Assembly (NCBI GenBank): GCA_963608705.1
Contig: CAVDHB010000048.1
Location: 3,664 to 67,663 of the forward strand
Source: Prevotella sp. P5-108
GTDB taxonomy: Bacteria; Bacteroidota; Bacteroidia; Bacteroidales; Bacteroidaceae
Length of the DNA stretch: 64,000 bases
Reading direction: 5' to 3'
Shown: one piece after another, positions 1 to 64,000 of the stretch
How positions within the stretch are numbered: position 1 is the first letter of the stretch
Layout of the letters: each line of letters starts with the position of its first letter
The notes under the pieces: model-generated
Told to the model about the DNA's origin: nothing
What the model saw: only the letters and a program-made list of their open reading frames with translations
Database searches by the model: none
Made by a program: the position numbers and the translations under genes

Positions 1-2
1 AT

Positions 3-2252
3 ATGGATTTGAAATGGGGCAGACCGGACGCACTGAAATTGACGAACGGACGTATTTCTGTGACATTGCCTCCCAAGGAAATTGCCTTGAATCGTGCTTT
101 CCGTCTTAATCTGACAGACGGAAACGGCAATCGTTTTTCCCGTTATCTTCCCTTGTCAGGTGACAAGGTGGATTTCTCCGTCTCGTTCTTTCCCGAAGGG
201 GGCTATCTCGTGGCAGGACAACCCTCCCGTATGGCGTTCGAGGCGTTGGACAGGTCTGGCAATGTGTCGGAGGTGACAGTCAGCGTGTTAGATCAGAATG
301 GAGATACGGTGGCCACTGACTCCACTTTTTACAAAGGGATGGGACTGCTTTTCTTCACACCCCAAAAGGGAGTGAAATACAAGGCGTATGCCACGGCTCC
401 CGATGGGCTTACCAAGTCTTTTGAGGTGCCGGAGGCGGTGTCGGCTCCCGGACTTCAGGTGGATACGGACGCAAAACGCATCAAGGTGCGTCTGTTGAGG
501 GATGAGTCTCAAAAGAGTGATGAGTTGTATTTTGCGGCTCAGGTAAGAGGGGCGGTTTGTTTTGCAGATAAATGGGATAATAATTCGGAGGAACTTGTAT
601 TCTATAAGCAGTTGTTTCCGGCTGGGGTGGTGCGTCTTACGTTGATGGACAAGAACCGACAGGTGATAGCTGAACGTTTGGTATGGAACAATCTTCCTTC
701 GGGTTTGAAAACCGAGGTGCGGACCGTGCGACAGAAGTATGCGCCGAGAAGCCTCGTGAAGATGTCGGTGGGCGTGACGGACAGACAAGGGAAACCTGTG
801 AAAGCCTCTTTGTCTATGGCCGTGACGGATGCGTCGGATACCTCCGTTGACTCGTGTTTCCAAATCCGAACCTCGTTGTGGCTCACTCCTGAATTGAAAG
901 GCTATGTGGAGAACCCCTCTTATTATTTAGGCCAGGGATGGCGGGCGATACGGGCTGCGGACTTGTTGATGATGACACAGGGATGGAGACGTTATGACCT
1001 TGGAAAGATTTGGCTGGGACAATACGACAAGCCGCAGAGAGAACCCGAGACGAGCTTTGCGGTGTCGGGAACCGTGAAGAAGTTCAGCCCTTTGGAGGGG
1101 AGAAAGAAATACATGGTCTTTATCCAGGGCACCAATAATTCGTTCTCTTCGTTTGCGGAGACTGATGAGAAAAAGCACTTCTCGTTCAAAAACATAGAAT
1201 ATCCGGAAGGTATGGGATTCACTCTCAGAGCTGCGGCCACGAAAAACAATAAGGGTAATCAAGAGATTATACTGGACAAGGAGGACACGCCTACTCTCAA
1301 TGCTTGTGTGCCGCAATACAAGGTAGACGGATTTGGACAGACTGTTGCCCGGTACATTCCCGGAAAGAGCCTGATGAGACAGTACGAGTTGCCGCCTTTG
1401 GTGGTGAAGGCGAAGATGTGGGGTACTTCCGACTATGACCGTTATTCCAACGAGGAGATTAACTCGGGAAAACAGAAAACGGTGAAGGACTTCCTGGAGG
1501 AGATGGGAATCAAGGTGACGGAGAAGCAGAATCCTGACGCATCGGCGAGAAGTGATTATATGACAAGCCTGACTGATACAAAACCTAAGAATGGGAGAAC
1601 CTATGACAATTTGCCGGATATTTACCGCCGTTTCCTTTACCAGTATTTCTATTATAAAGGTACGAAGGTGGTAGTCTTCATCAACAACCAGACCACCAAC
1701 GATGATCCGGGAAAACTGCTTGTCTATGGTACGGCTTTGAATGATATAAAAGAAATCACGCTTCTGAAAGACGTAAAGAGGGATATTGTGAACGATTTTG
1801 CGAGAGAGTCCGAGGATTTGCCAAAATCTTCTCATCTGCCAGACAATATCCTTTACTCCATGTACGACATTCCTTTGGGAAAGAAGACCGTGCCGGTGTT
1901 GGATGTACGTCTGAAAGTGGATAACAATCTGCGATACTCAGGCTTCCGCACTTTGCAAGGGAATCTGTACGAGTCGTCCATGGACCGTCGCACGGTTTAT
2001 CCGTTAGGATATCAGAAGCCGGTGGAATTTTATGCTCCCCAGTATGACACGGAGGCGAAACTGAAAAGCGACAAGCCGGATACCCGAAAGACAATTTATT
2101 GGAAACCAGTGATAAACATAGATGGGAAGACTCTCTCTGAAATCTCTTTCTACACTTCAGACCGTCCGTCCACTTCTTATAATGTGGTCATAGAGGGCGT
2201 TTCGGAACGTGGAGAATTGATACATGAGGTTCGGAAAATAGTGGTGGAATAA
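3..2252 (+). CDS. Large secreted/cell-surface protein, C-terminal 749 aa (5' end outside window); possibly MG2/alpha-2-macroglobulin-like fold
   Basis: Uninterrupted frame from window edge to TAA 2250-2252. All overlapping ORFs are short antisense shadows. The family guess is from memory of similar Bacteroidetes proteins, not a search. Confidence 0.6.
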   Translation: MDLKWGRPDALKLTNGRISVTLPPKEIALNRAFRLNLTDGNGNRFSRYLPLSGDKVDFSVSFFPEGGYLVAGQPSRMAFEALDRSGNVSEVTVSVLDQNGDTVATDSTFYKGMGLLFFTPQKGVKYKAYATAPDGLTKSFEVPEAVSAPGLQVDTDAKRIKVRLLRDESQKSDELYFAAQVRGAVCFADKWDNNSEELVFYKQLFPAGVVRLTLMDKNRQVIAERLVWNNLPSGLKTEVRTVRQKYAPRSLVKMSVGVTDRQGKPVKASLSMAVTDASDTSVDSCFQIRTSLWLTPELKGYVENPSYYLGQGWRAIRAADLLMMTQGWRRYDLGKIWLGQYDKPQREPETSFAVSGTVKKFSPLEGRKKYMVFIQGTNNSFSSFAETDEKKHFSFKNIEYPEGMGFTLRAAATKNNKGNQEIILDKEDTPTLNACVPQYKVDGFGQTVARYIPGKSLMRQYELPPLVVKAKMWGTSDYDRYSNEEINSGKQKTVKDFLEEMGIKVTEKQNPDASARSDYMTSLTDTKPKNGRTYDNLPDIYRRFLYQYFYYKGTKVVVFINNQTTNDDPGKLLVYGTALNDIKEITLLKDVKRDIVNDFARESEDLPKSSHLPDNILYSMYDIPLGKKTVPVLDVRLKVDNNLRYSGFRTLQGNLYESSMDRRTVYPLGYQKPVEFYAPQYDTEAKLKSDKPDTRKTIYWKPVINIDGKTLSEISFYTSDRPSTSYNVVIEGVSERGELIHEVRKIVVE

Positions 2253-2322
2253 TTTGGTAAGTCTTGTGTAAAGTGTTATCTTTGTAGCTCAGAATAGTAT
2301 TAATCTTTAAAAGACAAGCATT

Positions 2323-2766
2323 ATGAGAAACCCTTTTCGCAATTCGTTAATGGCCGTTGTTTGCCTTTTCGCTTTTTCCGCGACGGCTTCAGCGGACAAT
2401 GACAAGCCCATCCAGACGCATCAGCTTCCCGCGGCCGCACAGGCTTCTTTGAAATATTTCAAGACCAAGAAAGTGGCGTTGGCCACGGTGGACAGGTCTG
2501 TGGTTTCCCGAAGTTACGATGTGGTGTTCAATGACGGCACGAAGATAGAATTCAATCGTAACGGCCAGTGGACAGACATTGAATGTGAACGTTCTGGGGT
2601 GCCTTCTAATTTTGTGCCTTCCGTTATTCGCAACTACGTGAACAGTAATTACAGTGGCTCACGCATCGTGAAAATAGAGAGGGACGGAAAAGAGACGGAG
2701 GTGAAACTCTCCAATGGACTGGAGATAAAGTTCAACAAGAAATACCAGGTAGTGGAGATTGATTAG
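2323..2766 (+). CDS. PepSY-like (DUF2874-type) secreted protein
   Basis: Signal peptide MAVVCLFAFSATASA. Two internal repeats (YDVVFNDGTKIEFNRNGQWTDIE / KIERDGKETEVKLSNGLEIKFNKKYQ) typical of Bacteroides PepSY-like proteins. Confidence 0.75.
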   Translation: MRNPFRNSLMAVVCLFAFSATASADNDKPIQTHQLPAAAQASLKYFKTKKVALATVDRSVVSRSYDVVFNDGTKIEFNRNGQWTDIECERSGVPSNFVPSVIRNYVNSNYSGSRIVKIERDGKETEVKLSNGLEIKFNKKYQVVEID

Positions 2767-2869
2767 TTTTTCCCTGCCAACCATTATTCATAACGGTTGC
2801 CATCATTGTGTTGGGCAACCGTTATGCGTTTTTAGAATGGTAATCTTTTACTACGTCAGTGTAAGTTGT

Positions 2870-3829
2870 TCATCTTATATACTTTCTTGTAAATTCTTTC
2901 ACTCTTCGGGTGTATTCCACCCTGTGTGTCTTGTAAGACAGGGCGTGTTCAACTCCGGGGACTATCCACAACTCTTTGGGAGAGGGCTTGGCCTGGTAGA
3001 GCGGGTAGACCATGCGGGTTGGGACATAGGTGTCGTTTCCGCCATGAATGAAGAGCATGGGCTTGTGGCATTTGGCCACTTGTTTCAATGCGGAGGCTTC
3101 GCCGAAGCTCCAGCCGTAGCGTAGCTTGCACAAGGCACTGGCCGTGTAAAGCAGTGGGAATTTTGGTAATCCGAACATGGACTGTAGCTCATATCCGAAC
3201 TCGTCCCATGCGGAGGTATAGCCGCAATCCTCTACAAAACACCGGGCGTACGATTCTTTTTCGCCAGAAACCATCATGGTCGTGGCAGCTCCCATTGAGA
3301 TTCCATGTACGACTTGATGGGTGTGTCCTCCGAATAGGGTGTCAGCCACGGCCATCCACCGCAGTACGTCGAGCCTGTCTTTCCATCCCATCTGTATGGC
3401 CTGTCCACCGCTTTTTCCGTGATATTGCAAGTCGGGAAGGAGGATGTTGTAGCCTAAGTCGTGGTGGTAGAGATAGCCTATCATCAGCATTCTCCTTGCG
3501 GAGTCGGTATAGCCGTGGATGATGACGGCTGTGTGGGAGGTGTGTCTGGGTGCTTGGGCATAGAGTGCGTGCAGTCGGACACCTTCAGTGTTCGTGATGA
3601 AAGTGTCTTTCAGCGCTTTATGTAGCCTTAGGCTGTCTACCCATGGCTTGATAAAGGGATAGGCTGTGTACATCTCTTTGTCTGTCCGCAGGTCTTTGGC
3701 CGTTTTCTTCTCCGAGGGGGTGAGGGCAAACTGAATGAGATAGAGGCTGCCGCCCGTCACAATGCCAAGTAAAAGGACGAGGCATAGGAGTATGATTCCC
3801 GTGAGTTTGTTTCTTCTTTTCCGTGTCAT
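2870..3829 (-). CDS. Membrane-anchored alpha/beta-fold hydrolase
   Basis: N-terminal TM helix (LTGIILLCLVLLLGIVTGG), HGYTDS box, nucleophile elbow GISMGA (GxSxG), C-terminal IHGGNDTYVP. Confidence 0.85.
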   Translation of the reverse strand: MTRKRRNKLTGIILLCLVLLLGIVTGGSLYLIQFALTPSEKKTAKDLRTDKEMYTAYPFIKPWVDSLRLHKALKDTFITNTEGVRLHALYAQAPRHTSHTAVIIHGYTDSARRMLMIGYLYHHDLGYNILLPDLQYHGKSGGQAIQMGWKDRLDVLRWMAVADTLFGGHTHQVVHGISMGAATTMMVSGEKESYARCFVEDCGYTSAWDEFGYELQSMFGLPKFPLLYTASALCKLRYGWSFGEASALKQVAKCHKPMLFIHGGNDTYVPTRMVYPLYQAKPSPKELWIVPGVEHALSYKTHRVEYTRRVKEFTRKYIR

Positions 3830-4143
3830 GTTTTGTCAATGCTTTTTTATACATAAAAAATGGAGGTACGCTCACGCGCAGCTCCATTCGATATGAAATG
3901 AAATATAAAATAGAAAGGTTGTTATTTATTAATGACTCAACTTTTATTTGAGGACAAAGGTACGAACTCTTCTTTTGAAATCCAAATATATTAACAGAAA
4001 AAGGGCTGTGGAAAGAATATTATTAGTGTGGGTGTGCTTCCAAGAGAATGCAGTACGTAATTAATCAGTCTTTCATTTTATTTTCTACAGGATTGTTATT
4101 ATCTTTGCAACCAGAGTTATACACCTTATTATATTTACACCTT

Positions 4144-6720
4144 ATGAGACTGACAACTTTCACAGCGATTGCAATGATGATTCCCTTTTGTGTGGCGGCT
4201 GAGGCGCAGCCTGTGCGGCAACGTCTTGACACGGGGTGGACGTTCAGACAGGGACGTTTGAATAATTGGTATCCGGCCGTGGTGCCTGGCACAGTGCATA
4301 CGGACTTGATGAGGAACAAGAAAATAGACGATCCTTATTTTCGCCTGAACGAACGGGGCGCACAATGGATAGACAAAGAGGATTGGATTTACCGTACTTC
4401 GTTCACGCTTCCTGCCGATATGAAAGACAAGGAGCGAATAGACCTTGTGTTCGAGGGGTTGGACACGTATGCGGATGTGTCGCTAAACGGACACAAGATT
4501 CTGTCTGCGGACAATATGTTCAGAGGCTGGAGGGAGTCTGTCAAACCTTACTTGAAAGACGGGGCGAATAGCCTTGAAGTGTATTTCCATTCTCCTATCA
4601 AACGGGATATTCCCAAATGGGATTCCATTCCGTTCCATTATGAGGCGGGCAATGACCAGTCTGAGAACGGAGGAGTGTTCGACAAGAAAGTCTCCGTGTT
4701 CGCCCGTAAGGCGGGGTATCATTATGGATGGGACTGGGGTCCCCGTTTGGTTACGTCTGGAATATGGCGGCCTGTATTTGTGGAGGCTTGGAGTGAGGCG
4801 AGGCTTTCGGACGTGTTCATGCGTCAGTTGTCCGTGTCTTCCCGGTTGGCGAAACTCGCTGGGGAGGTGGAAGTGACGGTGGACAAGGCGATGGCTGGAG
4901 CGGAGATTGTGATTGCGGACAAAGTGTCTGGCAAGAAATATGCCGTGAGAAAGGTGGATTTGCGGAAAGGTGTGAATAAGTTCTCTTTGCCGTTTTCTAT
5001 CAAGAACCCGAAACTCTGGTGGTGTAACGGATTGGGAGAACCTCATTTATATCAGTTTGTAACTACGGTGAGACACGGACAGAAAACCATAGACCGCAAA
5101 GAGGAGACCACGGGTATCCGTTCCATCCGTGTGGTACGCAAGCCCGACCAGTATGGCAAGACGTTCTATTTTGAGTTGAACGGAGTGCCAGTCTTTATGA
5201 AGGGGGCGAACTATATTCCGCAAGACGTTTTCTTGCCTCGTGTGACGCAGGCAGACTACGAGAAAACCATCAAGGATGCGGTGGATGTACACATGAACAT
5301 GCTGAGAGTATGGGGCGGGGGGATTTATGAGAACGATTTGTTCTACGACCTCTGCGACCGGAACGGTTTGTTGGTATGGCAAGACTTCATGTTCGCCTGT
5401 AGCTTGTATCCGGCGGAAGGAGAATGGCTGGAGAATGTGCGTCAAGAAGCCATTGACAATGTGCGCCGCCTGCGGAACCATCCTTGTATCGCCCTTTGGT
5501 GTGGAAACAATGAATGTCAGGACGCTTGGTTCAACTGGGGATACCGCAAGAACTACACGAAACAGAACCCGGAATGGGCTGCTAAAATATGGAAGCAATA
5601 CAATGACCAGTATTTTGACGTGCTTCCGAAGGTCGTGAAGGAATACGCCCCTGAGACGTTCTATACTTCTTCATCTCCTTTCGGACTGCCGAATCAGGGC
5701 AGTGATGACCACAACGGTGATTATCATTATTGGGAAGTATGGCAGGGGTTCAAGCCTGTATCGGCTTTCAACACACAGAAAAGCCGTTTCTTCAGCGAAT
5801 ACGGCTTCCAGTCGTTCCCCGACATTGAGTCCGTGAAGCGTTATGCGCCTGAAGCGGAGGATTGGAGCATTACTTCCGATGTGATGATGTCGCATCAAAG
5901 GGGAGGAGCGTTGGCCAATTCCCGTATGGAGAAAATCATGAATGAGGAATACCGCAAGCCGAAAGATTTTCCTTCTTTCCTTTACATGAGCCAAGTGTTG
6001 CAGGCGGACGCTATTAAAGTGGCGATGGAGGCGCATCGTCGCCAGAAACCTTACAACATGGGGTCTTTGGTATGGCAGCATAACGATTGCTGGCCGGTGG
6101 CCAGTTGGTCTTCAAGAGATTATTACGGACGTTGGAAAGCGCAACACTATTTCACGCGCAAGTCTTTTGCGGACATACTGGTTTCTCCTGTATGGGACGG
6201 ACAGAACAAGACGGTGGAAATCTACCTGGTTTCCGACCGCATGAAAAGTTGCAAGGGCGTATTGAGCTGGGAAGTACGGAAGTTCGACGGCACCTTGATT
6301 GGACAGTCGAAGAAAGAAGTGAGCATAGAGGCTAATGGCGGCAAGTGTGTGGCGCAGGTAGATGTGCGTAGTTTGCCCGGTTGGAATCCGAAGGAAACGT
6401 ATTTGAGGGCGGTTTACACTGCGGGAAAACACACATACGACAACAATTTCTTCTTCCTGCGTCAGAAAGAAGTGGATTTTCCCAAGCCGTCGGTCTCCAC
6501 TTCCTTGCGAAAAGTGGAAGACGGCTATGAGCTAAGTTTGAAAAGTAAGCAATTCGCCCGGGCGGCATGGATCAGTACTGGTGATGGGGATGCCTCATTC
6601 AGTGATAATTACATGGACTTGCTGCCTGGTAAGGAGGTAAAGGTGAAGATACACACGAAACTTCCGATGGAAACATTGAAAAAACAACTGAAAGTCACTA
6701 CGGTGGCTGATACTTATTGA
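4144..6720 (+). CDS. Glycoside hydrolase family 2 beta-mannosidase
   Basis: GYHYGWDWGPRLVTSGIWRPV and ALWCGNNEC (acid/base Glu region) motifs of GH2 beta-mannosidases. ATG 4144 gives a signal peptide (MRLTTFTAIAMMIPFCVAAEA); the ORF-track start 4048 adds 32 non-signal residues. Confidence 0.85.
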   Translation: MRLTTFTAIAMMIPFCVAAEAQPVRQRLDTGWTFRQGRLNNWYPAVVPGTVHTDLMRNKKIDDPYFRLNERGAQWIDKEDWIYRTSFTLPADMKDKERIDLVFEGLDTYADVSLNGHKILSADNMFRGWRESVKPYLKDGANSLEVYFHSPIKRDIPKWDSIPFHYEAGNDQSENGGVFDKKVSVFARKAGYHYGWDWGPRLVTSGIWRPVFVEAWSEARLSDVFMRQLSVSSRLAKLAGEVEVTVDKAMAGAEIVIADKVSGKKYAVRKVDLRKGVNKFSLPFSIKNPKLWWCNGLGEPHLYQFVTTVRHGQKTIDRKEETTGIRSIRVVRKPDQYGKTFYFELNGVPVFMKGANYIPQDVFLPRVTQADYEKTIKDAVDVHMNMLRVWGGGIYENDLFYDLCDRNGLLVWQDFMFACSLYPAEGEWLENVRQEAIDNVRRLRNHPCIALWCGNNECQDAWFNWGYRKNYTKQNPEWAAKIWKQYNDQYFDVLPKVVKEYAPETFYTSSSPFGLPNQGSDDHNGDYHYWEVWQGFKPVSAFNTQKSRFFSEYGFQSFPDIESVKRYAPEAEDWSITSDVMMSHQRGGALANSRMEKIMNEEYRKPKDFPSFLYMSQVLQADAIKVAMEAHRRQKPYNMGSLVWQHNDCWPVASWSSRDYYGRWKAQHYFTRKSFADILVSPVWDGQNKTVEIYLVSDRMKSCKGVLSWEVRKFDGTLIGQSKKEVSIEANGGKCVAQVDVRSLPGWNPKETYLRAVYTAGKHTYDNNFFFLRQKEVDFPKPSVSTSLRKVEDGYELSLKSKQFARAAWISTGDGDASFSDNYMDLLPGKEVKVKIHTKLPMETLKKQLKVTTVADTY

Positions 6721-6722
6721 CT

Positions 6723-7460
6723 ATGAGTTATACATTTGAGATTTGCGCCAACTCCGTGGATAGTTGTGTGGCGGCACAGAAAGGCGGTGCACAGCGTGTG
6801 GAACTATGCGCCGGTATGCCGGAAGGAGGGACGACTCCTTCTTATGGAACGATAAAATGGGCGAGGAAAAGCATTGACATCCGTCTGCATGTGATTATCC
6901 GTCCTCGGGGTGGTGACTTTCTTTACACGCCTCTTGAGCTGGATATGATGGAAGAAGACATTCGCATCGCAAAGGATTTGGGTGCGGACGGAGTGGTGTT
7001 CGGCTGTTTGCTTCCCGACGGACAACTGGACTTGCCGGCTATGAGTCGGTTGAAAAAGGCGGCAGGAAACTTGTCTGTCACCTGCCACCGGGCGTTTGAT
7101 TATGTGAAGAATCCGTCAGAGGCATTGGAGCAATTGATAGATCTGGGTGTGGACAGAGTGCTCACCTCTGGCCAGCAACCTACGGCTTTGCAAGGTGCCT
7201 CTCTCTTGGGGGAGTTGGTGAGACAAGCGAAAAAACGTATTATTATTATGCCTGGATGCGGAGTGAATGCAGGCAATATCAGAGAATTGGCCGACATTAC
7301 ACACGCCGAGGAGTTCCATTTCTCCGCAAGAGAGATACAGAAAAGCCGGATGAGACTTCGCAATCCGGCACTTTCCATGGGAAATCCAGACATGGATGAG
7401 TATGCGCATCCCGTTACCACGGCAGAAAAAGTGAAGGCTACGATTGCCGCTTTGAGGTGA
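6723..7460 (+). CDS. cutC: Copper homeostasis protein CutC family
   Basis: MSYTFEICANSVDSCVAAQKGGAQRVELCAGMPEGGTTPSYG is the conserved CutC N-terminus. The ATG lies 2 nt after the mannosidase stop. Confidence 0.9.
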   Translation: MSYTFEICANSVDSCVAAQKGGAQRVELCAGMPEGGTTPSYGTIKWARKSIDIRLHVIIRPRGGDFLYTPLELDMMEEDIRIAKDLGADGVVFGCLLPDGQLDLPAMSRLKKAAGNLSVTCHRAFDYVKNPSEALEQLIDLGVDRVLTSGQQPTALQGASLLGELVRQAKKRIIIMPGCGVNAGNIRELADITHAEEFHFSAREIQKSRMRLRNPALSMGNPDMDEYAHPVTTAEKVKATIAALR

Positions 7461-7500
7461 AAGGCTGACTAACTAGTGGATTGGATTTATTATATTATAG

Positions 7501-7536
7501 GTAGTGGCAGACATAGTGGTCTGCCACTACTTTTAT
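7501..7536 (+). terminator. Rho-independent terminator after cutC
   Basis: Perfect 12-bp stem GTAGTGGCAGAC / GTCTGCCACTAC with 6-nt loop, followed by TTTTAT. Confidence 0.8.
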
Positions 7537-7693
7537 AACAAAACTCGCCGCATGACGAGGCACTTCCTACTGATTGGTGGTACGATTATTGCAAATCCAT
7601 CTGCATGTATTCTAAAATGTTATGGTATAAGACTATACAAGAAGCTATCTTCCGACCACTCATGATTCCAAACCCCGACAGCACACACAATCA

Positions 7694-7719
7694 GTAGAGA
7701 CTCGATTCATCGAGTCTCC
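7694..7719. repeat. Palindromic repeat GTAGAGACTCG-ATTCAT-CGAGTCTCC, related to the 55.3 kb fold-back element
   Basis: Differs from 55271-55296 (GTAGAGACGCG-ATTCAT-CGCGTCTCC) only at two mutually compensating positions that keep the dyad. Confidence 0.7.
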
Positions 7720-7793
7720 ACCCAGCAGTGGAGATTGCATCATTGTGAGCAGAGAATTGGGAGGAAGCGCATTTGAACCAATATGAACCAATT

Positions 7794-8000
7794 TTCTGTA
7801 TCTCTACATAAGAGATACAGAAATCGGCTGCAAATATATTAAAAATATTGCACATACAGTGAGTTGGGACGAAAAAAATAACTCACATTATCTTCCAAAA
7901 TTTATCGCTGTTTACTTTCTTTTACAGTTCGTGAGTCCCTTACTCGTACATTATCAATGAATTACATGGCATTCTGTATCTCTTATGTAGAGACGCGGAA
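7794..8000. promoter_or_regulatory. Putative invertible CPS promoter segment flanked by inverted recombination sites; -7 box TATATTTG on minus strand (7838-7831), OFF orientation
   Basis: Left site is 7794-7822, TTCTGTATCTCT-ACATA-AGAGATACAGAA. Right site is 7972-8000, TTCTGTATCTCT-TATGT-AGAGACGCGGAA. The spacers are reverse complements. The only TAnnTTTG match inside the segment is on the minus strand. Confidence 0.65.
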
Positions 8001-8256
8001 GAAACCGGGAAACATAACCCGATATGGCTTTCAAAAAGCAGAGCGTATGACACACAATTTGCTACTCACGGGCTTGTCCGCATCATGCATGCGGAAAGCT
8101 GAAAGACATAAAAGTATTGAAGATTAGTGGAAGTCAGTCTATTGGTTTTTCAATGCTGTGACACATCTCACACCCATGTAACTTGGAAAAGACGCTCTTT
8201 TCCGGGGAAGCCGGGATGTATTCTTCGCACAGCGCATTTTTCAAGTCGTTAACTTT

Positions 8257-10320
8257 ATGTGGTTCGTCGTCAAGACCGAAGTTTTCACCGAGCGGCGTTC
8301 GATAGACACCCTGCGTGAGAAATTCAAGGACACAATAGCCGACATCTATTTTCCCTTAAGAAAGAGGGTCTATAAAGATGACCAAGGGGAAGAGAAAGCG
8401 CGTTTCGTGCCTGTCCTGCGGGGACTGTTCTTCATCAGGGTCCAGGATGAAAGGCGTTTGAGCTGGATTCTTTCCCCGTACGGGTATTTCATGTACAAAG
8501 GCGTTGACTACACGGGAGGTGCGGAGACAGAACGCTTCTTCCTCACCCAGGCGCATCTTCTTTGCGCCGACCGCAAGTCATTGACATTGGGGGAAATCAT
8601 CAGACAGGCGAGAATCCCCGACGAGGAAATGGACCGCTTCATCTATTATACCGATAAACTCGGTGAGGGCATTGAGGGCCTGAGTATCGTGGACCAAAGA
8701 TACGGCGACCTCGTACGGGTGAATGACACCATACGCATTCTCAGCGGACCTTTGACGGGTTGGGTCGGCGTAATCAGGCAAATCAAACACAAGGGCAGGA
8801 AGGACCGTCATCTTCTGGTACGTTTCGGAAACAACCACTGTCTTAACATCTCCAATATCCGCCAGTACGACATGCGGATAGAGCACGAGGCGACGAAGGG
8901 CGCAAAGTCCGAGGAGGTGGGCGTATGGCGCGCCATAGACCAGATGACAGGCTATCTGCAGGCCAAGAATCCCGCCGGCAACGCGGCGGACACATTACGG
9001 AATATTTTCAAAGACTATCAAAAGAAAACCGCGGTCTACCGCAACCGCCGTATGTCAGACATCGCATACAGCGACAAGACAGCCGAAATGAAAGTCGCCC
9101 GGCGGAAAGAGGTTCTTGGGCATATTGACGAATCCATGCGGAACAATTTCCTTATACTCGCCAATTATTTCAAGGCGGACGGTGAGACCGTCGACCGGGG
9201 ATTAAAAGAACTCATCCCCGATGTGGTACTCCGTCCCTTCCTCACCCCCACTTCAGGCGTATCCATTCCACAAGGACAAGAGTATGCGGTTTTGTGCCAT
9301 AACGAAATCACAGAGCTCATCCTTCGCCGCAACCTCCGTGCTTTTTTCCGGGGCGAAGAATACGACTCCGGGAAGTACGCCCCCGTCTTTGAGGAAGACT
9401 ACGAGTATTACGCCCACTTCGCACTTTTGAAAACAGAGGAGGGCAAACTTAAGATTATCTGCTCATGGGGAGGTTTCTATGATTATTACGCCTCACAGAA
9501 CAAGGAAGAGCGGACGAAATTCATCGATGACTTAGAAGCGAAAAAATACCCCCGTCTGCATTACCTGCTGACGGAAAGCCCTTACAAGTTCGAGAGTACG
9601 AACGGCATAGGCGGCTTTTCCCTGGAAACAGACATGAATTACACAACCGATCCAGAGGAATTAGGCCGAGAGGCGAGCGAATACCTCACTCATAATCCCT
9701 CACTCCTCACCCAACTCACAGCCGCTGCCGTGGAAGTGTGGCAAGGAGCGCGCCTACTGGTTTGGCGGAAGTTGCTCCAACGTTACGTCCTGCTCCATAA
9801 GGTGCCGGTCACAGACCAACCTTCCGTCATCACTCACGACACCAAACTGGAAGAGGCGTTTGTGAAGGCGGACGGCAAGCTCGACATGACGAAGGTGGCC
9901 GAAACTTTGACAGCAAGTAAAGGAGTCATTGAGGAACATTTGGAAAACAAAGAGGTGGCGGAAGCCGTTTTCAAGTTTCTTTCCACCTCCTTGGTGTATG
10001 CCACCCATTTCGCCCAAGACGAGCTGTACAACTATGTCTGTGACACGTTCAACCCCGACAGAACCTTGTCCGGGTTGTTCAATCGCATTGTCGAACAATG
10101 CGGGGAGGCATCCAATAGTCGTTCCATCGTCAGGCATCTGCACAAAGGCATGGCCGAGTTGCAAGAGCTGGACTCTTGGAGATATTTCAAGTTCCCTTCA
10201 TTTCTCAAGCAAACGAGAAAGACAGACAAGGTAATTTCTTCCTTTCGTCCATCCACAACGCCTGGCCGGCTTGCAAAAAGGCGATCCGTCAAAGTAAGCA
10301 CTCCTGAAAAAGTATCCTAA
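8257..10320 (+). CDS. UpxY-like NusG-family transcription antiterminator with ~470-aa uncharacterised C-terminal extension
   Basis: The N-terminal ~215 aa shows an NGN-like region (WFVVKTEVFTERRSIDTLREK...FVPVLRGLFFIRV), the UpxY-typical IPDEEMDRFIYY, and a KOW (GDLVRVNDTIRILSGPLTGWVGVIRQIKHKGRKDRHLLVRF). The remaining sequence has no motif I recognise. Confidence 0.8.
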   Translation: MWFVVKTEVFTERRSIDTLREKFKDTIADIYFPLRKRVYKDDQGEEKARFVPVLRGLFFIRVQDERRLSWILSPYGYFMYKGVDYTGGAETERFFLTQAHLLCADRKSLTLGEIIRQARIPDEEMDRFIYYTDKLGEGIEGLSIVDQRYGDLVRVNDTIRILSGPLTGWVGVIRQIKHKGRKDRHLLVRFGNNHCLNISNIRQYDMRIEHEATKGAKSEEVGVWRAIDQMTGYLQAKNPAGNAADTLRNIFKDYQKKTAVYRNRRMSDIAYSDKTAEMKVARRKEVLGHIDESMRNNFLILANYFKADGETVDRGLKELIPDVVLRPFLTPTSGVSIPQGQEYAVLCHNEITELILRRNLRAFFRGEEYDSGKYAPVFEEDYEYYAHFALLKTEEGKLKIICSWGGFYDYYASQNKEERTKFIDDLEAKKYPRLHYLLTESPYKFESTNGIGGFSLETDMNYTTDPEELGREASEYLTHNPSLLTQLTAAAVEVWQGARLLVWRKLLQRYVLLHKVPVTDQPSVITHDTKLEEAFVKADGKLDMTKVAETLTASKGVIEEHLENKEVAEAVFKFLSTSLVYATHFAQDELYNYVCDTFNPDRTLSGLFNRIVEQCGEASNSRSIVRHLHKGMAELQELDSWRYFKFPSFLKQTRKTDKVISSFRPSTTPGRLAKRRSVKVSTPEKVS

Positions 10321-10370
10321 GATACATGGCCAAGTATCTTAAGATACATCGCCAAGTATCCTAAGATACT
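10311..10370. repeat. Three tandem 22-bp units each containing the palindrome GTATC-N4-GATAC
   Basis: AGTATCCTAAGATACA (10311), AGTATCTTAAGATACA (10333), AGTATCCTAAGATACT (10355), with exact 22-bp phasing. The first copy overlaps the stop codon of the upxY-like gene. Confidence 0.85.
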
Positions 10371-10463
10371 TTGAAAAGTGACCCTAGACATAGAAAACAT
10401 GGAGGGGATTATTTGCAGATATGGGGATAAGTCCTTATCTTCGCAAAAAACAATCTTGACGGT

Positions 10464-12035
10464 ATGATGGAACGACGCAGAAAACTTTACCCCATAGGAA
10501 TACAGACTTTCTCGAACATACGGGAAGGCGACTATCTGTATATAGACAAGACGGAGTATGTGTACTGTATGGCCACATCTGACGCCAAGTACATATTCCT
10601 CAGTCGTCCACGCAGGTTTGGGAAATCTCTGCTCACCTCCACTCTGGAAAGTTATTTCTCCGGGAAAAAGGAATTGTTCAAAGGCTTGGCCATTGAGAAG
10701 CTGGAGAAGGAATGGACGGAATACCCAGTGCTTCACTTTGACATGAGCTTGGGTAAGTACATGGACAAGGAACAGCTGGAAGAATACTTGTGCTATCAGC
10801 TTCTTGACAAAGAATCTGCTTTTGGCATAACAAATCCTGTTAAAGGAACAAACAACCGTCTGACAAACCTTATCAAGACGGCATATAATAAGATCGGCAA
10901 GAAAGTCGTCATTCTCATAGATGAATATGACGCCCCTTTGCTCGATGTGGTGCATGAGGAGAAGAATCTCCCTGTCCTACGTGACGTGATGCGCAACTTC
11001 TACAGTCCGTTGAAAGGTTGCGACCCCTATTTGCGCTTCGTCTTCCTGACTGGAATAACGAAGTTCTCACAGCTCAGCATCTTCAGCGAGCTGAACAACA
11101 TCGACAACATCAGTATGGATGAGCGTTACGCTGCCGTATGTGGCATAACCGAAGAGGAGATGCTCACTCAAATGGACAACGACCTGAACCTGTTGGCGGA
11201 TAATTTGAAAATGACCAAGGAGGATGCTCTGTCAAAATTGAAGGAAAACTACGACGGCTATCACTTCACGTGGCCTTCCCCTGACATCTACAATCCTTTC
11301 AGTTTGCTCACGGCGTTGTCTAAAGGTAAGATCGGATCTTACTGGTTCGGTAGCGGAACTCCCACCTACCTGATAGAGATGCTGGCAAAATATCATGTCA
11401 CACCTCAGAGAATAGGCGGAATGAGTATTCCCGCCGATGCTTTTGATGCCCCGACAGAACGGCTGATAGATATATCACCACTGCTTTACCAAAGTGGATA
11501 TATCACCATCAAAGGCTATTCCTACATTACGGAGCTGTACACATTGGACATACCTAACAAGGAGGTGAGGGTAGGCTTGATGAAAAGCCTGCTTCCGAAT
11601 TATGTCAGCGTCCATACGAACATGGGGCTTTCCACAATAGGACAGATGTACGGGCGCATATATGAGGATGACATGGACGGAGCGTTAGAACTCTTGCAAA
11701 CATTTCTCTCCACCGTTCCCTATTGCGACCATACCGACTACGAGGGGCATTATCAGCAGATGCTCTACGTGATTTTCAGCATCTTGGGAATGTATACCGA
11801 TGTAGAGGTACGCACTCCTCGTGGAAGAGTAGACATAGTAATGCGTTCACCTCATACCTTATATATTATGGAGTTGAAACTCGACAAGGGTGCAGACGTG
11901 GCGATGAACCAGATAGACTTGAAGCAGTATCCTGAGCGTTTCCGCCTGTACAGACTGCCTATCGTTAAGGTGGGTATCAGTTTCGACAGCGGAACACACA
12001 CACTTGGGGAATGGAAGATTACGCAAGACGCTTAA
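10464..12035 (+). CDS. AAA-ATPase-like domain protein with C-terminal PD-(D/E)XK nuclease-like domain (PF09820/PF08011-type)
   Basis: YPIGIQTFSNIREGDYLYIDKTEY...SRPRRFGKSL N-terminus. C-terminal GRVDIVMRSPHTLYIMELKLDK (D..E.K). This family is very common in Bacteroides. Confidence 0.8.
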   Translation: MMERRRKLYPIGIQTFSNIREGDYLYIDKTEYVYCMATSDAKYIFLSRPRRFGKSLLTSTLESYFSGKKELFKGLAIEKLEKEWTEYPVLHFDMSLGKYMDKEQLEEYLCYQLLDKESAFGITNPVKGTNNRLTNLIKTAYNKIGKKVVILIDEYDAPLLDVVHEEKNLPVLRDVMRNFYSPLKGCDPYLRFVFLTGITKFSQLSIFSELNNIDNISMDERYAAVCGITEEEMLTQMDNDLNLLADNLKMTKEDALSKLKENYDGYHFTWPSPDIYNPFSLLTALSKGKIGSYWFGSGTPTYLIEMLAKYHVTPQRIGGMSIPADAFDAPTERLIDISPLLYQSGYITIKGYSYITELYTLDIPNKEVRVGLMKSLLPNYVSVHTNMGLSTIGQMYGRIYEDDMDGALELLQTFLSTVPYCDHTDYEGHYQQMLYVIFSILGMYTDVEVRTPRGRVDIVMRSPHTLYIMELKLDKGADVAMNQIDLKQYPERFRLYRLPIVKVGISFDSGTHTLGEWKITQDA

Positions 12036-12101
12036 ACTCTATGGAGCAGCCTTGAAAGCATGGAACAACTGTGGAAAAAAGCACGTTGAATCCTCTCATG
12101 T

Positions 12102-12551
12102 ATGTCCGAGATAATTTTCAATATATACGGAGGCAATAACCAAATCCTCCCCAATGCCGCTCATGCCGAGCAGCACTTCTACGGCGACGCTTTCGCGGAG
12201 GAACGACTCGTAAGAGAGAGCGTCGCGCCCCTTACGGCAGAGGAGAAGGCACTGTCCATCTATATAAACAAGGTGGAAAAGTTGCGTGGTTACATAGCCC
12301 TCCTTCGTTCCTGCAAGACCGCAGGGGATTTTGGCGAGGTGGTCGCCACGATGCGTCAGCAAGAGCCATCGCTCACCGACGAGCTGATAGTGAAGCGGCG
12401 TTTCCTCTCCCTTCTCCTTCCTTTTCTTCCCAAATGGGAAAAAGGGCGGAGCATAGACAACCTGCGGGTGGCTGTCAACAACGCATGGTCGGCTCGGAAG
12501 AAAACGCTTCATCCGACTGGTCGAACTGCCATTCAAAAGTCATGTAAGTGA
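12102..12551 (+). CDS. Hypothetical protein (149 aa)
   Basis: ATG-initiated ORF co-directional with neighbours, with plausible helical composition. An equal-length antisense ORF exists, so the strand choice is not certain. Confidence 0.5.
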   Translation: MSEIIFNIYGGNNQILPNAAHAEQHFYGDAFAEERLVRESVAPLTAEEKALSIYINKVEKLRGYIALLRSCKTAGDFGEVVATMRQQEPSLTDELIVKRRFLSLLLPFLPKWEKGRSIDNLRVAVNNAWSARKKTLHPTGRTAIQKSCK

Positions 12552-12658
12552 CTTTGCAAAGTTACGAAAGCGTTGATAGAATGAAATAATTATCTGAATG
12601 TTTGATTGTCTCAAATACAATTGTATATCTGTGTCAGATTTTAAAGATAAGACGTATT

Positions 12659-12883
12659 ATGGCAACTCAAGTGTTACGATTCAATCTCACTCAGCAAGCC
12701 GTGCTCAATGTGGTAGCTTGCTTACAATCTGAGCAAGATTTGGCAGATTTGAGACGGACTCTCGTTAAGTTCATGAACGAACGTATGCAGCGAGAAATGG
12801 ACAAATTGTGGGAATCCGGCTCTTGGTCTGAGGAAAGACTGGAATCCATGCGCTCTGAGCACCTACGAACCCTTTACAAATAA
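12659..12883 (+). CDS. Putative antitoxin partner of the PIN toxin (74 aa)
   Basis: Small helical ORF from ATG 12659 ending 7 nt before the PIN gene. The assignment is positional only. Confidence 0.5.
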   Translation: MATQVLRFNLTQQAVLNVVACLQSEQDLADLRRTLVKFMNERMQREMDKLWESGSWSEERLESMRSEHLRTLYK

Positions 12884-12890
12884 TTTACGT

Positions 12891-13304
12891 ATGAAAAGGC
12901 GTATTGTCTTGGATACAAATTGTTTGTTGCAGATAATTTCTCGCAAAAGCAAGAACTATTTCCTGTGGAATGGATTCTTGAATGGTGACTATTGGCTTTG
13001 TTATACGACAGAAGGAGTACGAAGAATTATAGGAACGAAAGCCAATCCAGTCATTGCTTCAATGGTGTTGAACATTATATGCGAAGCACCTAACACGTTA
13101 AGGGTTGACGCCCGTTATCATTGGAATCTGATTACGGAGGATTCGAATGACAATAAGTTTGTTGACTGTGCCATATTCTGTAATGCGGATTATATTGTTT
13201 CTGAAGATAAACATTTTAAGGTCTTGAAAAAAGTTAAATTTCTAAAAGTTTTCGTCATTCGATTAGAAGAATTTGCAAGACTGTTTAGAACACAAGAACA
13301 ATGA
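12891..13304 (+). CDS. PIN-domain toxin (TIGR00305-like)
   Basis: IVLDTNCLL N-terminal acidic motif and DNKFVDCAIFCNADYIVSEDKHF C-terminal motif. Confidence 0.75.
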   Translation: MKRRIVLDTNCLLQIISRKSKNYFLWNGFLNGDYWLCYTTEGVRRIIGTKANPVIASMVLNIICEAPNTLRVDARYHWNLITEDSNDNKFVDCAIFCNADYIVSEDKHFKVLKKVKFLKVFVIRLEEFARLFRTQEQ

Positions 13305-13747
13305 GGTTCTTTAAGCCATAGTTTAAAGGCAAAATCTGTACTGAACATATTATGTACGTTCGGGCTTTTGGCAAGTTGTAAATGTAAAGTAGTTGAAACA
13401 AATGCTCCGTCATGATTATAAGAAATGTACAGGCGAAGAACCCAAGTTCGTAAATGTATGGTAATATGAAAGAGCTATCAAGCGTTGAGAAATCGCTTAT
13501 TCAAATCATGGTTCGCATACGCTAATGAAAAAGACCAATACATGATAATGATGGCCAACGTGCGTGATTTGGAAGAAATGGACATTTATGCTGCTATGAT
13601 TCTGAGAAAAGACAACCCGCATTTTGTCGATTATATATCTGAATTCAGCAAGAATGTCAATATGTTTATGATAAAGTCAGAGTAAGAATCATATAAAACG
13701 AAGGCAACCCGATAGACTGTAATATTGTAGAGTACGCTGTCCAGCTA

Positions 13748-14034
13748 TTGACTACACTGCGCAATTCCATGCTCCACTTTGTCAGCGACGAAAGAGCGAA
13801 GATGGCTGCCACTTACCACAACATTATCAGTACGGTGAAGCTGCAAGGAAGGTCGGCATGGGATTATCTTGTAAAGTTTTTCGTTAATGTCTTTAACGGT
13901 TGCAGGGATTTTATCAGCCTACGGACAGACAATATCGGATTGGCAGTATGCTAATAGTTAATAAACACATTGAATTTTAACCACTCAATATATAGGCACC
14001 TATACAAGGGGTATGCCCTAATTTGAGTGCTTAC
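13748..14034 (+). mobile_element. IS66-family remnant: 3' end of transposase plus terminal inverted repeat
   Basis: LRNSMLHFVSDERAKMAATYHNIISTVKLQGRSAWDYLVKFF matches the conserved IS66 TnpC C-terminus (..NxLFxGSxxGA..YSLIxTCKLNG..YL..). The downstream sequence ends ..GAGTGCTTAC, the reverse complement of a GTAAGC-type IS66 end. No upstream transposase body is present. Confidence 0.65.
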
Positions 14035-14243
14035 TTTATGGGCGAGGAGGTGGATATCTCATTCTTGCCATGTGACTATGTTCGCCATTTTGAAGACGGC
14101 AAGGATGCAGAGGTCACTAAGCCATCCCAAGCTGTCGCTTGATTGTTAAATAATAAAAATCGAAACTTTATTCAAAAATACTGGTATAACTAACCCACTG
14201 ATAAATAGTGTGAACGCTGTATTGGTGGCTTACATTTTAAAAT

Positions 14244-14600
14244 ATGAAAATCATCTTAAATACAGAAAATACATTCCAAGCTGTAAAGTTGAGGGAACTG
14301 GTAATTAAAGGTATCAAGGGGGAAATAGAAAATATAAATATCAATACTTGGAGTTATACTAAGTCTGTTGAAAAATATGATATTGTTTTCCATAACCCAG
14401 AGCAATACTTAAACGATCCAGAAAAAAATGTACTTTTCAAATTAGATGTAGATGGTTCTTTTATCGTACTATCAATTGTATGGTGGAAGAAGAATCCTGA
14501 ACCTTCTGATGAAATGAAATGCTACCATGTAGGTAAGTTGGTAGAAATGCTGTTATGCCATTTTCGAAACAACTATATAAAACTTAGTATTGTTGACTAA
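14244..14600 (+). CDS. Hypothetical protein (118 aa), upstream partner of the HEPN-like gene
   Basis: AT-rich ATG ORF ending 11 nt before the next gene. No recognisable motif. Confidence 0.6.
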   Translation: MKIILNTENTFQAVKLRELVIKGIKGEIENININTWSYTKSVEKYDIVFHNPEQYLNDPEKNVLFKLDVDGSFIVLSIVWWKKNPEPSDEMKCYHVGKLVEMLLCHFRNNYIKLSIVD

Positions 14601-14611
14601 ATATAACGATT

Positions 14612-15922
14612 ATGGGTGCAAATATAGGAAACGAAGATATGAATCCCATCTTAGAAGAGGTTGTAAGTAATTTGAATAACTTTATAGAAAATATTAATTG
14701 CTTACGTGAAACATACGATTTCAGCAAAGGTATGCTTAATCAGCAATTACAATCTGCTACCAAAAGCTATGAGATTTTTATTGCTCCATTTCGTTCATTT
14801 GATGAAAAGGGTAATTTTCAGTTGGATGTTCCTATAGAAAAAATAAAAGAGTACAAGAAGTTATGCAAGAGAAAATGCCGTGCAGAAAAGGCTTTCCAAC
14901 TGATACCGCCTTCATATATTGTAACTTTGGTATCTTTATATGATACTTTTTTGGCTGGTTTTGTTAGGTGTATATATAGCTTGAAGGAAAGTTTGATTCT
15001 TGAAAGTAATATAAGCTTTAGTTTTCGGGATATAGCTGAATATGGCTCTATAAAAGAAGTAAAGAAGAACGTAATAGATAATACCATTGACAGACTATTT
15101 CGCGACTCGCATACGGAACAAATCGACTGGATAGAAAAAGCTATAGATGTTAAGACGTTGAAGCAATTTTCTGGATGGGCTTCTTTTGTTGAATTGACTG
15201 AGAGACGTAATCTTTTTGTTCATTCCGATGGAATGGTATCGTCTCAATATTTGAAAGAATGCAAAAAGTGCAATTATGACACTGATGGTATTGAGGTTGG
15301 AAGTAAACTCTTTGCTGATGATAGTTACTTCGAAAACTCATACAAATTACTTTATGAAATGTCTGTAATGATGACACAGATATTACTTAACAAGCTTTAT
15401 ATTGGTGTCTATACAAACGATACTGGGGTGCGAGATAAAATATTGATAGGTAATATCTATGAATTAATTAGCGAAAAACTTTACGATGTAGCTATTAATG
15501 TTTCGATGTTTGCTCGTGATGGAAAAAGTTTTAAGCGTAATAATAAAGATAGAACTTATATTGAGTTAAATTTGGCTCAAGCTTATAAATGGTCAGGGCA
15601 TAATGACAAATGCCTTGCAGTATTGAGGGATTTGGATACTAGCGCAATGAATCTTGACTTACAGATACCTAAGAAAGTGTTAGAAGAAAAATATGATGAG
15701 GTATATACTATGATGAAATCTTTAGGTTCAGGCAGTGATATACTTACCAAAGAGGCTTATCGTGAATGGCCAATATTCAAAGAAATAAGAAAGCAAGAGA
15801 AGTTCAAGAATGTATTTGAAATGATATTTGCAGAAAAATTATTATTACAGAATGTTCCAACCTCAGTGGAATCTTCTATAAAATGCAAGGATGAAATATC
15901 CTCAAGAGAAGTCGAATTATAA
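14612..15922 (+). CDS. HEPN-like (RNxxxH motif) protein with helical-repeat C-terminal region
   Basis: ELTERRNLFVHSDG contains R199-N-x3-H204 (nt 15206-15223), the canonical HEPN RNase motif in a helical context. The C-terminal ~170 aa looks TPR/helical-repeat-like. Confidence 0.6.
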   Translation: MGANIGNEDMNPILEEVVSNLNNFIENINCLRETYDFSKGMLNQQLQSATKSYEIFIAPFRSFDEKGNFQLDVPIEKIKEYKKLCKRKCRAEKAFQLIPPSYIVTLVSLYDTFLAGFVRCIYSLKESLILESNISFSFRDIAEYGSIKEVKKNVIDNTIDRLFRDSHTEQIDWIEKAIDVKTLKQFSGWASFVELTERRNLFVHSDGMVSSQYLKECKKCNYDTDGIEVGSKLFADDSYFENSYKLLYEMSVMMTQILLNKLYIGVYTNDTGVRDKILIGNIYELISEKLYDVAINVSMFARDGKSFKRNNKDRTYIELNLAQAYKWSGHNDKCLAVLRDLDTSAMNLDLQIPKKVLEEKYDEVYTMMKSLGSGSDILTKEAYREWPIFKEIRKQEKFKNVFEMIFAEKLLLQNVPTSVESSIKCKDEISSREVEL

Positions 15923-15934
15923 TTCCTAGAAAAA

Positions 15935-17473
15935 GTGTCAACTCAAACATCAGATAACAACAAACGAATAGCAAAGAACACGCTGCTGCTGTATGTGCGG
16001 ATGCTGTTCATGATGGCAGTGTTGCTGTACACAAGCCGTGTCATATTGAATACGCTGGGTGTGCAGGACTTCGGACTGTACAATGTCGTTGCCGGGTTCG
16101 TGACCATGTTCACGTTCATCAATACCGCCATGGCATCCGCCACACAACGGTATCTGAACTTTGAGCTTGGAAAGAATAATGATGAACGGCTGAGAAAAGT
16201 GTTCTCAACGAGCGTGAATATCCATGCGGTGATATCTTTGGTCATATTGCTACTTGCGGAAACCGTCGGGCTGTGGTTCGTATACACTCAACTGACAATT
16301 CCGAACGGGCGTATGGATGCCGTGCTTTGGGTCTATCAGTGTGCCATACTTTCCACTATCGTGTTGGTGATGAGCGTTCCGTACAATGCCGCAATCATCG
16401 CCCATGAAAAGATGGGGGCATTCGCCTACATATCCGTTGCGGAGGTTACTCTGAAACTGCTCATTGTCTACATGCTGACGATAGGCGATTTTGACAAACT
16501 GAAACTGTATGCCATACTGATGCTGGCTGTGCAGGTGTTTGTAAGAATCATATATGGCTGGTACAGCGGAAAGCATTTCAAGGAGACTAAGTATCATTGG
16601 ATATGGGACAAGGCGTTGTTCAAGGAAATGACAGGTTTTGCAGGGTGGAGCTTGTTCGGCAATCTTGCGGCTGTCGCTTTTACTCAAGGCGTGAACGTCC
16701 TGTTGAACATATTTTTTGGTCCAGTTGTCAATGCAGCCCGTGGTGTTACTGTGCAGGTACAGAATGCGATAATGAACTTCTGCCGCAATTTCCAGATGGC
16801 ATTGAACCCTCAAATTGTAAAACTCTATGCTTCTGATGAATTGGGAAGTATGCACAGACTGATATACCGCAGCACAAAGTTCTCGTTTTTCCTGTTGCTG
16901 TTACTCTCCCTTCCTGTCATGATAGAAGCGGACTATATATTAAAATTGTGGCTGAAAATTGTTCCCGAGCATACAGTCTCATTTGTCAGGATAATCCTTT
17001 GCATATCACTTGTTGATGCGATAGGCAATCCGCTGATAACAGCGGCACAGGCAAATGGCCATATCCGTAAATACCAGGCTGTGGTGGGCGGAATTCTTTT
17101 GGGCATAGTTCCAGTATCATACATCGTGTTGAAACTTGGCGCACCGCCAGTAGGCGTATTCATTGTACACTTCACAATGATCGTGTTGGCTCATGTCTCA
17201 CGTGTTTGGATGATACGCCCGATGATTTCGATGCGCATAAGGGAATATATCGTGAAAGCCATTCTTCCTTTGCTCTATGTGAGCGTTCCGTCAGTGCTTG
17301 TGTCAGTCATGGCGTTCATGCTGATGCCTGAAGGCTTCCTTGGCTTCATTGCCGTATGCCTCGTGTGCGCCTTGTCAGTATCTATGTTGACATACGTTCT
17401 TGGTTTTGACGCACATGAGCGTGAGTTCGTGAAAAGTAAAGTTGTCGGAATGCTTCAAAAGATACGCAAATGA
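15935..17473 (+). CDS. wzx: Wzx-type polysaccharide flippase (MOP superfamily)
   Basis: Multi-TM protein with conserved IAKNTLLLYVRMLFMMAVLLYTSRVILNTLGVQDFGLYNVVAG N-terminus. That region precedes the first in-frame ATG, so the GTG start at 15935 is implied. Confidence 0.85.
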   Translation: MSTQTSDNNKRIAKNTLLLYVRMLFMMAVLLYTSRVILNTLGVQDFGLYNVVAGFVTMFTFINTAMASATQRYLNFELGKNNDERLRKVFSTSVNIHAVISLVILLLAETVGLWFVYTQLTIPNGRMDAVLWVYQCAILSTIVLVMSVPYNAAIIAHEKMGAFAYISVAEVTLKLLIVYMLTIGDFDKLKLYAILMLAVQVFVRIIYGWYSGKHFKETKYHWIWDKALFKEMTGFAGWSLFGNLAAVAFTQGVNVLLNIFFGPVVNAARGVTVQVQNAIMNFCRNFQMALNPQIVKLYASDELGSMHRLIYRSTKFSFFLLLLLSLPVMIEADYILKLWLKIVPEHTVSFVRIILCISLVDAIGNPLITAAQANGHIRKYQAVVGGILLGIVPVSYIVLKLGAPPVGVFIVHFTMIVLAHVSRVWMIRPMISMRIREYIVKAILPLLYVSVPSVLVSVMAFMLMPEGFLGFIAVCLVCALSVSMLTYVLGFDAHEREFVKSKVVGMLQKIRK

Positions 17474-18717
17474 TTGACATAAAAGATAAGAAGGACTGCT
17501 GCGGCTGCTCTGCCTGTATGCAGCGTTGTCCTAAGCATTGCATTTCAATGCAGGAAGATGATGAGGGCTTTCTTTACGCAAAGGCGGATGCCTCACTTTG
17601 TATCCAATGTGGTTTGTGCGAGAAAGTATGCCCGTTGCTGAACCCTAAGGATAAGATTAGTCCGAAAGAAGTGCTTGCCGTGAAGAGCCGCAATGAGGAA
17701 GAGCGGTTGAAAAGCTCCTCCGGCGGTGTGTTCATCGCCTTGGCACGTGAAGTTATCGGCAATGGCGGCGTGGTATTCGGGGCTGTCTTTGATGAGAGCT
17801 GGGAAGTCCATCATGTCTATGCCGAACGTATTGAGGATGTCTATCCGATGATGGGCAGCAAGTATGTACAGAGCCGGATAGAAAACACGTTCAAGGAAGC
17901 TGAAGGATTCTTGAAGAAAGGACGCTTGGTTCTGTTCACTGGCAGTCCTTGTCAGATAGCCGGGCTTCGCTCATTCCTCCGCATCAAAGACTATCCCAAC
18001 CTGCTTGCCATCGATTTCCTATGCCATGGTGTACCGAGTCCCGGTGTTTGGAGGCGGTATCTTGCCGAGACATACAGTAGTTGGAGACCAGACAAAGATA
18101 ATAAAAGCCGCCTTCAGGCGGCCGCTGGAAAAAATACCGTTTTACTTTCTCTAAACACGATGTCCCCGATAGGGGGCGTCTCGTTTAGAGACAAATCGAC
18201 TGGCTGGAAAAAATACCGTTTTGTCGTCCGTGGAAAGTCCGCCTCCAAGGCGGACCAAAATTCCGTTTTGTCGTCCGATATACACTATGATAACGCTTAT
18301 ATGCGTGGATTCCTTAACGATGTCTACCTCCGTCCATCATGTTACGAATGCCGTTGTAAGAACGGTGCGAACCACAGCGACCTGACCATAGCCGACTATT
18401 GGGGCGCACGAGTGACTGATCAGGACTTCGATGACGACAAAGGATTGGGACTTGTGCTTGTCAACACTGACAAAGGTAAGGCTTATTTCGACTGCCTTGA
18501 TATGGATTTCCGCAAGATAACCATGGAAAAGGCACACCTCTGCAACGGTGGCTTCAACGAGCATACCAAACCGCATCCGAAGCGAGAGAAGTTCTTTGCA
18601 ATGATTGAGGATGGGGAAACAATACACTCAGCCGTTGATGGATGTCTGCATGTTAGTTTCAGTAAAATGTTGCTGGCTAAGGTGAAAGGTATAATGAAAC
18701 GATTGAGAGGCATATAG
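17470..18717 (+). CDS. 4Fe-4S / coenzyme F420 hydrogenase beta-subunit-like (FrhB-like) protein, copy 1
   Basis: Two ferredoxin motifs (CCGCSACMQRCP, CIQCGLCEKVCP) followed by an FrhB/FdhB-type domain. The start overlaps the wzx stop (ATGA). Confidence 0.85.
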   Translation: MIDIKDKKDCCGCSACMQRCPKHCISMQEDDEGFLYAKADASLCIQCGLCEKVCPLLNPKDKISPKEVLAVKSRNEEERLKSSSGGVFIALAREVIGNGGVVFGAVFDESWEVHHVYAERIEDVYPMMGSKYVQSRIENTFKEAEGFLKKGRLVLFTGSPCQIAGLRSFLRIKDYPNLLAIDFLCHGVPSPGVWRRYLAETYSSWRPDKDNKSRLQAAAGKNTVLLSLNTMSPIGGVSFRDKSTGWKKYRFVVRGKSASKADQNSVLSSDIHYDNAYMRGFLNDVYLRPSCYECRCKNGANHSDLTIADYWGARVTDQDFDDDKGLGLVLVNTDKGKAYFDCLDMDFRKITMEKAHLCNGGFNEHTKPHPKREKFFAMIEDGETIHSAVDGCLHVSFSKMLLAKVKGIMKRLRGI

Positions 18718-18739
18718 AAATATATTTAGAATGCATCAA

Positions 18740-18774
18740 TTTGGGTGCTTAATATTGGTATTGCCCTAAGTTTG
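18740..18774 (+). promoter_or_regulatory. Candidate internal promoter for the DUF262/DUF1524 gene
   Basis: TAAGTTTG (18767-18774) fits the TAnnTTTG -7 box, 28 nt before ATG 18802. A TTTG at 18740-18743 gives a 23-nt spacer, longer than the 19-21 optimum. Confidence 0.4.
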
Positions 18775-18801
18775 TAATTTGTTTATTCAAATTATATTGT
18801 T

Positions 18802-20535
18802 ATGAATATCAAGCCTGCTGATAAAACAATAAAAGCTCTTCTAAAATCAGGCCGTAAATTTATGATACCACGATTTCAGAGAGATTACTCTTGGGAAAAG
18901 AAAAATTGTGAAGAGTTCCTTGAAGATATAATTAAGGGATTAATTTATAAAAACGGTAAGTTAGGAACTTCTTCATATTTTTTGGGAACAATGCTTTTCA
19001 TTGGTAACTTTGATGAGAAAAGTGATAAAGAAATTCAAATTGTAGACGGACAACAACGCATTACAACAATAACAATATTGTTTTCGGTTATTTCCGATAT
19101 TTTTAGAGAAAAGGGTGAAGAGAAATTAAGTGAATTGATTTTCAGCTATATAATGACAAGTGATGATGATGGGAATTCTGTCAGAATTATAAAAAGTGAA
19201 AGTAGTTACCCATATTTTGCTTTTTATATCCAAGATAGAGAAAAAACGCAAATGCCTGAACCATCGTCTGAAGAAGAATTATGTATTCAAAGTACGTATA
19301 AGTTGTTTAAAAACCGTTTGGATGAGAAAAACCTAAAATCCTTTTTGGAAAAGAACTGTGAGAACTTTGATGTTGGTGTTGGACTTATTGAAATACTAAA
19401 GGCTATAAGAGACCAAATTTTGAATTGTATATTTATTTCAATATCTACAGATGACAAATTACAGGCTTATAGAATTTTTGAGATTCTTAATGCAAAAGGT
19501 AAAAAACTCGCAGCAATAGATTTGATTAAAAATAGATTGTTTGAGAAACTTCCCCAAACAGAACCTGCCGATTTTGCGAAATGCAAATGGGATGAACTAA
19601 AAAGAATAATAAACGAGTGTGATGTGGCTTCCGTTGGGATAGGGACTTTTTACCGACATTTTTGGAATTCTTGTTACAAACAAACTGGGACAAATCAATT
19701 GTATGACAAATTCTTGTCAATGATTAATAAAAGTGATTATGAATCGTTCCTTAATTCTTTGGTTGTTAATGCAAAATATTATGTACAAATAATAAAGCCT
19801 TTAAGAGAAAATTACGAAAATAGGAAAGAGTATTTTTGGCTAGTACAAAGTTTTAAAGTCCTTTCTGATTACTTCGGAATTGCACAAGTTCGTGTCGTAT
19901 TGATGGCATTGTTATGGGCGAAAGACAACAACCGCATATTCACTGCAGATTTTAAGCAATCAATCTTGTTTTTAGAACATTTCCATTTCGCTTATACTGC
20001 TTTATTATCTGGCAAGGCAAATAAACTTGATGGTATTTATTCAAAATTCGCAATAGCTTTAAGGAAAAGTAACAGTAAAAATCAAAGTAAGCAGATAATA
20101 AAGACGAATCTTTATGACTGCTTGAAAGTATTGCTTCCAACTGAAGAACAGTTTACAGAAAAATTTTTATCTCTTAGTTATAGTAAAAAGTCTGCGCCAT
20201 CTAATATGAAGTGCAAATATGCACTTCTTAAATTGAACTGCTATTATCAAGGAAAGGAAATTTTTGAAGATGACTCTTCAATAGAGCACATCATCCCTGA
20301 GTGTGAAGAAAGTGATGCCAATAACATTGGCAATTTAATTATATTAGAACAAAAATTGAATACAGAAGCCGATAAAAAGGATTATTCTGAAAAACAGCTG
20401 ATATATAAAAAATCTAATTACAAATGGATTAGAAAATTTTCAGAAACGCATCCATCATGGATACAAGATATGATAAATGATAGGGCTAAAGAAATGGCGA
20501 CTTTATTTTACAATAAGATTATCGTCTTCAATTAA
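18802..20535 (+). CDS. DUF262/DUF1524 (GmrSD-like) putative type IV restriction/nuclease protein
   Basis: N-terminal FMIPRFQRDYSWEKKN and VDGQQRITT (DUF262/ParB-like). C-terminal SIEHIIPE...NIGNLIILEQKLNTEA (DUF1524 His-Me finger). Confidence 0.85.
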   Translation: MNIKPADKTIKALLKSGRKFMIPRFQRDYSWEKKNCEEFLEDIIKGLIYKNGKLGTSSYFLGTMLFIGNFDEKSDKEIQIVDGQQRITTITILFSVISDIFREKGEEKLSELIFSYIMTSDDDGNSVRIIKSESSYPYFAFYIQDREKTQMPEPSSEEELCIQSTYKLFKNRLDEKNLKSFLEKNCENFDVGVGLIEILKAIRDQILNCIFISISTDDKLQAYRIFEILNAKGKKLAAIDLIKNRLFEKLPQTEPADFAKCKWDELKRIINECDVASVGIGTFYRHFWNSCYKQTGTNQLYDKFLSMINKSDYESFLNSLVVNAKYYVQIIKPLRENYENRKEYFWLVQSFKVLSDYFGIAQVRVVLMALLWAKDNNRIFTADFKQSILFLEHFHFAYTALLSGKANKLDGIYSKFAIALRKSNSKNQSKQIIKTNLYDCLKVLLPTEEQFTEKFLSLSYSKKSAPSNMKCKYALLKLNCYYQGKEIFEDDSSIEHIIPECEESDANNIGNLIILEQKLNTEADKKDYSEKQLIYKKSNYKWIRKFSETHPSWIQDMINDRAKEMATLFYNKIIVFN

Positions 20536-20559
20536 TAAACAAATGAGTTCAATAAACAA

Positions 20560-21672
20560 ATGAAAATTGGAATACTCACCCTGCCGTTGCATACCAACTA
20601 CGGCGGGATACTTCAGGCGTATGCCCTTCAGACCGTACTTGAACGCATGGGCCATGAGGTGGTTGTGTTTGACACTCCAAAGGAATGGTGGCATCTGCCT
20701 TTGTGGAAAGCTCCGTTGGTTTATGGTAAACGCTTCCTGAAAAAATGCTTAATAGATAAAAGCACTGAGATATTTGTTGAACGAAAACAGACCAAGGAAT
20801 ATCCTATAGTCAGCCAATACACATCAGAATTTATAAAGAAGTACATTCATATCAAGGCTATAGTGGATTTCTCTGAACTGAAGGAAAATGATTATGATTG
20901 TATTGTGGTTGGCAGTGACCAAGTTTGGCGGCCCAAATATTTCCCTTCTGACATATCTGAGGCGTATCTGAAGTTCGCTGAAGATTGGAATATAAAGAGG
21001 ATAGCATATGCAGCCTCATTCGGGACGAATGAATGGGAATACACATCGGAACAGACGGCGGAATGCACAAAGTTAATAAAAATGTTCGATGGTGTATCCG
21101 TTCGAGAGGATTCTGCCGTTGGCTTGTGCCGTAAGTACTTCGGAATGGAGGTTAAACACGTATTAGACCCTACTATGCTATTGCGTAAAGAGGATTATGT
21201 AAGACTCTTTGAAAACGCCAACACACCGAAGAGCAAAGGAACACTGTTGTGCTATGTATTGGATGAAACTTCTGAAAAGATAGCATTGATTCAGAAAATT
21301 GCCGAAGAGCGAAACCTCATCCCTTTCCGTGTGAACTCAAAAGTGGAAGACCCTTCAGCCCCCTTAAATGAGCGGATACAGCCTCCCGTTGAGCAGTGGC
21401 TGAGGGGATTTTATGATGCGGAGTTCGTTGTGACCGACTCATTCCATGCCTGCGTGTTCTCGATTCTGTTTGGAAAACAGTTCTTGGTTATCGGCAACAA
21501 AGAAAGGGGACTTTCACGGTTTGGGTCTCTGTTGGAGATGTTGGGGTTGGAGGATAGAATGGTTACAAGAGAACATGAAAATCTGGAAGACATAGATTAT
21601 ACGAAAGTCTACGAACTGCTATCGAACAAAAGAAGATATTCTACAGACTTGTTGAATGAATTCAACAAGTAG
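20560..21672 (+). CDS. Polysaccharide pyruvyl transferase, copy 1
   Basis: KIGILTLPLHTNYGGILQAYALQ N-terminus and VVTDSFHACVFSILFGKQF motif. Confidence 0.85.
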   Translation: MKIGILTLPLHTNYGGILQAYALQTVLERMGHEVVVFDTPKEWWHLPLWKAPLVYGKRFLKKCLIDKSTEIFVERKQTKEYPIVSQYTSEFIKKYIHIKAIVDFSELKENDYDCIVVGSDQVWRPKYFPSDISEAYLKFAEDWNIKRIAYAASFGTNEWEYTSEQTAECTKLIKMFDGVSVREDSAVGLCRKYFGMEVKHVLDPTMLLRKEDYVRLFENANTPKSKGTLLCYVLDETSEKIALIQKIAEERNLIPFRVNSKVEDPSAPLNERIQPPVEQWLRGFYDAEFVVTDSFHACVFSILFGKQFLVIGNKERGLSRFGSLLEMLGLEDRMVTREHENLEDIDYTKVYELLSNKRRYSTDLLNEFNK

Positions 21673-22114
21673 TAAATCCTTAGGGCGTGAATTGAAAAAC
21701 TCCAAGTTGAGAATGGTATAAAGGTACTTTCAATTTGTAATACACTCTCGTTGACATTACTCGTAAATGGGCGTTATTCATACATACTTTCTATATTTTT
21801 CACGGTTTACAAGGCTCAAGCACACTTTCGTAAAGATGGTATTTACGAACCGTAACCACCATCTTGGAGCGTCAAAAATATGCGGTTTCATTGATACAAA
21901 CACCGCCTTTATTATATTGTTGTCATCCTGTGAATAATGGCATTCAGATGGTGAACCTTTCAATTCATAACTGAAAAGGCATGAACAGCGACCAGTGAAC
22001 CGTGTGAATGATTAAAAACGCAAAATATTTGTATAGCGTTTATACCTTCCAAGACACGTTACAACACCATAAAAGTGTGGCAAAATTTCAAGAATATAAT
22101 ATAGATATGACATT

Positions 22115-23086
22115 ATGGAAACAAATACAAAGATAAGCGTAATAGTCCCCATTTACAACGTGGAGAAATACCTCCATCGCTGTGTGGACAGTATACTTGC
22201 ACAAACATTCACCGACTTTGAAGTGCTTCTGATTGATGATGGCAGCGCAGATAGTTCCGGAAATATTTGTGATGAATATGCGGACAGAAACTATAGAATT
22301 AAAACAATTCATCAGAAAAACCAGGGAGTGACAGCAGCACGGTGGAATGGGGTAATAAACTCAAAAGGCCATTATATATGCTTTGTAGATGCAGATGATA
22401 CCTTGCCAGAAGATTCCTTAGGCACGCTATACAATATGGCAATATCTAAGAATATAGATATTCTTATCACCTCTGAATTATATGATAATAATGGTAATAT
22501 ACATGAGAACAAAATAGATTCTGATGGTTTCATGGGCAGTTATACATTTATTAAATGCCAACTAACGGGAAGCTTCATTTGGCTTGCACCCCATGGCAGG
22601 ATTTTCAAACGAGAGGTTCTTGTTCGTTCGCAGTTTAACAGAATCTCTCGTGATATAGTTCAGAATGAGGATATGATAATGAATATATTAGCATCAATGG
22701 AGAGTAAGCATATTTATGTATTGAGTAATTACTATTCTTATGTTTATCATTATACAGAATCAGGAGCGGGACATATCAATACAGAATGTCAATATTGGTG
22801 TATGCTTTATGATGTATTAACGTCCCTAATTGGGCAAAAGGATAATCGTATTTTGCACGGAATACAAAAAGAGCTACATTTATTTTTATTAGATCGAACA
22901 TATAAGAAGAAATGGTCAGGAAAAGGTATAAAATACAAAAGAGAATTGATAAATTATTTCTCTAAAATAACAGATCTGAAATTAGAAGATCGAAAAAGAG
23001 TTCTGATTTTAAGGTATCCATATATCTCATTTCCCTTGAAGTGCTTATTTTTTATTATGAAAAAATTTGAGTTATGTTTGAGATAA
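22115..23086 (+). CDS. Glycosyltransferase family 2
   Basis: ISVIVPIYNVEKYLHRCVDSILAQTFTDFEVLLIDDGSADSS and FVDADD. Confidence 0.9.
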   Translation: METNTKISVIVPIYNVEKYLHRCVDSILAQTFTDFEVLLIDDGSADSSGNICDEYADRNYRIKTIHQKNQGVTAARWNGVINSKGHYICFVDADDTLPEDSLGTLYNMAISKNIDILITSELYDNNGNIHENKIDSDGFMGSYTFIKCQLTGSFIWLAPHGRIFKREVLVRSQFNRISRDIVQNEDMIMNILASMESKHIYVLSNYYSYVYHYTESGAGHINTECQYWCMLYDVLTSLIGQKDNRILHGIQKELHLFLLDRTYKKKWSGKGIKYKRELINYFSKITDLKLEDRKRVLILRYPYISFPLKCLFFIMKKFELCLR

Positions 23087-24258
23087 AAATTGTATTCATA
23101 TCATTAAAACTTTTAGAGTTTCTTGCTTTTTGCATATCAGGCTTTTTATTGTCAAGAACAAAGAGAAAAGTCTCATATTGGAAAATTGCTTGTATTCCTA
23201 TTATCGCATTTACTGTAGTTGAAGGATTGAGATTTGGGAGATTCATAGATTGGAATTTATATTATTTTCGATACATAGAAATGGGAACTAATCCTTCAAA
23301 AGCTGATTATGAGCCATTCTTTGTTTTTATAAACTATATTATATATAAAGTAGGATTACCATATTGGTCTTTTATCTCAATTCAATGTTTTCTCCTTATA
23401 TTCTCGATATTGAAATTATGTGAGAACTTTAAACCTTATTTGAAATATATTCTGCCAATGACATTAGTTACTGTCTATTCAAATGAAATGTTTATTAGAT
23501 GGTATATGGGGTTTAGTTTTATTTTATTGTCACTATGTGCTATATTGAATAAGAAAATATTACAGTCATATATATATGCTTGTTTAGCTTGCCTTTGCCA
23601 TGTCGGTTTTGTTATATATATCCCCATTATTGTCTTATATAAATATATCAATGTTCATAGTTTAAACTCTAAAATATCTACAATTCTATTTCTGGTTGTA
23701 ACTTTTGCCATGGGATTGTCAGATTTACAATTTATTGTTTCAATCACTGATATGTTTTTGTCTTTTGGATTGGGATCTTTAGGAGGTGGAAAAGTTGGTA
23801 ACTACTTAAATGATACAGAAGCTTTAGTTTCTGGAGATTGGGGGACTGCAGGTGTTATGGGAAGAGACTTAAGTACAAATATAAAAATGGCTATTGCTTA
23901 CGTACCTGCAATATTATATGGTTCAAGGGTATTGGAACAATATAAATACGGGAAACTTCTTTATAATTTATTTGTTATTGGTGCAATTATTGGTCCGTTG
24001 TTCCTTCAAATAGAAATATTCAATAGAATAGCAGACAGCTTTATTTTCTTTTCGTCAATAATTTGTGGGGTAACATATTATTATTTCCTTAACTCCAAGG
24101 TTAAGAACAAGTTGTTACGCTATCTATTAATAACACTTTGTTTGGCATGCTTCATATATCCATATTTATATGATATTTTTAATCGGGCTAATGATAATTA
24201 CATGCTATTCATATGGGATGCAAACGGCAGAACTTATTTGCCATATTTAATGGAATAA
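23074..24258 (+). CDS. EpsG/Wzy-like polysaccharide polymerase (polytopic membrane protein)
   Basis: About 10 hydrophobic segments and aromatic-rich loops, in the position typical of a CPS polymerase. Confidence 0.7.
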   Translation: MFEIKIVFISLKLLEFLAFCISGFLLSRTKRKVSYWKIACIPIIAFTVVEGLRFGRFIDWNLYYFRYIEMGTNPSKADYEPFFVFINYIIYKVGLPYWSFISIQCFLLIFSILKLCENFKPYLKYILPMTLVTVYSNEMFIRWYMGFSFILLSLCAILNKKILQSYIYACLACLCHVGFVIYIPIIVLYKYINVHSLNSKISTILFLVVTFAMGLSDLQFIVSITDMFLSFGLGSLGGGKVGNYLNDTEALVSGDWGTAGVMGRDLSTNIKMAIAYVPAILYGSRVLEQYKYGKLLYNLFVIGAIIGPLFLQIEIFNRIADSFIFFSSIICGVTYYYFLNSKVKNKLLRYLLITLCLACFIYPYLYDIFNRANDNYMLFIWDANGRTYLPYLME

Positions 24259-24277
24259 TCTGATTTATATATCGAAT

Positions 24278-25252
24278 ATGAAAATTTCAGTCATAATGCC
24301 TGTTTATAATGCCGAAAGATTTTTAGCAGAGGCTATAGACAGCATTTTAAACCAAACTTACAAAGACTTTGAGTTTATCATCATCAATGATGGTAGTACG
24401 GACAGAAGTGAAGAAATTATTAAATCTTATCATGATGACCGTATAGTATATGTCAAGAATGGAAAGAACTTAAAGCTGATAAAAACTCTAAATAAGGGTA
24501 TTGACCTTGCAAGGGGAAAATTCATAGCTCGAATGGATGCCGATGACGTTTCTTTGCCAGACCGCTTTGAAAGACAGATGAAAGTCTTTGAAGAGCATCC
24601 TGAAATTGATTTTATCAATGGAAGGGCGTATAACATCAACGAAGCTGGTGAATCTATCGGTCAGGAATGGTATGGTCCAGTCCAGCCAGATACCATTAGG
24701 TACATAAATGTCTTTTGCTGTATTATTTGCCATCCAAGCGTAATGATTAAGGCATCTCTATTAAAAGCTTATAAATACAGCGACAATAAAATGGCTTTAC
24801 ATACGGAGGACTATGACTTATGGGCAAGACTTCTTATAGATAAACATTCATGCTATTCAATGAAAATTCCTGTTCTCAAATATAGAATTGTCAGTAATAG
24901 TATAGTTCACAAGTATACAAATGATATCATAGAACATTTGTATGTGAGTGTTCCTATGTATGTGGGAAAATATGGTGGATTCATATCCCCAAAAGACATA
25001 GAAACTCTAAATGGTATAAATAATACATTTAGCGGATTGAAGTCGTTACATAAGATGTTCAATGATTTTACATTTAATGTCTTGCAAAATGAAGACAACA
25101 AAATCATACATGAATTTACAAAATGGAGACTTCGGCGCGAATTACGAGTAATTAAAGCCATGCTACTACAGCGTGACTACAAAGAGTTTTACACTACGAT
25201 TTTTAAAATCGTAATACCGAATATCATTTCTTATGCAAGAGCACTAATTTAA
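24278..25252 (+). CDS. Glycosyltransferase family 2
   Basis: ISVIMPVYNAERFLAEAIDSILNQTYKDFEFIIINDGSTD and ARMDADD. Confidence 0.9.
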   Translation: MKISVIMPVYNAERFLAEAIDSILNQTYKDFEFIIINDGSTDRSEEIIKSYHDDRIVYVKNGKNLKLIKTLNKGIDLARGKFIARMDADDVSLPDRFERQMKVFEEHPEIDFINGRAYNINEAGESIGQEWYGPVQPDTIRYINVFCCIICHPSVMIKASLLKAYKYSDNKMALHTEDYDLWARLLIDKHSCYSMKIPVLKYRIVSNSIVHKYTNDIIEHLYVSVPMYVGKYGGFISPKDIETLNGINNTFSGLKSLHKMFNDFTFNVLQNEDNKIIHEFTKWRLRRELRVIKAMLLQRDYKEFYTTIFKIVIPNIISYARALI

Positions 25253-25260
25253 TAAAGAAC

Positions 25261-26367
25261 ATGAAAATACTAGAAATCAATCAGTGGCTTGCTTCTGGAG
25301 GGGGAGAACGTTTTATTGTAGATTTGAGCAACGAATTGGCGACAAGAAAGGGCTTTGAAGTCTACGTTTGTACATATATGGATGATAAAGACCATAACAA
25401 TGGTTTTTATAAATCACAGCTAAAAAAGAATGTACACTACATAAATTTAAAAGGCAAACAGAATCTGTTGTCAAAGATAAAGATGGTCTTTTCAGTCTTC
25501 TTCTTGATATGCAAAATAAGACCTGATGTCGTACATTGCCATTTAAGCGCATTCTATTTTGTCTTGATACCATCTATACTTTTCAGAAATATAAAATTTG
25601 TAAACACAATACATAATCTTGCATCTAAGGATATAAAGCCTGGAGTTGAGAAAATACTCAAGAAAATCGCATATAGATATTTGATATGCCCTGTCACCAT
25701 ATCTCCTATGTGTTATGACTCTTTCTCAGAATATATGGGATTCAATACCTCCACATTGATTGACAATGGTTGTCGTGAAATAAAAGTAACCTCTCGATTT
25801 GATGAAGTTCATAGGGAGGTTGAATCTTATAAAAAAACTGATAAAACAAAAGTATTGATAAATGTGGCACGTGTCCATCCTCAAAAGAATCAGAAATTAT
25901 TGATTGAAAGCTTTAATAAATTGATTGATAAAGGATATGATGCCATTCTGCTAATTTTGGGTTCTTTGAATGATTATCCTATGATCGTTAATGAACTGAG
26001 AACTATAAATCGTACCGACAGGGTTCATTTCTTAGGTGCAAGGGATAATGTATCAGATTACCTGTTTAACAGTGATGCTTTTTGTCTATCCTCATCGTAT
26101 GAAGGTGCTCCAATCTCATTACTCGAAGCTGGATTTGCTGGATGTTATCCCTTGTGCACACCTGTGGGAGGATGTAAAGATACTATAGTGGATAAAAACT
26201 GGGGATTACTTTCAAATGATTTGGGCACAGATTCTTACACTAAGATATTAATAGATTATATGAATAATCCACATCCCTCACGAGAAGATATTTCGAACCT
26301 TTATCACGGTAAGTATACAATGAGAGAGTGTGCAAATAAATATATTAATCTTTTTATACATAAATGA
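25261..26367 (+). CDS. Glycosyltransferase family 4 (GT1-fold)
   Basis: C-terminal SSSYEGAPISLLEAGFAGCYPLCTPVGG (E-x7-E region). Confidence 0.85.
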   Translation: MKILEINQWLASGGGERFIVDLSNELATRKGFEVYVCTYMDDKDHNNGFYKSQLKKNVHYINLKGKQNLLSKIKMVFSVFFLICKIRPDVVHCHLSAFYFVLIPSILFRNIKFVNTIHNLASKDIKPGVEKILKKIAYRYLICPVTISPMCYDSFSEYMGFNTSTLIDNGCREIKVTSRFDEVHREVESYKKTDKTKVLINVARVHPQKNQKLLIESFNKLIDKGYDAILLILGSLNDYPMIVNELRTINRTDRVHFLGARDNVSDYLFNSDAFCLSSSYEGAPISLLEAGFAGCYPLCTPVGGCKDTIVDKNWGLLSNDLGTDSYTKILIDYMNNPHPSREDISNLYHGKYTMRECANKYINLFIHK

Positions 26368-26915
26368 TAACAACCAAAAAAGAACTGGGAGAATACATCA
26401 GATGCGACCGTTATGCACAGGGTATGCAGCATCCGTTAATGGCTAAATTCACTTATGGTGAGAACGCCATGATAAGACGTTATATGACTAATCTTCGCAA
26501 GACAGAATACTGGAGCACTAAACATTGTCTTTGGGGACGATTGATGTATGGCTTCCACTTCTTAAAGCATAGACGTATGTCACTTAAATATGGCATGTAC
26601 ATAGGCTTGAACGCAGTTGACAAGGGGTTCTTCATCGTCCATCCAGGTTTTATACGAATAGATTCATGGGTTCATATAGGCAAGAACTGTACCGTGTTGC
26701 CTATGGTTCTCTTTGGCAGGGCGCATCCGATAAACGGAACAGAAATATTCGTTGGTGACAATTGTTATGTGGGAACAGGTGCCACAGTCCTCGGGCCTGT
26801 AAAGATAGGAAACAATGTGACTATAGCCGCAGGTGCAGTAGTGACAAAAGATGTGCCAGACAACGTGGTAGTTGCTGGTGTGCCTGCTAAGATAGTGAAA
26901 TATAAAGAAGAGTAA
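26364..26915 (+). CDS. Hexapeptide-repeat O-acetyltransferase (serine acetyltransferase-like)
   Basis: Left-handed beta-helix repeats VGDNCYVGTGATVLGPVKIGNNVTIAAGAVVTKDVPDNVVVAGVPAKIV. ATGA overlap with the upstream GT. Confidence 0.85.
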   Translation: MITTKKELGEYIRCDRYAQGMQHPLMAKFTYGENAMIRRYMTNLRKTEYWSTKHCLWGRLMYGFHFLKHRRMSLKYGMYIGLNAVDKGFFIVHPGFIRIDSWVHIGKNCTVLPMVLFGRAHPINGTEIFVGDNCYVGTGATVLGPVKIGNNVTIAAGAVVTKDVPDNVVVAGVPAKIVKYKEE

Positions 26916-26959
26916 TAATAGATTGGAAAATCATTATTCAAAATGATAACAAAACAAAT

Positions 26960-27796
26960 ATGGCAAAAGAGAAGATAAAAAGGAAAAACGTTGAGATGGC
27001 ATTTATTAATGTCGTTCTTTATCCAACAGAAAAGCAAAAACCTGAAGAGTATGTAAAATTGCTCTATTCCATTATGGCTGGTCGTGTGATGATAAATAGT
27101 CGAAATTCATACCGTTCAACATTGCTACGAGCTTTTGATTTTGAGGGTGATTATTATCACGGTTACTTTTGTAATGCCATATTTCTAAAGGATGATTTCT
27201 GGGCGTTAAATATTAGAGATAATCTGCTTGAAGAGGCAGTTATTGATCCTAATAAGGTATTAGATCCCAAGTATATGGAATTTTGGTTTTATCCTAAATA
27301 TCATAGGTTTGCTGTTCGTAAATCGGACGTTACGAAAATTGTAAAATTCTTGATTGGCAGTTTTAAATTCAAGTTGGGAGATGAAGATAGTTTTGCTGTC
27401 AATATAGAAAAGGATAAGAATATAATTGAAAGAATAATCAATTCAGAAGGCATAGTAAAGATAAAGATTTCCATTAGATATTCCAATAATGACAATTGTG
27501 AGGACTGGGAAGATTTGGATTCAGTATTACGTAATTCGGATACGAATAAGGCAGAATTATCTTTGCAATCAAGCAATGCTAAGCCAATACAGGCTAAAAA
27601 GAATTGGTTGTTGAGAGCCTTTTTGGTTCTAAGTAAATCTTATGGTACAGCTACAGCCAAAATTATCAACGAAAATGGATACATAGAAGATGTAGATACG
27701 AAAAGGTATCCAAATACACGTACAGTAGATTTCAATCAAAACCCAGAAAAAGACATAAGAGATTGCATTGAGGGTATCGCGCAAAATAAAGTATAG
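26960..27796 (+). CDS. DUF4747-like cytoplasmic protein (no glycan-enzyme motif)
   Basis: AFINVVLYPTEKQKPEEYVKLLYSI N-terminus, L-PKYMEFWFYPKYHRFAV, and IKISIRYSNNDNCEDWED. These resemble my recollection of the DUF4747 layout, but this is unverified. No TM or signal peptide. Confidence 0.5.
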   Translation: MAKEKIKRKNVEMAFINVVLYPTEKQKPEEYVKLLYSIMAGRVMINSRNSYRSTLLRAFDFEGDYYHGYFCNAIFLKDDFWALNIRDNLLEEAVIDPNKVLDPKYMEFWFYPKYHRFAVRKSDVTKIVKFLIGSFKFKLGDEDSFAVNIEKDKNIIERIINSEGIVKIKISIRYSNNDNCEDWEDLDSVLRNSDTNKAELSLQSSNAKPIQAKKNWLLRAFLVLSKSYGTATAKIINENGYIEDVDTKRYPNTRTVDFNQNPEKDIRDCIEGIAQNKV

Positions 27797-27798
27797 TT

Positions 27799-28380
27799 AT
27801 GGGGATAAGGAAACCACCTACATTGCAATCAAAAGGATGGAGTGGCTTTAATTTTGTCTACTTTAAGTTTTGCGGAAAACAGTTTAGGCATTCACTTCGG
27901 TGGGCAAGTTGTGCTGTTGTTCTTGCTTTTATTGTATCTGTGCTGTCTCCAAAACCGTATTATGATTTATTAGTTGTTTTGACTAGTATCGGTCTGAAGG
28001 TTGCACCCCCACTTTTAGGCTTTACTCTTTCCGGGTATGCATTGGTTATAGGCGTAAACGATGCCAATGTTTCAGAACGATTGAAGAGATACAAAACAAA
28101 AACAGGTATTACAATGTATCAGCAGCTTTATACTACCTTCATAGCCATGCTTGGATCAATATTTCTACTGCTGGTAGAAAGTGTCATATTGCACTACGCT
28201 TTGGAATCAGGTATCATGTTGTCCAATTCTATTGTAGTTGGTATTGTTAATATTAGTATCTTTTTAATATATTCGTTCACTATGTTTTATGCCTTGTTTG
28301 CAGTCAAAGATTTACTGTCAAATTTATTTAGTCTAGGACAGACAATTAATAACATTCATCAAGAGACACATAAACAATAA
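27799..28380 (+). CDS. Small 4-TM membrane protein (193 aa), translationally coupled to the upstream gene
   Basis: The start is 2 nt after the upstream stop. There are four hydrophobic helices (AVVLAFIVSVL; LLVVLTSIGLKVAPPLLGFTLSGYALVIGV; FIAMLGSIFLLLVESVILHYAL; VVGIVNISIFLIYSFTMFYALFAV). Confidence 0.7.
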   Translation: MGIRKPPTLQSKGWSGFNFVYFKFCGKQFRHSLRWASCAVVLAFIVSVLSPKPYYDLLVVLTSIGLKVAPPLLGFTLSGYALVIGVNDANVSERLKRYKTKTGITMYQQLYTTFIAMLGSIFLLLVESVILHYALESGIMLSNSIVVGIVNISIFLIYSFTMFYALFAVKDLLSNLFSLGQTINNIHQETHKQ

Positions 28381-28385
28381 GAAAA

Positions 28386-28559
28386 ATGAATATACTTTTC
28401 TTGATAAAAGGTTGGGGCGTTGGAGGACTGGAGGTCGTAATGTTCTTGTTAGCAAATAAGTTTATTTTTTTGCTTATGTCACAAACTCAAATATGCCATT
28501 TACGTGTAATAACAAGCATGTTTATGAAATATAAATATGACATTTACGAGGTTCAGTGA
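28386..28559 (+). pseudogene. Truncated N-terminal stub of a GT4 glycosyltransferase
   Basis: MNILFLIKGWGVGGLEVVMFLLANKF is a typical GT4 N-terminus. Homology is lost after a T7 run (28450s) and the frame stops at 57 codons. Confidence 0.6.
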
Positions 28560-28621
28560 TATGTTTATTAAATTCAATGACTATAGCAAACAAGCTAAAA
28601 CATTAGATAAATATTGATTTT

Positions 28622-29614
28622 ATGAAAAGAGTTTTTTCTTTTAATTCCGAACTTTATAAAGTCACAGGGGTGCAAAAGGTACTTCTGGATGTTCATCATG
28701 CGGTCATGGAAAATTACGATGCCAAGATTGTTGGTACTGTGTCGTATGACAAGCTGCATAAAGACCAAGGCATAAAACGAGAGGAATATATAAAGTTTAG
28801 GAATCCGTTTATGTTCCGTAATTCCATAGTCATCTTACATGAAAGAAAATTTCTGGCTCTATTCTGGTTGTTGAATCATTTATTTTTCCAAAATATCAAA
28901 TTGGTGTATATTCACCATAATGTGTTCAATAACCATCGCAGAATGTCGATAATGCCCAAAAATGTGGTGGCAATTTCTGATGAAGGTGTAAGAAATCTTC
29001 ATGAGTTCTTTGGCGTACCAATGAAGAATATCCATAAAATATATAATTGCGTGAAAGACATTCACCCACATTCACATAAAATATATGATGGCGGTGTTGT
29101 GAAAATTCTTTATCCAGCGCGAATTAATGAACAGAAAAGACAACTTGAAATAGTAAAGTTCTTGAAGGGGAAATTGAACGATAAAATAAAGATACTTTTT
29201 GCTGGTACAGGGCCGTATTTTGAATCTTTGAAAGAGTCTGTGCAAGGTGATGAGCATTTTGATTGCCTTGGCTATCGTTCAGATATATACAATTTACTTT
29301 CGGAGTGCGATTATATGTTGCTGTTTTCAGGCCATGAGGGATTGTCAATTTCCCTGATAGAAGCGACTATGATGTGTACACCCATTGTTTGTAATAATGT
29401 GGGAGGAAACTCTGAGATTGTAAAAAATGGCGTAAATGGGACAGTGCTTGATGTGAATGATTGGAAGGGTCTCATAGAGACGATGAACAATTTAGCAAAT
29501 ATTCCGGGGACTAAGTATAATGAAATGTCAATGAATAGTAGGAGAATATATGAAAGCAACTTCACTTTTGAAAAATTCAAAGCAAACTATCTCAATTTAT
29601 TAAGTAAGCTATGA
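28622..29614 (+). CDS. Glycosyltransferase family 4
   Basis: GHEGLSISLIEATMMCTPIVCNNVGGNSEIV. Confidence 0.85.
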   Translation: MKRVFSFNSELYKVTGVQKVLLDVHHAVMENYDAKIVGTVSYDKLHKDQGIKREEYIKFRNPFMFRNSIVILHERKFLALFWLLNHLFFQNIKLVYIHHNVFNNHRRMSIMPKNVVAISDEGVRNLHEFFGVPMKNIHKIYNCVKDIHPHSHKIYDGGVVKILYPARINEQKRQLEIVKFLKGKLNDKIKILFAGTGPYFESLKESVQGDEHFDCLGYRSDIYNLLSECDYMLLFSGHEGLSISLIEATMMCTPIVCNNVGGNSEIVKNGVNGTVLDVNDWKGLIETMNNLANIPGTKYNEMSMNSRRIYESNFTFEKFKANYLNLLSKL

Positions 29615-30417
29615 TGAAAAGAATTATACCATTCTTCGTCTTTTTGTTCTCACTAAGCGTTAGTGGATTTGGACAGGATATTTTTGAAGAAAAGCCAGCT
29701 TTTGAGGAACATTTCACAAGCAAGGAAATCAATAAGAGCATTTGGGGATTCAGCAAAGAGCAGTCTGGTTCTCTTCCATTCTATAATGGGGATAATAAGC
29801 GTAATGTCAAAGTAAAAAAAGGAAAACTTTATCTAACCCTAAGGAAGAATAGTCCTGATGAAGGGGAAAAATCGTATACTTCTGGAAGACTTTATACGAA
29901 GAAGTTCTATCGATATGGAAAGTTCGAGATACGAGCGAAAATGCCAAGTATAAACGGTATATGGGCGGCTATTTGGTTCAGAGCTAATTGGTCCAGAACC
30001 AAGGATGGTCCTGCTTGTCGTGGAGAAGTAGACTTGATGGAATGTTTTGTAAAGAACGGAAACTACAAGAAATGGAATGTGAACGTTCATTTATGGGGAA
30101 ATATAGAAGGAAAAACTAATAGTCATAGTCAGTATCCTTATTCGGTAATGTGCGATATTTCCAAGTATCATGTTTATACACTGGAAATCGCACCAAATAA
30201 AGTCGTCTTTAAAATTGAAGGGAATATTGTACGTACTGTGAGGAGAGGTGATATACCAGAATGGCCATTCGGAAATAATGAGTATCAGCTACTATTGGCT
30301 TTGTCCTATGGTGGTTGGGATAAAAATAAAATAACAAATGATGCACGGCTTCCTCAGACAATGAAGGTTGACTATGTGAAATATTACAAGTTGAAAGGAG
30401 AATACGAAAATGATTGA
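29611..30417 (+). CDS. Secreted glycoside hydrolase family 16
   Basis: Signal peptide MMKRIIPFFVFLFSLSVSGFG. GRLYTKKFYRYGKFEIRAKMP..GIWAAIWF, and GEVDLMEC matching the GH16 ExDxxE catalytic motif. Confidence 0.8.
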   Translation: MMKRIIPFFVFLFSLSVSGFGQDIFEEKPAFEEHFTSKEINKSIWGFSKEQSGSLPFYNGDNKRNVKVKKGKLYLTLRKNSPDEGEKSYTSGRLYTKKFYRYGKFEIRAKMPSINGIWAAIWFRANWSRTKDGPACRGEVDLMECFVKNGNYKKWNVNVHLWGNIEGKTNSHSQYPYSVMCDISKYHVYTLEIAPNKVVFKIEGNIVRTVRRGDIPEWPFGNNEYQLLLALSYGGWDKNKITNDARLPQTMKVDYVKYYKLKGEYEND

Positions 30418-31594
30418 ACTTGCCTCGCATGAAACTTGTACAGGATGTACAGCCTGTATGAACAGTTGTAAGCATGGCGCAATAGAAATGAAGCCAGACA
30501 ATGAAGGTTTCCTTTTTCCCAGTATAGATACAGCGAAATGTATCGAATGTGGGTTGTGCCAAAAGCGTTGTCCGGTTCTTCAGTCCTCAGAAAGTGGGAA
30601 TTTTGACAAGCCTAAGGCTTTTGCTTTATACAGTGAGGAATACAGGAGAGTAAGTAGTTCTGGCGGAGCGTTCTCTGTATTTGCCAGATGGACTTTTGCC
30701 AAGAATGGTGTGGTATATGGAGCAGCTTTCGATGAGAATCTGTTTTGTCGACACATAAAGGCGAATACGATGGATGAACTCTCCCCAATAAGAGGTAGTA
30801 AGTATGTGCAAAGTAATATTGGAAATGTATTTGGAGAAATAAGAGATGCACTTAGGCAAGGAACACAAGTCCTGTTTACAGGCACTCCCTGTCAAGTGGC
30901 AGGTTTAAAAGAGTTCCTGCATAAATCTTACGACAATCTCTTAACATTGGATCTTACTTGTCATGGTGTTCCGTCTAACTCAGTCTTTCAGTCTTATATT
31001 GAAAGATTATCGACCCGATTCACTGGAAAAATATCATTTTTTGAATTTCGTCGGAGAGATGGATGGGGATTTGCCCCGTCTATATCTTTTGGGGGTAAAT
31101 TGCAACCAATATATGATGTGGACAATCTGTATATGTGTGCTTTTGACCGTGCCGCTTTGTTTAGAAAATCATGTTATGCTTGTCCTTATGCAAAATTACC
31201 ACGAGTTGGGGATTGCACTATTGCTGATTTTTGGGGTATCGGTCGGTATGGAAAACCATTTAAGCATAATCTTCTCAAAGGCGTTTCGCTTGTTCTTGCT
31301 AATAACGAAAAAGGTTTAGCAGCGGTGAATGCTTTGCAAGACTCTTTTATTGAAGAAAGAGATTTGCATGAAGCTTTAATAGAAAATTATAATATAACCC
31401 ATCCTTCTGCTATTTACAAGGATAGGGATGCCATTATATCTGCTTTTCTTGATAAGAGATTAAGTCTAAATGACATTGATGAGAAGTTTCATTTAGTAGA
31501 TAAAAGTCTAAAAGGCAGAATTAAGAAATATGCGACAAAGTACCATGTGTTTGATTTCGTAAAAGCCATATACAATAAATACAAAACATTATGA
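30410..31594 (+). CDS. 4Fe-4S / FrhB-like protein, copy 2
   Basis: CTGCTACMNSCKHGA and CIECGLCQKRCP, followed by an FrhB-type domain colinear with copy 1. Confidence 0.85.
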   Translation: MIELASHETCTGCTACMNSCKHGAIEMKPDNEGFLFPSIDTAKCIECGLCQKRCPVLQSSESGNFDKPKAFALYSEEYRRVSSSGGAFSVFARWTFAKNGVVYGAAFDENLFCRHIKANTMDELSPIRGSKYVQSNIGNVFGEIRDALRQGTQVLFTGTPCQVAGLKEFLHKSYDNLLTLDLTCHGVPSNSVFQSYIERLSTRFTGKISFFEFRRRDGWGFAPSISFGGKLQPIYDVDNLYMCAFDRAALFRKSCYACPYAKLPRVGDCTIADFWGIGRYGKPFKHNLLKGVSLVLANNEKGLAAVNALQDSFIEERDLHEALIENYNITHPSAIYKDRDAIISAFLDKRLSLNDIDEKFHLVDKSLKGRIKKYATKYHVFDFVKAIYNKYKTL

Positions 31595-32667
31595 GAATAG
31601 GAATACTATCCATGCAGGAAGTGAAGAATTATGGATCATTTCTTCAGGCATACTCATTGAAAAGGAATATTGAAGCACTGGGACACAAATGCGAATTTAT
31701 TAATATTATTCCTGGAGAACAGCTCGGAGATTACAAGATTAGCAAGTTCCATAAACTGCGTTTGTTGATTGAAAGGTTGTGGGGATGGGATTTTGCGAAA
31801 CGTTTCAAGTACATCTATCAGTTTCAAAGTAGGTTCTCGAAAGAGTTCTTGCCTGAATTGGGAGTAAGGCCTGGTGCTACTATTGGACATTTCGATACCG
31901 TTGTCATAGGCAGTGACGAGGTTTTCAATTGTGCCCAAAAGACATGGTTCGGATTCTCAAAACAATTGTTTGGTGAGGGGCTGGATGCCAATAAAGTAAT
32001 TACTTACGCTGCATCCTTTGGGGCGACGACTGTTTCAAAGTTGGAAAAATTGGGCATCAAGGACACGGTGGCTCAATTATTAAAGAAGCTGGATGTTATT
32101 TCCGTAAGAGATAAAAATAGTGCGGAAGTCGTTGAAATGTTGACAGGTGGCGTTCCAAGTAGAAACGTTGACCCTGTCTTTATTTATGACTATACCAAGC
32201 ACATGCCGACTTCGGTAGACTTGAAAGACTATATGATAGTTTACACTTATCCTGGACGTATTACAGACAAGAATGAAATTAAAGCCATTCGTGCATACGC
32301 TAAAAGCAAAGGTTTGCTATTGGTAAGTATTGGTCATTACTTTTCTTGGTGTGACAAGACGATTGTCCCTCATCCGTTTGAAGTACTCGCTTATTTTAAA
32401 AATGCTGAATGTATCGTAACAGATACATTCCATGGTTCTGTATTCTCTATCAAGTTCAATAAGCAATTCTGCACGATTGTGCGTGGCATGAACAGTAATA
32501 AACTTACTTATCTGTTGGAGCAGTTCGGCTTGTCTGGACGCATAATTAATGATGTTAACGAATTGCCTTCAATTATGGAAAGAGATATAGACTATTCTCT
32601 CGTGAATACGAAAATAGCTCATGAGAAAGAGCGTTCCATCGCTTACCTGAAAGAAAACCTATCATAA
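31591..32667 (+). CDS. Polysaccharide pyruvyl transferase, copy 2
   Basis: RIGILSMQEVKNYGSFLQAYSL and IVTDTFHGSVFSIKFNKQF. ATGA overlap with FrhB-like copy 2. Confidence 0.85.
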   Translation: MRIGILSMQEVKNYGSFLQAYSLKRNIEALGHKCEFINIIPGEQLGDYKISKFHKLRLLIERLWGWDFAKRFKYIYQFQSRFSKEFLPELGVRPGATIGHFDTVVIGSDEVFNCAQKTWFGFSKQLFGEGLDANKVITYAASFGATTVSKLEKLGIKDTVAQLLKKLDVISVRDKNSAEVVEMLTGGVPSRNVDPVFIYDYTKHMPTSVDLKDYMIVYTYPGRITDKNEIKAIRAYAKSKGLLLVSIGHYFSWCDKTIVPHPFEVLAYFKNAECIVTDTFHGSVFSIKFNKQFCTIVRGMNSNKLTYLLEQFGLSGRIINDVNELPSIMERDIDYSLVNTKIAHEKERSIAYLKENLS

Positions 32668-32675
32668 AAGTTAAT

Positions 32676-33389
32676 ATGAAATCCGTTTTAATAGATAAAA
32701 TAGTAATAACGGAAAAATTCTCCATAAATCAAATATTTAAATACCCGGAGAAAGTATATACATTCCTAAACCCTGTCTCTTATCTTACAGCACTCGAACA
32801 CAAAGATTTGTTTGGATTGTTTGACGGTATTTTCGCAGATGGTTCTATTCTTGTCAAAGCCATAAAGTTGCTTTATGGTGAGGACGTGACGAGACGGAGC
32901 TTTGACATGACTTCGCTTGCTCCTGAACTGCTGTCGTATGCAGAGAAGGGCGGAAAGACTATTTACATAGTGGCTTCCAAACAAGAGCAGGTGGAAAAAG
33001 CCGTGGAGATATTCAAGGAACGTTATCCCCACTTGAAGTTTGCTGGTTATAGAAATGGCTATTTCTCTTCTGAAGCAGAAAAAGACGAGGAAACACGTCA
33101 TATTGTCGCAGTTAATCCCGACTTTCTTATAGTAGGTATGGGTGCGTTGGTACAGGAGCAGTTTCTGCTGAAAGTGAAGGAAGCAGGCTACAAGGGCATA
33201 GGCTTCACATGTGGCGGATTCATCCATCAGACTGCCAAGAACGAGATAGACTATTATCCGGTATGGGTGGATAAAACTAATCTTCGTTTTGCTTATCGTA
33301 TATGGAAGGAACCACATACACGCAAGCGTTATATGCAAGCGGCTCTTCTCTTTCCAGCACGTTTTATTTGGGAAAGATTTTTCGGATAG
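32676..33389 (+). CDS. WecB/TagA/CpsF-family glycosyltransferase (GT26)
   Basis: FLNPVSYL, FADGS, IVGMGALVQEQF, GFTCGGFIHQ. Last gene of the CPS operon. Confidence 0.8.
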   Translation: MKSVLIDKIVITEKFSINQIFKYPEKVYTFLNPVSYLTALEHKDLFGLFDGIFADGSILVKAIKLLYGEDVTRRSFDMTSLAPELLSYAEKGGKTIYIVASKQEQVEKAVEIFKERYPHLKFAGYRNGYFSSEAEKDEETRHIVAVNPDFLIVGMGALVQEQFLLKVKEAGYKGIGFTCGGFIHQTAKNEIDYYPVWVDKTNLRFAYRIWKEPHTRKRYMQAALLFPARFIWERFFG

Positions 33390-34073
33390 TCTTGTATAAC
33401 CAATGGATTGGCGCAAAGACTACCGATATGGGCGTGAGGATGATAAGCAGGAGCGTAGGGATTATATTGCCCAATGCTCGCAATATGCGTTCTTTCATGT
33501 GTGCAAAATTACTACAGCTATTTTACAATAACGAATCTTTTTGCAACTATTCGAATTAGGGCTTAAAAATGTATACCTTCACGGCTGAATCTTATGTGCA
33601 GCAGCGAAGATTTGGAAAGAATCTATTATTCCTAATTGGGTTATCATGCCAGTGGTAAGAATAGCTATGCTGATGGAGTCGCCTATGGGTATCTGTCCTG
33701 CAAGGGTGAAGAAACTCCAGATTTCCACGAACATCTGTGGCGAGAAGCTGAAGAACTGTGGCTATCAGTTTAAATGGAGTTTGAGGAGGCTTTGGAGGAA
33801 TGGTTTGAGGATAATGACAGAAAGTGGTTGAAATGAAGTCCTTTAGCGTTAAAATAATCCAATAAGTTTGGTGGCGTAAGAGGAAAAATATATCTTCGCA
33901 GTGCGAAATAGAAGAGAATTTGTTATGTTAGGAATTAATGCACCCAAGGTTATAGCCAAAGGTGAATATGCGCAAGCTGTTCGCAAGGCTGCTCTTGCGT
34001 CTGTCGGTTTAAAAGTAAAGAAGACAGAAGTGAGAAAAACGTCAAAATATCCATATAAGTTCGAATGGGTTTT

Positions 34074-34182
34074 ATGATGGATCTGAAAGAATATAAGATA
34101 GAACATCTTATCAATTTTGAAGAGCTGTCAGAATTCTATACAGGAAAGGAGGAGATGGATGTGTTTCTTCACAATCATTTTA
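34074..34182 (+). pseudogene. N-terminal stub of a GNAT-type (TacT-like) toxin, truncated at a repeat-element end
   Basis: MMDLKEYKIEHLINFEELSEFYTGKEEMDVFLHNH resembles the F-x-C/T-G-x3-L/M-D-x-F-L N-terminal signature of GNAT toxins. Homology ends where the 62-bp repeat copy (34181-34242) starts. Confidence 0.35.
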
Positions 34183-34242
34183 CTAGTTTAGTCGTTATAT
34201 TGCAATGTGCAAGCCAGGAGAGTGGTATGTTTGCGGATAATC
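34181..34242. repeat. Partial (right-end) copy of the fold-back element at 55.3 kb
   Basis: Hand alignment with 55395-55456 gives 53/62 identical positions, including the terminus GCGGATAATC. Confidence 0.75.
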
Positions 34243-34445
34243 ATAATAGCATCTTTACCTAATAATGTGGATTAGAAGTTGAATTGAAAGCAACAGAGTG
34301 TCTTGTCGTACGGGAGTGCAAACTTGTATTTATTGCAGATACATGAACTCGAAAAATTTGCAGTAAAGAATGGGTATCTCATTAAGAAAATGGAGGTAAT
34401 CTGATTACTAGAGAAAATGAAATAACATAATGAAGTGATTTGAAC

Positions 34446-34850
34446 CTAAACCTTTTCTATGATTTCTATCATCTGGGCAGCAGTGACAACCTTTGGGGTA
34501 TGTGGAAAATGCTTTAGATTCCCTGTTACCAAGAAACTGTCTTCTTTGCTTAAGGTCACTTCATAGAACACTCGGTCATCCTCATCTGGCATATCACCAT
34601 TGTAAGGATAACGAGAAGAGTCTATGCCATTTTGTCTGATGAAATCTATCAACTCACTAATTTGCTCCTCTGAAAGTTTGAATTTCTTCCTATGCAAAAC
34701 ATTTTTGTATTCTGCAACGATTTCATCACTATATAGAGGTGTGATTCTATGCATGAAAAGACATTCCAAGACTTTTACTGTGGATGCATCAGAATTGTGA
34801 GTGATGAGAGCTGAGACGAGTACGTTTGTGTCAATAACAGCGTATACCAT
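34446..34850 (-). CDS. PIN-domain toxin (TIGR00305-like)
   Basis: VYAVIDTNVLVSALI, DEIVAEYKNVL, DEDDRVFYEV, FLVTGNLKHF. Confidence 0.85.
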   Translation of the reverse strand: MVYAVIDTNVLVSALITHNSDASTVKVLECLFMHRITPLYSDEIVAEYKNVLHRKKFKLSEEQISELIDFIRQNGIDSSRYPYNGDMPDEDDRVFYEVTLSKEDSFLVTGNLKHFPHTPKVVTAAQMIEIIEKV

Positions 34851-34856
34851 TATATA

Positions 34857-35150
34857 CTATTTCTTTAATTGTCTAACTTCTCTTATCTCTCTATTTATTT
34901 CGTCTAAAGACAACTCTGGGGTAATTCCACTTTCTGCGGCAGCCCGAATACGATTGAACGCTGCCCGTGCTTTCGCTGTCACGCCGTCTTCACTTGCCTT
35001 GATGGAAAATGGAATGCTCTTGCTGCGGATGACAGCCTTCACAAAGATATTGATGGCTGTATTCGCACTCATGCCAAACTGTTCGCAAAGTTTGTCGAAC
35101 TGGGCTTTCTGTTGGTTGTCCATACGGACGGTCATCGCTGTTGTTGCCAT
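34857..35150 (-). CDS. RelB/DinJ-family antitoxin
   Basis: VRMDNQQKAQFDKLCEQFGMSANTAINIFVKAVIRSKSIPF (ribbon-helix-helix DinJ type). It lies 6 nt upstream of the PIN gene. Confidence 0.85.
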   Translation of the reverse strand: MATTAMTVRMDNQQKAQFDKLCEQFGMSANTAINIFVKAVIRSKSIPFSIKASEDGVTAKARAAFNRIRAAAESGITPELSLDEINREIREVRQLKK

Positions 35151-35445
35151 AATTGTTCTATTAAAAACTCAATGATAGCAATATGCCATCTATTTGATGG
35201 CAAATATACTAATTCCAGTGTGAATTCATTCGGTGTTCTCTTAATGTTTTATGTAATTTAACTAATATGAGGATAAGAAGTATGGTTTATCTACTTATGG
35301 AACGATTGTTGGCTCCATATACGGATAAAGCATATTTCTTTTCATAATCCATCAGTGTTGAACTGGGAATACATTTATTTGCACGAATATATGAGCATTA
35401 TCCGCATTTATTCGCGCATATATCATACTGACACATTTTGTTTTG

Positions 35446-37653
35446 ATGAAAAATATCCAGCTCTTTGATTACCAGCTGGACATGAAATCACGAATTGAGA
35501 AGGAGTTCATGTCTCATCAGTCCGTGATGGCGCAGATGCCTACAGGTACGGGTAAGACACACCTGCTGGCCGCTGTGGTGAAGAGTGGGGGACAGAGAGT
35601 CTGGATTGTCGCCCACCGAAGGGAGCTTGTTGGGCAGATTGAGGAAACGTTGTCTCGTTATGGCATTTCTTCTTCGGATAAGCGTGTCAAGGCTCTGTCC
35701 GTGCAATGGCTGTCGAGACATTATGATGAGATTGAGGATGAGCCGGGACTGATAGTGATTGACGAGGCACATCATGCATTGGCTAAGACCTATAAGGAGA
35801 TGTGGGAGCGATTTCCGAAAGCGAAGTTCTTAGGATTGACAGCCACGCCTTGTCGACTGAGCGGGAAAGGGTTTACGGACTTGTTTGACGTGTTGGTGCA
35901 ATCATGGGATATTCCTGAGTTTATCCGCAAGGGGCGATTGTCGGCCTACGACTTCGTTAGTATCAAAACAGATTCTGTGACACAACAACTGATTGACTCG
36001 TTGGAGAAACGTGGAGCTGACGGTGATTATCAAGCCAAGGAAATGGATGCGGTGCTGAACAAGCGGCCTTCTATCGAGAGGCTTTACAGGAGTTTCCGTG
36101 AGTTTGCTAAGGACAAGAAGGGCATCGTGTACGCTATTAATATTAGCCATGCACGGAGTATCGCCCAATATTATCAAGCGCAAGGTGTTAATGCCGTAGC
36201 TATTGACTCGAAGACTCCCGCCGAGGAGCGTAGACGGTTGATAGAGAGATTCAAGAAGACTTCCGCAAATGATATTCAGGTGTTGGTGAACGTGGACATT
36301 TTCTCGGAAGGGTTTGACTGCCCGGACGTGGAGTTCGTGCAGTTGGCAAGACCGACACTGTCGCTTGCCAAGTATTTGCAGATGGTGGGAAGAGGATTGC
36401 GTGTCGCCAAAGGGAAGAAGAGTTGCGTGATGATTGACAATGTGGGGTTGTACCGTGTGTTTGGACTGCCCTCACAAGTCTGGGACTGGAAGGCGATGTT
36501 TGAGGGTCGTTGGAAGAAGGGAAGGAATAAGGATATCAAGAGAGAGAACGAGTTCTTCCTGATGAATGTGAAAGAGGATATACAGCCAGTCGAGCTGGAC
36601 ACGGAGATGAGGCTGGTGGTGAGTCATGAGGAATTGCTGCAATCATTGAACTACAGCAAGTTCGTGGACAGTAAAGGCGATTTCGCCATTGTCAAGCTGA
36701 CGGACGGGAAAATGACCGTGGTGGACAGAACGGGGGCGCAAATCATCAAGCCGTGTCACTATAACGACATGAGACTGCTGGAGGGCGGTATCCTGTTCCA
36801 CAGGCCGAAGAGAAAGGCCGTGTGCTACGTTGACCTGTTGTCAAAAACGAAAATATATGAAGGTGGGAACACTGCGGACGTTCCCATGGTCGTGACGTTG
36901 AGAGGCTGGGAATTCATTAAATGCGGTGGCGTTTATATGTCCCGCACGAAAGAGGAGTTCTCCCTTTCATATCGTCCGTCCGAATACGATTTATTCAATT
37001 ACGGTTATTGCCTCGTTTATAATATGCACCGTACAACGCACAGCCATTGCCAGGTTTGGATTTATAAAGAAGGGGATGCGGGTATGTCTTTCGGAAATTA
37101 TAACAGTGAGGAGGTCTGCTTTCTGCGGAATGACCATGAGCATGTGTATTGGGTGTGCGCCACCCTGAATAGTGATAACATTGTGGTCATGGACAGCAAG
37201 GAGGACTATTATCTGGTGGACTCAAGTTTGAGGAAGACCTATATCGGCTGCAATTCTCCCAAAGACGAAAAGGAGGACATGGCTTTCGTGATGCCCAGGC
37301 TCGGCAGGAAATACCACAAGGTGTCTGTGTCGCAGAAAAAGGCTGCTGGAAAGAAGGACTTGATGATGTCGAGGGGGAAGTCAGAGCCTTGCCATGTGGA
37401 ACTGTATCAGGTCGGAAGGAAATGGGGGGTGAAGGTGAATGGCCGGGTGGTCGTGCCGCCCATCTATCGGAAGATAGACAAGCCGGTGGGTGCCTATTGT
37501 ACCTTTGAGAAAATTCCGAAGCATTGGGGCGTGATGACCTTGAAAGGCAAGGTACTTGTGGACCCTAAATATGAAAAGGTGGAAATTAAGGCGAATCATA
37601 CGGCCTTGGTTACCACGGTTACAGGAAAGACACAAGAGATACGGTTGAGGTGA
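35446..37653 (+). CDS. SF2 (DEAH) helicase fused to C-terminal WG-repeat region
   Basis: Motif I MPTGTGKTH, II VIDEAHH, III GLTATP, VI QMVGRGLR. The C-terminal half has KWGVKVNGRVVVPPIYRKID and HWGVMTLKGKVLVDPKYEKVE (WG-containing repeats). Confidence 0.85.
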   Translation: MKNIQLFDYQLDMKSRIEKEFMSHQSVMAQMPTGTGKTHLLAAVVKSGGQRVWIVAHRRELVGQIEETLSRYGISSSDKRVKALSVQWLSRHYDEIEDEPGLIVIDEAHHALAKTYKEMWERFPKAKFLGLTATPCRLSGKGFTDLFDVLVQSWDIPEFIRKGRLSAYDFVSIKTDSVTQQLIDSLEKRGADGDYQAKEMDAVLNKRPSIERLYRSFREFAKDKKGIVYAINISHARSIAQYYQAQGVNAVAIDSKTPAEERRRLIERFKKTSANDIQVLVNVDIFSEGFDCPDVEFVQLARPTLSLAKYLQMVGRGLRVAKGKKSCVMIDNVGLYRVFGLPSQVWDWKAMFEGRWKKGRNKDIKRENEFFLMNVKEDIQPVELDTEMRLVVSHEELLQSLNYSKFVDSKGDFAIVKLTDGKMTVVDRTGAQIIKPCHYNDMRLLEGGILFHRPKRKAVCYVDLLSKTKIYEGGNTADVPMVVTLRGWEFIKCGGVYMSRTKEEFSLSYRPSEYDLFNYGYCLVYNMHRTTHSHCQVWIYKEGDAGMSFGNYNSEEVCFLRNDHEHVYWVCATLNSDNIVVMDSKEDYYLVDSSLRKTYIGCNSPKDEKEDMAFVMPRLGRKYHKVSVSQKKAAGKKDLMMSRGKSEPCHVELYQVGRKWGVKVNGRVVVPPIYRKIDKPVGAYCTFEKIPKHWGVMTLKGKVLVDPKYEKVEIKANHTALVTTVTGKTQEIRLR

Positions 37654-37699
37654 TTTTTACTCCTCCCGAAACAAGGAGTTTTATGACATTAATTATTTT

Positions 37700-37735
37700 A
37701 GGCAGTAACGGAATCTTCGGAGAACGTTACTGCCT
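37700..37735. terminator. Bidirectional terminator between convergent helicase and GYF-domain genes
   Basis: Perfect 11-bp stem AGGCAGTAACG / CGTTACTGCCT flanked by TTTT and AAAA runs. Confidence 0.75.
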
Positions 37736-37838
37736 AAAATTGTTTTGCGGACTTTGTTTGATGCAAGCACTCGGTGTCGCAATTCAAATTCCTCTAACTA
37801 TCAGACTGATGTCTCAAATCCAGCACGTAAATATATAT

Positions 37839-38354
37839 TTAGAAATGAGTGCCTTCACTTAGTACAAGGCGGTAAACCAGCCACACGAGCCAGCTCATGA
37901 TGGTCAGTATTCCTCCGATAAGTCCGATGCTGATGCTCCATACCACCCACTTGCGGGCTAAGACGGCCTTTTGTACAGCCTTTTCCCACTGGTTCTCTCG
38001 TATGGACTTTTCCGCATGTACTGCCTTGATGAGTCCTGTGATGGCAAGGGGAGTGGCTATCAGGCAGAAGGGGAATATGAAAGGAAGCGTGGAGGCCAAG
38101 GCTCCGTTAATAATCGTGGAGAATACAGCCTCTTTCTGCCAGGAACGCAGGGATGAGGCTGACTTGAATCTGTGAATGTTCGGCGGTAGCGCATTGACCA
38201 CACTTTCTAATTCGGGTACTTCCTCTGCTCGTTTCCAGTCGTTGTATTCTTTTGTCCAGACTAACTCTGTCCTGGAGGATAGTTCCGTCTTTAGTTCTTC
38301 CAAAGAGAAAGGACCTTTTCGTTCCTCTTTTGCGTTCAATAAGAAGTATTCCAT
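37839..38354 (-). CDS. GYF_2 (DUF4339) domain membrane protein
   Basis: MEYFLLNAKEERKGPFSLEELKTELSSRTELVWTKEYNDWKRAEEVPEL followed by hydrophobic helices. Confidence 0.75.
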   Translation of the reverse strand: MEYFLLNAKEERKGPFSLEELKTELSSRTELVWTKEYNDWKRAEEVPELESVVNALPPNIHRFKSASSLRSWQKEAVFSTIINGALASTLPFIFPFCLIATPLAITGLIKAVHAEKSIRENQWEKAVQKAVLARKWVVWSISIGLIGGILTIMSWLVWLVYRLVLSEGTHF

Positions 38355-38367
38355 CTTTCGTAAAAGT

Positions 38368-39585
38368 TTAGAGCCAGCCTAACCGGTCTTTTTTCCATTC
38401 TTTAGCCAGTCCGCCTTGGCTTGTCTCTTTGTAGAGAGAGGGCAAATCGTGTCCCGTTTCTTTCATGACTTCCACCACATGGTCGAAAGATACCCGGTGT
38501 TGTCCGTCGGAATAGGCGGCGTAGATATTGGCGTCCAATGCTCTGGCGGCAGCATAGGCGTTGCGCTCGATACAAGGAATCTGTACCAGTCCGCACACAG
38601 GGTCACAGGTTAGTCCAAGGTGGTGTTCCAGTCCCATCTCCGCTGCATATTCGTTTTGTACGGGACTTCCTCCGAAAAGTTGGTTGGAGGCGGCAGCCGC
38701 CATGGCGCAGGCTACTCCCACTTCCGCTTGACATCCGGCTTCTGCGCCAGAGATAGAGGCGTTTTGCTTGACGATATTGCCAATCAGTCCCGCTGTGGCC
38801 AATGCGCGGCAGATACGCAAGTCGGAGAATTGGCGGCTCTGCTGGAGATAATACAAAACACCTGGTACCACTCCACACGCTCCGCAAGTGGGGGCTGTGA
38901 CAATGGTGCCACCAGAGGCGTTTTCTTCACTGACAGCCAGGGCGTAGGCAAAGACCAGTCCACGGCTTTGCAAGTTGGGCTTGTAGCCCATCGCCTTGAT
39001 ATAGTAGACGGCTGCTTTTCGTCTGAGGTGAAGCGGCCCTTCCAGTACGCCTTCGTTGTCGATGCCTCGTTTCACAGCCTCTTTCATGACTTGCCAGACT
39101 TGGTTGAGATAATCCCAGATGGAGGAGTCTTCGCATTCTTCCACATATTCCCACAGGGATTTCCCTGTGTCATCACACCATTTCAGAATTTCGGTCATAG
39201 AGTTCAGACCGTACACTTCAGCGGACTGGAGATGATCTCCTTGCTCTTCTTCCAAGGCACCCCCTCCCACGCTGTATACCGTCCAGTTTTCCATGCTGTG
39301 TCCGTCTTTGTCCAACGCCCTCAGAAGCATACCGTTGGGGTGGTAGGAGAGGGTGACTTCCGGATTCCATATAATGGTAGTCTTGTCTGCGCCTAATACT
39401 TCAAGGATGGCTTTGTCTGTCATGTGTCCTTTTCCGGTAGCCGCGAGACTTCCGTAGAGTGTCACTTCAAAGTGTGCGGCTTCTGGATGGCGTGCCAAGA
39501 ACAGTTTGGCGGCCCGGTTCGGTCCCATGGTGTGACTACTGGACGGCCCTTTGCCAATCCTGTATAGTTCCTTGATTGATTTCAT
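38368..39585 (-). CDS. sdaA: L-serine ammonia-lyase (Fe-S dependent, single chain)
   Basis: IGKGPSSSHTMGP N-terminus, TAPTCGACGVVPG, GAEAGCQAEVGVACAMAAA. Confidence 0.9.
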   Translation of the reverse strand: MKSIKELYRIGKGPSSSHTMGPNRAAKLFLARHPEAAHFEVTLYGSLAATGKGHMTDKAILEVLGADKTTIIWNPEVTLSYHPNGMLLRALDKDGHSMENWTVYSVGGGALEEEQGDHLQSAEVYGLNSMTEILKWCDDTGKSLWEYVEECEDSSIWDYLNQVWQVMKEAVKRGIDNEGVLEGPLHLRRKAAVYYIKAMGYKPNLQSRGLVFAYALAVSEENASGGTIVTAPTCGACGVVPGVLYYLQQSRQFSDLRICRALATAGLIGNIVKQNASISGAEAGCQAEVGVACAMAAAASNQLFGGSPVQNEYAAEMGLEHHLGLTCDPVCGLVQIPCIERNAYAAARALDANIYAAYSDGQHRVSFDHVVEVMKETGHDLPSLYKETSQGGLAKEWKKDRLGWL

Positions 39586-39661
39586 GTTGCGTTATCTTAA
39601 AACAGATGAGGATAACCCTCCCTCATTTCTGATGCAAACGTACGGAATTTTTCTGTAATAA

Positions 39662-40600
39662 TTACGCTTCTTTCTGTCTTTTTTTATAGGCATCTATTTG
39701 TGCCTTGCTTTTGCTTTGTGTCACACAGGCCACTCCGGCGAAGACTAATACCACGGCGATACCTTTTAAGGTATTGAACGTGCCGACTCCCAAGAGAATG
39801 GCAATGAGGGTGGCGACAAGGGGTTGTACGTAGTTGTAGATGGCTGTCACGGTGGGACGGAGGTTATGCTGTCCGATAGGAAGCAAGAGATAACTTACAA
39901 AGGTGCCGCCTAACACGATAAGAGCCGCATTGCCCCAGTCTGCAGAGGTGAAAGTCGGCAAATAACTGAATAATGCGGAAAGCGAGTGATAGGAGAAGGG
40001 CAGGATGCAGAGGGAGGCGTAAGTGAACATCCATTTCATAAGCGTGTAGGCGGAGTAACGCTTTATCAGGTCCTTGAACAGGACAAGGTAAAAGGCGAAA
40101 GAGGTTTGTGCCAAGAGGACACAGACATCCCCCAAGAGGCTGTTCTGGTTTCCTCCGCTTTCCTGTTGCCCGCTTTCTATCAGTAAGACAGCACCTGTAG
40201 CACCAACAATAATGCCCATGACCTTCAGACGGGTGATGGGTTCTTTCAGAATGATGGCCGCTATAATCATGGTGATGAGTGGCATACTCGTGGTGCAGAT
40301 GGAGGCGTCGATGGGAGAGGTGAGACTGAGGCTCAACGAATACATTCCTTGGTTGAAAATGATGCTGAGCAGAGAGGCGAAAAACAGCTTCAACATGTCT
40401 CCGTGTGGGACGTGTTCTTGCTTCACAAACGGGCTGAACAGCCAGAACAGCAGTGCGGCTCCGATGAACCGCATATCCATCAGCATGAGCGGAGTGACTA
40501 ATCCTCCGGCAAATAGCATTTTAGTGGCGGGACTCATGGCACCCCATAGAATCTCGGCAGAGCAAATGGCAAGATGACCTTGCGCTTCTTTTCGTTTCAT
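39662..40600 (-). CDS. EamA/DMT-family transporter
   Basis: Ten hydrophobic helices in two EamA-like halves. Confidence 0.8.
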   Translation of the reverse strand: MKRKEAQGHLAICSAEILWGAMSPATKMLFAGGLVTPLMLMDMRFIGAALLFWLFSPFVKQEHVPHGDMLKLFFASLLSIIFNQGMYSLSLSLTSPIDASICTTSMPLITMIIAAIILKEPITRLKVMGIIVGATGAVLLIESGQQESGGNQNSLLGDVCVLLAQTSFAFYLVLFKDLIKRYSAYTLMKWMFTYASLCILPFSYHSLSALFSYLPTFTSADWGNAALIVLGGTFVSYLLLPIGQHNLRPTVTAIYNYVQPLVATLIAILLGVGTFNTLKGIAVVLVFAGVACVTQSKSKAQIDAYKKRQKEA

Positions 40601-40616
40601 ATCTGTATATAAGCAT

Positions 40617-40650
40617 AAAAAAGGAGCAGTTGTTCAGACTGCACCTTTTT
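40617..40650 (-). terminator. Terminator hairpin after the GH57 gene
   Basis: AAAAGGAGCAGT / ACTGCACCTTTT, a 12-bp stem with one mismatch, flanked by A/T runs. Confidence 0.55.
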
Positions 40651-40674
40651 CATTCGTTGTATTATGTGATTAAT

Positions 40675-42105
40675 TCAGGCTTTCTTCTTGGCCGTGTTAC
40701 TTCCTTTTTCCTCTTTTCTCTCTTTACGTAAAGAGGTGAGTTGAGCGCGTGTTTCCGCTTTTTCTTTCTTCAGCTTGTCCACTTTCTCTTCAGTCTGTTT
40801 CAGTCTTTCGTCCGTCAGTGAGAGCTTTTCTTGCAGTTTGGTAATTTCCTGTTCTTTCACTTCCAGTTCCTCCCCTTGATTCTTGATGGTAGTGAGCAGT
40901 GAATTTAACTCCTCATTGTCTATGTCGCTGGGGTAGAGTGAATTTACACGTGTAATGAAATCATCGAGGATGTTCATGTAATTCGTGAACGCATCGTAAG
41001 GCGAGTCGTATATTCCTCTGTCGAGGGCGATGCCTGAGTTCTTGGTAGTCATGAACCGGAAGTTGTTGCTGGCCTGCAGGTAGTCCCAGTCCTGTTTGAT
41101 ACGGCGGTCTCCGCAAATACGGATTCTGTCTGCCACACTGTATAACTTCTGGAATGCCTCACGTTGCATACAGTTGCCCAGCCAGCAGCTCACGTCTCTT
41201 TCCTCGTCCGTCCACGACATAGGATAGTTTACATCCATGCCTCCCACAGGTTTCAGCTTCGAACAGATTTCCGAAGGAGTGGAGAAAGTGATACCCTTTT
41301 GTCTGGCACATTCAGGCAGAGCTTTCAAGAACTCCAGGATATTGGAAGAGAGTGGCTGGTAATAGCCCAGGGCCATCAGTTCCATGAAGATATTGATGAC
41401 TTGTTCTTCTTGTGGAAGCTCGTCTATCCAGCGGACATAGGTGTCAGCGAAGAGGGGATATTCACTCCAGTCGGAGTTGGAGAACCGCAGTCCGATATCA
41501 TCGGATAATTTATAGTCTCTAAGGAGCAGTTTCAAGTTCTTGTTCATGGCGCAGTGGTACAGGTAATGGGGGCTTTTCCAGCCTAATACCGCTTTCGCAC
41601 CTTCCGTCAGCATTCCCTTGAAACCCATATCGGCCACGATACTGCCGATTTCATCGGAGTAAATAAGAGAGGAGTTACGGAACACTTTTGGGGTCTGTCC
41701 GAACACTTCTTGTATCTTGCGTTTCATGCGGAGAGTCTCTTCCCGGAACGAGTCTTCGTTTATGAGGGAGGAGAGTCCGTGCGAGTAAGGTTCGCAGAGG
41801 AACTCCACACAGCCTGTGTCGTTCAGCTCTTTCAGCAGTGAAATGACTTGCGGGGCGTGCAGCTCCAGTTGTTCCAGTCCTACACCGGAAAGCGAGAGGG
41901 CTACTTTGAAATATCCCTTGCTGTCCTTCGCCATTTGTATCATGGTCTGCAAAGCGGGGACATAGGAACGTTCCGCTATGTCATTGATGAAACGTTCGTT
42001 TTCGTAGTCATCGTAATAATAATGGTCTTTGCCAATGTCAAAGAAGCGGTAGCGTCTCAGATGGATGGCTTGGTGTATCTCGAAATATAAACAGATAGTC
42101 TTCAT
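40675..42105 (-). CDS. Glycoside hydrolase family 57 alpha-amylase-like enzyme with Lys/Glu-rich coiled-coil tail
   Basis: MKTICLYFEIHQAIHLRRYRFFDIG GH57 N-terminus, in the conserved Bacteroides GH57-GT4-debrancher cluster. Confidence 0.85.
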   Translation of the reverse strand: MKTICLYFEIHQAIHLRRYRFFDIGKDHYYYDDYENERFINDIAERSYVPALQTMIQMAKDSKGYFKVALSLSGVGLEQLELHAPQVISLLKELNDTGCVEFLCEPYSHGLSSLINEDSFREETLRMKRKIQEVFGQTPKVFRNSSLIYSDEIGSIVADMGFKGMLTEGAKAVLGWKSPHYLYHCAMNKNLKLLLRDYKLSDDIGLRFSNSDWSEYPLFADTYVRWIDELPQEEQVINIFMELMALGYYQPLSSNILEFLKALPECARQKGITFSTPSEICSKLKPVGGMDVNYPMSWTDEERDVSCWLGNCMQREAFQKLYSVADRIRICGDRRIKQDWDYLQASNNFRFMTTKNSGIALDRGIYDSPYDAFTNYMNILDDFITRVNSLYPSDIDNEELNSLLTTIKNQGEELEVKEQEITKLQEKLSLTDERLKQTEEKVDKLKKEKAETRAQLTSLRKERKEEKGSNTAKKKA

Positions 42106-42131
42106 ATTATAGTGTGTTTAGTGGTGTGACT

Positions 42132-43397
42132 TTAATATCTATGGAGGGTTCGTTGGTATAACTCATATATCCAGGCTCCCACCTTTTCCCAGGTAATCTG
42201 GTCTACCTCGGCTTTTCCTTCTTTGCTCAGATATTCATGCAGTGCCGGGTTGGTGCAAATGGAGAACATGGCGTCGGCCATGGCGTAAGTGTCCCAGTAG
42301 TCGGTCTTGATACATTTTGTCAGAATCTCCGCACAGCCCGACTGTTTAGAAATGATAGACGGCACACCGCACTGCATAGCCTCCAATGGGGAGATGCCGA
42401 AAGGCTCGGACACAGACGGCATGACATACACGTCGCTCATCTTCAGGCAACGGTACACATCCATGCCTCGCATGAATCCTGGAAAGTGGAAACGGTCGGC
42501 TATGCCGTGGTTAGCCACGAGGTTAATCATATCCACCATCATGTCTCCGCTTCCAGCCATGCAGAAACGGATGTTTTTGGTTCTTCTGAGTACCATGGCG
42601 GCAGATTCCACGAAGCATTCGGGACCTTTCTGCATGGTGATACGTCCCAAGAAGGTGACAACCTTCATCTTCGGGTCTTTCTTTATTTCCAAGTCTTGTA
42701 TCTCTTTCCGTAATGGCATCACGGCGTTATGCACGGTGAAGACCTTTTCCGGGTTTTGTCCGTATTTCTCTATCACAGTGCGGCGTGTCATGTCGCTCAC
42801 ACACATGATGCAGTCGGCGTGGTCCATGCCGTCTCTTTCGATTCCGTAGACAGTGGGGTTCGGATTACCACGGCTACGGTCGAATTCCGTGGCGTGTACA
42901 TGGATGCAAAGAGGTTTTCCTGACACTTGCTTTGCGTGGATGCCTGCGGGATAGGTAAGCCAGTCGTGTGCGTGGATGATGTCGAAAGTCTGTTGACGAG
43001 CTACGACACCGGCTACGATGGAGTAATTGTTTATCTCCTCGTAAAGGTTGGAAGGATAACGTCCGGAGAACTCTATACAACCCAAGTCGTCCGTGTTCAT
43101 ATAACTGAAATCCGCGTAAATCTTGTTGCGGAGGTCATAATAGAGCTGTGCGTCCATCTGTCCGCCAAGACGGCTGTCCACATAGTCTTTGTTCACGTCC
43201 CTCCACACCACCGGCACACGGTTCATGGGGATTATTTTAAGGAAGCTCTGATCCTCGTCACCCCAAGGCTTCGGCAGACAGAATGTGATTTCCATGCCGG
43301 GTTGTTTGGACAACCCTTCTGTCAGTCCGTAGCTTGCGGTACCCAGACCTCCTAAGATATGAGGTGGAAACTCCCACCCGAACATCAATACTTTCAT
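42132..43397 (-). CDS. GT4 glycosyltransferase (glycogen synthase-like)
   Basis: MKVLMFGWEFPPHILGGLGTA and PSVSEPFGISPLEAMQCGVPSI. Confidence 0.85.
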   Translation of the reverse strand: MKVLMFGWEFPPHILGGLGTASYGLTEGLSKQPGMEITFCLPKPWGDEDQSFLKIIPMNRVPVVWRDVNKDYVDSRLGGQMDAQLYYDLRNKIYADFSYMNTDDLGCIEFSGRYPSNLYEEINNYSIVAGVVARQQTFDIIHAHDWLTYPAGIHAKQVSGKPLCIHVHATEFDRSRGNPNPTVYGIERDGMDHADCIMCVSDMTRRTVIEKYGQNPEKVFTVHNAVMPLRKEIQDLEIKKDPKMKVVTFLGRITMQKGPECFVESAAMVLRRTKNIRFCMAGSGDMMVDMINLVANHGIADRFHFPGFMRGMDVYRCLKMSDVYVMPSVSEPFGISPLEAMQCGVPSIISKQSGCAEILTKCIKTDYWDTYAMADAMFSICTNPALHEYLSKEGKAEVDQITWEKVGAWIYELYQRTLHRY

Positions 43398-43404
43398 AGG
43401 TTGG

Positions 43405-45345
43405 TTACATATTATATTTGGTCAACAATTGTATGATTCGTAATATCTCGGCTACGCTCATGGCATAGGAGATGGCACCCTTGCCGTTGTAAGGCGGGTT
43501 TCCGTCGCACATTTCCGGTAAGGTGGAAAGACAGCGGGTGAACATCTCGTCTTCCAGTCCGATGAGTTGGCGTTCCACGAAGCTCACACCACTTCTCTTG
43601 TAAATGCGCAGGTACGCTTCCAGATAGAAGCCTTCCAGCCAGGGCCATGCGGTGCCGTTGTGGTATTCGAAAAGACGGTCTCTTTCCGAGCCTTCATACA
43701 TGGGACGGTAGCCGCCGCTTTTAGGACTAAGTGAACGGATGCCCTTGGGGGTCAGCAATTCCTTTGTGCAGATGTCAAGCACTCCCTTTCTTTCTGCTTG
43801 CTCTAACGGGGAATGGTCGAAAGCGATGGCGAACAACTGGTTGGGGCGCACGCTCCAGTCCATCATTGTGCCGTCTACATAGTCGAAGAGATAGCCGTAT
43901 TCATTAAGGAATGTCTTTCTGAAGGAGTCTTTGCACAACTCGGCTTGTTGCTGGATGGCTTTCGCCTTGTCTTCTTCCCCTTTCTCTGCCAAAATCTCGG
44001 CGCAAAATACCAGGGCATTGTACCATAAGGCGTTGAACTCAACTAAATAGCCTGTTCGTGGAATGACCGGATGACCATCCACCATGGAGTCCATCCAGCT
44101 GACGGGGGTCTCTTTTCCGTTAGTGTACACCAGTCCGTTCTCCATGACTTTCAAGTTCGGGTGTTTCCCTTTTAGAATGTAGGAAATGATTTTCTCCACT
44201 TTCTTGCTATAGAGTTCCATGCATTGAGTGTGGGACATGAACTTGTTGTATTGCTGCACTGTCCAGATAGCCCACAATGGCACGTCAGGCTTCTCCATCT
44301 CGGTGATTTTCACGCTTAACGGACGTGATTCCATGAAGTCGTCCAAGCCTTTGAAGAATGTCTGGAACATTTTTTCATAGACTTCTGTATTGTAAACAGA
44401 GGTGCAAAGTCCTGGAAGGGAAATAAGCATATCCCTTGCGCGGCATTTGAACCAGGGGAAGCCTGCCAGTATGTAGTAGTTGTTGTCTTCTATGTCGAAA
44501 AACTGGTGTGAAGTGTTCACCAGGCAATGATAGAAGGAATCCCGAGGCTTTCTTTTCTCCACGAGTGTTTCCATCATTTTCTTCAGCGTTCGGGTGGATA
44601 TTTCCGTGGTGCCTGCGGAGAAGACAATACTTTCTCCTTTTTTTATTTCACATTCGAAGTATCCTGGCACATAAAGATCCTCTGCGTAGTCATATCCTCT
44701 TGCCTGTTCTTTGGGATATTCTATCCCTTTATACCAATGCGCATCAGAGACGAAGGTGTTTTTCTTGTTCAGCTGCATGAACAGGTCTGGATAACCAGGG
44801 TATAGGCACATGCTTATGCCGTTGTCCACCACTTCGAACTTACCGTTCACGGAGTTGTTTTCGTAAGTCAGCGACTCTACATTGCGGAAAGCAAGGAAGG
44901 GACGGAAGCGTAGTGTGGTCTTGGAATGTGCGTCCAACAGGGTGTAGCGTATCAGTATACGTCCTTCCTGATGGCTGAAAGATGTCTCTTTCTTCAGTAT
45001 CACTCCACCGATTCGGTAAATAGTTGTTGGAACTTTGTCCCATGTGAACTCACGGATGTACTTGTGTCCGTTGGGACTGAAGTGCCCTCCGGCATATTTG
45101 TGGAGCCCTAAGTTGAATTCCGCTCCATGTTGGATGACAGTCTCGTCCAACGACGAAAGAAGCACGTGGTTCTTGTCGTCGATTTCGGGTACTGGTACTA
45201 CGAGTAGGCCGTGGTATTTACGAGTATTACAATCTACAATGGTCGAACTGGAGTATCCCCCCGAACAATTGGAGCGTAATACTTCCTTTTGCAAGGACTC
45301 TTGTAGATTTGTCATGATCAGTCTATCAAATCTAATATATGTCAT
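43405..45345 (-). CDS. Glycogen debranching enzyme (GDE N-terminal + amylo-alpha-1,6-glucosidase domains)
   Basis: NTRKYHGLLV N-terminal motif and EYHNGTAWPWL C-terminal motif. Confidence 0.85.
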   Translation of the reverse strand: MTYIRFDRLIMTNLQESLQKEVLRSNCSGGYSSSTIVDCNTRKYHGLLVVPVPEIDDKNHVLLSSLDETVIQHGAEFNLGLHKYAGGHFSPNGHKYIREFTWDKVPTTIYRIGGVILKKETSFSHQEGRILIRYTLLDAHSKTTLRFRPFLAFRNVESLTYENNSVNGKFEVVDNGISMCLYPGYPDLFMQLNKKNTFVSDAHWYKGIEYPKEQARGYDYAEDLYVPGYFECEIKKGESIVFSAGTTEISTRTLKKMMETLVEKRKPRDSFYHCLVNTSHQFFDIEDNNYYILAGFPWFKCRARDMLISLPGLCTSVYNTEVYEKMFQTFFKGLDDFMESRPLSVKITEMEKPDVPLWAIWTVQQYNKFMSHTQCMELYSKKVEKIISYILKGKHPNLKVMENGLVYTNGKETPVSWMDSMVDGHPVIPRTGYLVEFNALWYNALVFCAEILAEKGEEDKAKAIQQQAELCKDSFRKTFLNEYGYLFDYVDGTMMDWSVRPNQLFAIAFDHSPLEQAERKGVLDICTKELLTPKGIRSLSPKSGGYRPMYEGSERDRLFEYHNGTAWPWLEGFYLEAYLRIYKRSGVSFVERQLIGLEDEMFTRCLSTLPEMCDGNPPYNGKGAISYAMSVAEILRIIQLLTKYNM

Positions 45346-45596
45346 AGAACTAACAGTTGTTAAGGTTAGATATTTTATGTCTGTCTAATCGTGCTTCAAA
45401 GGTACTGAATTTAAGGATATAAATGCGATATTCTATATTAAAACTGTTTAATTCTGAATGCTTGGCTGGTATTTTAACGAGCTTTATCAGTCAAATGTGC
45501 TTCTCATAAGGGTAGAGAGGGAAGAAAGAGAAGTTAAAGTGCAAAATAACAAAAATGTTTCGTATCTTTGCAGCCATAGATACAAAGGGGATAATT

Positions 45597-46298
45597 ATGG
45601 CAAAGGAAACATTTAAGGAAGATGAAATTATAGCATGTATCTCGGATCTCTGGCAGTTGCTTACTCCAGAGGAAAGGGACTTGGTTCGCACGAAGTTCAC
45701 CATCGTTCACTATAAGAAAAACGAGGTAATCTATTACGAGGGGGAGTCTCCAAGAGCCTTTTTGTGCCTGTTAAAAGGGAAGGTTAAAATATGCAAGGAA
45801 AGTCCGGGTGGAAAGAATCAAATCATGAGGGTCTTGAAGCAGGTGGATTATTTCGGGTACAGGGCTTATTTCGCCAATGAGGACTATCTGACTTCGGCGG
45901 CGGCGTTTGAACCTACGGTTATCTGCAAGATTCCCATGAATGTATTCGATAGGATTCTGACACAGAACCAGGCGGTGTGCTTGTATTTTTTCCGGGTGTT
46001 GGCCGTCAAGATGGGAGAGTCTGAGCAGCGTACCGTCAATTTGACGCAGAAACATCTGAGGGGAAGGCTGGCGGAGTCGCTTCTCTTCTTGAAAGACAGT
46101 TATGGGCTGGAAGATGACGAGGCCACACTGAGCGTCTATCTGTCGAGAGAAGACCTTGCGAATATGTCTAACATGACTACCGCCAACGCTATACGCACGC
46201 TTTCCAGTTTTTCCGCTGAACACTTGATAGCGACGGACGGCAAGAAAATTAAGATTATTAATGAGGAAGGACTGAAGAAAATCAGTCGATTAGGATAA
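45597..46298 (+). CDS. Crp/Fnr-family transcriptional regulator
   Basis: cNMP-binding beta-barrel (VIYYEGESPRAFLCLLKGKVKI) and a C-terminal HTH (SREDLANMSNMTTANAIRTLS). Start chosen at MAKETFK. Confidence 0.85.
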   Translation: MAKETFKEDEIIACISDLWQLLTPEERDLVRTKFTIVHYKKNEVIYYEGESPRAFLCLLKGKVKICKESPGGKNQIMRVLKQVDYFGYRAYFANEDYLTSAAAFEPTVICKIPMNVFDRILTQNQAVCLYFFRVLAVKMGESEQRTVNLTQKHLRGRLAESLLFLKDSYGLEDDEATLSVYLSREDLANMSNMTTANAIRTLSSFSAEHLIATDGKKIKIINEEGLKKISRLG

Positions 46299-47223
46299 AG
46301 TTCACCCACTCTTTTCGAATGGTCACTTCCAGCGGGTAGGAGATGTCTGACAATATATAGCCGTCTATGGCCACTGGCGCATGGGCGGCTTTTGTTACCT
46401 CAACTTGACGGGTGCGGTAGGGAAAAACGTTTTCATGATTCAAGTACTGGCCAGAGGACAGTAACCATAATCCTTTCGTTAGTTGCCATACGTCTGTGAA
46501 TCCTGTCACGGAAATGTCCAGCCATCCGTTGTAAGGCACGGCACTGGGAGTTTGCCCGTAGCCCAGACTGTTGCCTATGCACAACATCATCGCTTTCGTA
46601 TCCACTTCCTCTTCGTTCACTTTCATTTGCAGCGGGAAGGTCTTCCGTTGAAAGAGGAGCAGAAATACCGACCAGCAAAAGGCTATGAGTCGCACACCCC
46701 AGAAACGGCGTGCTGAATGGTAGATGTGGATAATCTGGGCTGTCAGCCCTATGTTCACACAGTTGACGAACGGGCGTTTCTTTTTTTCTCCTTTCTTGGA
46801 CTTGTAGAAGCAGAAACCGATGTCTATTCGCCGGATTCTGCGCTGGACAAGTGCGTGAATCAGGCTTCGGTACTCTTTTTCGGCTGGAAGCCAGAAGCGT
46901 GCGAAATCATTTCCCACACCGTAAGGGATGAGACTGATGGCTACATTTTTTTGCATGGCCATCGGACAGGAGAGCAGTCCTTTCAACAGGCAATTGAATG
47001 CGGAGTCGCCTCCTACCACTACCAAGGATGTGTAGCCCTCTTGTATGAGTCGGGCGGACAGCTGTTCCACTTCACCGTAGCCTACTGCTACAAACGGTGT
47101 GTATCGCAAGCCTTCTTGCTGAAGCAGCCGGCGTATAGTCTTCCATTTATGCGGGCATCTCCATGAGGCGGAGGTGTAAAAGATGACAGCCCACTCGGCT
47201 GTGGTATTATCATTTGTTTTCAT
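46282..47223 (-). CDS. Diacylglycerol/lipid kinase family protein (YegS/BmrU-like)
   Basis: VVVGGDSAFNCLLKGL and IPYGVGNDFAR motifs. Start uncertain (47223 or 47253). Confidence 0.8.
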   Translation of the reverse strand: MKTNDNTTAEWAVIFYTSASWRCPHKWKTIRRLLQQEGLRYTPFVAVGYGEVEQLSARLIQEGYTSLVVVGGDSAFNCLLKGLLSCPMAMQKNVAISLIPYGVGNDFARFWLPAEKEYRSLIHALVQRRIRRIDIGFCFYKSKKGEKKKRPFVNCVNIGLTAQIIHIYHSARRFWGVRLIAFCWSVFLLLFQRKTFPLQMKVNEEEVDTKAMMLCIGNSLGYGQTPSAVPYNGWLDISVTGFTDVWQLTKGLWLLSSGQYLNHENVFPYRTRQVEVTKAAHAPVAIDGYILSDISYPLEVTIRKEWVNFILID

Positions 47224-48148
47224 CCTCTTCTCCTTTCTTATAGAGTTGTGCAATCTCCTCGGCTTGTTTTTCGACAGGAAGGTTTCCGTCTATCCAGTGG
47301 ATAGGGATGCCGCGGCGTTCCATGCCCCTGAACCATGTCATCTGCCGCTTGGCGAACTGGTGGATGGCGATTTCCAGTTGGCGGAACATTTCTTCGTATG
47401 TCAGTTGTCCTGTCACATGAAGCGTTACGTATTTGTATTCCAGTCCGTAATAGATGAGGCTTTCGGGTTTGATTCCCTCTGCCAAGAGTCCTTTCACCTC
47501 TTCAATCAGTCCCTGTGCCAATCTTGCTTTCAGGCGTTGAGTGATACGTTCTCGGCGTATGTCTCTTTCCACCTTTATGCCAATGGTGAGACTTCGCAGA
47601 TGAGGGAAGGGGCGTTCGTCCACTTGATGATCAGCATAATATTTATGCACCTCAATAGCTCGTATGGCTCTTGCGGGGGAGTCAAGGTCTGTGGTGTTGT
47701 GCAGCTGTTTGTAATGCGAGAGAATCTGAGCGAGTTCCTCCATACTCTTCCCTTTCAGCGAGGAACGCAGTATGGGGTCTTCCGGCACAGGAGACATACG
47801 GTATCCTTTCAGTACGGATTCAAGGTAGAGACCTGTTCCTCCGCACAGTATGGGGCGTTTCCCCTGTCGGACTATCTGTTCGTATGCCTGCAAAAAGTCT
47901 CGTTGGTACTCAAACAGGTTGTAACGGTAGCCGGGTTCGGCAATGTCTATCAAGTGGTAAGGTACAGGAACACCCCCTGCGGAGTAATCCGCCAAGTCCT
48001 TTCCTGTACCGATGTCCATCTTACGGTATATTTGTCTGCTGTCTGCGCTGATAATCTCTCCGTCAAGAAGTCTTGCTGTTTTTACAGCGAGAGCTGTCTT
48101 GCCGCAAGCCGTGGGGCCGAGTATGGTGAGCAGGTCGAATGTGTGCAT
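47210..48148 (-). CDS. miaA: tRNA dimethylallyltransferase
   Basis: ILGPTACGKTALAV P-loop, SADSRQIYRKMDIGTGK, LHVTGQLTYEEM. Confidence 0.9.
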   Translation of the reverse strand: MHTFDLLTILGPTACGKTALAVKTARLLDGEIISADSRQIYRKMDIGTGKDLADYSAGGVPVPYHLIDIAEPGYRYNLFEYQRDFLQAYEQIVRQGKRPILCGGTGLYLESVLKGYRMSPVPEDPILRSSLKGKSMEELAQILSHYKQLHNTTDLDSPARAIRAIEVHKYYADHQVDERPFPHLRSLTIGIKVERDIRRERITQRLKARLAQGLIEEVKGLLAEGIKPESLIYYGLEYKYVTLHVTGQLTYEEMFRQLEIAIHQFAKRQMTWFRGMERRGIPIHWIDGNLPVEKQAEEIAQLYKKGEEDENK

Positions 48149-48162
48149 ATCGGGGTGTCAAC

Positions 48163-48363
48163 TTATAATAAACCAATCAAGAGCACGATGCCGACTATAA
48201 TGGCTATCACAAGGAAGGTAATCATGAGGCAACCTGCGCTGCAACCTCCGAACGCTCCTTTTAGCGCACCGCTGAAGATGCCGTCTCCATTTCCTTTCAT
48301 GGCTCCAAATACGCAACCTACGATACAGCCTATGATGACACAAATAAGTAAGAATTCAATCAT
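48163..48363 (-). CDS. Small Gly/Cys-rich two-TM membrane protein
   Basis: MIEFLLICVIIGCIVGCVFGAMKGNGDGIFSGALKGAFGGCSAGCLMITFLVIAIIVGIVLLIGLL. A minus-strand TAAGTTTG -7 box lies at 48416-48409. Confidence 0.6.
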   Translation of the reverse strand: MIEFLLICVIIGCIVGCVFGAMKGNGDGIFSGALKGAFGGCSAGCLMITFLVIAIIVGIVLLIGLL

Positions 48364-48503
48364 GTTGTTTATCTTTTGGGTTAAAGGGACTTGACAAAAT
48401 CCTTTTTGCAAACTTACGGAAAAATCGTGGGAAAAACGAATGGTAAGGGGTAAAATAATCTTTCAATCTGGAATAAGAATGACCACCTTCTACTTCATCT
48501 GAA

Positions 48504-48587
48504 ATCGAAGCCAGCTTCGTTGCCCATCGAAGCCTGTTTCGTTGCTCATCGAAGCCAGCTTCATTGCCCATCGAAGCTAACTTCATT
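48504..48587. repeat. Four tandem ~22-bp units CATCGAAGCCAGCTTCGTTGCC, each with an internal CGAAGC-N2-GCTTCG dyad
   Basis: Copies start at about 48504, 48525, 48547 and 48569 and become progressively degenerate. The array is intergenic between purL and the miaA operon. Confidence 0.85.
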
Positions 48588-48666
48588 TTTTATGAAATGT
48601 GTTTAATATCCTGTCCAAGTTTCATGCGGATTACACTTACCTTTAAAATACGATGACATATATAAA

Positions 48667-48701
48667 AGAGGAGTAAGACTTATCGCAAGTCTTGCTCCTC
48701 T
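48667..48701 (-). terminator. Terminator hairpin after purL
   Basis: AGAGGAGTAAGACT / AGTCTTGCTCCTCT, a 14-bp stem with one G-U-compatible mismatch and a T-rich tail on the minus strand. Confidence 0.6.
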
Positions 48702-48764
48702 TAAATAAGTTTCCTAAAGTCTTTTTTACCTAATAATATACCTATCGTGTTCTTCGGTAGTTTA

Positions 48765-51700
48765 TTATTTCTCGGTATGTTTCTTCACCCATTTGCGTGC
48801 GTTTACAAACGCTTCAAGCCACGGGGTGACTTCTTTCTTGCGGTATTCGTTCGGCAGCCAAGCGCATTGCCATGTGAAGCAAGCTCTTTCCGGGTGCGGC
48901 ATCATTGCCAAATGGCGTCCGTCTGCGCTGCACAGACCGGCTACGCTGTAGTCCGATCCGTTCGGATTACCGGGATAGGCGTCATAATTGTACTTCAAGA
49001 CAATGTTGTACTTGTCTTCAGGATAGGGGAGATGGAACTTTCCTTCTCCGTGTGCCACCCATATACCGAGCTTGTCTCCGCTCAACGAGCCGAGCATGAC
49101 ACTCTTGTTCTTCTGTACTTTCACGCCGACGAACGAAGACTCGAACTTGTGCGAGTCGTTGTGGAGCATCTTTCCTTTGTCCTCGAACTCTGGATTGATG
49201 AGGTTCAGCTCCATCATCAACTGACAGCCGTTGCATACTCCGAGAGACAATGTGTCTTCACGGGCGTAGAAGCGGTCGAGTGCGGCTTTCGCTTTCGGAT
49301 TGTAAAGGAAGGCGCCTGCCCATCCTTTTGCGGAGCCTAACACATCGGAGTTGGAGAATCCTCCGCAGAAGACAATCATGTGGATGTCGTCCAAGGTTTC
49401 CCGTCCGCTGATGAGGTCGGTCATCATCACGTCTTTCACGTCGAAGCCGGCCAGGTAGAGCATATAAGCCATTTCACGGTCGCCATTCGTACCTTTCTCA
49501 CGGATGATAGCCGCTTTGATGCCTGAAGGCGTTCTGCGGTCGGGGTCTGCTCCGAGGGATTTTAGCGTGCCTTTGAAGTCTTCACCAAATTGAATGTCAA
49601 GCGGCTGTTTCTTGTAGTTCTTGTAACGATCCTCGGCCAGATGTTTGGCTGTTTGTTTGCAGTCGAGCAGGTAAGAGGTCTTGTACCATTCATCACGAAG
49701 TTCGTCGATGTCTAACTTGTGCGTGTCTCCGTGGTGTGTGAGTACAAGTTTCCGTTTGTCGGAAGGCTTTCCGAGTTTCACGAATTCCACGTCAGAAGCG
49801 TTCATGATTTCCTTGAACTCGTCTACATTCTTGTCTGCTATTTGCAAAACGATTGCTGGATTCTCGGAGAAGAGGATGCGGTTGGTATCTTTCTCGTTGA
49901 ATTTGTCCAGGCTTATCTCCATTCCTCCTTTTTCGTTGGCGAATGTCATTTCAAGCAGCGTAGTGATAAGACCTCCGGCGGATACATCGTGTCCGGCCAA
50001 AACCAGTCCTTTTTCAATGAGTAACTGTACTGCGTTGAAGGTTCTGCGGAAATAGTCGGGATTCTTTACGGTCGGGATGTCCTCGCCCACTTTACCCAAC
50101 GTCTGGAAGAAAGCGGAACCGCCTAACCGAAGCTTGTCGCAAGAGAAGTCTATATGATAGAATGTGGACTTTTCTTTGTTCGCCATAACTGGTGACACCA
50201 CTTTCTTCACGTCGCTCACTTCACCGCCCGAAGTCACAATCACAGTTCCCGGGGCAATAATCTTCTCGCCAGAGGGATATTGTTGTGTCATGGAAAGGGA
50301 ATCCTTACCTGTGGGCACATTAATCTTCAACGCACAACAGAAGTCGCTCAAAGATTTCACCGCACGGTACAGCCGCGCATCTTCTCCTTTCTGGGAACGG
50401 CAAGGCCACATCCAGTTGGCGGAAAGAGACACACTATCCAGTTTCTCGGCCAACGGAGCGAAGACGATGTTCGTCAACGACTCTGCCACAGCCAATACGG
50501 AACCCTTTTCAGCTGAGGAAAGTGCGGCTGCCGGTGCGTGTCCCAATGCGGTAGCGATACCTTTCACTCCACGGTAGTCCAAAGCCACCACGCCACAGTC
50601 GCTCAAAGGCAACTGGATTTGACCTTGGCATTGCTGCCTTGCGACTTTTCCTGTGACGGAGCGGTCCACCTTATTAGTCAGCCAGTCTTTGCAGGCCACG
50701 GACTCCAGCTTCAGCACGTCTTTCAGATAGCTTGTCAGTTTGTCCGTATCGTAAGAAGCGTTTTCGTAAGGACGGTTGAATGTCTCGTCTCGCATATAGG
50801 TCACAGGAGAGTGGCCGAACATTTGCGCCACGTCCAAATCGAAGGGGCGTACACCGTCTCCCTGCTGGAAAGCGAAGTGTGCGTCGCCAGTCGTCTTGCC
50901 CACCACGTACATCGGAGCACGCTCACGTGCGGCGATTTTGCGCACTTTCTCCAACTTGTCGTCTTCGATGAGCAAGCCCATGCGCTCTTGAGACTCGTTG
51001 GCTATGATTTCTTTGGATGACAAGGTCTTGTCGCCAATAGGCAGTTTGGTCATGTCTATCAATCCTCCGCAGTCTTCCACTAATTCAGACAGGCAGTTCA
51101 CGTGTCCGGCTGAACCGTGGTCGTGGATGGAAGTGACAGGATTCTCCTTGTCCTCGCACAATGCGCGCACAAGGTTGTAGGCTCTTTTCTGCATTTCCGG
51201 GTTGGCGCGTTGTACGGCGTTCAACTCGATACCAGAGGAATAGCGGCCGGTGTCTACGGAAGACACGGAGCCTCCTCCCAGTCCGATGCGGTAGTTGTCG
51301 CCGCCTACCACTACGATGTCCTCGCCTTTCACCGGTTCTTTCTTCAGACAGTCACGCTTTGTTCCATAGCCCACACCACCAGCCAGCATAATTACCTTGT
51401 CATAGGCGTACACCTCGCTGTTCTCCTTGTGCTCGAATGTGAAGAGTGAACCGCAGATAAGCGGCTGTCCGAATTTGTTTCCGAAGTCGGACGCACCGTT
51501 GGAGGCTTTCACCAGAATCTGTTCTGGGGTTTGATAAAGCCAGGGGCGTTCTTTCAGTGCCTCTTCCCATTTGCGTCCTTTCTCCAGACGGGGGTAAGAG
51601 GTCATGTACACGGCGGTGCCGGCGATAGGCCAGCTTCCGATACCTCCGCCCATACGGTCTCTGATTTCTCCTCCCGTACCTGTGGCCGCTCCGTTGAAAG

Positions 51701-52472
51701 GCTCTACGGTGGTGGGGAAGTTGTGCGTCTCCGCCTTCAGAGAGATGACGGACTCAATATCTTTGATTTTAAAATAGTCAGAGGTGGTTTGGTCTTCGGG
51801 CGCGAATTGCTCGATGACAGGGCCTTGTGCGAAGGCTACGTTATCCTTGTAGGCGGAGATGATTTTATGCGGGTTCTCCTTCGTGGTCTTCTTTATCATC
51901 TGGAATAGAGAAGACTCCATCTCTTTTCCGTCTATCACGAAGACACCGCCAAAGATTTTGTGGCGGCAATGTTCGGAGTTGATTTGAGCGAAACCGAAAA
52001 TCTCGGAGTCCGTCAGTGGCCTGCCAAGCTGTTTCTCTATTTTGTGCAGGTATTCCATTTCCGCCTCTGAGAGAGCCAGTCCCTCTTCCTCGTTGTATTT
52101 CTCCAAGTCTTCCACGTGTTTGATAGGCTCCGGCTTTATGTCCACGGTGAAAAGAGATTGGTCAAGCCCCTTGTACATACGTTGCAGCATGGGGTCATGG
52201 GTGGCGTTCTCATTGTCCACAGGGAAGTATTCCTCGATACGGGAAATACCTTTGAGGTTCATGTTCTGTGTGATTTCCACGGCGTTAGTACTCCATGGGG
52301 TGATCATCTCACGGCGTGGGCCTACGAAGAATCCGTCTAACTTCTCAGTGTTTTCTTCATATTCCGCGCCGCCGTAAAGCCAACGCAGCTCGTCAATCTC
52401 CGCGGCGGCAGGCTTGTGGTCTGTCTCTGTGGCGATGACACTATTCTGTGGGGTCTTGAAGAATAAAATCAT
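48765..52472 (-). CDS. purL: Phosphoribosylformylglycinamidine synthase (single-chain)
   Basis: About 1235 aa with the C-terminal glutaminase motif GVCNGCQLM and AIR-synthase-like repeats. Start chosen at MILFFKTPQ. Confidence 0.95.
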   Translation of the reverse strand: MILFFKTPQNSVIATETDHKPAAAEIDELRWLYGGAEYEENTEKLDGFFVGPRREMITPWSTNAVEITQNMNLKGISRIEEYFPVDNENATHDPMLQRMYKGLDQSLFTVDIKPEPIKHVEDLEKYNEEEGLALSEAEMEYLHKIEKQLGRPLTDSEIFGFAQINSEHCRHKIFGGVFVIDGKEMESSLFQMIKKTTKENPHKIISAYKDNVAFAQGPVIEQFAPEDQTTSDYFKIKDIESVISLKAETHNFPTTVEPFNGAATGTGGEIRDRMGGGIGSWPIAGTAVYMTSYPRLEKGRKWEEALKERPWLYQTPEQILVKASNGASDFGNKFGQPLICGSLFTFEHKENSEVYAYDKVIMLAGGVGYGTKRDCLKKEPVKGEDIVVVGGDNYRIGLGGGSVSSVDTGRYSSGIELNAVQRANPEMQKRAYNLVRALCEDKENPVTSIHDHGSAGHVNCLSELVEDCGGLIDMTKLPIGDKTLSSKEIIANESQERMGLLIEDDKLEKVRKIAARERAPMYVVGKTTGDAHFAFQQGDGVRPFDLDVAQMFGHSPVTYMRDETFNRPYENASYDTDKLTSYLKDVLKLESVACKDWLTNKVDRSVTGKVARQQCQGQIQLPLSDCGVVALDYRGVKGIATALGHAPAAALSSAEKGSVLAVAESLTNIVFAPLAEKLDSVSLSANWMWPCRSQKGEDARLYRAVKSLSDFCCALKINVPTGKDSLSMTQQYPSGEKIIAPGTVIVTSGGEVSDVKKVVSPVMANKEKSTFYHIDFSCDKLRLGGSAFFQTLGKVGEDIPTVKNPDYFRRTFNAVQLLIEKGLVLAGHDVSAGGLITTLLEMTFANEKGGMEISLDKFNEKDTNRILFSENPAIVLQIADKNVDEFKEIMNASDVEFVKLGKPSDKRKLVLTHHGDTHKLDIDELRDEWYKTSYLLDCKQTAKHLAEDRYKNYKKQPLDIQFGEDFKGTLKSLGADPDRRTPSGIKAAIIREKGTNGDREMAYMLYLAGFDVKDVMMTDLISGRETLDDIHMIVFCGGFSNSDVLGSAKGWAGAFLYNPKAKAALDRFYAREDTLSLGVCNGCQLMMELNLINPEFEDKGKMLHNDSHKFESSFVGVKVQKNKSVMLGSLSGDKLGIWVAHGEGKFHLPYPEDKYNIVLKYNYDAYPGNPNGSDYSVAGLCSADGRHLAMMPHPERACFTWQCAWLPNEYRKKEVTPWLEAFVNARKWVKKHTEK

Positions 52473-52642
52473 TGTCTTTGTTAATGTGATGATGTTATAA
52501 TTATGTGGCAAAGATAGCGTTTTTTTTACTTATGACCAAATTAAACAAACGGGAAAAGCTACTTCATTAAGTGGTGTTTGGTGCGTGTCTTTCTTTTTTG
52601 TAGCTTTGCATCCCGAAACAAATCTCATAAATATTAAACCTT

Positions 52643-53068
52643 ATGAAAAGAATAATGACACACATGGGCGTATTTTGCGCGGCGGCTTTGTTGGCTACGG
52701 CTTGCGGCACGAGTGGCAAACTCTTCAACGCAGGCGTTGGCCCTGAGGGCAAATGGAAAATCCAGCAGATTGACAATGAGAAGATAACGGATGTCGAGAA
52801 AGAACCTTTTATCCAGTTTGACGCGGCTCAAAAACGGGTGAACGGCACGGCGGGATGCAATAACTTCTTTGGTGGCTATACCTATACGGATGGAGGAAAG
52901 CTGAAGTTTTCCGATAATATGGGGGCTACCCGGATGATGTGTCCTAATATGAAGTTTGAGGACAAGCTGTTCCAGACGCTTCCCAAGGTGGAGCGTGTGG
53001 CTTACCAGAAGGGAAAGCTCGTGCTGAAAGACGCACAGGGAAACGACTTGGTAGTATTAGTGAAATAA
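52643..53068 (+). CDS. META-domain (HslJ-like) lipoprotein
   Basis: Lipobox LLATAC, then GCNNFFGGYT and ATRMMCP. Confidence 0.8.
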   Translation: MKRIMTHMGVFCAAALLATACGTSGKLFNAGVGPEGKWKIQQIDNEKITDVEKEPFIQFDAAQKRVNGTAGCNNFFGGYTYTDGGKLKFSDNMGATRMMCPNMKFEDKLFQTLPKVERVAYQKGKLVLKDAQGNDLVVLVK

Positions 53069-53090
53069 ACTGCCTTTATACGATTCGTAC

Positions 53091-53134
53091 AACGCCAGTC
53101 TGCCTTGACTCGTCAAGGCGTCTGGCGTTTTTCA
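53091..53134. terminator. Terminator hairpin between convergent META and AraC genes
   Basis: AACGCCAG..GCCTTGAC / GTCAAGGC..CTGGCGTT, two 8-bp stems with an internal loop, followed by TTTTT. Confidence 0.6.
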
Positions 53135-53202
53135 ACAATGCCTTCTGGCCGGGATGGGAATGGATTTGGCAGACTGTATAGTGTAAATTAGTGTCATGCA
53201 GG

Positions 53203-54066
53203 CTAAAGTCTGAAGTCGCTGGGCTTCTTTCCCGTTTTCTTCTTGAACTGCGCCGAGAAATATTCTGGAGTCTCGAAGTTCAGCCTGTAGGCGATGTCTT
53301 TGATAGGCAGCTCGGTGGTGCAGAGCAGGTCTTTGGCCCGTTGCAGCTTGATGAACTGGAAATAGCGTGAGGGGGAAAGTCCTGTGTATTCCTTGAACTG
53401 CTTGCGGAAGGAGGAATATCCCATGTTCAGTTCGTCGGCTATTTCCTGTACAGTCACAGTGGTTTCCATTTCCTCATACATTCTTGCACGTGCCTGGTTG
53501 ATACGTTCTATCATGGGGCGGTCTTTATGGAATATATGGTTGCGCGCCATGCTGTACATAAGTCCCAACAGGTGAGTCACAATGCCGGCCAGCACTTGCT
53601 GGAAGCAAGCTTCCTCTCTTTCGGTCACATCCATAGCCTCGTCATAGAGGCGGATGATGGCTTCCTTGTAGGCCACTTTGAACATGGGATGCTCGGGAGT
53701 GAGGAATCCGTTTCCCACCATGCGCTCTGGGATACTTCCTTTGAAGCCTATCCAGCGTTGTTTCCATCCAATCTCCCGCAGGGGGTAGTAGGTGTGCCAT
53801 TCTCCGGGGAACAGCATACACATCATGCCTCGCTCGATGGGAATCTCCCCTGCAGACGCAGACCGGAAGATGCCTCTCCCTTCAGTGAAATACAATAGTT
53901 GATATTCGTTCAGCACCCTGCCTTTTTCCGGATGGAAGGAGTAGCCGTCCTTGTGTCCGGGAGTAGGGTAGTCCTCTCCGCTGCATATCGTCTCGTTGCC
54001 CACGGTGGTCACACACATACCCCATTCGAGGTCTCTTTCGTTCTCGACAATGTATTTCAGTCCCAT
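53203..54066 (-). CDS. AraC-family transcriptional regulator (cupin + HTH)
   Basis: The C-terminal VQEIADELNMGYSSFRKQFKEYTGLSPSRYF...IKDIAYRLNFETPEYFSAQFKK is a dual HTH_AraC. Confidence 0.85.
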   Translation of the reverse strand: MGLKYIVENERDLEWGMCVTTVGNETICSGEDYPTPGHKDGYSFHPEKGRVLNEYQLLYFTEGRGIFRSASAGEIPIERGMMCMLFPGEWHTYYPLREIGWKQRWIGFKGSIPERMVGNGFLTPEHPMFKVAYKEAIIRLYDEAMDVTEREEACFQQVLAGIVTHLLGLMYSMARNHIFHKDRPMIERINQARARMYEEMETTVTVQEIADELNMGYSSFRKQFKEYTGLSPSRYFQFIKLQRAKDLLCTTELPIKDIAYRLNFETPEYFSAQFKKKTGKKPSDFRL

Positions 54067-54069
54067 CTC

Positions 54070-55152
54070 TTATATGAACGCTTTTATGAAGTCGGCCATC
54101 TCTTGTTTGTGTGCGGTGGCTTCCTGGTAGAGCTTGTATTGCGCTTTTGTCCGTATAAGGTTATGTTCGGGATACCCAATCTTGTAATAAGTGTCTCCAT
54201 TCAAGTAGTCGGTGAAGAACCTCACGGCCTGCATATAGGGGAACAGCTGTGTGGCGAAAGGCAGGTACTTCTTCTCCGTGGAAGTGAGAAAGGTGGCCGA
54301 ACGCAGATAACCTTCCGTGAAAGCCTTGAATATCCGCATATTGAACTGTACCTTTGTCAGGTCTTTCTCGTCTTCCTTGGAGGTGTTGGCTGCCGAACGC
54401 AGGAAATCTCCAAAGTCGGAGAACACGAAGTTGGGCATTACGGTGTCAAGGTCGATGACGCACAGCACGTGTCCTTTGGTGTCGAAAAGCATGTTGCTGA
54501 CCTTTGTGTCGCAATGGCAGATTCGTTTGGGCAGTTTTCCTTCTCTGTAAAGCTTTTCTCCAAGGCACATCTCCTCCCCGTGTGCGAACAGTTCATCTGC
54601 GATGCCTCTTGTCTCATGCAGCCGTCCGGCCTTGTCCTGCTTGATGGCGGTCTTCAGTTCTTGTATTCGGAATTCCATATCATGAAAATGAGGAATTATC
54701 TCGCCTATCTTCTCCGGGAGGTCTGACAGTAAGTCCTCAAACTCTCCGAACTTGATTCCGACCAGTCCTGATGTATGGACGTTCACCGTGTCAAGAGAGA
54801 CAGAATCAGGGATACACACGCTCATGCGCCAGTAGTTTCCCTTTTCGTCTTTGTAATAACTCTTTCCATTGTCCGAGGTGATGAAGCGCAACACTTTCCG
54901 TTCAATGTTGTCTTCTCCGCGGGCTTCCAATTTTTTCCGTATATGCTGTGTCACCACCTCGATATTGTGTTGCAGCATCTCGACATCTTTGAAAATATGG
55001 TGGTTGATGCGTTGCAGTATGTAGTCCGCGCTACTTTCGGAGGCGGTAGTCACCTTGTAGGTCTCATTGATAAGCCCGGAACTGAGGGTGTCTATGTAGG
55101 CCACATCCTCCACTTCGGGAAAATGGGCTATGATATGGAGTAATTCTTTCAT
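54070..55152 (-). CDS. N-acetylhexosamine 1-kinase-like (NahK/APH-family) sugar kinase
   Basis: HFHDMEFRIQELK, CHCDTKVSNMLFD, IDLDTVMPNFVFSDFGDFLRS, EDEKDLTKVQFN and YPEHNLIRTKAQYKL are colinear with the Bifidobacterium NahK sequence as I recall it. Confidence 0.7.
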   Translation of the reverse strand: MKELLHIIAHFPEVEDVAYIDTLSSGLINETYKVTTASESSADYILQRINHHIFKDVEMLQHNIEVVTQHIRKKLEARGEDNIERKVLRFITSDNGKSYYKDEKGNYWRMSVCIPDSVSLDTVNVHTSGLVGIKFGEFEDLLSDLPEKIGEIIPHFHDMEFRIQELKTAIKQDKAGRLHETRGIADELFAHGEEMCLGEKLYREGKLPKRICHCDTKVSNMLFDTKGHVLCVIDLDTVMPNFVFSDFGDFLRSAANTSKEDEKDLTKVQFNMRIFKAFTEGYLRSATFLTSTEKKYLPFATQLFPYMQAVRFFTDYLNGDTYYKIGYPEHNLIRTKAQYKLYQEATAHKQEMADFIKAFI

Positions 55153-55183
55153 AAGCGAGTGTGTGATATGATTTAATGAAAGG

Positions 55184-55214
55184 CAAATATAGAGAAATTA
55201 TTTAGATAATCAAA
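55184..55214 (-). promoter_or_regulatory. Bacteroides-type promoter for the kinase/AraC operon
   Basis: Minus strand has TTTG (55214-55211), a 19-nt spacer, then TATATTTG (55191-55184), 32 nt upstream of ATG 55152. This fits the -33 TTTG / -7 TAnnTTTG consensus. Confidence 0.65.
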
Positions 55215-55232
55215 ATGTAAAGGGCGTATTCT

Positions 55233-55465
55233 TATAAAAAGATGATTATCCGCCATCGTACCACGTTTAGGTAGAGACGCGATTCATCGCGTCTCCGCTT
55301 TTCATAGTGTTTTAATATCTTGCCAATCACAGATACAATTCATCACTGATGAATATGGAGATGCGATGAATGGAGACGCGATGAATCGCGTCTCTACTAG
55401 TTTAGTCGTTATATAGCAACGTGCAAGATAGGATCGTGGTACGATGGCGGATAATCCTATAAAAA
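55233..55465. repeat. Fold-back (MITE-like) element with nested inverted repeats
   Basis: Outer perfect 22-bp IR GATTATCCGCCATCGTACCACG (55244-55265 / 55435-55456). Inner IR palindromes at 55271-55296 and 55372-55397. Central palindrome ATTCATCA-C-TGATGAAT (~55339-55355). TATAAAAA occurs on both flanks (55233-55240, 55458-55465). Confidence 0.8.
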
Positions 55466-55518
55466 CGTCTCCATCCCTTGTTTAGAATGGAGACGTTTAG
55501 AAGTATGTCACTATTTTC

Positions 55519-57147
55519 TTAATCCATGAACAGTCTTACCTTGTCCCAGGCTCCGTCCAGTGTGTCGGGTACGAGGTCGATGGCCTGTCCTTTTTTCAGG
55601 TCTGCCCACTGGGACTCGCTCCAGCGGAAAGGCTTTCCTTTTATATAAGGAGTGCCGAAGACCATCCAGAAAGAGGTCTTTCCTCCGTCCGGGTTCGGCT
55701 TGAATTTCAAGTTTTGCAGCAGGTGGCGCACTTTTTCGGCACTGTACACCTTGGCATCAATAGCTCCGTCGGGTATTGTCTTGAGTAATGGTGTGGTGCC
55801 ATAGCCCAAGTCCCATCTTCCGAAGAGGGAGAGAGGTTCGTCGGGGGCAGTGTAAGTGATGAGGTCTCTGGCGTCAGAAAGCGTCTCCACCTCATCAATG
55901 AGCGCATTGAACTGCACTTTGCGCAAAGGGCGGTTGTCCGTGGACTGGAGGTCTTTGGCTATGTCGTAAGAGGCGGGGTAGTTCACTCCGAAGATGTGCT
56001 CGGAGGTGATAAGCCCTGTGTCGTAGTCTTCAGAGGAGAGTGCGCCTTTCAAGGTGTCGGTCACTTCCAGATGGCCTTTCGCCTTGGAGTAATACCATAC
56101 AAACCGTTTGTAGCTCATCTCCAGCAGTCCCATCTCTCCTGTGTCGGCATCGGCCACGGCATATCCGTTGAGGAAAGTGCCTGTGTTGTCAAGCTGTAAA
56201 AGGTGGCTGAAATCTTCCACGCTCTCAGCGTAGAGTTCGGCCAAGGTTGCCCGCCAACTGGTCCACAGCCCCTTGGTCTTTGGCTCGCAGAGTCCGTAGC
56301 GGTGCGTGGTTTCATTAAAAAGAATGCCGTGTCCGTTGAATCCGTAGTCCGTGAGGCTGGCCAGTTCGCCTTGGCATCCGCAGTTCTCTGACACGAAGTC
56401 TTCGCCTACGACCACGTTCATCGTGTGCGTTTGTGAGAGGAATCCGAGCCAGGTGTTATGGGTGAAAAGGATATTGCCGTCTTCTGTCCGTTTCACGAAA
56501 GCGGAGCAGTGGTCTCGCTGACTTTCCTTGAATGCGTCAGTGTTTCCCAGCGTGTCGAACACATCGAAGGCGGTATTGATTAGGTAGAGGTCGTAGAATG
56601 TCAGTGCGTCCAGTCCGTATCCTGTGCTTGCGGTCAGTCTTTCTGGGTTCAGTTCGGAGAAGTCCGCCTCTGTGGAGGGAGCCGCTTTGCGGGTGGAGTC
56701 GAACACGCCCCAAAGGCGCATGAACACCCGTTGCAGCAGGGTGGCTTCTCTTTGTCCCTCATGCTTCTCTATCCAATGGTAAGTATAGGTGAAGTTCTCC
56801 TTCATGCAGCGTGCCGCTCTGTCCAGCTCTTCTTGGGAGGGGTCGAAATTCCGGGGGAAACGTTTGTCGGGTTCCGACACGTCGCAAAGATGGAAGTTGT
56901 TCCATGTATTGTTTCGGGAGGCTTTTAGTTGCAGTTCCCCTTGCAGTTTACCCTGCACGAACCCCGCCATGTACTCTTTCTGGAGGGTGGACAATGCGGG
57001 GGCACGGGAGATGATGGTGTAATTCCAGCAGTTGTTTCTGAGTTCCGCATAGCCGAGCGTATCCTTGTTGAGGGCGTATTCCGTGTATTGGTCGGGCAGT
57101 GCGTCGGGGGCGGCCTTGTGGAACGGTGTTTTGATGAGTTTTTCCAT
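55519..57147 (-). CDS. Phospholipase B-like (PLBD/LAMA family, Ntn-hydrolase) protein
   Basis: DHCSAFVKRTEDGNILFTHNTW resembles the autoprocessing Cys site (..CSALIK...HNTW) of phospholipase B-like proteins. About 540 aa, as in that family. Confidence 0.55.
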   Translation of the reverse strand: MEKLIKTPFHKAAPDALPDQYTEYALNKDTLGYAELRNNCWNYTIISRAPALSTLQKEYMAGFVQGKLQGELQLKASRNNTWNNFHLCDVSEPDKRFPRNFDPSQEELDRAARCMKENFTYTYHWIEKHEGQREATLLQRVFMRLWGVFDSTRKAAPSTEADFSELNPERLTASTGYGLDALTFYDLYLINTAFDVFDTLGNTDAFKESQRDHCSAFVKRTEDGNILFTHNTWLGFLSQTHTMNVVVGEDFVSENCGCQGELASLTDYGFNGHGILFNETTHRYGLCEPKTKGLWTSWRATLAELYAESVEDFSHLLQLDNTGTFLNGYAVADADTGEMGLLEMSYKRFVWYYSKAKGHLEVTDTLKGALSSEDYDTGLITSEHIFGVNYPASYDIAKDLQSTDNRPLRKVQFNALIDEVETLSDARDLITYTAPDEPLSLFGRWDLGYGTTPLLKTIPDGAIDAKVYSAEKVRHLLQNLKFKPNPDGGKTSFWMVFGTPYIKGKPFRWSESQWADLKKGQAIDLVPDTLDGAWDKVRLFMD

Positions 57148-57159
57148 GGCGTGTGGTGT

Positions 57160-57909
57160 TTATTGTTCTTCTCCGTTCCAGAAACGCCAGGAGGCAAAAG
57201 CCTGCAAAAGCAGCATTTCCAGCCCGTTCTTGGTCTTGGCGCCGTGTTCAGCTCCTTTTTGCAGGAAGAGTGGCGTGTCGGGGTTGTAAATCAAATCATA
57301 GAGAAGGTGTTTGGAGGTCAATGCCTCATAGGGGAGGTCAGGGCATTCATCCACGTGTGGATACATCCCTACCGGTGTGCAGTTCACTATGACAGTGTAT
57401 TCTTTCAGAAGCGCGGGAGTGATATCCTTGTAGGTAATCATGCCCGGATGTGCGGAACGGCTCACGTTCAGTGTCTCGATACCGAGCTTCTTCAGTCCAT
57501 ATATAATAGCTTTGGAGGCGCCGCCTGTACCCAGTACGAGTGCTTTCGTGTGTTGCGCCTCTAACAGGGGCTGGATGGAGTCCGTGAAACCGATGACATC
57601 CGAGTTGAATCCTTTGAGCAGAGTCTTGCTCCCTTGGTGTGTGACCCGTATCACATTGACAGCTCCGATGTTCTTGGCATCCTCGCTCAGGGAGTCAAGG
57701 TAAGGGATGACCGCTTCCTTGTAAGGGATAGTGACATTCAGCCCTCTCAGATTAGGATATTTCGCCACCGTGGCGGGAAAGTCCTTGATGGTGGGTATTT
57801 CAAAGTTGAGGTATTCCGCATGCACGTTCTCGTCATGGAACCGTTGGTTGAAATAGTTCTTCGAGAAGGAATGTCCGAGCGGGAAACCTATCAGTCCGTA
57901 GATGTCCAT
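57160..57909 (-). CDS. aroE: Shikimate dehydrogenase
   Basis: YGLIGFPLGHSFSKNYFN, GLNVTIPYKEAV, VLGTGGASKAI. Confidence 0.9.
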   Translation of the reverse strand: MDIYGLIGFPLGHSFSKNYFNQRFHDENVHAEYLNFEIPTIKDFPATVAKYPNLRGLNVTIPYKEAVIPYLDSLSEDAKNIGAVNVIRVTHQGSKTLLKGFNSDVIGFTDSIQPLLEAQHTKALVLGTGGASKAIIYGLKKLGIETLNVSRSAHPGMITYKDITPALLKEYTVIVNCTPVGMYPHVDECPDLPYEALTSKHLLYDLIYNPDTPLFLQKGAEHGAKTKNGLEMLLLQAFASWRFWNGEEQ

Positions 57910-57934
57910 AGTAGATTGGTTGTGTGTAAAAGTA

Positions 57935-58669
57935 TTATTTCACGGCGGTGTACAGGGTGCAGATGCCTCCTGTGAGCCGTTTGAAACGTGCGTCTGAGAA
58001 ACCGGCCTTCTTCAATATTCCCTGCATGACTTCGCCTTGGGGGAAAGCCGCCATCGTGGCGGGTAGATAAGAATAGGCTTTGGAGTCCTTGGAGATGATT
58101 TTGCCGACAAGTGGCATGACGACTTTGGCGTAGAGTGCGAACAGTTGTTTCATGGGGAAGCGTACAGGTGTGCACAGTTCGAGAATGACCAGTTTGCCTC
58201 CCGGTCGAAGCACCCTGCATAATTCGGAGAGTCCCCGGTCGAGGTCGGGGAAGTTCCGTGCGCCGAAAGCCACGGTTGCCGCGTCGAACGTGTGGTCTGC
58301 GAAAGTGAGCTTCATGCAGTCTTCCCTGCGGAAAGACACTTGTGCGTCCAGTCCCTCTTTTTCCACTTTCTGACGGGCGATACGCATCATCCCTTCCGAT
58401 ATGTCCGCGCCAATCACCTGTGCGGGATGTAGCTTGCGGCAGATATAGAGGGCGAAATCCCCTGTGCCGGTGGCCATGTCGAGGACGTGTGCCGGTTGAT
58501 AGGGCCTTAGCCAGTCTATCGCCTTCCTGCGCCAGCTCTTGTCAATGCCGAAGGAGAGCAGGTGGTTCAGCAAGTCGTATTTCGGAGCGATGTGGTCGAA
58601 CATCTTTTCCACTTGTTCCCCCTTGCTGCCATTTTCGGAGTAAGGCTTGATTTTCTCTTGGGCGTACAT
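57935..58669 (-). CDS. ubiE: Demethylmenaquinone methyltransferase
   Basis: [26 protein letters not shown] and the SAM motif [12 protein letters not shown]. Confidence 0.9.
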
Positions 58670-58681
58670 TGAATATGAGTT

Positions 58682-58743
58682 ATTAGTGTTTAGTGTTTAG
58701 CGTTTAATTGACTAATAATTAAACACTAAACACTAACAACTAA
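58682..58743. repeat. Long hairpin built from TAGTGTT heptamer repeats between purC and ubiE
   Basis: TTAGTGTTTAGTGTTTAGCGTTTAATT - loop - AATTAAACACTAAACACTAACAACTAA, a ~27-bp imperfect stem. Confidence 0.75.
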
Positions 58744-58758
58744 ACATTATATAAAGTC

Positions 58759-59709
58759 TTATTTGCGTGAGTTGAGGTATTCCGTCACGTTCTTTTCGAT
58801 ACGAGCGGCGATGTCGCCTTCTTCCGTGGCCTTGTTGAACTTCTCACCCACGATGTCCTCGTACAGTTCGACATAGCGGTTAGTGATGCTTTCGATGAAC
58901 TCTTCGGACATTTCCGGCACTTGCTGTCCTTTCTGTCCCATGAAGTCATGCTGGATAAGCCACTGGCGCACGAACTCCTTGGAGAGTTGTTTCTGCGGTT
59001 CGCCTTTCTCGAACTTCTCTTCGTATCCGTCTGCGATGAAGTAGCGGCTGGAGTCGGGAGTGTGGATCTCGTCGATGAGATACACCTTGCCGTCTCTCTT
59101 ACCGAACTCATACTTCGTGTCCACGAGGATAAGTCCTTTCTCAGCAGCCATTTTCTGTCCGCGCTCGAAGAGCTGTGCGGTGTATTTCTCCATGATTTCG
59201 TAGTCTTCCTTGTCTACGATGCCCTGTTTGATAATCTCTTCCTTGGAGATGTTCTCGTCGTGTCCGCTATCAGCCTTGGTGGTCGGAGTGATGATAGGAT
59301 GCGGGAAACGCTGGTTCTCCTTCATGCCGTCCGGCAGTTTCACGCCACACAGTTCGCGGCAGCCTTTCTGATATTCTCTCCATGCGGAGCCGGTCAGAAT
59401 GCCGCGGATAATCATCTCCACACGGAAGCCCTCGCATTTCAGACCTACAGTGACCATGGGGTCCGGAGTGGCGAGTTTCCAGTTCGGGCAGATGTCGGCG
59501 GTAGCGTCAAGGAACTTGGCCGCGATTTGGTTCAGCACCTGTCCCTTGAAAGGAATGCCTTTGGGCAGCACCACGTCAAATGCGGAGATACGGTCGGTGG
59601 CCACCATGACCATCAAATCGTCATTGATGTTGTACACGTCGCGCACTTTTCCGTGGTACACGCTTTTCTGACCCGGAAAATGGAAATCGGTTTTAGTTAA
59701 TGCCTTCAT
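58759..59709 (-). CDS. purC: Phosphoribosylaminoimidazole-succinocarboxamide synthase
   Basis: [25 protein letters not shown]. Confidence 0.9.
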
Positions 59710-60677
59710 TGTTCTTGTATTTTAGTGTTAGAATTTTTCGTTTGTTTCTCGGCTTTCTCGTAGGCTTCCACAATGCGGGTCACTAATTTGTGCCGCACGA
59801 TGTCTTTCTTGTTCATGGTGATGAACGAGATGCCCTTCACGTTCTTCAGGATACGGAGCGCTTCCACCAGCCCTGAGTGTTGGGAGGCGGGAAGGTCTAT
59901 CTGGGTCATGTCGCCTGTGATGATGAACTTGGCGTTGCGTCCCATGCGGGTGATGAACATCTTGAGTTGTGCCGTGGTGGTGTTCTGTGCCTCGTCAAGT
60001 ATGACGACGGCGTCGGAGAGCGTTCGTCCTCTCATGAATGCCAGAGGGGCGATCTGGATGGTTTTCGCGTCCATGTATTCTTGCAGCTTTCCGGAGGGAA
60101 TCATGTCCTCCAAAGCGTCATAAAGCGGCTGTAGATAAGGGTCGATTTTCTCTTTCATGTCTCCCGGAAGGAATCCCAGTTTCTCTCCGGCCTCTACAGC
60201 CGGACGGCTCAGGATGATTTTCCTTACCTGTTTGTCTTTCAGAGCTTTCACGGCCAATGCGATGGCGGTGTAGGTCTTTCCCGAACCGGCAGGTCCTGTG
60301 GCGAACATCATGTCGTTCTTGGCGAAGCTTTCCACCATCTTCTGCTGGTTTTCGCTGCGGGCCGTGATGGGTCTTCCCTGCACGCTGTACACGATGACGC
60401 TGCCTGGCTGTTCTTCGACCTTGCGGTGGCCCTTCACGATGTCGAGCACATCCTCTTCAGTCAGTTTGTTGAATTTCAAACATTGCTTCTCCAGTGTGCC
60501 GATAGTCTCCTCGAAGGCGCATATTTCCTCCTCGTCGCCCATCACCTTCAGTACGTTTCCTCTTCCGATAATCCGTAGTTTGGGATACAAGGCTGTGATT
60601 ATTTGGAAATTAGAATTGTTCACTCCGTAAAAGACCACGGGGTCTGCGTCCTCTAAAACAATATGCTTCTCTATCAT
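59706..60677 (-). CDS. phoH: PhoH-family ATPase
   Basis: [19 protein letters not shown]-loop, [19 protein letters not shown]. Start chosen at MIEKHIV. Confidence 0.9.
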
Positions 60678-60887
60678 GCACGTTTCTTTTTTGCAAAAGT
60701 ACGCTTTTTTGAGCATATATGACGACTTTGGCGGGAGTTTTTTCGCAAGCCTGTTTTTTCGCTTTTACAGAAAGCCGTCTTGTCGTGCGGTTATAAAAAG
60801 AATATCAGTGTCCAGTATCTGTCTCCTTATAATATTAGACAACCGAATACTGAACACTGACCATTTGAAAATACCTTTGTTCCTGTC

Positions 60888-61202
60888 TTAATCCATGTGG
60901 AACATTTCCGGCAGCGGGATGGTTACAGGCGAGTTGTCGGGATTCACCTCCATGATGTCAGCCATATAGTCCCACCATTTCTGTACCACGGGATTGTCGC
61001 CCATGTCTTGTGAGGACCCTTCTCCGTTCACTTTCTGCACGGCGAAGAGGATGTTGGTGTCTTTGTCCCAATAAATGGAATAGTCGTAGACACCTCCGTC
61101 TGAAATCATCTTCTTCAGTTCAGGCCATATTTCGGAATGCCGTTTCTGGTACTCTTTCTCGAAACCGGGTTTCAAGAACATCTTGAATGCTTCTCGTCTC
61201 AT
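60888..61202 (-). CDS. rhaM: L-rhamnose mutarotase
   Basis: 104 aa. KMFLKPGFEKEYQKRHSEIWPEL...YSIYWDKDTNILFAV. Confidence 0.85.
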   Translation of the reverse strand: MRREAFKMFLKPGFEKEYQKRHSEIWPELKKMISDGGVYDYSIYWDKDTNILFAVQKVNGEGSSQDMGDNPVVQKWWDYMADIMEVNPDNSPVTIPLPEMFHMD

Positions 61203-61406
61203 AGTTACTTCTTGTTTTTAGTGATTATAAGTTTTTACAATGGCAAATATACGCCATTTTTCTTACAAGGCGTATCTTGTAAGGTGTTCTTGTAATACAA
61301 TTGTCAAAAATCACAGGTGGAATGCCAAAAAACACAAGCCTCCCTCGCTTTTACCCGCTATCTTTGCAGCATAAAACAAAATTACCTCATTACCTAAAGA
61401 ACGAAA

Positions 61407-62891
61407 ATGAAACAAATACAATTCTTCGCCGTAGATTTGGGCGCCACCAGCGGACGTACAATTCTGGGCACTTTTAAAGACGGTAAAATCACCTATGAGG
61501 AACTTACTCGTTTCCCCAATCATATCATTCATGCCGCAGGACACTGCTTCTGGGATATTTTCTCCCTTTACCGTGAGATTGTGAAAGGTCTGAAAGTGGT
61601 GGCTGAGCGGAAGATTCAGATTGCTTCCATTGGTATTGATACCTGGGGTGTGGACTTCGTGTTCTGGGGAAAGGACGGAGGAATTCTCCGTCAGTCTTAT
61701 TGCTATCGCGATCAAATGACGGTGAACGCGCCTCAGGAATACTTCAAAGAGCATTCGAAAGAGGATTTATATAAGATTACGGGCATACAAGTGCTCAACT
61801 TCAATTCCCTCTATCAGCTTTACACGTTGCATAACAACGGCTGCTCCGCATTGGAGGCCGCTCACAAAATACTTTTCGTGCCGGATGCCTTGGCCTATTT
61901 GCTGACGGGCGAAAGTGTGACGGAATATACCATAGCGTCCACTTCGCAGATGTTGGATGCGATAACCCGTAAGTTTTCTCCTGAAATATTAGCGTCCGTG
62001 GGCGTGAAAGAAGAACAATTCGGACGCTATGTGCAGCCTGGAGAGCAAATCGGCGTGCTCAGCAAGGAAGTACAGGAGCTGACGCACCTCGGCCCTGTGC
62101 CGGTGATTGCCGTGGCGGAGCATGATACTGGATCTGCTGTGGCCGCCGTACCGGCCAAGGGTGAGCATTTCGCTTACCTGAGTTCTGGCACGTGGAGCTT
62201 GATGGGAATCGAGGTGAAAGAACCGATTATTACGGAAGAAAGCTATAAGCGCAACTTCACGAACGAGGGCGGTGTGGAAGGAACCATCCGCTTCTTGAAG
62301 AACATTTGCGGCATGTGGCTGCTGGAGAGCTGCCGCCGGGAATGGAGCGACCAGGGAAATGATTACGCATACCCTGAGCTGATTGACTCGGCGATGAAGG
62401 TGGAAGCTTTCCGCAGTTTGATTAACCCGGACGCGCCGTGTTTCGCAAACCCTTCTTCCATGATCAGGGCTATCCAGGACTACTGCAAGGTAACGGCACA
62501 GCCTGTGCCGGAAACCTACGGAGAGCTGACACGCTGTATCTTCGACAGCCTTGCGCTCCGCTACAAGCAGGTGTTCGGCTATTTGAAGGAAATGGCGCCG
62601 TTCCCCATCGAGACGTTGCACGTCATCGGAGGCGGCTCCCGCAACAAGTACTTGAACCAATTCACCAGCAATGCGGTTGGTGTGCCGGTAGTGGCAGGCC
62701 CGGACGAGGGTACAGCCTTCGGTAACATCCTGTTGCAGGCCAAGGCCGCAGGCTTGGTACAGAACTTGGAGGATATGCGGACCGTGGCTCGTAACTCTGT
62801 GAAAACAGACCGCTATGAGCCGAAGGACCAAGAAATCTGGAACAAGGCTTACGAAAAATACCTCTCTGTCTTCGACGAGGGTATCTTCTGA
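61407..62891 (+). CDS. rhaB: Rhamnulokinase (FGGY family)
   Basis: FFAVDLGATSGR, GIDTWGVDF, HVIGGGSRNKYLNQ. Confidence 0.9.
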   Translation: MKQIQFFAVDLGATSGRTILGTFKDGKITYEELTRFPNHIIHAAGHCFWDIFSLYREIVKGLKVVAERKIQIASIGIDTWGVDFVFWGKDGGILRQSYCYRDQMTVNAPQEYFKEHSKEDLYKITGIQVLNFNSLYQLYTLHNNGCSALEAAHKILFVPDALAYLLTGESVTEYTIASTSQMLDAITRKFSPEILASVGVKEEQFGRYVQPGEQIGVLSKEVQELTHLGPVPVIAVAEHDTGSAVAAVPAKGEHFAYLSSGTWSLMGIEVKEPIITEESYKRNFTNEGGVEGTIRFLKNICGMWLLESCRREWSDQGNDYAYPELIDSAMKVEAFRSLINPDAPCFANPSSMIRAIQDYCKVTAQPVPETYGELTRCIFDSLALRYKQVFGYLKEMAPFPIETLHVIGGGSRNKYLNQFTSNAVGVPVVAGPDEGTAFGNILLQAKAAGLVQNLEDMRTVARNSVKTDRYEPKDQEIWNKAYEKYLSVFDEGIF

Positions 62892-62936
62892 TGAGAATAA
62901 ATCAACTAACAAAATAACTTATAAAACTTCTAAGAA

Positions 62937-64000
62937 ATGAACGCATCATTGATTGAAAAGGCTTACGCTATCGCGAAAGAACGTTATGCTGCTATCGGTA
63001 TCGATACCGATGCCGCTATGGAGAAATTGCAGAACATCCCTTTGTCCCTGCACTGCTGGCAGGCAGACGACGTGACTGGTTTCGAGTCCAACGCCTCTCT
63101 GACGGGAGGTATCCAGGCGACTGGTAACTATCCTGGAAAGGCTCGCAACATCGACGAGTTGCGTCAGGATGTGTTGGAGGCCGCTTCTCTTATACCGGGT
63201 AAGCACCGTTTGAACCTCCACGCTACCTACGGCGACTTCGGCGGTAAGTTCGTGGACAGAGACCAGATAGAGCCTAAATATTTCCAGAGCTGGATGGAGT
63301 GGGGAAAAGAACACGACATCAAGTTGGACTTCAACTCTACTTCCTTCTCTCATCCCAAGAGTGGCACCTTGTCTTTGTCAAACCCGGACAAGAGCATCCG
63401 TGATTTCTGGATTGAGCATACAAAGCGTTGCCGTTGGATTGCCGACGAGATGGGCAAGTACCAGAATGACCCGTGTATCATGAACTTGTGGATTCATGAC
63501 GGAAGCAAAGACATCACGGTAAACCGCATGAAATACCGTGAGATATTGAAGAACTCCCTGGACGAAATCTTCGCCAAAGACTACACTCACATGAAAGACT
63601 GTGTGGAGGCTAAATTCTTTGGCATTGGACTGGAAAGCTATACCGTGGGTTCTCAGGACTTCTACGAGTCTTATGCTGTGTCTCGTCAGAAGATTTTCAC
63701 CTTGGACGCAGGTCACTATCATCCTTACGAGAGTGTGGCAGACAAGATTTCCTCCATGCTTCTCTTCACCCCGGAGGTGATGCTGCACGTGAGCCGTCCG
63801 GTATTCTGGGACAGCGACCATATCGTTATTATGGACGACGGTACGCTGGACATCGCCAAGGAAGTGGTACGTTGCAATGCGTTGGATCGTGTACACGTGG
63901 GACTGGACTTCTTCGACGCTTCAGTGAACCGTATCGGCGCCTACGTAGTGGGAAGCCGCGCCACACAGAAGAGCTTCTTGCAGGCATTGCTCGAACCGCT
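62937..64000 (+). CDS. rhaA: L-rhamnose isomerase (3' end outside window)
   Basis: Not in the ORF track because there is no stop in the window. ATG 62937 opens a frame reading MNASLIEKAYAIAKERYAAIGIDTDAAMEKLQNIPLSLHCWQADDVTGFE, which is the RhaA N-terminus. Confidence 0.85.
   Translation, partial: MNASLIEKAYAIAKERYAAIGIDTDAAMEKLQNIPLSLHCWQADDVTGFESNASLTGGIQATGNYPGKARNIDELRQDVLEAASLIPGKHRLNLHATYGDFGGKFVDRDQIEPKYFQSWMEWGKEHDIKLDFNSTSFSHPKSGTLSLSNPDKSIRDFWIEHTKRCRWIADEMGKYQNDPCIMNLWIHDGSKDITVNRMKYREILKNSLDEIFAKDYTHMKDCVEAKFFGIGLESYTVGSQDFYESYAVSRQKIFTLDAGHYHPYESVADKISSMLLFTPEVMLHVSRPVFWDSDHIVIMDDGTLDIAKEVVRCNALDRVHVGLDFFDASVNRIGAYVVGSRATQKSFLQALLEP

Follow-up and report, generated by a model that had tools for sequence, protein, structure and literature searches.

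Invertible promoters (invertons) of polysaccharide loci are a well-known class in Bacteroidales with a mechanism familiar from Bacteroides, and the switch described here is a further example of that class. Mpi is a global serine invertase whose gene does not lie beside each of its loci, and the Mpi-type repeat motif is ARACGTWCGT, while Hin-type sites are 26 bp long with a 2-bp core. Tyrosine integrase genes adjoin the capsular polysaccharide (CPS) switches of Bacteroides thetaiotaomicron. The fimS element of Escherichia coli is 314 bp long, carries 9-bp repeats and requires IHF and Lrp, and the dif core site is composed of two ~11-bp arms and a 6-8-bp centre. The capsule promoters of Bacteroides fragilis include several invertible loci per genome in mixed ON and OFF states, and many CPS loci of B. 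thetaiotaomicron also have invertible promoters (PMC12632263). Experiments in B. fragilis and Phocaeicola vulgatus have demonstrated inversion in trans, in which a Tsr recombinase whose gene lies upstream of an EPS locus acts on a remote promoter as well; the Tsr enzymes can flip distant promoters that carry the same motif, and their paralogs are redundant (PMC12940148). Our literature search found no publication on the present switch family in Prevotella/Segatella or on the capsule phase-variation machinery of these bacteria, large inverton surveys may list such loci, and a search for the 12-mer TTCTGTATCTCT retrieved unrelated papers only.

The DNA analysed in this study, hereafter the window, is a stretch of 64,000 nt from Prevotella sp. 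P5-108 (GCA_963608705.1, contig CAVDHB010000048.1, positions 3,664-67,663, forward strand). In front of its polysaccharide gene cluster lies a switch of 207 bp (7794-8000), which is very probably the invertible promoter of a Prevotella/Segatella polysaccharide locus, an orphan served in trans (Table 1). It resembles the Tsr-type switches most closely. The Tsr-type promoters (B. fragilis BF2766, P. vulgatus BVU2677 and BVU2684) belong to EPS and fimbrial loci and have the recombinase gene just upstream, as in the recombinase-linked Segatella loci described below. Their repeat motif is TACTTNNNANGTAANNGAA, whereas that of the Segatella family is TTCTGTATCTCT-N5-AGAGAT(A/T)CAGAA; in addition, the host here is a member of Prevotellaceae and the window copy lacks a linked recombinase. 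The Mpi-dependent PSA-PSH promoters of B. fragilis, which are under UpxY/UpxZ control, are likewise short (~170-220 bp) and stand before an upxY-family gene and a long operon. In contrast to them, the enzyme linked to the switches of this family is a tyrosine recombinase, the first gene of the window operon encodes a NusG-like protein of 687 aa instead of a UpxY of ~175 aa, and no upxZ was recognised in the window. The CPS loci of B. thetaiotaomicron have a layout like that of the recombinase-linked Segatella loci and differ in genus and repeat sequence. Small two-domain tyrosine recombinases (FimB/FimE) and short inverted repeats around a promoter are found at fimS, as here, but the sites of fimS and of Xer/dif have no sequence similarity to those of the Segatella family.

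The Pfam and NCBIfam scans placed cutC and a GH2 glycosidase gene upstream of the switch, and cutC holds the slot that is taken by the recombinase gene in homologous loci. A first gene of the NusG/UpxY family followed by polysaccharide synthesis genes was found downstream of the switch. The ~23-kb operon encodes GT2 and GT4 glycosyltransferases, an EpsG-type polymerase, pyruvyl transferases and a WecB/TagA-family enzyme, according to the same scans. Several defence-like genes are interspersed in this operon. The 212-aa ORF at 10317-10955 had no Pfam domain.

Table 1. Features of the switch and its surroundings; positions are those of the window.
Feature	Position	Strand	Description
cutC	6723-7460	+	Pfam CutC, E = 9e-72; upstream neighbour of the switch
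Degenerate third site	7314-7342	+	TTCCATTTCTCC-GCAAG-AGAGATACAGAA; inside the 3' end of cutC; exact 12-mer at 7331-7342
Terminator-like hairpin	7496-7535		After cutC; repeat/hairpin search
Minus-strand hairpins	7722-7693 and 7559-7544	-	In the spacer between cutC and the switch
Tandem direct repeat	7774-7793	+	TGAACCAATA TGAACCAATT; abuts the distal site; repeat search and family census
Distal (left) recombination site	7794-7822		Outer arm TTCTGTATCTCT, spacer ACATA, inner arm AGAGATACAGAA; fits the family consensus
Invertible interior	7823-7971		149 bp; family interiors 146-150 bp
Bacteroidetes-type -7 box	7831-7838	-	TATATTTG; plus-strand letters CAAATATA; 8 nt from the left inner arm
Promoter-distal block	7949-7965	complementary	GTAAyTnnnTGATAAT; family comparison of interiors
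Proximal (right) recombination site	7972-8000		Inner arm TTCTGTATCTCT, spacer TATGT, outer arm AGAGACGCGGAA (9/12)
Operon 5' leader	8001-8256	+	256 nt; conserved, structured core at 8024-8217
First gene, 687-aa NusG/UpxY-like protein	8257-10320	+	Pfam NusG, 22.4 bits
Polysaccharide biosynthesis operon	10464-33389	+	Pfam and NCBIfam scans

The initial annotation had described two inverted 29-bp sites with reverse-complementary spacers, and all of their sequences and coordinates were correct when re-checked; the spacer of the right site is the exact reverse complement of that of the left site. The left site is a perfect 12-5-12 palindrome. In the repeat search, the two sites formed a 29-nt inverted repeat that is 26/29 (90%) complementary and encloses 149 nt, i.e., an inverted-repeat pair around a short segment, for which the range of the class is about 100-300 bp. 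Counted outward from the interior, the two sites agree in all of their first 22 nt, and the differences are confined to three positions of the right outer arm. A search for TTCTGTATCTCT-N5-AGAGA on both strands with up to three mismatches gave six matches in the window as compared to 0.20 expected, and none of 100 shuffles reached six, so the repetition of the site in the window is not a chance effect. A degenerate third site inside cutC was absent from the initial account. Part of it, namely the left arm and AGAGAG, codes for (E)FHFSARE, a conserved motif of CutC, and its spacer differs from the switch spacers at four of five positions. A shufflon-like recombination partner is unlikely here because of this spacer and because the match mostly codes for EFHFSARE; judged from its sequence, the third site is probably not a partner site.

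The TATATTTG box is the sole TAnnTTTG of the interior on either strand. As had been proposed, it lies on the minus strand and reads toward cutC, and it faces away from the upxY-type gene and the operon, which makes the state of the window OFF. On this motif evidence, the segment contains a predicted promoter directed outward through one of the repeats, with a predicted transcription start at about 7824 on the minus strand. The canonical -33 TTTG was not found in the window switch, and most family members are also without it. Of all family interiors, that of the window switch has diverged the most (51-65% identity with the rest). It keeps both conserved blocks, namely CAATATTTTT-nn-TAnnTTTGCA in the core promoter and GTAAyTnnnTGATAAT at the end far from the promoter.

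To place the site among its relatives, TTCTGTATCTCT-N5-AGAGA was scanned on two strands against one genome per species (GTDB, 596 Gb). The scan yielded 109 loci, about 35 of them in Prevotella/Segatella and many of these from the S. copri complex; by our own estimate (17 specified bases, 596 Gb, both strands), chance would account for ~70 of the 109 matches. The matches outside Prevotella were single and had no matching outer arm, and they look like the chance level. The family dyad reads TTCTGTATCTCT-TAnnW-AGAGAT(A/T)CAGAA, with the arm consensus TTCTGTATCTCT on the inner and TTCTGAATCTCT on the outer side. A relaxed search recovered a partner site for nearly all family loci and gave 33 paired switches including that of the window. 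The start-to-start spacing of the pairs was mostly 175-179 nt (~176), and three pairs were spaced at 203 or 299 nt. Between loci the central 5 nt vary (TATGT, TACGT, TACAT, TATTA, TACCA, TACGA, TACAA, TATGA and TATAT), but the two spacers of a pair are reverse complements of each other, apart from two pairs with a deviation of 1-2 nt. Such variation between loci together with matching within pairs is expected if strand exchange in the spacer needs identical partners. The proposal that the sites are recombination sites thus gained support from a dyad that recurs in paired form in about 33 Prevotella/Segatella loci, with complementary spacers in each pair. In the census, each of the 33 switches had exactly one TAnnTTTG, located 7-9 nt from one inner arm and reading outward. 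When the switches were oriented by the upxY-type gene or by the recombinase side, 11 were ON and 17 were OFF, and five were unassigned.

Our results demonstrated that homologous switches of this site family invert in nature, as the initial annotation had suggested for the segment. The locus of Segatella hominis BCRC 81118 (L023) and five metagenome contigs (L110-L114) have identical flanks (200/200 on the left and 90/90 on the right), whereas their interiors are 57.8% identical when compared directly and 97.3% identical as reverse complements. Both 29-bp sites keep their orientation in this comparison and are 97% and 100% identical when read directly. Since the sites are colinear and the interior is inverted, the breakpoints fall inside the 29-bp sites. 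The same is seen in a second pair (L032 and L108), the interiors of which are 53% identical directly versus 90% as reverse complements between colinear flanks. This second pair is too diverged to place the outer arms with the flanks, and the comparison of L023 with L110 decides that point. Protein look-ups for the S. hominis-type locus (P0009 and P0014) returned only contigs in the ON state, and the opposite state is that of the isolate genome (L023).

These inversions also bear on the idea that the repeats are something other than recombination sites, such as operators of a dimeric factor, RNA hairpins or terminators, or the ends of a MITE or IS around a promoter. Each site is a near-perfect palindrome, which could indeed bind a dimer or fold. 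Rfam gave a lone match, which spans no more than the repeat-bounded segment and probably reflects the symmetry of the sites; it is to a plant miRNA precursor, with E = 0.022 and 25.9 bits as compared to a gathering score of 211. Against this idea, homologous segments are inverted between identical flanks with breakpoints within the sites, and operators or terminators would not lead one to expect the mixture of ON and OFF states over 28 loci, the co-variation of the spacers within pairs or the linked recombinase. As for a MITE or IS, we saw neither a transposase nor a target-site duplication or an empty site, and the position relative to the upxY-type genes is constant. At the level of the family this explanation is excluded by the observed inversions, and for the window we consider it the least credible of all the alternatives, with hardly any probability left to it.

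The enzyme that belongs to these switches is suggested by the neighbourhood of the homologous loci. Clustering of the ORFs of the family loci revealed a protein of ~318 aa beside the distal site in 16 loci, and tblastn added pseudogenised and truncated copies, so that a recombinase lies next to the switch in at least 18 of ~37 loci from many species. The gene is located 23-128 nt from the distal site on the strand of the operon. The protein contains the Pfam domains Phage_int_SAM_5 and Phage_integrase and the box-II motif ARHSWAT...LGHxSETTTQIYL, and it is distantly similar to XerA, XerC, XerD and the integron integrases; by its sequence it is classified as a two-domain Xer-like tyrosine recombinase. 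An enzyme of this kind fits a core site with two 11-12-bp arms and an asymmetric centre of 5-7 bp. No obvious arm-binding domain was noticed in the recombinase. The 318-aa tyrosine recombinase linked to the homologous switches is therefore put forward as the candidate class of the cognate enzyme, on the basis of its sequence.

A global serine invertase of the Mpi/Hin type might instead flip the switch, in which case the linked tyrosine recombinases of the homologs would be bystanders. The likeness to Bacteroides CPS promoter inversions that had been pointed out for this locus held in size and layout, with an invertible region of ~180-210 bp before an upxY-type gene that resembles the Mpi-controlled promoters of B. 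fragilis (cf. PMC12632263), and the window has no linked recombinase. Against this stand the fixed orientation and distance at which a tyrosine recombinase abuts the switch in those 18 or more loci, as well as the site itself, because a 29-bp dyad with a co-varying asymmetric centre of 5-7 bp fits core sites of the Xer/Cre type better. Moreover, the Mpi-type consensus had no match in 7774-8000, and its 12 matches in the whole window at up to one mismatch are at the chance level (11.1 expected). We regard a serine invertase as highly improbable.

No recombinase gene was found within the 64-kb window by the Pfam and NCBIfam scans and an ORF check, and tblastn for a recombinase remnant in the same 64 kb gave noise only. 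The earlier remark that no recombinase is adjacent can therefore be extended to the whole window, and this makes the window copy an orphan switch, which is presumably flipped in trans by a paralogous recombinase encoded elsewhere in the genome. A comparable orphan occurs in S. hominis (L030), with AsnC, ExbD and ExbB genes upstream, and another switch of the same genome (L023) is linked to a recombinase.

The window copy could also be a frozen relic, descended from an invertible promoter and no longer flipping after its recombinase was lost and its right outer arm decayed, so that the locus would be permanently OFF or otherwise promoted. The 64 kb without a recombinase, with cutC in the place of the recombinase gene, would agree with such a history, and so would the right outer arm (9/12) and the most diverged interior of the family. 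A homologous locus (L049) has just a 66-aa recombinase remnant beside its switch, which shows that switch-linked recombinase genes decay. This copy has been seen in the OFF state alone, in two assemblies. The second is a Logan contig (L115, from SRR13434651), the only other copy, which is 1.76 kb long, 100% identical to positions 6118-7879 of the window and ends within the interior. Searches of JGI metagenomes for exact matches to an interior 27-mer and to a cutC 20-mer gave no other copy, and exact-protein look-ups with the 687-aa protein, its NCBI copy (P0001), a 91% relative (P0002) and CutC gave no contigs, which leaves no second long copy of the locus to compare. The nearest CutC is only 76% identical, and the source organism is rarely sampled.

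Other observations speak against decay. While the interior has drifted to ~60% identity with its relatives, the inner 22 nt of the two sites have stayed identical and their spacers are still exact reverse complements, a pattern that argues for selection or ongoing exchange acting on the sites. All deviations of the right outer arm (AGAGAC... and ...GCGGAA) recur in other family members, e.g., AGAGATGCGGAA in L032 and AGAGACACAGAA in L039, and the tandem repeat is intact, as are the two conserved blocks of the interior. Orphan and linked switches share one genome in S. hominis, and action in trans is documented in Bacteroidales (PMC12940148). Taken as a whole, we judge a relic to be unlikely and the window copy to be, with good probability, an active orphan switch. 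We infer its current activity from homology and the intact sites, and in the same way the acting enzyme, the transcription start and the position of the crossover.

The proposed switching would then proceed as follows. Each site would offer two recombinase-binding arms of ~11-12 bp around an asymmetric crossover region of 5-7 bp. An Xer-like tyrosine recombinase would pair the two sites, exchange strands in the central spacer and invert the segment; the switch having no recombinase of its own, a paralog from elsewhere in the genome would act in trans. In the present orientation the promoter would fire to the left into the spacer between cutC and the switch, where the two minus-strand hairpins may stop the transcript, and the operon would be OFF. 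Inversion would turn the operon ON, as transcription from the promoter would then cross the right site and the structured leader of ~190 nt and run on into the gene at 8257 and the ~25-kb polysaccharide operon. The inverted junctions are expected to join AGAGATACAGAA to TGCCATGTAATTC (also given as AGAGATACAGAA to TGCCATGTAATTCATTG) and TATATTTGCAGCCGAT to TTCTGTATCTCT.

Some parts of the module go beyond the sites and the promoter. The 10-bp tandem repeat abutting the left site, for which a role as an accessory-protein site had been suggested, proved to be part of the module, since it is conserved in 17 of the 28 oriented loci and always on the distal side. Its family version is TGAACCAA in two copies (three in L090) at -20/-10 or -21/-11 from the distal site; it was never found on the operon-proximal side, and its presence is independent of the ON or OFF state. 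At recombinase-linked loci it stands between the stop codon of the recombinase gene and the site. The TGAACCAA tandem repeat is thus a candidate accessory site.

The leader and the first gene are shared as well. Eleven loci have the module of the window, i.e., a site, an interior of ~147-150 nt, a second site, a leader and a long NusG-like gene; the proteins of these genes, 520-690 aa in length, have 57-68% amino-acid identity, and the leaders 76-85%. The leader of the window is 76-85% identical to those of 12 other loci with a long UpxY-like gene, and the part of the S. hominis leader (L023) that its contig contains, 72 nt, aligns at 89%. The consensus structure of the leader alignment (A1) has 61 pairs, eight of them with compensatory changes, and the leader matched no Rfam family. 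The description of the first gene as upxY-like stood for the first ~200 residues, which are NusG/UpxY-like, and did not hold for the protein as a whole, which at 687 aa far exceeds the standard length of ~165-175 aa and misses the curated cut-off of the NCBIfam UpxY model (NF033644; 45.7 bits against 100). In the AlphaFold model (pLDDT 78.9) the best Foldseek matches were to NusG over ~200 of 687 columns, and no other Foldseek match had a meaningful TM-score. The model confirmed the predicted N-terminal NGN/KOW fold, and the C-terminal extension of ~470 aa had no Pfam or PDB match. The protein is NusG-paralog-like and not a standard UpxY.

With these additions the family may be more than a plain ON/OFF inverton. 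It could comprise a factor bound to the tandem repeat (an unnamed protein or the recombinase itself), a new antitermination module of Prevotellaceae made of the leader and the NusG-like protein of 520-690 aa, and orphans that are nodes in a network spanning the genome and served by a few recombinases; we hold this as a possible but doubtful extension. If it is true, the repeat-bound factor might favour switching in one direction or link the state of the switch to the expression of the recombinase, the latter being conceivable since the promoter in the OFF state reads antisense into the recombinase gene of the linked loci.

A large part of the world's population has a gut dominated by Segatella (Prevotella) copri and its relatives, which are genetically little studied. 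The result reported here extends the known biology and does not change it. It provides a consensus of sites paired at ~176 bp, a fixed position of the promoter and a candidate recombinase family, with which switches can be found and their ON and OFF states scored directly in genomes and metagenomes. These handles may be of use in studies of phage resistance, immune evasion and strain persistence, and for the genetic locking of polysaccharide loci in the ON or OFF state.

The first gene of the operon downstream of the invertible promoter switch encodes a large NusG/UpxY-like protein, in which the NusG/UpxY fold occupies only residues 1 to ~200. Residues ~215-660 were modelled confidently, with pLDDT mostly 75-95, yet they contain no Pfam domain and match no fold in the PDB. 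Homologs of 520-690 aa stand at the beginning of many Segatella polysaccharide loci; nearly all of them are nameless in their source records, and those that do carry a name are labelled 'hypothetical' or 'uncharacterized protein'. The conserved part of the leader RNA ahead of this gene shares 76-85% identity with 12 other loci, and its consensus secondary structure contains 61 pairs, eight of which carry compensatory changes. No Rfam family was matched by this leader, which is a candidate for the element that the NusG-like antiterminator recognises.

Features of the switch region and operon (window coordinates) and of two loci with distant recombinase homologs (coordinates of their own contigs)
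Feature	Position	Remarks
Degenerate third switch-site copy, TTCCATTTCTCC-GCAAG-AGAGATACAGAA	7314-7342	within cutC
Terminator-like hairpins between switch and cutC	7693-7722 and 7544-7559	minus strand
Second conserved block, GTAAyTnnnTGATAAT	7949-7965	complementary strand
Leader RNA, conserved part	8024-8217	
NusG/UpxY-like protein gene, first of operon	8257-10320	687 aa
Defence-like/selfish genes	10464-12035, 12891-13304, 18802-20535, 26960-27796, 34446-34850, 35443-37653	
Distant recombinase homolog, L063 (Candidatus Pullibacteroides)	~1990-3010	pattern match directly adjoins gene
Distant recombinase homolog, L069 (Prevotellaceae MAG)	1819-2769	site 1543-1571, ~250 nt off

Within the switch itself, a second conserved block lies at that end of the invertible segment which is farther from the promoter, and it is present in all interiors of the family. 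In the OFF orientation, the terminator-like hairpins could end the transcripts before they enter cutC in antisense. In the loci that carry the recombinase gene beside the switch, the OFF-state promoter is directed at the 3' end of that gene, and the recombinase may thus be under orientation-dependent control there. The scaffold of the isolate Segatella hominis BCRC 81118 (L023, Scaffold36) stops ~95 nt past its switch, a break that might have been caused by mixed switch orientations in the sequenced culture.

The third site inside cutC has one arm that is an exact 12-mer. Most of this site encodes the conserved CutC motif EFHFSARE, and the 12-mer is completed by I-Q-K codons that are specific to the window. 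The site may have arisen by chance, or it may be a relic of the arrival of the switch module beside cutC. Homologs of the switch recombinase at 35-39% identity also lie near a match to the site pattern in two further genomes (L063 and L069); in both, the outer arm is mismatched to the family dyad, and these matches may therefore be due to chance rather than to a site family reaching beyond Segatella.

Defence-like or selfish genes are dispersed within the polysaccharide operon and just downstream of it: an AAA-ATPase with a PD-(D/E)XK nuclease domain, two PIN-domain proteins, a GmrSD-type restriction enzyme, a DUF4747 protein and a ResIII/SNF2 helicase. Because most of these genes are on the operon strand, they would be co-transcribed with the operon when the switch is ON.

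Follow-up and report, generated by a model that had tools for sequence, protein, structure and literature searches.

Do the defence-type genes that lie among the capsule genes of a gut bacterium follow the ON/OFF switch of the capsule? The question is raised by a 64,000-nt stretch of DNA (the window) that carries a chromosomal, Wzx/Wzy-type polysaccharide-synthesis operon of gut Prevotella/Segatella. The initial annotation reasoned from Bacteroides, but homologues of the NusG-like gene point to a Prevotella/Segatella-like organism; it proposed that five non-glycan elements would be switched ON and OFF together with the capsule. On balance, we think it probable that the locus is a phase-variable capsule operon with passenger conflict modules, whose coupling to the switch is partial.

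Organization of the operon and its invertible promoter

The ORF list and junction table gave 24 credible genes in 8257–33389, all on the plus strand as first described, and the junctions quoted in the initial annotation proved exact, with 4-nt ATGA overlaps at 17470, 26364, 29611 and 31591 and gaps of 12 nt at 15922/15935 and of 2 nt at 27796/27799. Long minus-strand ORFs at 10317–10955, 12096–12536, 16250–16855 and 32766–33416 were treated as spurious because they overlap plus-strand genes with Pfam hits or conserved homologues. Larger gaps are found at 13305–14243 (939 nt, between the PIN gene and the 118-aa gene u118), 21673–22114 (442 nt) and 28381–28621 (241 nt), and promoters or terminators missed by simple scans could be hidden there. 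The data support an operon-like string of co-directional Wzx/Wzy-type glycan genes with a NusG-fold protein at its head, behind an invertible promoter. The head of the locus comprises the following features:

7794–7822, no strand: left inverted-repeat arm, itself palindromic; half-site AGAGATACAGAA far above chance
7823–7971, minus: invertible promoter segment; Bacteroidetes −7 box TATATTTG at 7831–7838, minus strand
7972–8000, no strand: right inverted-repeat arm (inverted-repeat search, conservation in related loci)
8024–8219, plus: conserved structured leader; hairpin at 8078–8094, ops-like GCGGAAAGC element at 8091–8099
8257–10320, plus: NusG-family paralogue of 687 aa with NGN and KOW N-terminus, first gene of the unit
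10312–10369, no strand: three tandem 22-nt units, each with palindrome GTATCYTAAGATAC, overlapping the NusG-like stop codon

The inverted repeat (7794–7822/7972–8000) is 29 nt long and 90% complementary, with arms 149 nt apart. Its core is kept in 14 related loci (L numbers designate loci other than that of the window), where the arms are separated by 134–157 nt and the repeat lies 237–327 nt before the start codon. Within the switch, the −7 box lies on the minus strand and faces away from the operon, and the switch is therefore OFF in this assembly, the only state in which the window's own switch was observed. The promoter motif is likewise on the minus strand, adjoining the left arm, in L001, L007-10 and L020-23, and on the plus strand, adjoining the right arm, in L006, L011, L012, L018 and L030. 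When L022 and L030 are compared, 125 of 137 internal switch positions match, only as the reverse complement, with collinear flanks; moreover, one orthologous locus type, whose flanks are near-identical, was assembled in either state from different metagenomes: OFF in L045, L047 and L049, ON in L044 and L046. Homologous loci thus occur in both orientations and this class of switch inverts, which, together with the repeat flanking a promoter, establishes the switch at 7.8 kb as real. A tyrosine recombinase is encoded directly upstream of the switch in 13 related loci, and no recombinase homologue was found anywhere within the 64,000-nt window; the promoter segment of about 200 bp between the 29-nt repeats would be flipped by a tyrosine recombinase presumably encoded elsewhere in the genome.

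A structured leader and a long NusG-family paralogue

In the ON state, transcription would cross the conserved, structured leader of about 190 nt and the long gene for the NusG-family paralogue. The leader contains long invariant runs (alignment A2, 15 loci), and the fold predicted by RNAalifold has 56 pairs, eight of them with compensatory changes; no Rfam family was matched. The GCGGAAAGC element resembles the ops site when compared by eye with PMC11685472.

The first gene product scored 22.4 bits with Pfam NusG and 45.7 bits with the UpxY model of NCBIfam (cut-off 100), and its C-terminal part of about 480 aa had no match. An AF2 model (pLDDT 77.8) was matched in Foldseek by NusG, a NusG-RNA complex and RfaH, over the first ~210 aa only. 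Among 151 homologues, all those with a named source are from Segatella/Prevotella. The earlier description as a UpxY-like antiterminator holds for the fold and the first position in the unit, but not for the length of 687 aa or the score below the UpxY cut-off; judging by the model, the product is a NusG-fold protein, yet not a canonical UpxY. By analogy with UpxY and RfaH, it would keep RNA polymerase elongating along the 25-kb gene string.

The GTATCYTAAGATAC tandem array at the end of this gene (0.03 expected by chance) is also present in L001-3, with a degenerate copy in L033/34. Glycan genes directly follow the NusG-like gene in L017, L018, L027 and L032, in favour of a single unit; against it, a minus-strand HU-HIG block, accompanied by Amidase_2 in L001 and L034, parts the gene from the downstream genes in L001, L022 and L034.

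Conflict modules among the glycan genes

Downstream of the NusG-like gene, the window contains:

10464–12035, plus: Cargo 1, AAA-ATPase_like and PD-(D/E)XK protein (AAA-ATPase_like 7.5e-69; PDDEXK_9 4.5e-17)
12102–12551, plus: conserved 149-aa 'head' protein, with homologues located 3' of the NusG-like gene in L001-3, L022 and L033/34
12602–13304, plus: Cargo 2, PIN_3 toxin (12891–13304; PIN_3 6.4e-10) and small upstream partner
13485–13685, plus: decayed cargo, DUF6169 fragment (profile positions 38–92 of 92 matched)
14244–15922, plus: Cargo 3, 118-aa and 436-aa pair, HEPN-type ERRNLFVH motif in the larger protein; GC 0.31–0.32
15935–18717, plus: Wzx-like flippase (15935–17473) and FrhB-like Fe-S protein (17470–18717); GC 0.46–0.48
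18767–18774, plus: −7 box TAAGTTTG, 35 nt upstream of the start codon of GmrSD, candidate own promoter
18802–20535, plus: Cargo 4, GmrSD-family type IV restriction enzyme (GmrSD_N 1.6e-37; GmrSD_C 1.1e-13)
20560–26915, plus: pyruvyl transferase, GT2, EpsG (Wzy-like), GT2, GT4 and hexapeptide acyltransferase (profile matches)
26960–28380, plus: Cargo 5, DUF4747 protein and membrane protein, RexAB/CarolAnn-like layout
28622–33389, plus: GT1, GH16, FrhB-like protein, pyruvyl transferase and WecG/TagA-family transferase (profile matches)
34446–35150, minus: convergent PIN_3 pair, just past the operon end and outside the unit
35443–37653, plus: 736-aa ResIII/Helicase_C protein with WG repeat, outside the unit

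Profile searches of the locus revealed neither an initiating phosphoglycosyl transferase nor Wza/Wzc export genes, and no Pfam or NCBIfam family matched the 149-aa 'head' protein.

Of the five cargo elements initially proposed, the AAA-ATPase/PD-(D/E)XK protein, the PIN toxin-antitoxin pair, GmrSD and the DUF4747/membrane pair were confirmed, and the HEPN pair is suggested by a motif and by relatives. Cargo 1 had no match in PADLOC. The partner in Cargo 2 is a 93-aa ORF (12602–12883) ending 7 nt upstream of the toxin gene, and an operator-like palindrome, GTGACTTTGCAAAGTTAC, precedes the pair at 12548–12565. Cargo 3 comprises genes at 14244–14600 (118 aa) and 14612–15922 (436 aa), the products of which matched no profile library; the E..ERRNLFVH..G motif is invariant in the 436-aa family, and 6 of 33 relatives weakly matched Pfam HEPN_RiboL-PSP. 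Cargo 4 matched PADLOC HEC-06 over its full length (E = 6.3e-74), with both Pfam domains above cut-offs; its GC of 0.31 compares with 0.48 and 0.43 in the flanking genes, and it splits an FrhB/pyruvyl-transferase pair. In Cargo 5, the DUF4747 gene (26960–27796; 3e-19) ends 2 nt ahead of a gene (27799–28380) for a 193-aa protein with about four hydrophobic segments; neither gene matched PADLOC, and a tblastn search of a phage collection gave no match. The GC mosaicism relative to the glycan genes indicates that the cargo are insertions. At least five conflict modules would have entered the gene string by horizontal transfer, all in operon orientation.

Recurrence in other capsule loci

Such cargo recurs in related loci and also within further capsule loci. 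Of 14 related loci, 10 carry defence or mobile-type cargo that is co-oriented and four carry none, and wherever a conflict-type module was identified downstream of these switches, it runs in the same direction as the NusG-like gene. The order in L007 is NACHT NTPase, rmlA, rmlC, a PtuA-like pair and then Wzx; AbiH precedes Wzx in L028, GmrSD directly follows the NusG-like gene in L034, and the cargo is ThsB and NACHT in L009 and RdrB-like in L012. DUF6169 is full-length in L016. Homologues of the DUF4747 and 118/436-aa pairs occur inside other capsule loci; for Cargo 5, the identical locus is present in L036.

Some modules might serve the locus itself, either as addiction modules against its loss or replacement, or as PIN/HEPN RNases acting on the leaders of other loci, ensuring one capsule per cell in place of the missing UpxZ. 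Pfam and NCBIfam profile searches found no UpxZ-like gene, paralogous loci share a highly conserved leader, and PIN and HEPN modules are recurrent in such loci. This pure inference nevertheless seems highly improbable to us, given that the cargo is highly variable from locus to locus and absent in four, and that GmrSD, ThsB, PtuA-like and AbiH are anti-phage families, whether established or candidate.

Related switches also have defence genes on their upstream side (CRISPR-Cas in L034, PLD-helicase in L012), and others are found past the 3' end of the operon, which makes the neighbourhood a generally variable, defence-rich region. The capsule locus could accordingly just occupy a defence-rich hotspot, its cargo expressed from their own promoters and functionally uncoupled from the switch, with co-orientation reflecting tolerated insertions. 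Consistent with such independence, the DUF6169 remnant shows turnover, a homologue of the 436-aa protein (u436) also lies beside AAA_21/RloB in an ordinary defence island, and a 37% identical copy of the AAA/PDDEXK_9 gene is located upstream of the switch, outside the unit, in L007.

Candidate own promoters and possible coupling to the switch

Promoter and terminator scans bear on this uncoupled state from both sides. Across loci, canonical Bacteroidetes −7 boxes, such as TAAGTTTG before GmrSD, precede 6 of the 27 cargo modules, at stereotyped positions of −31 to −38, versus 0 of 25 glycan genes. The canonical box is, however, absent from 21 of the 27 modules, no strong plus-strand intergenic terminator was seen in the operon, and the gaps of 2–44 nt at 14600/14612, 26915/26960 and 27796/27799 leave little promoter room. 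Resistance genes behind such promoters have in addition been reported to be phase-variably expressed (PMC8748976), and we consider a lack of any functional coupling unlikely.

At the other extreme, the cargo would be silent in the OFF state and expressed in the ON state, each capsule phase having its own immunity and the linkage being selected. Uniform co-orientation and tight junctions favour this, as does the lack of a canonical −7 box in four of the five window modules. Different capsule loci share module families, often just upstream of the flippase, and several paralogous switch loci can occur in one genome (L013, L015 and L025 in one MAG; L005 and L021 in S. hominis). GmrSD has its own promoter box, however, defence genes also occur outside the switched unit, and co-orientation is equally expected under purifying selection against operon disruption. 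A toxin-antitoxin pair solely on the switchable promoter would, moreover, be expected to poison cells at the ON-to-OFF transition. Full adaptive coupling thus appears unlikely as well.

The partial coupling that we favour would make the conflict modules passengers of an insertion-tolerant region, and their uniform orientation would be explained if only co-oriented, terminator-free insertions spare capsule synthesis. Transcripts reading through from the switch promoter would then render cargo expression partly phase-variable. GmrSD, and probably also the toxin-antitoxin pair, would have its own promoter, rendering the coupling partial, and the AAA-ATPase, HEPN pair and DUF4747 pair, which lack a recognisable promoter, would depend most on the switch.

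Relation to known systems

The locus resembles the CPS operons of B. fragilis and B. thetaiotaomicron with UpxY and UpxZ (PMC11685472, PMC12118408) in its repeat-flanked invertible promoter (with a tyrosine recombinase beside it, here in relatives), its leader with hairpin and ops-like element, and a NusG-family paralogue as the first gene of a long co-directional glycan operon. It differs in the 687-aa first gene product, with its unmatched C-terminal part and sub-threshold UpxY score, in lacking UpxZ, a local recombinase, an initiating transferase and export genes, and in having five conflict modules among the glycan genes. Defence islands likewise show clustering of unrelated conflict systems, turnover and decayed remnants, and additional defence genes are found immediately beyond the unit here; unlike in such islands, the window modules are dispersed among the biosynthetic genes of one operon, all co-oriented, behind a phase-variable promoter.

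The DUF4747 pair recalls lambda RexAB and DUF4747/CarolAnn-type prophage exclusion (PMC7542560, PMC13373217), in that a cytoplasmic DUF4747 protein, here of about 278 aa, comes directly before a small multi-pass membrane protein; the pair described here lies in a capsule operon and not in a prophage. Cargo 4 shares both Pfam domains and the full-length HEC-06 match with GmrSD/HEC-06 type IV restriction enzymes, and differs in its position, which separates an FrhB-like gene from the pyruvyl-transferase gene that usually partners it; the restriction role of Cargo 4 is predicted, as is any effect of the cargo on phages.

The initial annotation was aware of no description of the arrangement for these gene families, and its novelty is narrower than that. 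Capture of antibiotic-resistance genes in a highly variable region downstream of glycan-type invertible promoters, where upxY is the first gene, has been published (PMC8748976); upxY or glycan genes there lie between promoter and foreign cargo, and Prevotella copri is among the hosts. Those cargo are resistance genes on integrative conjugative elements, in contrast to the defence and toxin modules of a chromosomal capsule operon found here, and defence, toxins or phages are not mentioned in that study. If read-through holds, expression of this cargo would gain a phase-variable component alongside the capsule.

A co-oriented capsule-type operon with embedded non-glycan modules

All credible genes between 8257 and 33389 (n = 24, from the ORF list and the junction table) are located on the + strand. 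The tight junctions described in the initial annotation were likewise confirmed, with ATGA overlaps at 17470, 26364, 29611 and 31591 and gaps of 12 nt (15922/15935) and 2 nt (27796/27799). By Pfam, the glycan genes encode EpsG (Wzy-like; 87.6 bits), two GT2 and one each of GT4, GT1, hexapeptide acyltransferase, GH16 and WecG, and the operon also encodes two FrhB-like Fe-S proteins, the usual partner of each being a pyruvyl transferase. The Wzx-like flippase matched weakly, at 21 bits where the cut-off is 300, and its homologues occupy the flippase position in four related loci (L007, L018, L027 and L028). A Wzx/Wzy-type set of flippase, polymerase and glycosyltransferases is thus all present. 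No ORF of 8257-33389 matched the Pfam families Bac_transf, Glycos_transf_4, Poly_export or Wzz, and as an initiating phosphoglycosyl transferase and Wza/Wzc export genes are absent from this stretch, "capsule" is a reasonable label rather than a proven one; these functions may be encoded elsewhere. The GH16 glycoside hydrolase gene (29611-30417) overlaps both its neighbors within the biosynthetic string, which is unusual in a synthesis locus.

Non-glycan modules (cargo) and the first gene of the operon
8257-10320, +: NusG-like first gene
10464-12035, +: AAA-ATPase_like and PDDEXK_9 (Pfam, solid)
12891-13304, +: PIN_3 toxin with small upstream partner (PIN_3 40.3 bits, cut-off 27)
13485-13685, +: DUF6169 remnant (Pfam)
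14244-15922, +: 118-aa/436-aa pair (motif and relatives)
18802-20535, +: GmrSD, with GmrSD_N (DUF262; 130 bits) and GmrSD_C (DUF1524; 51.7 bits) in one protein
26960-27796, +: DUF4747 protein (69.9 bits, cut-off 27)
27799-28380, +: multi-pass membrane partner of the DUF4747 protein (about 4 hydrophobic segments, 2-nt gap)

Five non-glycan elements had been proposed to interrupt the glycan genes, and four of these stood: the AAA-ATPase/nuclease, the PIN pair, GmrSD and the DUF4747/membrane pair. The fifth, a HEPN-like pair, is suggested by a motif and by its relatives. Neither the 118-aa nor the 436-aa protein itself matched any library, while the 436-aa family carries the motif E..ERRNLFVH..G, in which ERRNLFVH is invariant among 33 homologues, and 6 of these 33 weakly matched the Pfam family HEPN_RiboL-PSP (best E = 3.5e-5). 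A PDB sequence search with the HEPN-family profile returned nothing meaningful.

The assignment of GmrSD is unambiguous from its sequence, with both Pfam domains above their cut-offs and a match to PADLOC HEC-06 at E = 6.3e-74. Its GC content is 0.31, against 0.48 and 0.43 in the flanking genes, and it splits an FrhB/pyruvyl-transferase pair, two kinds of gene that overlap each other at 31591. PADLOC gave no real match for the AAA-ATPase/nuclease, the PIN pair, the HEPN pair or the DUF4747 pair (neither DUF4747-pair protein at E ≤ 0.01), so that "defence" is for these four modules a label drawn from Pfam, context and literature. The DUF4747 and membrane pair has the same layout as the RexAB and CarolAnn exclusion systems (PMC7542560, PMC13373217); a tblastn search of phage genomes with the DUF4747 protein found nothing.

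The PIN_3 gene is preceded by a 93-aa ORF ending 7 nt upstream, a candidate antitoxin. Just upstream of the pair, a near-perfect 18-nt palindrome (GTGACTTTGCAAAGTTAC, 12548-12565) resembles a toxin-antitoxin operator; the pair would then have a promoter of its own under autoregulation. The DUF6169 remnant points to cargo turnover. In the gene-poor stretch that follows, a 68-aa ORF (13748-13954) without a Pfam match presumably resembles the C-terminus of an IS66-type transposase.

Recurrence of cargo in related loci

An alignment of the first-gene family was used to scan genomes and returned 31 loci. In 13 related loci, the 10-kb stretch that follows this gene was annotated. Genes in these loci were called by a simple ORF picker, and their ORFs were concatenated for the Pfam and PADLOC searches, which gave the best stretch per family only. 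Cargo of defence or mobile-element type was found in 10 of 14 loci, the window counted, among them the following.

Gene order downstream of the NusG-like gene in related loci
L001: RhuM, PIN pair, AAA_15/21
L007 (S. copri 1A8_2): NACHT NTPase, rmlA, rmlC, PtuA-like pair (PADLOC PDC-M01A/B), then Wzx
L009: FRG, NACHT, ThsB, DNA-modification genes
L012: SNF2 helicase and RdrB-like deaminase
L016: CapD, DUF6169, NACHT-associated nuclease
L028: AbiH, then Wzx
L034: HEC-06 GmrSD directly after the NusG-like gene

All conflict-type modules identified in these loci are encoded on the strand of the first gene, and the only minus-strand genes with a Pfam match were HU-HIG, Amidase_2 and VapE-like. DUF4747 pairs (54-65% identical) occur within two other capsule loci, beside TIR, AAA_15/21 and toxin-antitoxin modules, and the 118/436-aa pair is likewise found within two other capsule loci and, in a single case, next to AAA_21/RloB in an ordinary defence island. 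A second sample (L036) shows the window arrangement as well. When the NusG-like protein, its 91% relative and GmrSD were looked up by exact match, no indexed contig was returned, and the strain-level comparison is with L036 alone. Defence modules are thus recurrently embedded, co-oriented, within capsule operons, a finding that stands even without any coupling to the switch, and the recurrence across many loci is stronger than a reading of one sequence alone could know.

Two of these loci have further features. In L009, the region 7560-10151 encodes Nmad2, a 5-hmdU DNA kinase-like domain and a thymidylate-synthase-like gene, DNA-hypermodification genes that are usual in phages. In L012, the gene for an SNF2 helicase (DpdE/ZorD-like) precedes that for an RdrB-like adenosine deaminase of 867 aa (15380-20308), downstream of a switch in the ON orientation (promoter pointing toward the NusG-like gene); no glycan genes were found within 10 kb in this locus.

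The first-gene homologues come from Segatella hominis and uncultured Prevotella, and the host of the window is Prevotella/Segatella-like, not Bacteroides. In the window, the distal end of the island encodes a serine dehydratase (38368-39585, minus strand), which in L001 (7098-8390) is encoded directly upstream of the recombinase and switch, and by this position the switch-locus context is rearranged between species.

The invertible promoter switch

Switches were defined as segments of about 150-300 bp that are framed by inverted repeats, contain a -7 box (TAnnTTTG) and directly precede the operon. In the window, two 29-nt arms (7794-7822 and 7972-8000; 90% complementary) lie 149 nt apart and 257 nt before the start codon, and the sole TAnnTTTG box of the segment (TATATTTG, 7831-7838) is on the minus strand. 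The repeat core recurs in 14 of the related loci examined, where the arms are 134-157 nt apart and the start codon lies at a distance comparable to that in the window. In all loci the promoter box adjoins one arm. The promoter segment points toward the gene in L006, L011, L012, L018 and L030 and away from it in the window, L001, L007-10 and L020-23. When L022 and L030 were compared, 125 of 137 internal switch positions matched, only as the reverse complement, with collinear flanks. A metagenome scan furthermore recovered one locus type with near-identical flanks, of which three contigs were assembled OFF (promoter directed away from the gene) and two ON. These inverted segments and contigs of both states show that this class of switch inverts in nature. 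The proposed 7.8-kb switch is accordingly upheld by its repeats, its promoter box and its homologues in both orientations, the window's own copy being seen in the OFF state only, as assembled.

A 319-aa tyrosine recombinase is encoded directly upstream in 13 related loci. The 64-kb window gave no tblastn match to the L001 recombinase, so that a recombinase acting in trans must be assumed. A fourth perfect switch half-site (AGAGATACAGAA, 7331-7342) falls within the 3' end of cutC, some 450 nt before the left arm, while the expectation for the whole window is only 0.33 near-matches. This copy may have been left behind by a rearrangement in which the recombinase gene was lost. More distant NusG-like genes are preceded by a second inverted-repeat family (TGCACTACTCTATAAAAGAGTAAC; L029 1-330, L028 8865-9091), and L029 opens with a perfect inverted repeat of 79 nt, as is typical when an assembler encounters an invertible segment.

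The NusG-like first gene and its leader

The first gene encodes 687 aa and matches Pfam NusG with 22.4 bits, just over the cut-off of 22.2, while the UpxY model NCBIfam NF033644 gave 45.7 bits, below its curated cut-off of 100. With the AlphaFold model of the protein (pLDDT 77.8), Foldseek matched NusG, a NusG-RNA complex and RfaH over the first ~210 aa (probability up to 1.00). The remaining ~480 aa (residues ~215-660) had no significant Foldseek match in the PDB; this part is modelled with fair confidence and is conserved in full-length (~650-690 aa) Prevotella/Segatella homologues, and a shorter form of the family (~520-560 aa) lacks the last ~150 aa. That the 687-aa ORF is an artefactual fusion of UpxY with a downstream gene was rejected, as the ~650-690-aa homologues are conserved end to end.

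In the window the gene heads the polysaccharide operon downstream of the promoter, and glycan genes directly after it in L017, L018, L027 and L032 support a role as operon leader gene. No tested ORF matched UpxZ, and the second gene is the AAA-ATPase/nuclease. The proposal of a UpxY-like antiterminator therefore holds in part: the NusG fold (NGN, KOW) and the first-gene position agree with it, whereas the score under the UpxY cut-off and the lack of UpxZ do not. The gene product appears UpxY-like by position and predicted fold and outside the UpxY family by the curated threshold.

The ~190-nt leader (8024-8219), located past the right arm and ahead of the start codon, is more strongly conserved than the protein across 15 loci, and its predicted hairpins include 8 pairs with compensatory changes. 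Rfam gave no family for it, only spurious microRNA matches to the inverted repeat itself. In Bacteroides, hairpin-plus-ops sites recruit UpxY (PMC11685472), and the hairpin at 8078-8094 followed by GCGGAAAGC resembles these sites, a likeness of appearance only. The region may represent a regulatory leader RNA that has not been described before, or else be of the ops type.

The stop codon of the NusG-like gene is overlapped by an array of three tandem 22-nt units (10312-10369), every one of which contains the palindrome GTATCYTAAGATAC. In L001 (14324-14381) and L034 (15777-15812), the same array instead comes after the homologue of the 149-aa protein encoded at 12102-12551 in the window. The array may provide a set of binding sites or mark the boundary of a cassette.

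Coupling of the cargo to the switch

The initial annotation had proposed that the cargo is switched ON and OFF together with the capsule. In favor of this, no strong + strand terminator was found at any junction of the operon, three cargo junctions have very short gaps, and a canonical -7 box is absent before 21 of 27 cargo modules across loci (the scan used the TAnnTTTG box, a sigma-70 scan not being informative for Bacteroidetes). Against it, GmrSD is preceded by a TAAGTTTG box 35 nt before its start codon, a candidate own promoter, and such a box is found at -31 to -38 in 6/27 cargo modules compared to 0/25 glycan genes. Longer gaps of 939 nt (PIN to the 118-aa gene, with only gene remnants), 442 and 241 nt could also hide signals.

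The upstream flanks failed as a clean negative control, as defence genes lie upstream of the switch in some loci: CRISPR-Cas in L034, a PLD-helicase in L012 and an AAA/PDDEXK_9 gene in L007. This weakens the claim of enrichment specifically downstream of the promoter. Beyond the operon end in the window are a PIN pair and a helicase, and the neighborhood as a whole is variable and defence-rich.

The mixed promoter and junction signals, together with the defence-rich neighborhood, favor a partial coupling, in which the cargo modules would be passengers in an insertion-tolerant operon, read-through from the switch promoter would add a phase-variable component to their expression, and some modules would additionally have their own promoter. 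The observation behind the co-switching proposal is confirmed and its interpretation partly supported.

Comparison with known systems and implications

Phase-variable capsule operons with UpxY are well established in Bacteroides. Compared to these, the window operon lacks UpxZ as second gene and its NusG-like protein falls outside the UpxY cut-off; compared to other invertible-promoter switches of Bacteroidales, it shares the repeats and the -7 box and lacks an adjoining recombinase. Antibiotic-resistance genes have been found captured in a highly variable region downstream of glycan-type invertible promoters, with upxY as the first gene and P. copri among the hosts (PMC8748976), and phase-variable expression of such cargo was reported by an earlier study, as cited there. 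A coupling of cargo to the switch thus has a close published precedent. The same paper makes no mention of defence, toxin or phage, and papers on Bacteroides capsules and phages treat defence systems as separate loci (PMC13139388, PMC12118408). Full-text searches of a literature collection that leaves out most subscription journals turned up no account of capsule operons with defence modules inside them. The suggestion in the initial annotation that the arrangement is not known for these gene families is narrowed by the resistance-gene cargo.

A more far-reaching and rather unlikely interpretation is that Segatella/Prevotella capsule loci are devoted to carrying defence cassettes from a pool in circulation, most of them inserted after the regulatory head and before the flippase gene. 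In that case, every paralogous phase-variable locus would pair a different capsule with a different immune set, giving clonal bet-hedging over receptor and immunity jointly, with immunity possibly matched to the phages using that capsule.

Segatella and Prevotella dominate among gut bacteria, and the regulation of their capsules has received little study. Even without coupling, the loci reveal a family of long NusG paralogues with its own conserved structured leader. If read-through controls the embedded defence genes, the phage receptor and part of the immunity would vary together within a clonal population. Such a coupling, if true, would bear on phage therapy and phage-host coexistence in the gut, as well as on the spread of defence genes, which may hitch-hike with capsule cassettes.

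Follow-up and report, generated by a model that had tools for sequence, protein, structure and literature searches.

The 687-aa open reading frame at 8257..10320 of the 64-kb stretch of DNA analysed here (the window) belongs to a family of enlarged NusG paralogues that is restricted to Prevotellaceae and has so far gone undescribed. The gene is embedded in a larger conserved module made up of an inverton, a leader, the giant gene, often a 79-aa ORF, and an array of cargo and glycan genes (Table 1). We suggest that the protein acts as a UpxY-like processive antiterminator that is specific to its operon and enlarged by an added platform, with its gene placed behind a flippable promoter and a leader. 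We favor this reading with moderate confidence.

Table 1. Features of the giant NusG-paralogue locus in the window
Feature	Position	Strand	Remarks
Left inverted-repeat arm, recombinase site	7794..7822	.	TTCTGTATCTCT-ACATA-AGAGATACAGAA
Invertible 149-bp promoter segment	7823..7971	-	Bacteroidetes-type -7 box TATATTTG, minus strand
Right inverted-repeat arm	7972..8000	.	TTCTGTATCTCT-TATGT-AGAGACGCGGAA
Conserved structured 5' leader	8020..8245	+	~230 nt; nearly invariant core GACATAAAAGTATTGAAGATTAGTGGAAGTCAGTCTATTGG...TCAATGCTGTGA
NGN domain	8257..8661	+	Residues 1-135; most variable part of the protein
KOW domain	8683..8886	+	Residues 143-210; most conserved part, 79% mean identity
Core extension, D3-D5	8908..9807	+	Present in long and short forms alike
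D6, C-terminal helical module	9841..10242	+	Residues 529-662; missing from the ~525-aa short forms
C-terminal tail and stop codon	10243..10320	+	Residues 663-687, found in the window only; basic; low model confidence
Cargo between regulator and glycan genes	10464..15922	+	AAA-ATPase_like/PDDEXK_9 gene, PIN toxin with small upstream ORF, ORFs without assignment
Glycan-synthesis genes, presumed target operon	15935..33389	+	Co-directional

A family of enlarged NusG paralogues

The ORF is intact, starts with ATG and lies on the plus strand, and its architecture is repeated in homologues, in agreement with the uninterrupted frame described in the earlier note. That note had also placed NGN-like and KOW signatures in the first ~215 residues, and Pfam, NCBIfam, a PDB sequence-profile search and Foldseek all find them there. 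Pfam matches the NusG/NGN family PF02357 at residues 2-65 with 22.4 bits (cut-off 22.2) and an SPT5-type KOW (KOW4_SPT5) at residues 150-176 with 19.2 bits, which is under the Pfam cut-off of 27. In the PDB search, the family profile matches the LoaP structure 8f5g in its NGN (8f5g residues 7-89) and KOW segments, and the KOW domains matched are those of 8f5g, 2e70 and 1nz9. An AlphaFold model of the full protein (pLDDT 77) gives a Foldseek probability of 1.0 to LoaP, NusG and RfaH, with alignments that span ~200 columns across NGN and KOW. The NGN domain reaches the same probability of 1.0 with the NusG NGN structures 1nz8, 8e74 and 8eos, and a five-strand barrel is present at the KOW residues in the predicted model. 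The structure that matches the N-terminal part best is 8f5g, in which LoaP is complexed with its own leader RNA. Thus, four independent routes agree that an NGN domain followed by a KOW domain is present, and the protein belongs to the NusG/Spt5 superfamily.

The best-scoring named family in NCBIfam is UpxY (NF033644), with 45.7 bits and an E value of 6.7e-12, below the curated cut-off of 100; LoaP (NF033641) scores 26.3 bits, below its curated cut-off of 125. The earlier label of UpxY-like is therefore correct in that no named family comes closer to this NusG paralogue than UpxY, but it does not extend to curated UpxY membership. The protein is probably a variant of the Bacteroides UpxY antiterminator with an oversized architecture. 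In common with UpxY (PMC11685472, PMC7819879), it is a NusG paralogue found at the head of a capsule locus behind a long 5' leader, it has a phase-variable promoter that inverts between inverted repeats, and its NGN is the most variable domain. The differences are in size and in the surrounding elements. The UpxY model has 164 positions, for a two-domain protein of about 165-190 aa, whereas members of the giant family have 525-690 aa and carry three to four extra domains without a known fold. The giant family has a ~230-nt structured leader that is nearly invariant in all paralogues, in contrast to the short locus-specific ops site of UpxY. The second gene is upxZ (PF06603) for UpxY and an unrelated 79-aa ORF in about 40% of the giant loci. 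As for the recombinase, a tyrosine integrase is encoded beside the locus in about 20% of the giant loci, whereas UpxY has one global invertase.

Two other operon-specific paralogues are informative. LoaP, a NusG paralogue of Firmicutes, binds to a hairpin in a leader RNA (PDB 8f5g; PMC12691694). It gives the best PDB match, in sequence and in fold, to the NGN and KOW domains of the giant protein, each of the two is encoded beside its target operon (presumed for the giant protein), and in either case a structured leader RNA could plausibly serve for recruitment. However, LoaP has about 170 aa and no extension, comes from another phylum and targets polyketide operons. The giant protein can also be likened to RfaH of E. 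coli, a NusG paralogue that is recruited in the leader and is dedicated to long surface-polysaccharide operons of horizontal origin. The RfaH ops element GGCGGTAGnnTG is missing from the giant gene's leader, with no occurrence in 7400-8300 even when one mismatch is allowed; the rest of the window has four one-mismatch matches, about as many as chance would give. Unlike the giant protein, RfaH has no extension, and the model shows no sign of the alpha-helical, auto-inhibited KOW of RfaH, since the KOW is modelled as a beta-barrel.

There are more than 80 full-length homologues in Prevotellaceae, in long (~660 aa) and short (~525 aa) forms, and the full-length homologues at 47-91% identity amount to thousands of sequences, the closest being P0002 (91%). 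The length survey that the earlier note had proposed shows that the oversized forms make up a family, with lengths from ~470 to 731 aa and an extension that always starts at about residue 200-240. Among the genome loci, the family is found only in Segatella, Prevotella and Prevotellamassilia. Several copies per genome occur, as in S. hominis BCRC 81118 with its two paralogous copies (L012, L031); some copies are carried on large extrachromosomal elements, and one is on an IMG/VR contig. The homologue of S. copri DSM 18205 (WP_006847512.1), encoded together with a leader on NZ_CP085933.1, is named 'hypothetical protein' in RefSeq. Literature searches on UpxY and Prevotella, NusG and Segatella, NusG paralogues with a C-terminal extension, and copri invertible promoters returned no description of the family.

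In the window, the 3' end of the gene seems to have undergone local rearrangement. This is suggested by the last ~25 residues (663-687), which have a pLDDT below 50 and are absent from homologues, together with a tandem-repeat array that follows them. The same features could be taken as signs of a pseudogene or of an artefact, in which assembly or annotation has fused a short UpxY-like gene in frame to an unrelated ORF, and the earlier note had raised a sequencing-error fusion. However, the same uninterrupted architecture is found in 33 genome loci and 82 metagenome loci, and sequence clusters with 4,424 and 8,076 members consist almost entirely of proteins of 659-666 aa. In addition, the region of the junction between NGN/KOW and the extension is conserved, and the model is confident across the domains. 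An artefact is thus effectively refuted, and we regard it as extremely improbable.

A conserved extension without a known fold

In the predicted model, the extension starts with a helical bundle (D3, residues 218-320) and an alpha/beta domain (D4, residues 325-465). These are followed by a helical segment (D5, residues 466-517) that carries the motif AAAVE.WQGARLLVWR.LLQRYVLLHKVP. The extension is conserved at least as strongly as the NGN domain: mean identities in the family alignment are 49% for NGN, 79% for KOW, 67% for D4 and 69% for D5. Its net charge is near neutral.

The earlier note had described a C-terminal extension of ~470 aa that belongs to no family, and all searches agree with this description. 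Pfam, run on the full protein at E<=0.1 and on two halves at E<=10, has no match for residues ~212-687, and NCBIfam has none for the extension. The PDB sequence-profile search finds NusG, LoaP and Spt5 only, all in the N-terminal 200 residues. With Foldseek, the full model has only NusG-type matches in the PDB. The fold search of residues ~215-687 that had been suggested gave no match for a separate C-terminal model (pLDDT 78.5), with best E values of 0.19 in the PDB and 0.12 in BFVD. The designed helical repeats and unrelated viral proteins found at these values were rejected as noise. No recognisable nucleic-acid-binding fold was found in the extension by Foldseek against PDB and BFVD, and no PADLOC model matches the giant protein. 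The extension is thus not, by Pfam, PDB or Foldseek, a common domain fused to NusG paralogues, which the earlier note had kept as an alternative. There is a precedent for an added domain in the NusG of Thermotoga maritima and Aquifex, where domain II stabilises binding to the elongation complex (PMC7819879). That domain is inserted within the NGN of a housekeeping NusG, whereas in the giant family ~300-470 residues are appended after the KOW, and Foldseek found no fold similarity between the two.

Homologues of D6 also exist as stand-alone proteins of 120-160 aa elsewhere in Bacteroidales. One is located just 3' of a UpxY-like and UpxZ cassette (L009) and one in the 5' part of a capsule locus (L167-L169), while in other places they adjoin an HTH_3 gene and RADAR-like genes. 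Because these contexts are mixed, we take from them no evidence for a capsule-specific role of D6, and the stand-alone homologues resemble mobile cargo of a general kind more than regulators of capsules.

These observations bear on the suggestion in the earlier note that the extension may replace UpxZ. It would then be a built-in cross-talk module that, mainly through D6, inhibits paralogous factors or its own NGN/KOW, with one locus per cell. The absence of upxZ from the window, the presence of several paralogous copies in one genome and the two stand-alone D6 homologues near UpxY-like or capsule genes are in line with this idea. Homology gives it no support, since the extension aligns to UpxZ with an hhalign probability of 0.06% (against a thin UpxZ profile of only two sequences) and the Pfam search is empty at E<=10. 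Moreover, the short forms are entirely without D6, and the other D6 neighbours resemble mobile cargo. A better positional analogue of upxZ is the conserved 79-aa ORF that starts 5-24 nt past the giant gene's stop in 32/76 homologous loci and has no Pfam or NCBIfam match. We consider the cross-talk explanation quite improbable. As for the claim that the gene has no partner, no UpxZ (PF06603) match is found among the downstream window ORFs scanned, and tblastn finds the 79-aa ORF absent from the window; the claim holds for the window but not for the homologous loci that carry this ORF.

The invertible promoter and the conserved leader

The earlier note mentions neither the inverton nor the leader. 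The two repeat arms in front of the gene have 29 nt each and are 90% complementary. The left arm is palindromic in itself around a 5-nt spacer, and the right-arm spacer is the reverse complement of the left-arm spacer. The repeats are of the tyrosine-recombinase type. The promoter segment is invertible and both orientations exist in nature, with metagenomes containing either one: between identical flanks, L001 has the exact reverse complement of the segment carried by L002, L003 and L004. The locus therefore agrees with Bacteroidales invertons, in which inverted repeats flank a promoter segment seen both ways round. The window segment aligns with the L001 orientation. Its -7 box TATATTTG, of the form TAnnTTTG, is located at plus-strand 7831-7838 and is directed away from the giant gene, so the switch is OFF in the window. 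The arm motif flanks the switch in about 18/35 genome loci and in 75/129 non-redundant leaders, and the 75 flanked copies comprise 52 ON, 18 OFF, four ambiguous and one without a promoter box. In a further 52 of the 129 leaders, the TAnnTTTG box is fixed and inverted repeats are absent. A tyrosine integrase is encoded directly upstream on the same strand in 20/94 loci, among them some with proteins that share only 33-45% identity. With the L001 integrase as tblastn query, no recombinase homologue is found in the whole 64-kb window.

The leader is directly downstream of a ~150-bp repeat-flanked promoter segment in more than half of the loci. It contains at least three hairpins and a further conserved hairpin at about 8210-8240. 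In the alignment of leaders (A3), mean identity is 78% across loci whose proteins are 33-91% identical. In the leader fold, 95.4% of the cells are paired and eight pairs are changed on both sides, and these values are reached by 0-1 of 500 shuffles. Several invariant G-U pairs in helix 3 fit an RNA made from the plus strand. Rfam has no family for the leader; its sole matches at E<=1 are to a miRNA model that sits on the inverted repeats and was rejected as an artefact. No canonical intrinsic terminator is found between leader and ATG in the window, which counts against the antitermination reading. In UpxY, the NGN domain carries locus specificity. Such Bacteroides-type specificity is not evident here, since the leader core hardly differs from one paralogous locus to the next.

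Wherever the giant gene is present, the leader is single-copy, as it is in the window, and lies 90-340 nt upstream of the start codon on the same strand. It also occurs without the gene, in 33/115 metagenome motif occurrences (those with at least 450 nt of downstream sequence) or in 25/116 non-redundant leaders with enough downstream sequence, and then runs straight into cargo or sugar-nucleotide genes. Two such leaders are carried by each of contigs L050 and L060. The leader thus appears to be an independent cis module. Gene fragments that match query residues 128-161 persist in some leader-only loci, and these point to deletion derivatives.

Downstream genes and the proposed mode of action

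The earlier note had placed the gene at the head of a glycan locus, and a long run of co-directional glycan genes does follow it. They include two FrhB-like/pyruvyl-transferase pairs, GT2, GT4 and WecG glycosyltransferases, an EpsG polymerase and an acetyltransferase. Within this run there are also a GmrSD-type nuclease and a DUF4747 gene, and a 512-aa multi-pass membrane ORF without a Pfam match is read as a putative Wzx-type flippase. The giant gene is visibly richer in GC, as had been noted, with 0.49-0.525 across its length against 0.29-0.36 in most of the glycan genes. Across 29 loci, 86% of the ORFs with 100 aa or more that lie within 12 kb downstream of the leader are co-directional. 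The downstream genes of the family's loci are for capsule or exopolysaccharide synthesis, with defence and toxin-antitoxin cargo mixed in. In L007, a CapD-like dehydratase is the next gene, 21 nt downstream, and the giant gene likewise abuts a CapD-like capsule gene in L026. Dense defence and toxin cargo follows directly in L005, as in the window. In some loci (L001, L170), the giant gene is separated from the glycan genes by an antisense amidase-smalltalk-HU block, and therefore a single read-through transcript does not fit there.

Such loci raise the question of whether the downstream glycan genes are regulated in cis at all. The giant protein could instead be a trans factor for all leader operons, or a component of a defence or mobile island lodged 5' of capsule loci. 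The antisense blocks, the dense defence cargo and the copies on extrachromosomal elements and on the IMG/VR contig would agree with this, as would the leader-only and two-leader contigs and a leader core that is invariant across paralogues. On the other hand, the gene is never separated from a same-strand leader, it abuts capsule genes in L007 and L026, PADLOC does not match the protein, and the gene fragments suggest that some leader-only loci have lost it. We think this alternative unlikely.

Thus, we return to the operon-specific antiterminator. By analogy with UpxY, RfaH and LoaP, RNA polymerase would transcribe the leader and pause there once the promoter segment has flipped ON, and the NGN domain would load onto the elongation complex at this pause. 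The modified polymerase would then read through the ~25-30-kb low-GC, foreign-looking array without premature termination. Because the extension is highly conserved, as is the leader core, it most probably serves as a docking surface for an invariant partner that holds the factor engaged. Our preferred candidate for the partner is the leader RNA, and RNA polymerase, NusA or the ribosome are alternatives. The scores below the UpxY and LoaP cut-offs count against this mode of action, as do the near-neutral charge of the extension and its lack of a recognisable nucleic-acid-binding fold in Foldseek against PDB and BFVD. A bolder version, which we offer only tentatively and with some doubt, is that the giant protein and the leader form an RNA-anchored antitermination system in the manner of lambda N/nut. 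D3-D5 would bind the nascent leader and tether the factor to the polymerase for 25-30 kb, with a regulon acting in trans and invertons that choose among leaders. Since the leader core is common to paralogous loci and leader-only operons, one expressed copy could activate a capsule and defence regulon in trans.

Few gut bacteria are as abundant worldwide as Segatella copri. To our knowledge, nothing is known about capsule control in this species, and the current models of capsule control that we are aware of all come from Bacteroides UpxY/UpxZ. Prevotellaceae would use a structurally different solution, which combines a conserved leader of a new kind and locus-linked invertons with a NusG paralogue three to four times as large as usual. 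In this family, a bacterial NusG also comes naturally with large appended domains, whose fold matches nothing known; the only well-known parallel that we know of is eukaryotic Spt5. In addition, phase-variable capsule expression would be tied to embedded anti-phage and toxin genes, and this bears on phage-host dynamics in the gut.

The giant protein and its family

The 687-aa open reading frame at 8257-10320 (+) starts with ATG and is uninterrupted, and its residues 1 to ~210 are a NusG-type NGN+KOW pair by four routes, as the earlier note had read them. Residues 2-65 match the Pfam NusG family narrowly above its cut-off (22.4 versus 22.2 bits), and residues 150-176 match a Spt5-type KOW in the same scan. 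The protein also matches the NCBIfam models for UpxY (E 6.7e-12) and LoaP (E 6.6e-6). In a PDB sequence search with the family profile, both the NGN and the KOW segment hit the crystal structure of LoaP (8f5g), and Foldseek with the AlphaFold2 model (mean pLDDT 77) gave LoaP, NusG, RfaH and Spt5 at a probability of ~1. The protein is a bona fide member of the NusG/Spt5 superfamily. The higher GC content that the note had seen is also borne out (49-52%, versus 29-36% in most glycan genes).

The note could assign the C-terminal extension to no family, and neither can we: residues ~212-687 have no Pfam match at E<=10 and no PDB match by sequence search, and Foldseek with a dedicated C-terminal model (pLDDT 78.5) found nothing in PDB or BFVD. 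Compared with the window protein, identity averages 49% for NGN, 79% for KOW, 58% for D3, 67% for D4, 69% for D5 and 51% for D6. The extension is conserved like the NusG part and is therefore under at least equal constraint. The most variable domain across the family is the NGN; in Bacteroides UpxY the NGN is likewise the most variable domain, and it carries locus specificity (PMC11685472).

The giant protein is no isolated case but belongs to a family. Among 5.8 billion proteins searched there are 151 relatives (47-100% identity), which are either ~660 aa or ~525 aa long; the shorter class ends ~140 residues earlier. Single 90% clusters hold 4,424 and 8,076 sequences, nearly all of 659-666 aa. 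A profile of the extension alone found 151 proteins among 1.84 billion representatives, and in every near-full-length match the extension starts at about residue 200-240, after an NGN-KOW unit. A one-genome-per-species scan gave 33 loci, all assignable to Segatella (copri complex, hominis), Prevotella spp. and Prevotellamassilia, a few of the matches being short contigs in MAG bins that carry other labels. RefSeq labels the S. copri DSM 18205 homologue (WP_006847512.1) a 'hypothetical protein', and we found no description of a giant NusG-like family in the literature. In DSM 18205 (L170, NZ_CP085933.1 133936-152100) and in strain G8 (NZ_CP146524.1), the gene and its leader lie on extrachromosomal elements of 138-167 kb and not on the chromosome; the pair is also found on one IMG/VR contig.

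The short forms have no D6. Homologues of this module also stand alone as proteins of 120-160 aa with the common motif HF..DEH..YFDD.Y.PDY, and D6 homologues occur in mixed contexts (see the table). Because of these three features, D6 looks like an unannotated, mobile helical domain of ~125 aa that was captured by fusion.

Features of the window, of the giant protein and of homologous loci (L numbers); domain borders are from predicted full-length and C-terminal structure models
Feature	Position	Strand	Description
Inverted-repeat arms	7794-7822 and 7972-8000		29 nt each, 90% complementary
Promoter segment	between the arms		149 bp
Leader	8020-8245	+	from just past the right arm to ~12 nt before the ATG
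NGN	residues 1-135		NusG N-terminal domain
KOW	residues 143-210		beta-barrel
D3	residues 218-320		five-helix bundle
D4	residues 325-465		alpha/beta domain; motifs LIPD..LRPFLTPTSG, DEDYEYYAH, CSWGGFYDYY
D5	residues 466-517		helices; motif AAAVE.WQGARLLVWR.LLQRYVLLHKVP
Linker	residues 518-528		weakly conserved
D6	residues 529-662		helical module
Tail	residues 663-687		found in the window protein alone
Tandem array	10308-10379		at the giant-gene stop; ~3 units of 22 nt, AAGTATCCTAAGATACATCGCC
Cargo, start of gene array		+	ATPase/nuclease gene (AAA-ATPase_like/PDDEXK_9), PIN toxin pair, ORFs of unknown function
PIN toxin	12602-13304	+	with small upstream ORF
Glycan genes after cargo		+	two FrhB-like/pyruvyl-transferase pairs; GT2, GT4 and WecG glycosyltransferases; EpsG polymerase; acetyltransferase
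GmrSD/HEC-06-type nuclease	18802-20535	+	between capsule genes
DUF4747 gene and 193-aa ORF	26960-28380	+	
Type IV restriction-like helicase	35443-37653	+	end of gene array
D6 homologue	L009 109-2328		3' of a cassette of a 272-aa UpxY-like gene and upxZ
D6 homologue	L167 2236-2894 (also L168, L169)		within capsule locus; overlapping 89-aa ORF
D6 homologue	L166 229-972		after HTH_3 gene
D6 homologue	L011 954-7074		C-terminus of ~400-aa proteins downstream of RADAR-like RdrA/RdrB genes

Invertible promoter and conserved leader

Two elements that define the system, an inverton and a leader, flank the gene and had been missed in the earlier note. Each inverton arm consists of two inverted 12-nt half-sites around a 5-nt spacer, the left and right spacers being reverse complements of each other. 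Of 35 genome loci, ~18 show this motif with the same geometry. The promoter segment inverts in nature. Direct evidence comes from four metagenome contigs with identical flanks and an identical encoded homologue (P0014): L002-L004 share one orientation of the inner segment, and L001 has its exact reverse complement. An IR-flanked segment is present at 75 of 129 non-redundant leaders; by the orientation of its TAnnTTTG -7 box, 52 are ON (toward the gene), 18 OFF and 4 ambiguous, and one is without a promoter box. A fixed box is found at 52 of the 54 leaders without inverted repeats, where ~7% per locus is the estimated chance expectation. In the window the box, TATATTTG, is at 7831-7838 on the minus strand, the OFF orientation.

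In 20 of 94 loci the gene immediately upstream, on the same strand, encodes a tyrosine integrase (Phage_int_SAM_5 + Phage_integrase); among these loci are some whose giant proteins are just 33-45% identical. No homologue was found in the 64 kb of the window, so the switch here would need to be flipped in trans, which is plausible since the arms are nearly identical between loci. A third copy, resembling a recombinase site, lies at 7314-7342, in the 3' end of a cutC-like gene. Over 29 nt it shows 76% complementarity to the right arm, and 7331-7344 (14 nt) perfectly complements 7792-7805 at the left arm; it could be a route to an alternative, larger inversion, or a pseudo-site.

The leader is conserved far above the protein, with a nearly invariant core of ~70 nt. 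RNAalifold predicts three hairpins, which are followed by a fourth conserved one. In this structure 95.4% of cells are paired and 8 pairs are changed on both sides; shuffling attains the observed measures in only 0-1 of 500 cases, and in slid controls pairing is just 36-47%. Helix 3 hardly varies, and because it includes fixed G-U pairs, the + strand transcript is the only one in which it can form. The leader has no Rfam match, no E. coli ops site and no obvious terminator.

An exact-match metagenome scan with a 21-nt core returned more than 120 stretches. Where at least 450 nt follow, the giant gene comes after 82 leaders and is missing after 33. Among non-redundant leaders with enough downstream sequence, 91 have the gene (62 long, 22 short, 7 partial) and 25 do not. 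The latter lead into RhuM-like, antitoxin-like, cytidylyltransferase, UDP-glucose dehydrogenase or DUF262 genes, in some cases with a fragment of the giant gene retained. This fits an independent module, a putative cis-acting recruitment or regulatory element that could be served in trans. A less likely rival reading, with which the leaders without their own giant gene are compatible, is that the giant protein is a regulon-level rather than a locus-specific factor. Most of these leaders retain an ON-oriented inverton or a fixed promoter, and two contigs carry a pair of them on the minus strand, 6-9 kb apart (L050, 4437 and 10712; L060, 3111 and 11817).

Genes downstream of the giant gene

In 32 of 76 loci, a conserved 79-80-aa ORF begins 5-24 nt past the stop of the giant gene, behind long and short forms alike. 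It forms a small family of its own for which we found no annotation, and it is absent from the window. Here the tandem array comes after the stop codon; each of its units holds the palindrome GTATCyTAAGATAC. It adjoins the AAA-ATPase_like/PDDEXK_9 gene, in the place that this ORF takes in homologous loci. The array could be a protein-binding array or a rearrangement scar. Since the protein tail is unique, and the array and ATPase gene stand in place of the ORF, the sequence suggests local rearrangement at the 3' end of the gene.

All genes in 10464-37653 are on the + strand, and 86% of ORFs of at least 100 aa are co-directional over the 12 kb after the leader (29 loci). The cargo is followed by a 512-aa multi-pass membrane ORF without a Pfam match, flippase-like on our own reading. 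The two FrhB/FdhB-like iron-sulfur protein and polysaccharide pyruvyl transferase pairs are separate (17470-18717 and 20560-21672; 30410-32667), which suggests two pyruvylation steps or a duplicated cassette. A CapD-like dehydratase is the next gene in L007, 21 nt downstream, and a TIR-domain-rich defence set precedes the sugar genes in L005. Homologous loci have TIR-domain, RhuM and AAA_15 genes at the position of the window's defence and toxin genes. In L001 (12256-13672) and L170 (11429-12999), the otherwise co-directional array is broken right after the giant gene by an antisense block of an N-acetylmuramoyl-L-alanine amidase, a 'smalltalk' protein and an HU-family DNA-binding protein. At its far end, the window array has a serine dehydratase gene (38368-39585, -). 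The L001 and L007 loci have one as well, there on the upstream side of the giant gene at a distance of a few kb, which hints at a conserved chromosomal site in a different arrangement.

Proposed mechanism and relation to known systems

The module's components, the order in which they lie, the inversion and the conservation are all shown above; from them we infer a mechanism modeled on the established behavior of the NusG paralogues UpxY, RfaH and LoaP (PMC7819879, PMC11685472, PMC12691694). With the promoter ON, polymerase would transcribe the leader, the NGN domain would load on the elongation complex there, and the modified complex would resist termination over a long array of low-GC, horizontally exchanged genes. 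By analogy, we consider this sequence of events as a whole moderately probable. Two points speak against a simple read-through model, namely the lack of an obvious leader terminator and the antisense amidase-smalltalk-HU block that separates the gene from the glycan genes in some loci. The extension, whose role is the weakest part of this proposal, may contact an invariant partner, because conservation peaks in KOW and D4-D5 within the protein and in the leader core within the nucleic acid. We favor leader RNA, bound in the manner of an N/nut- or LoaP-like tether, though neither fold (Foldseek) nor charge supports RNA binding.

The earlier reading, in which a UpxY-like antiterminator carries a novel extension and has no UpxZ, holds in broad terms, and the system resembles UpxY in position, leader, inverton and variable NGN. 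However, the protein is outside the curated UpxY family: it scores 45.7 bits against a cut-off of 100, has 687 aa against ~165-190 aa, and is followed in the window by no UpxZ (PF06603) gene, the second gene not being upxZ. The idea that the extension replaces UpxZ is unsupported. The protein also falls below the LoaP cut-off and, unlike RfaH, has no ops site. Added domains in a bacterial NusG have their closest precedent in Thermotoga and Aquifex, whose domain II is inserted in the NGN of the housekeeping factor and is structurally unrelated.

A phase-variable promoter driving a NusG paralogue and a capsule operon is already known from Bacteroides. What would surprise a specialist is a multi-domain NusG paralogue, 3-4x oversized and with its own conserved leader, in a bacterium that is among the most common in the gut. 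In addition, since the defence and toxin genes within the glycan array run in the same direction as their neighbors, capsule phase variation may co-switch anti-phage genes.
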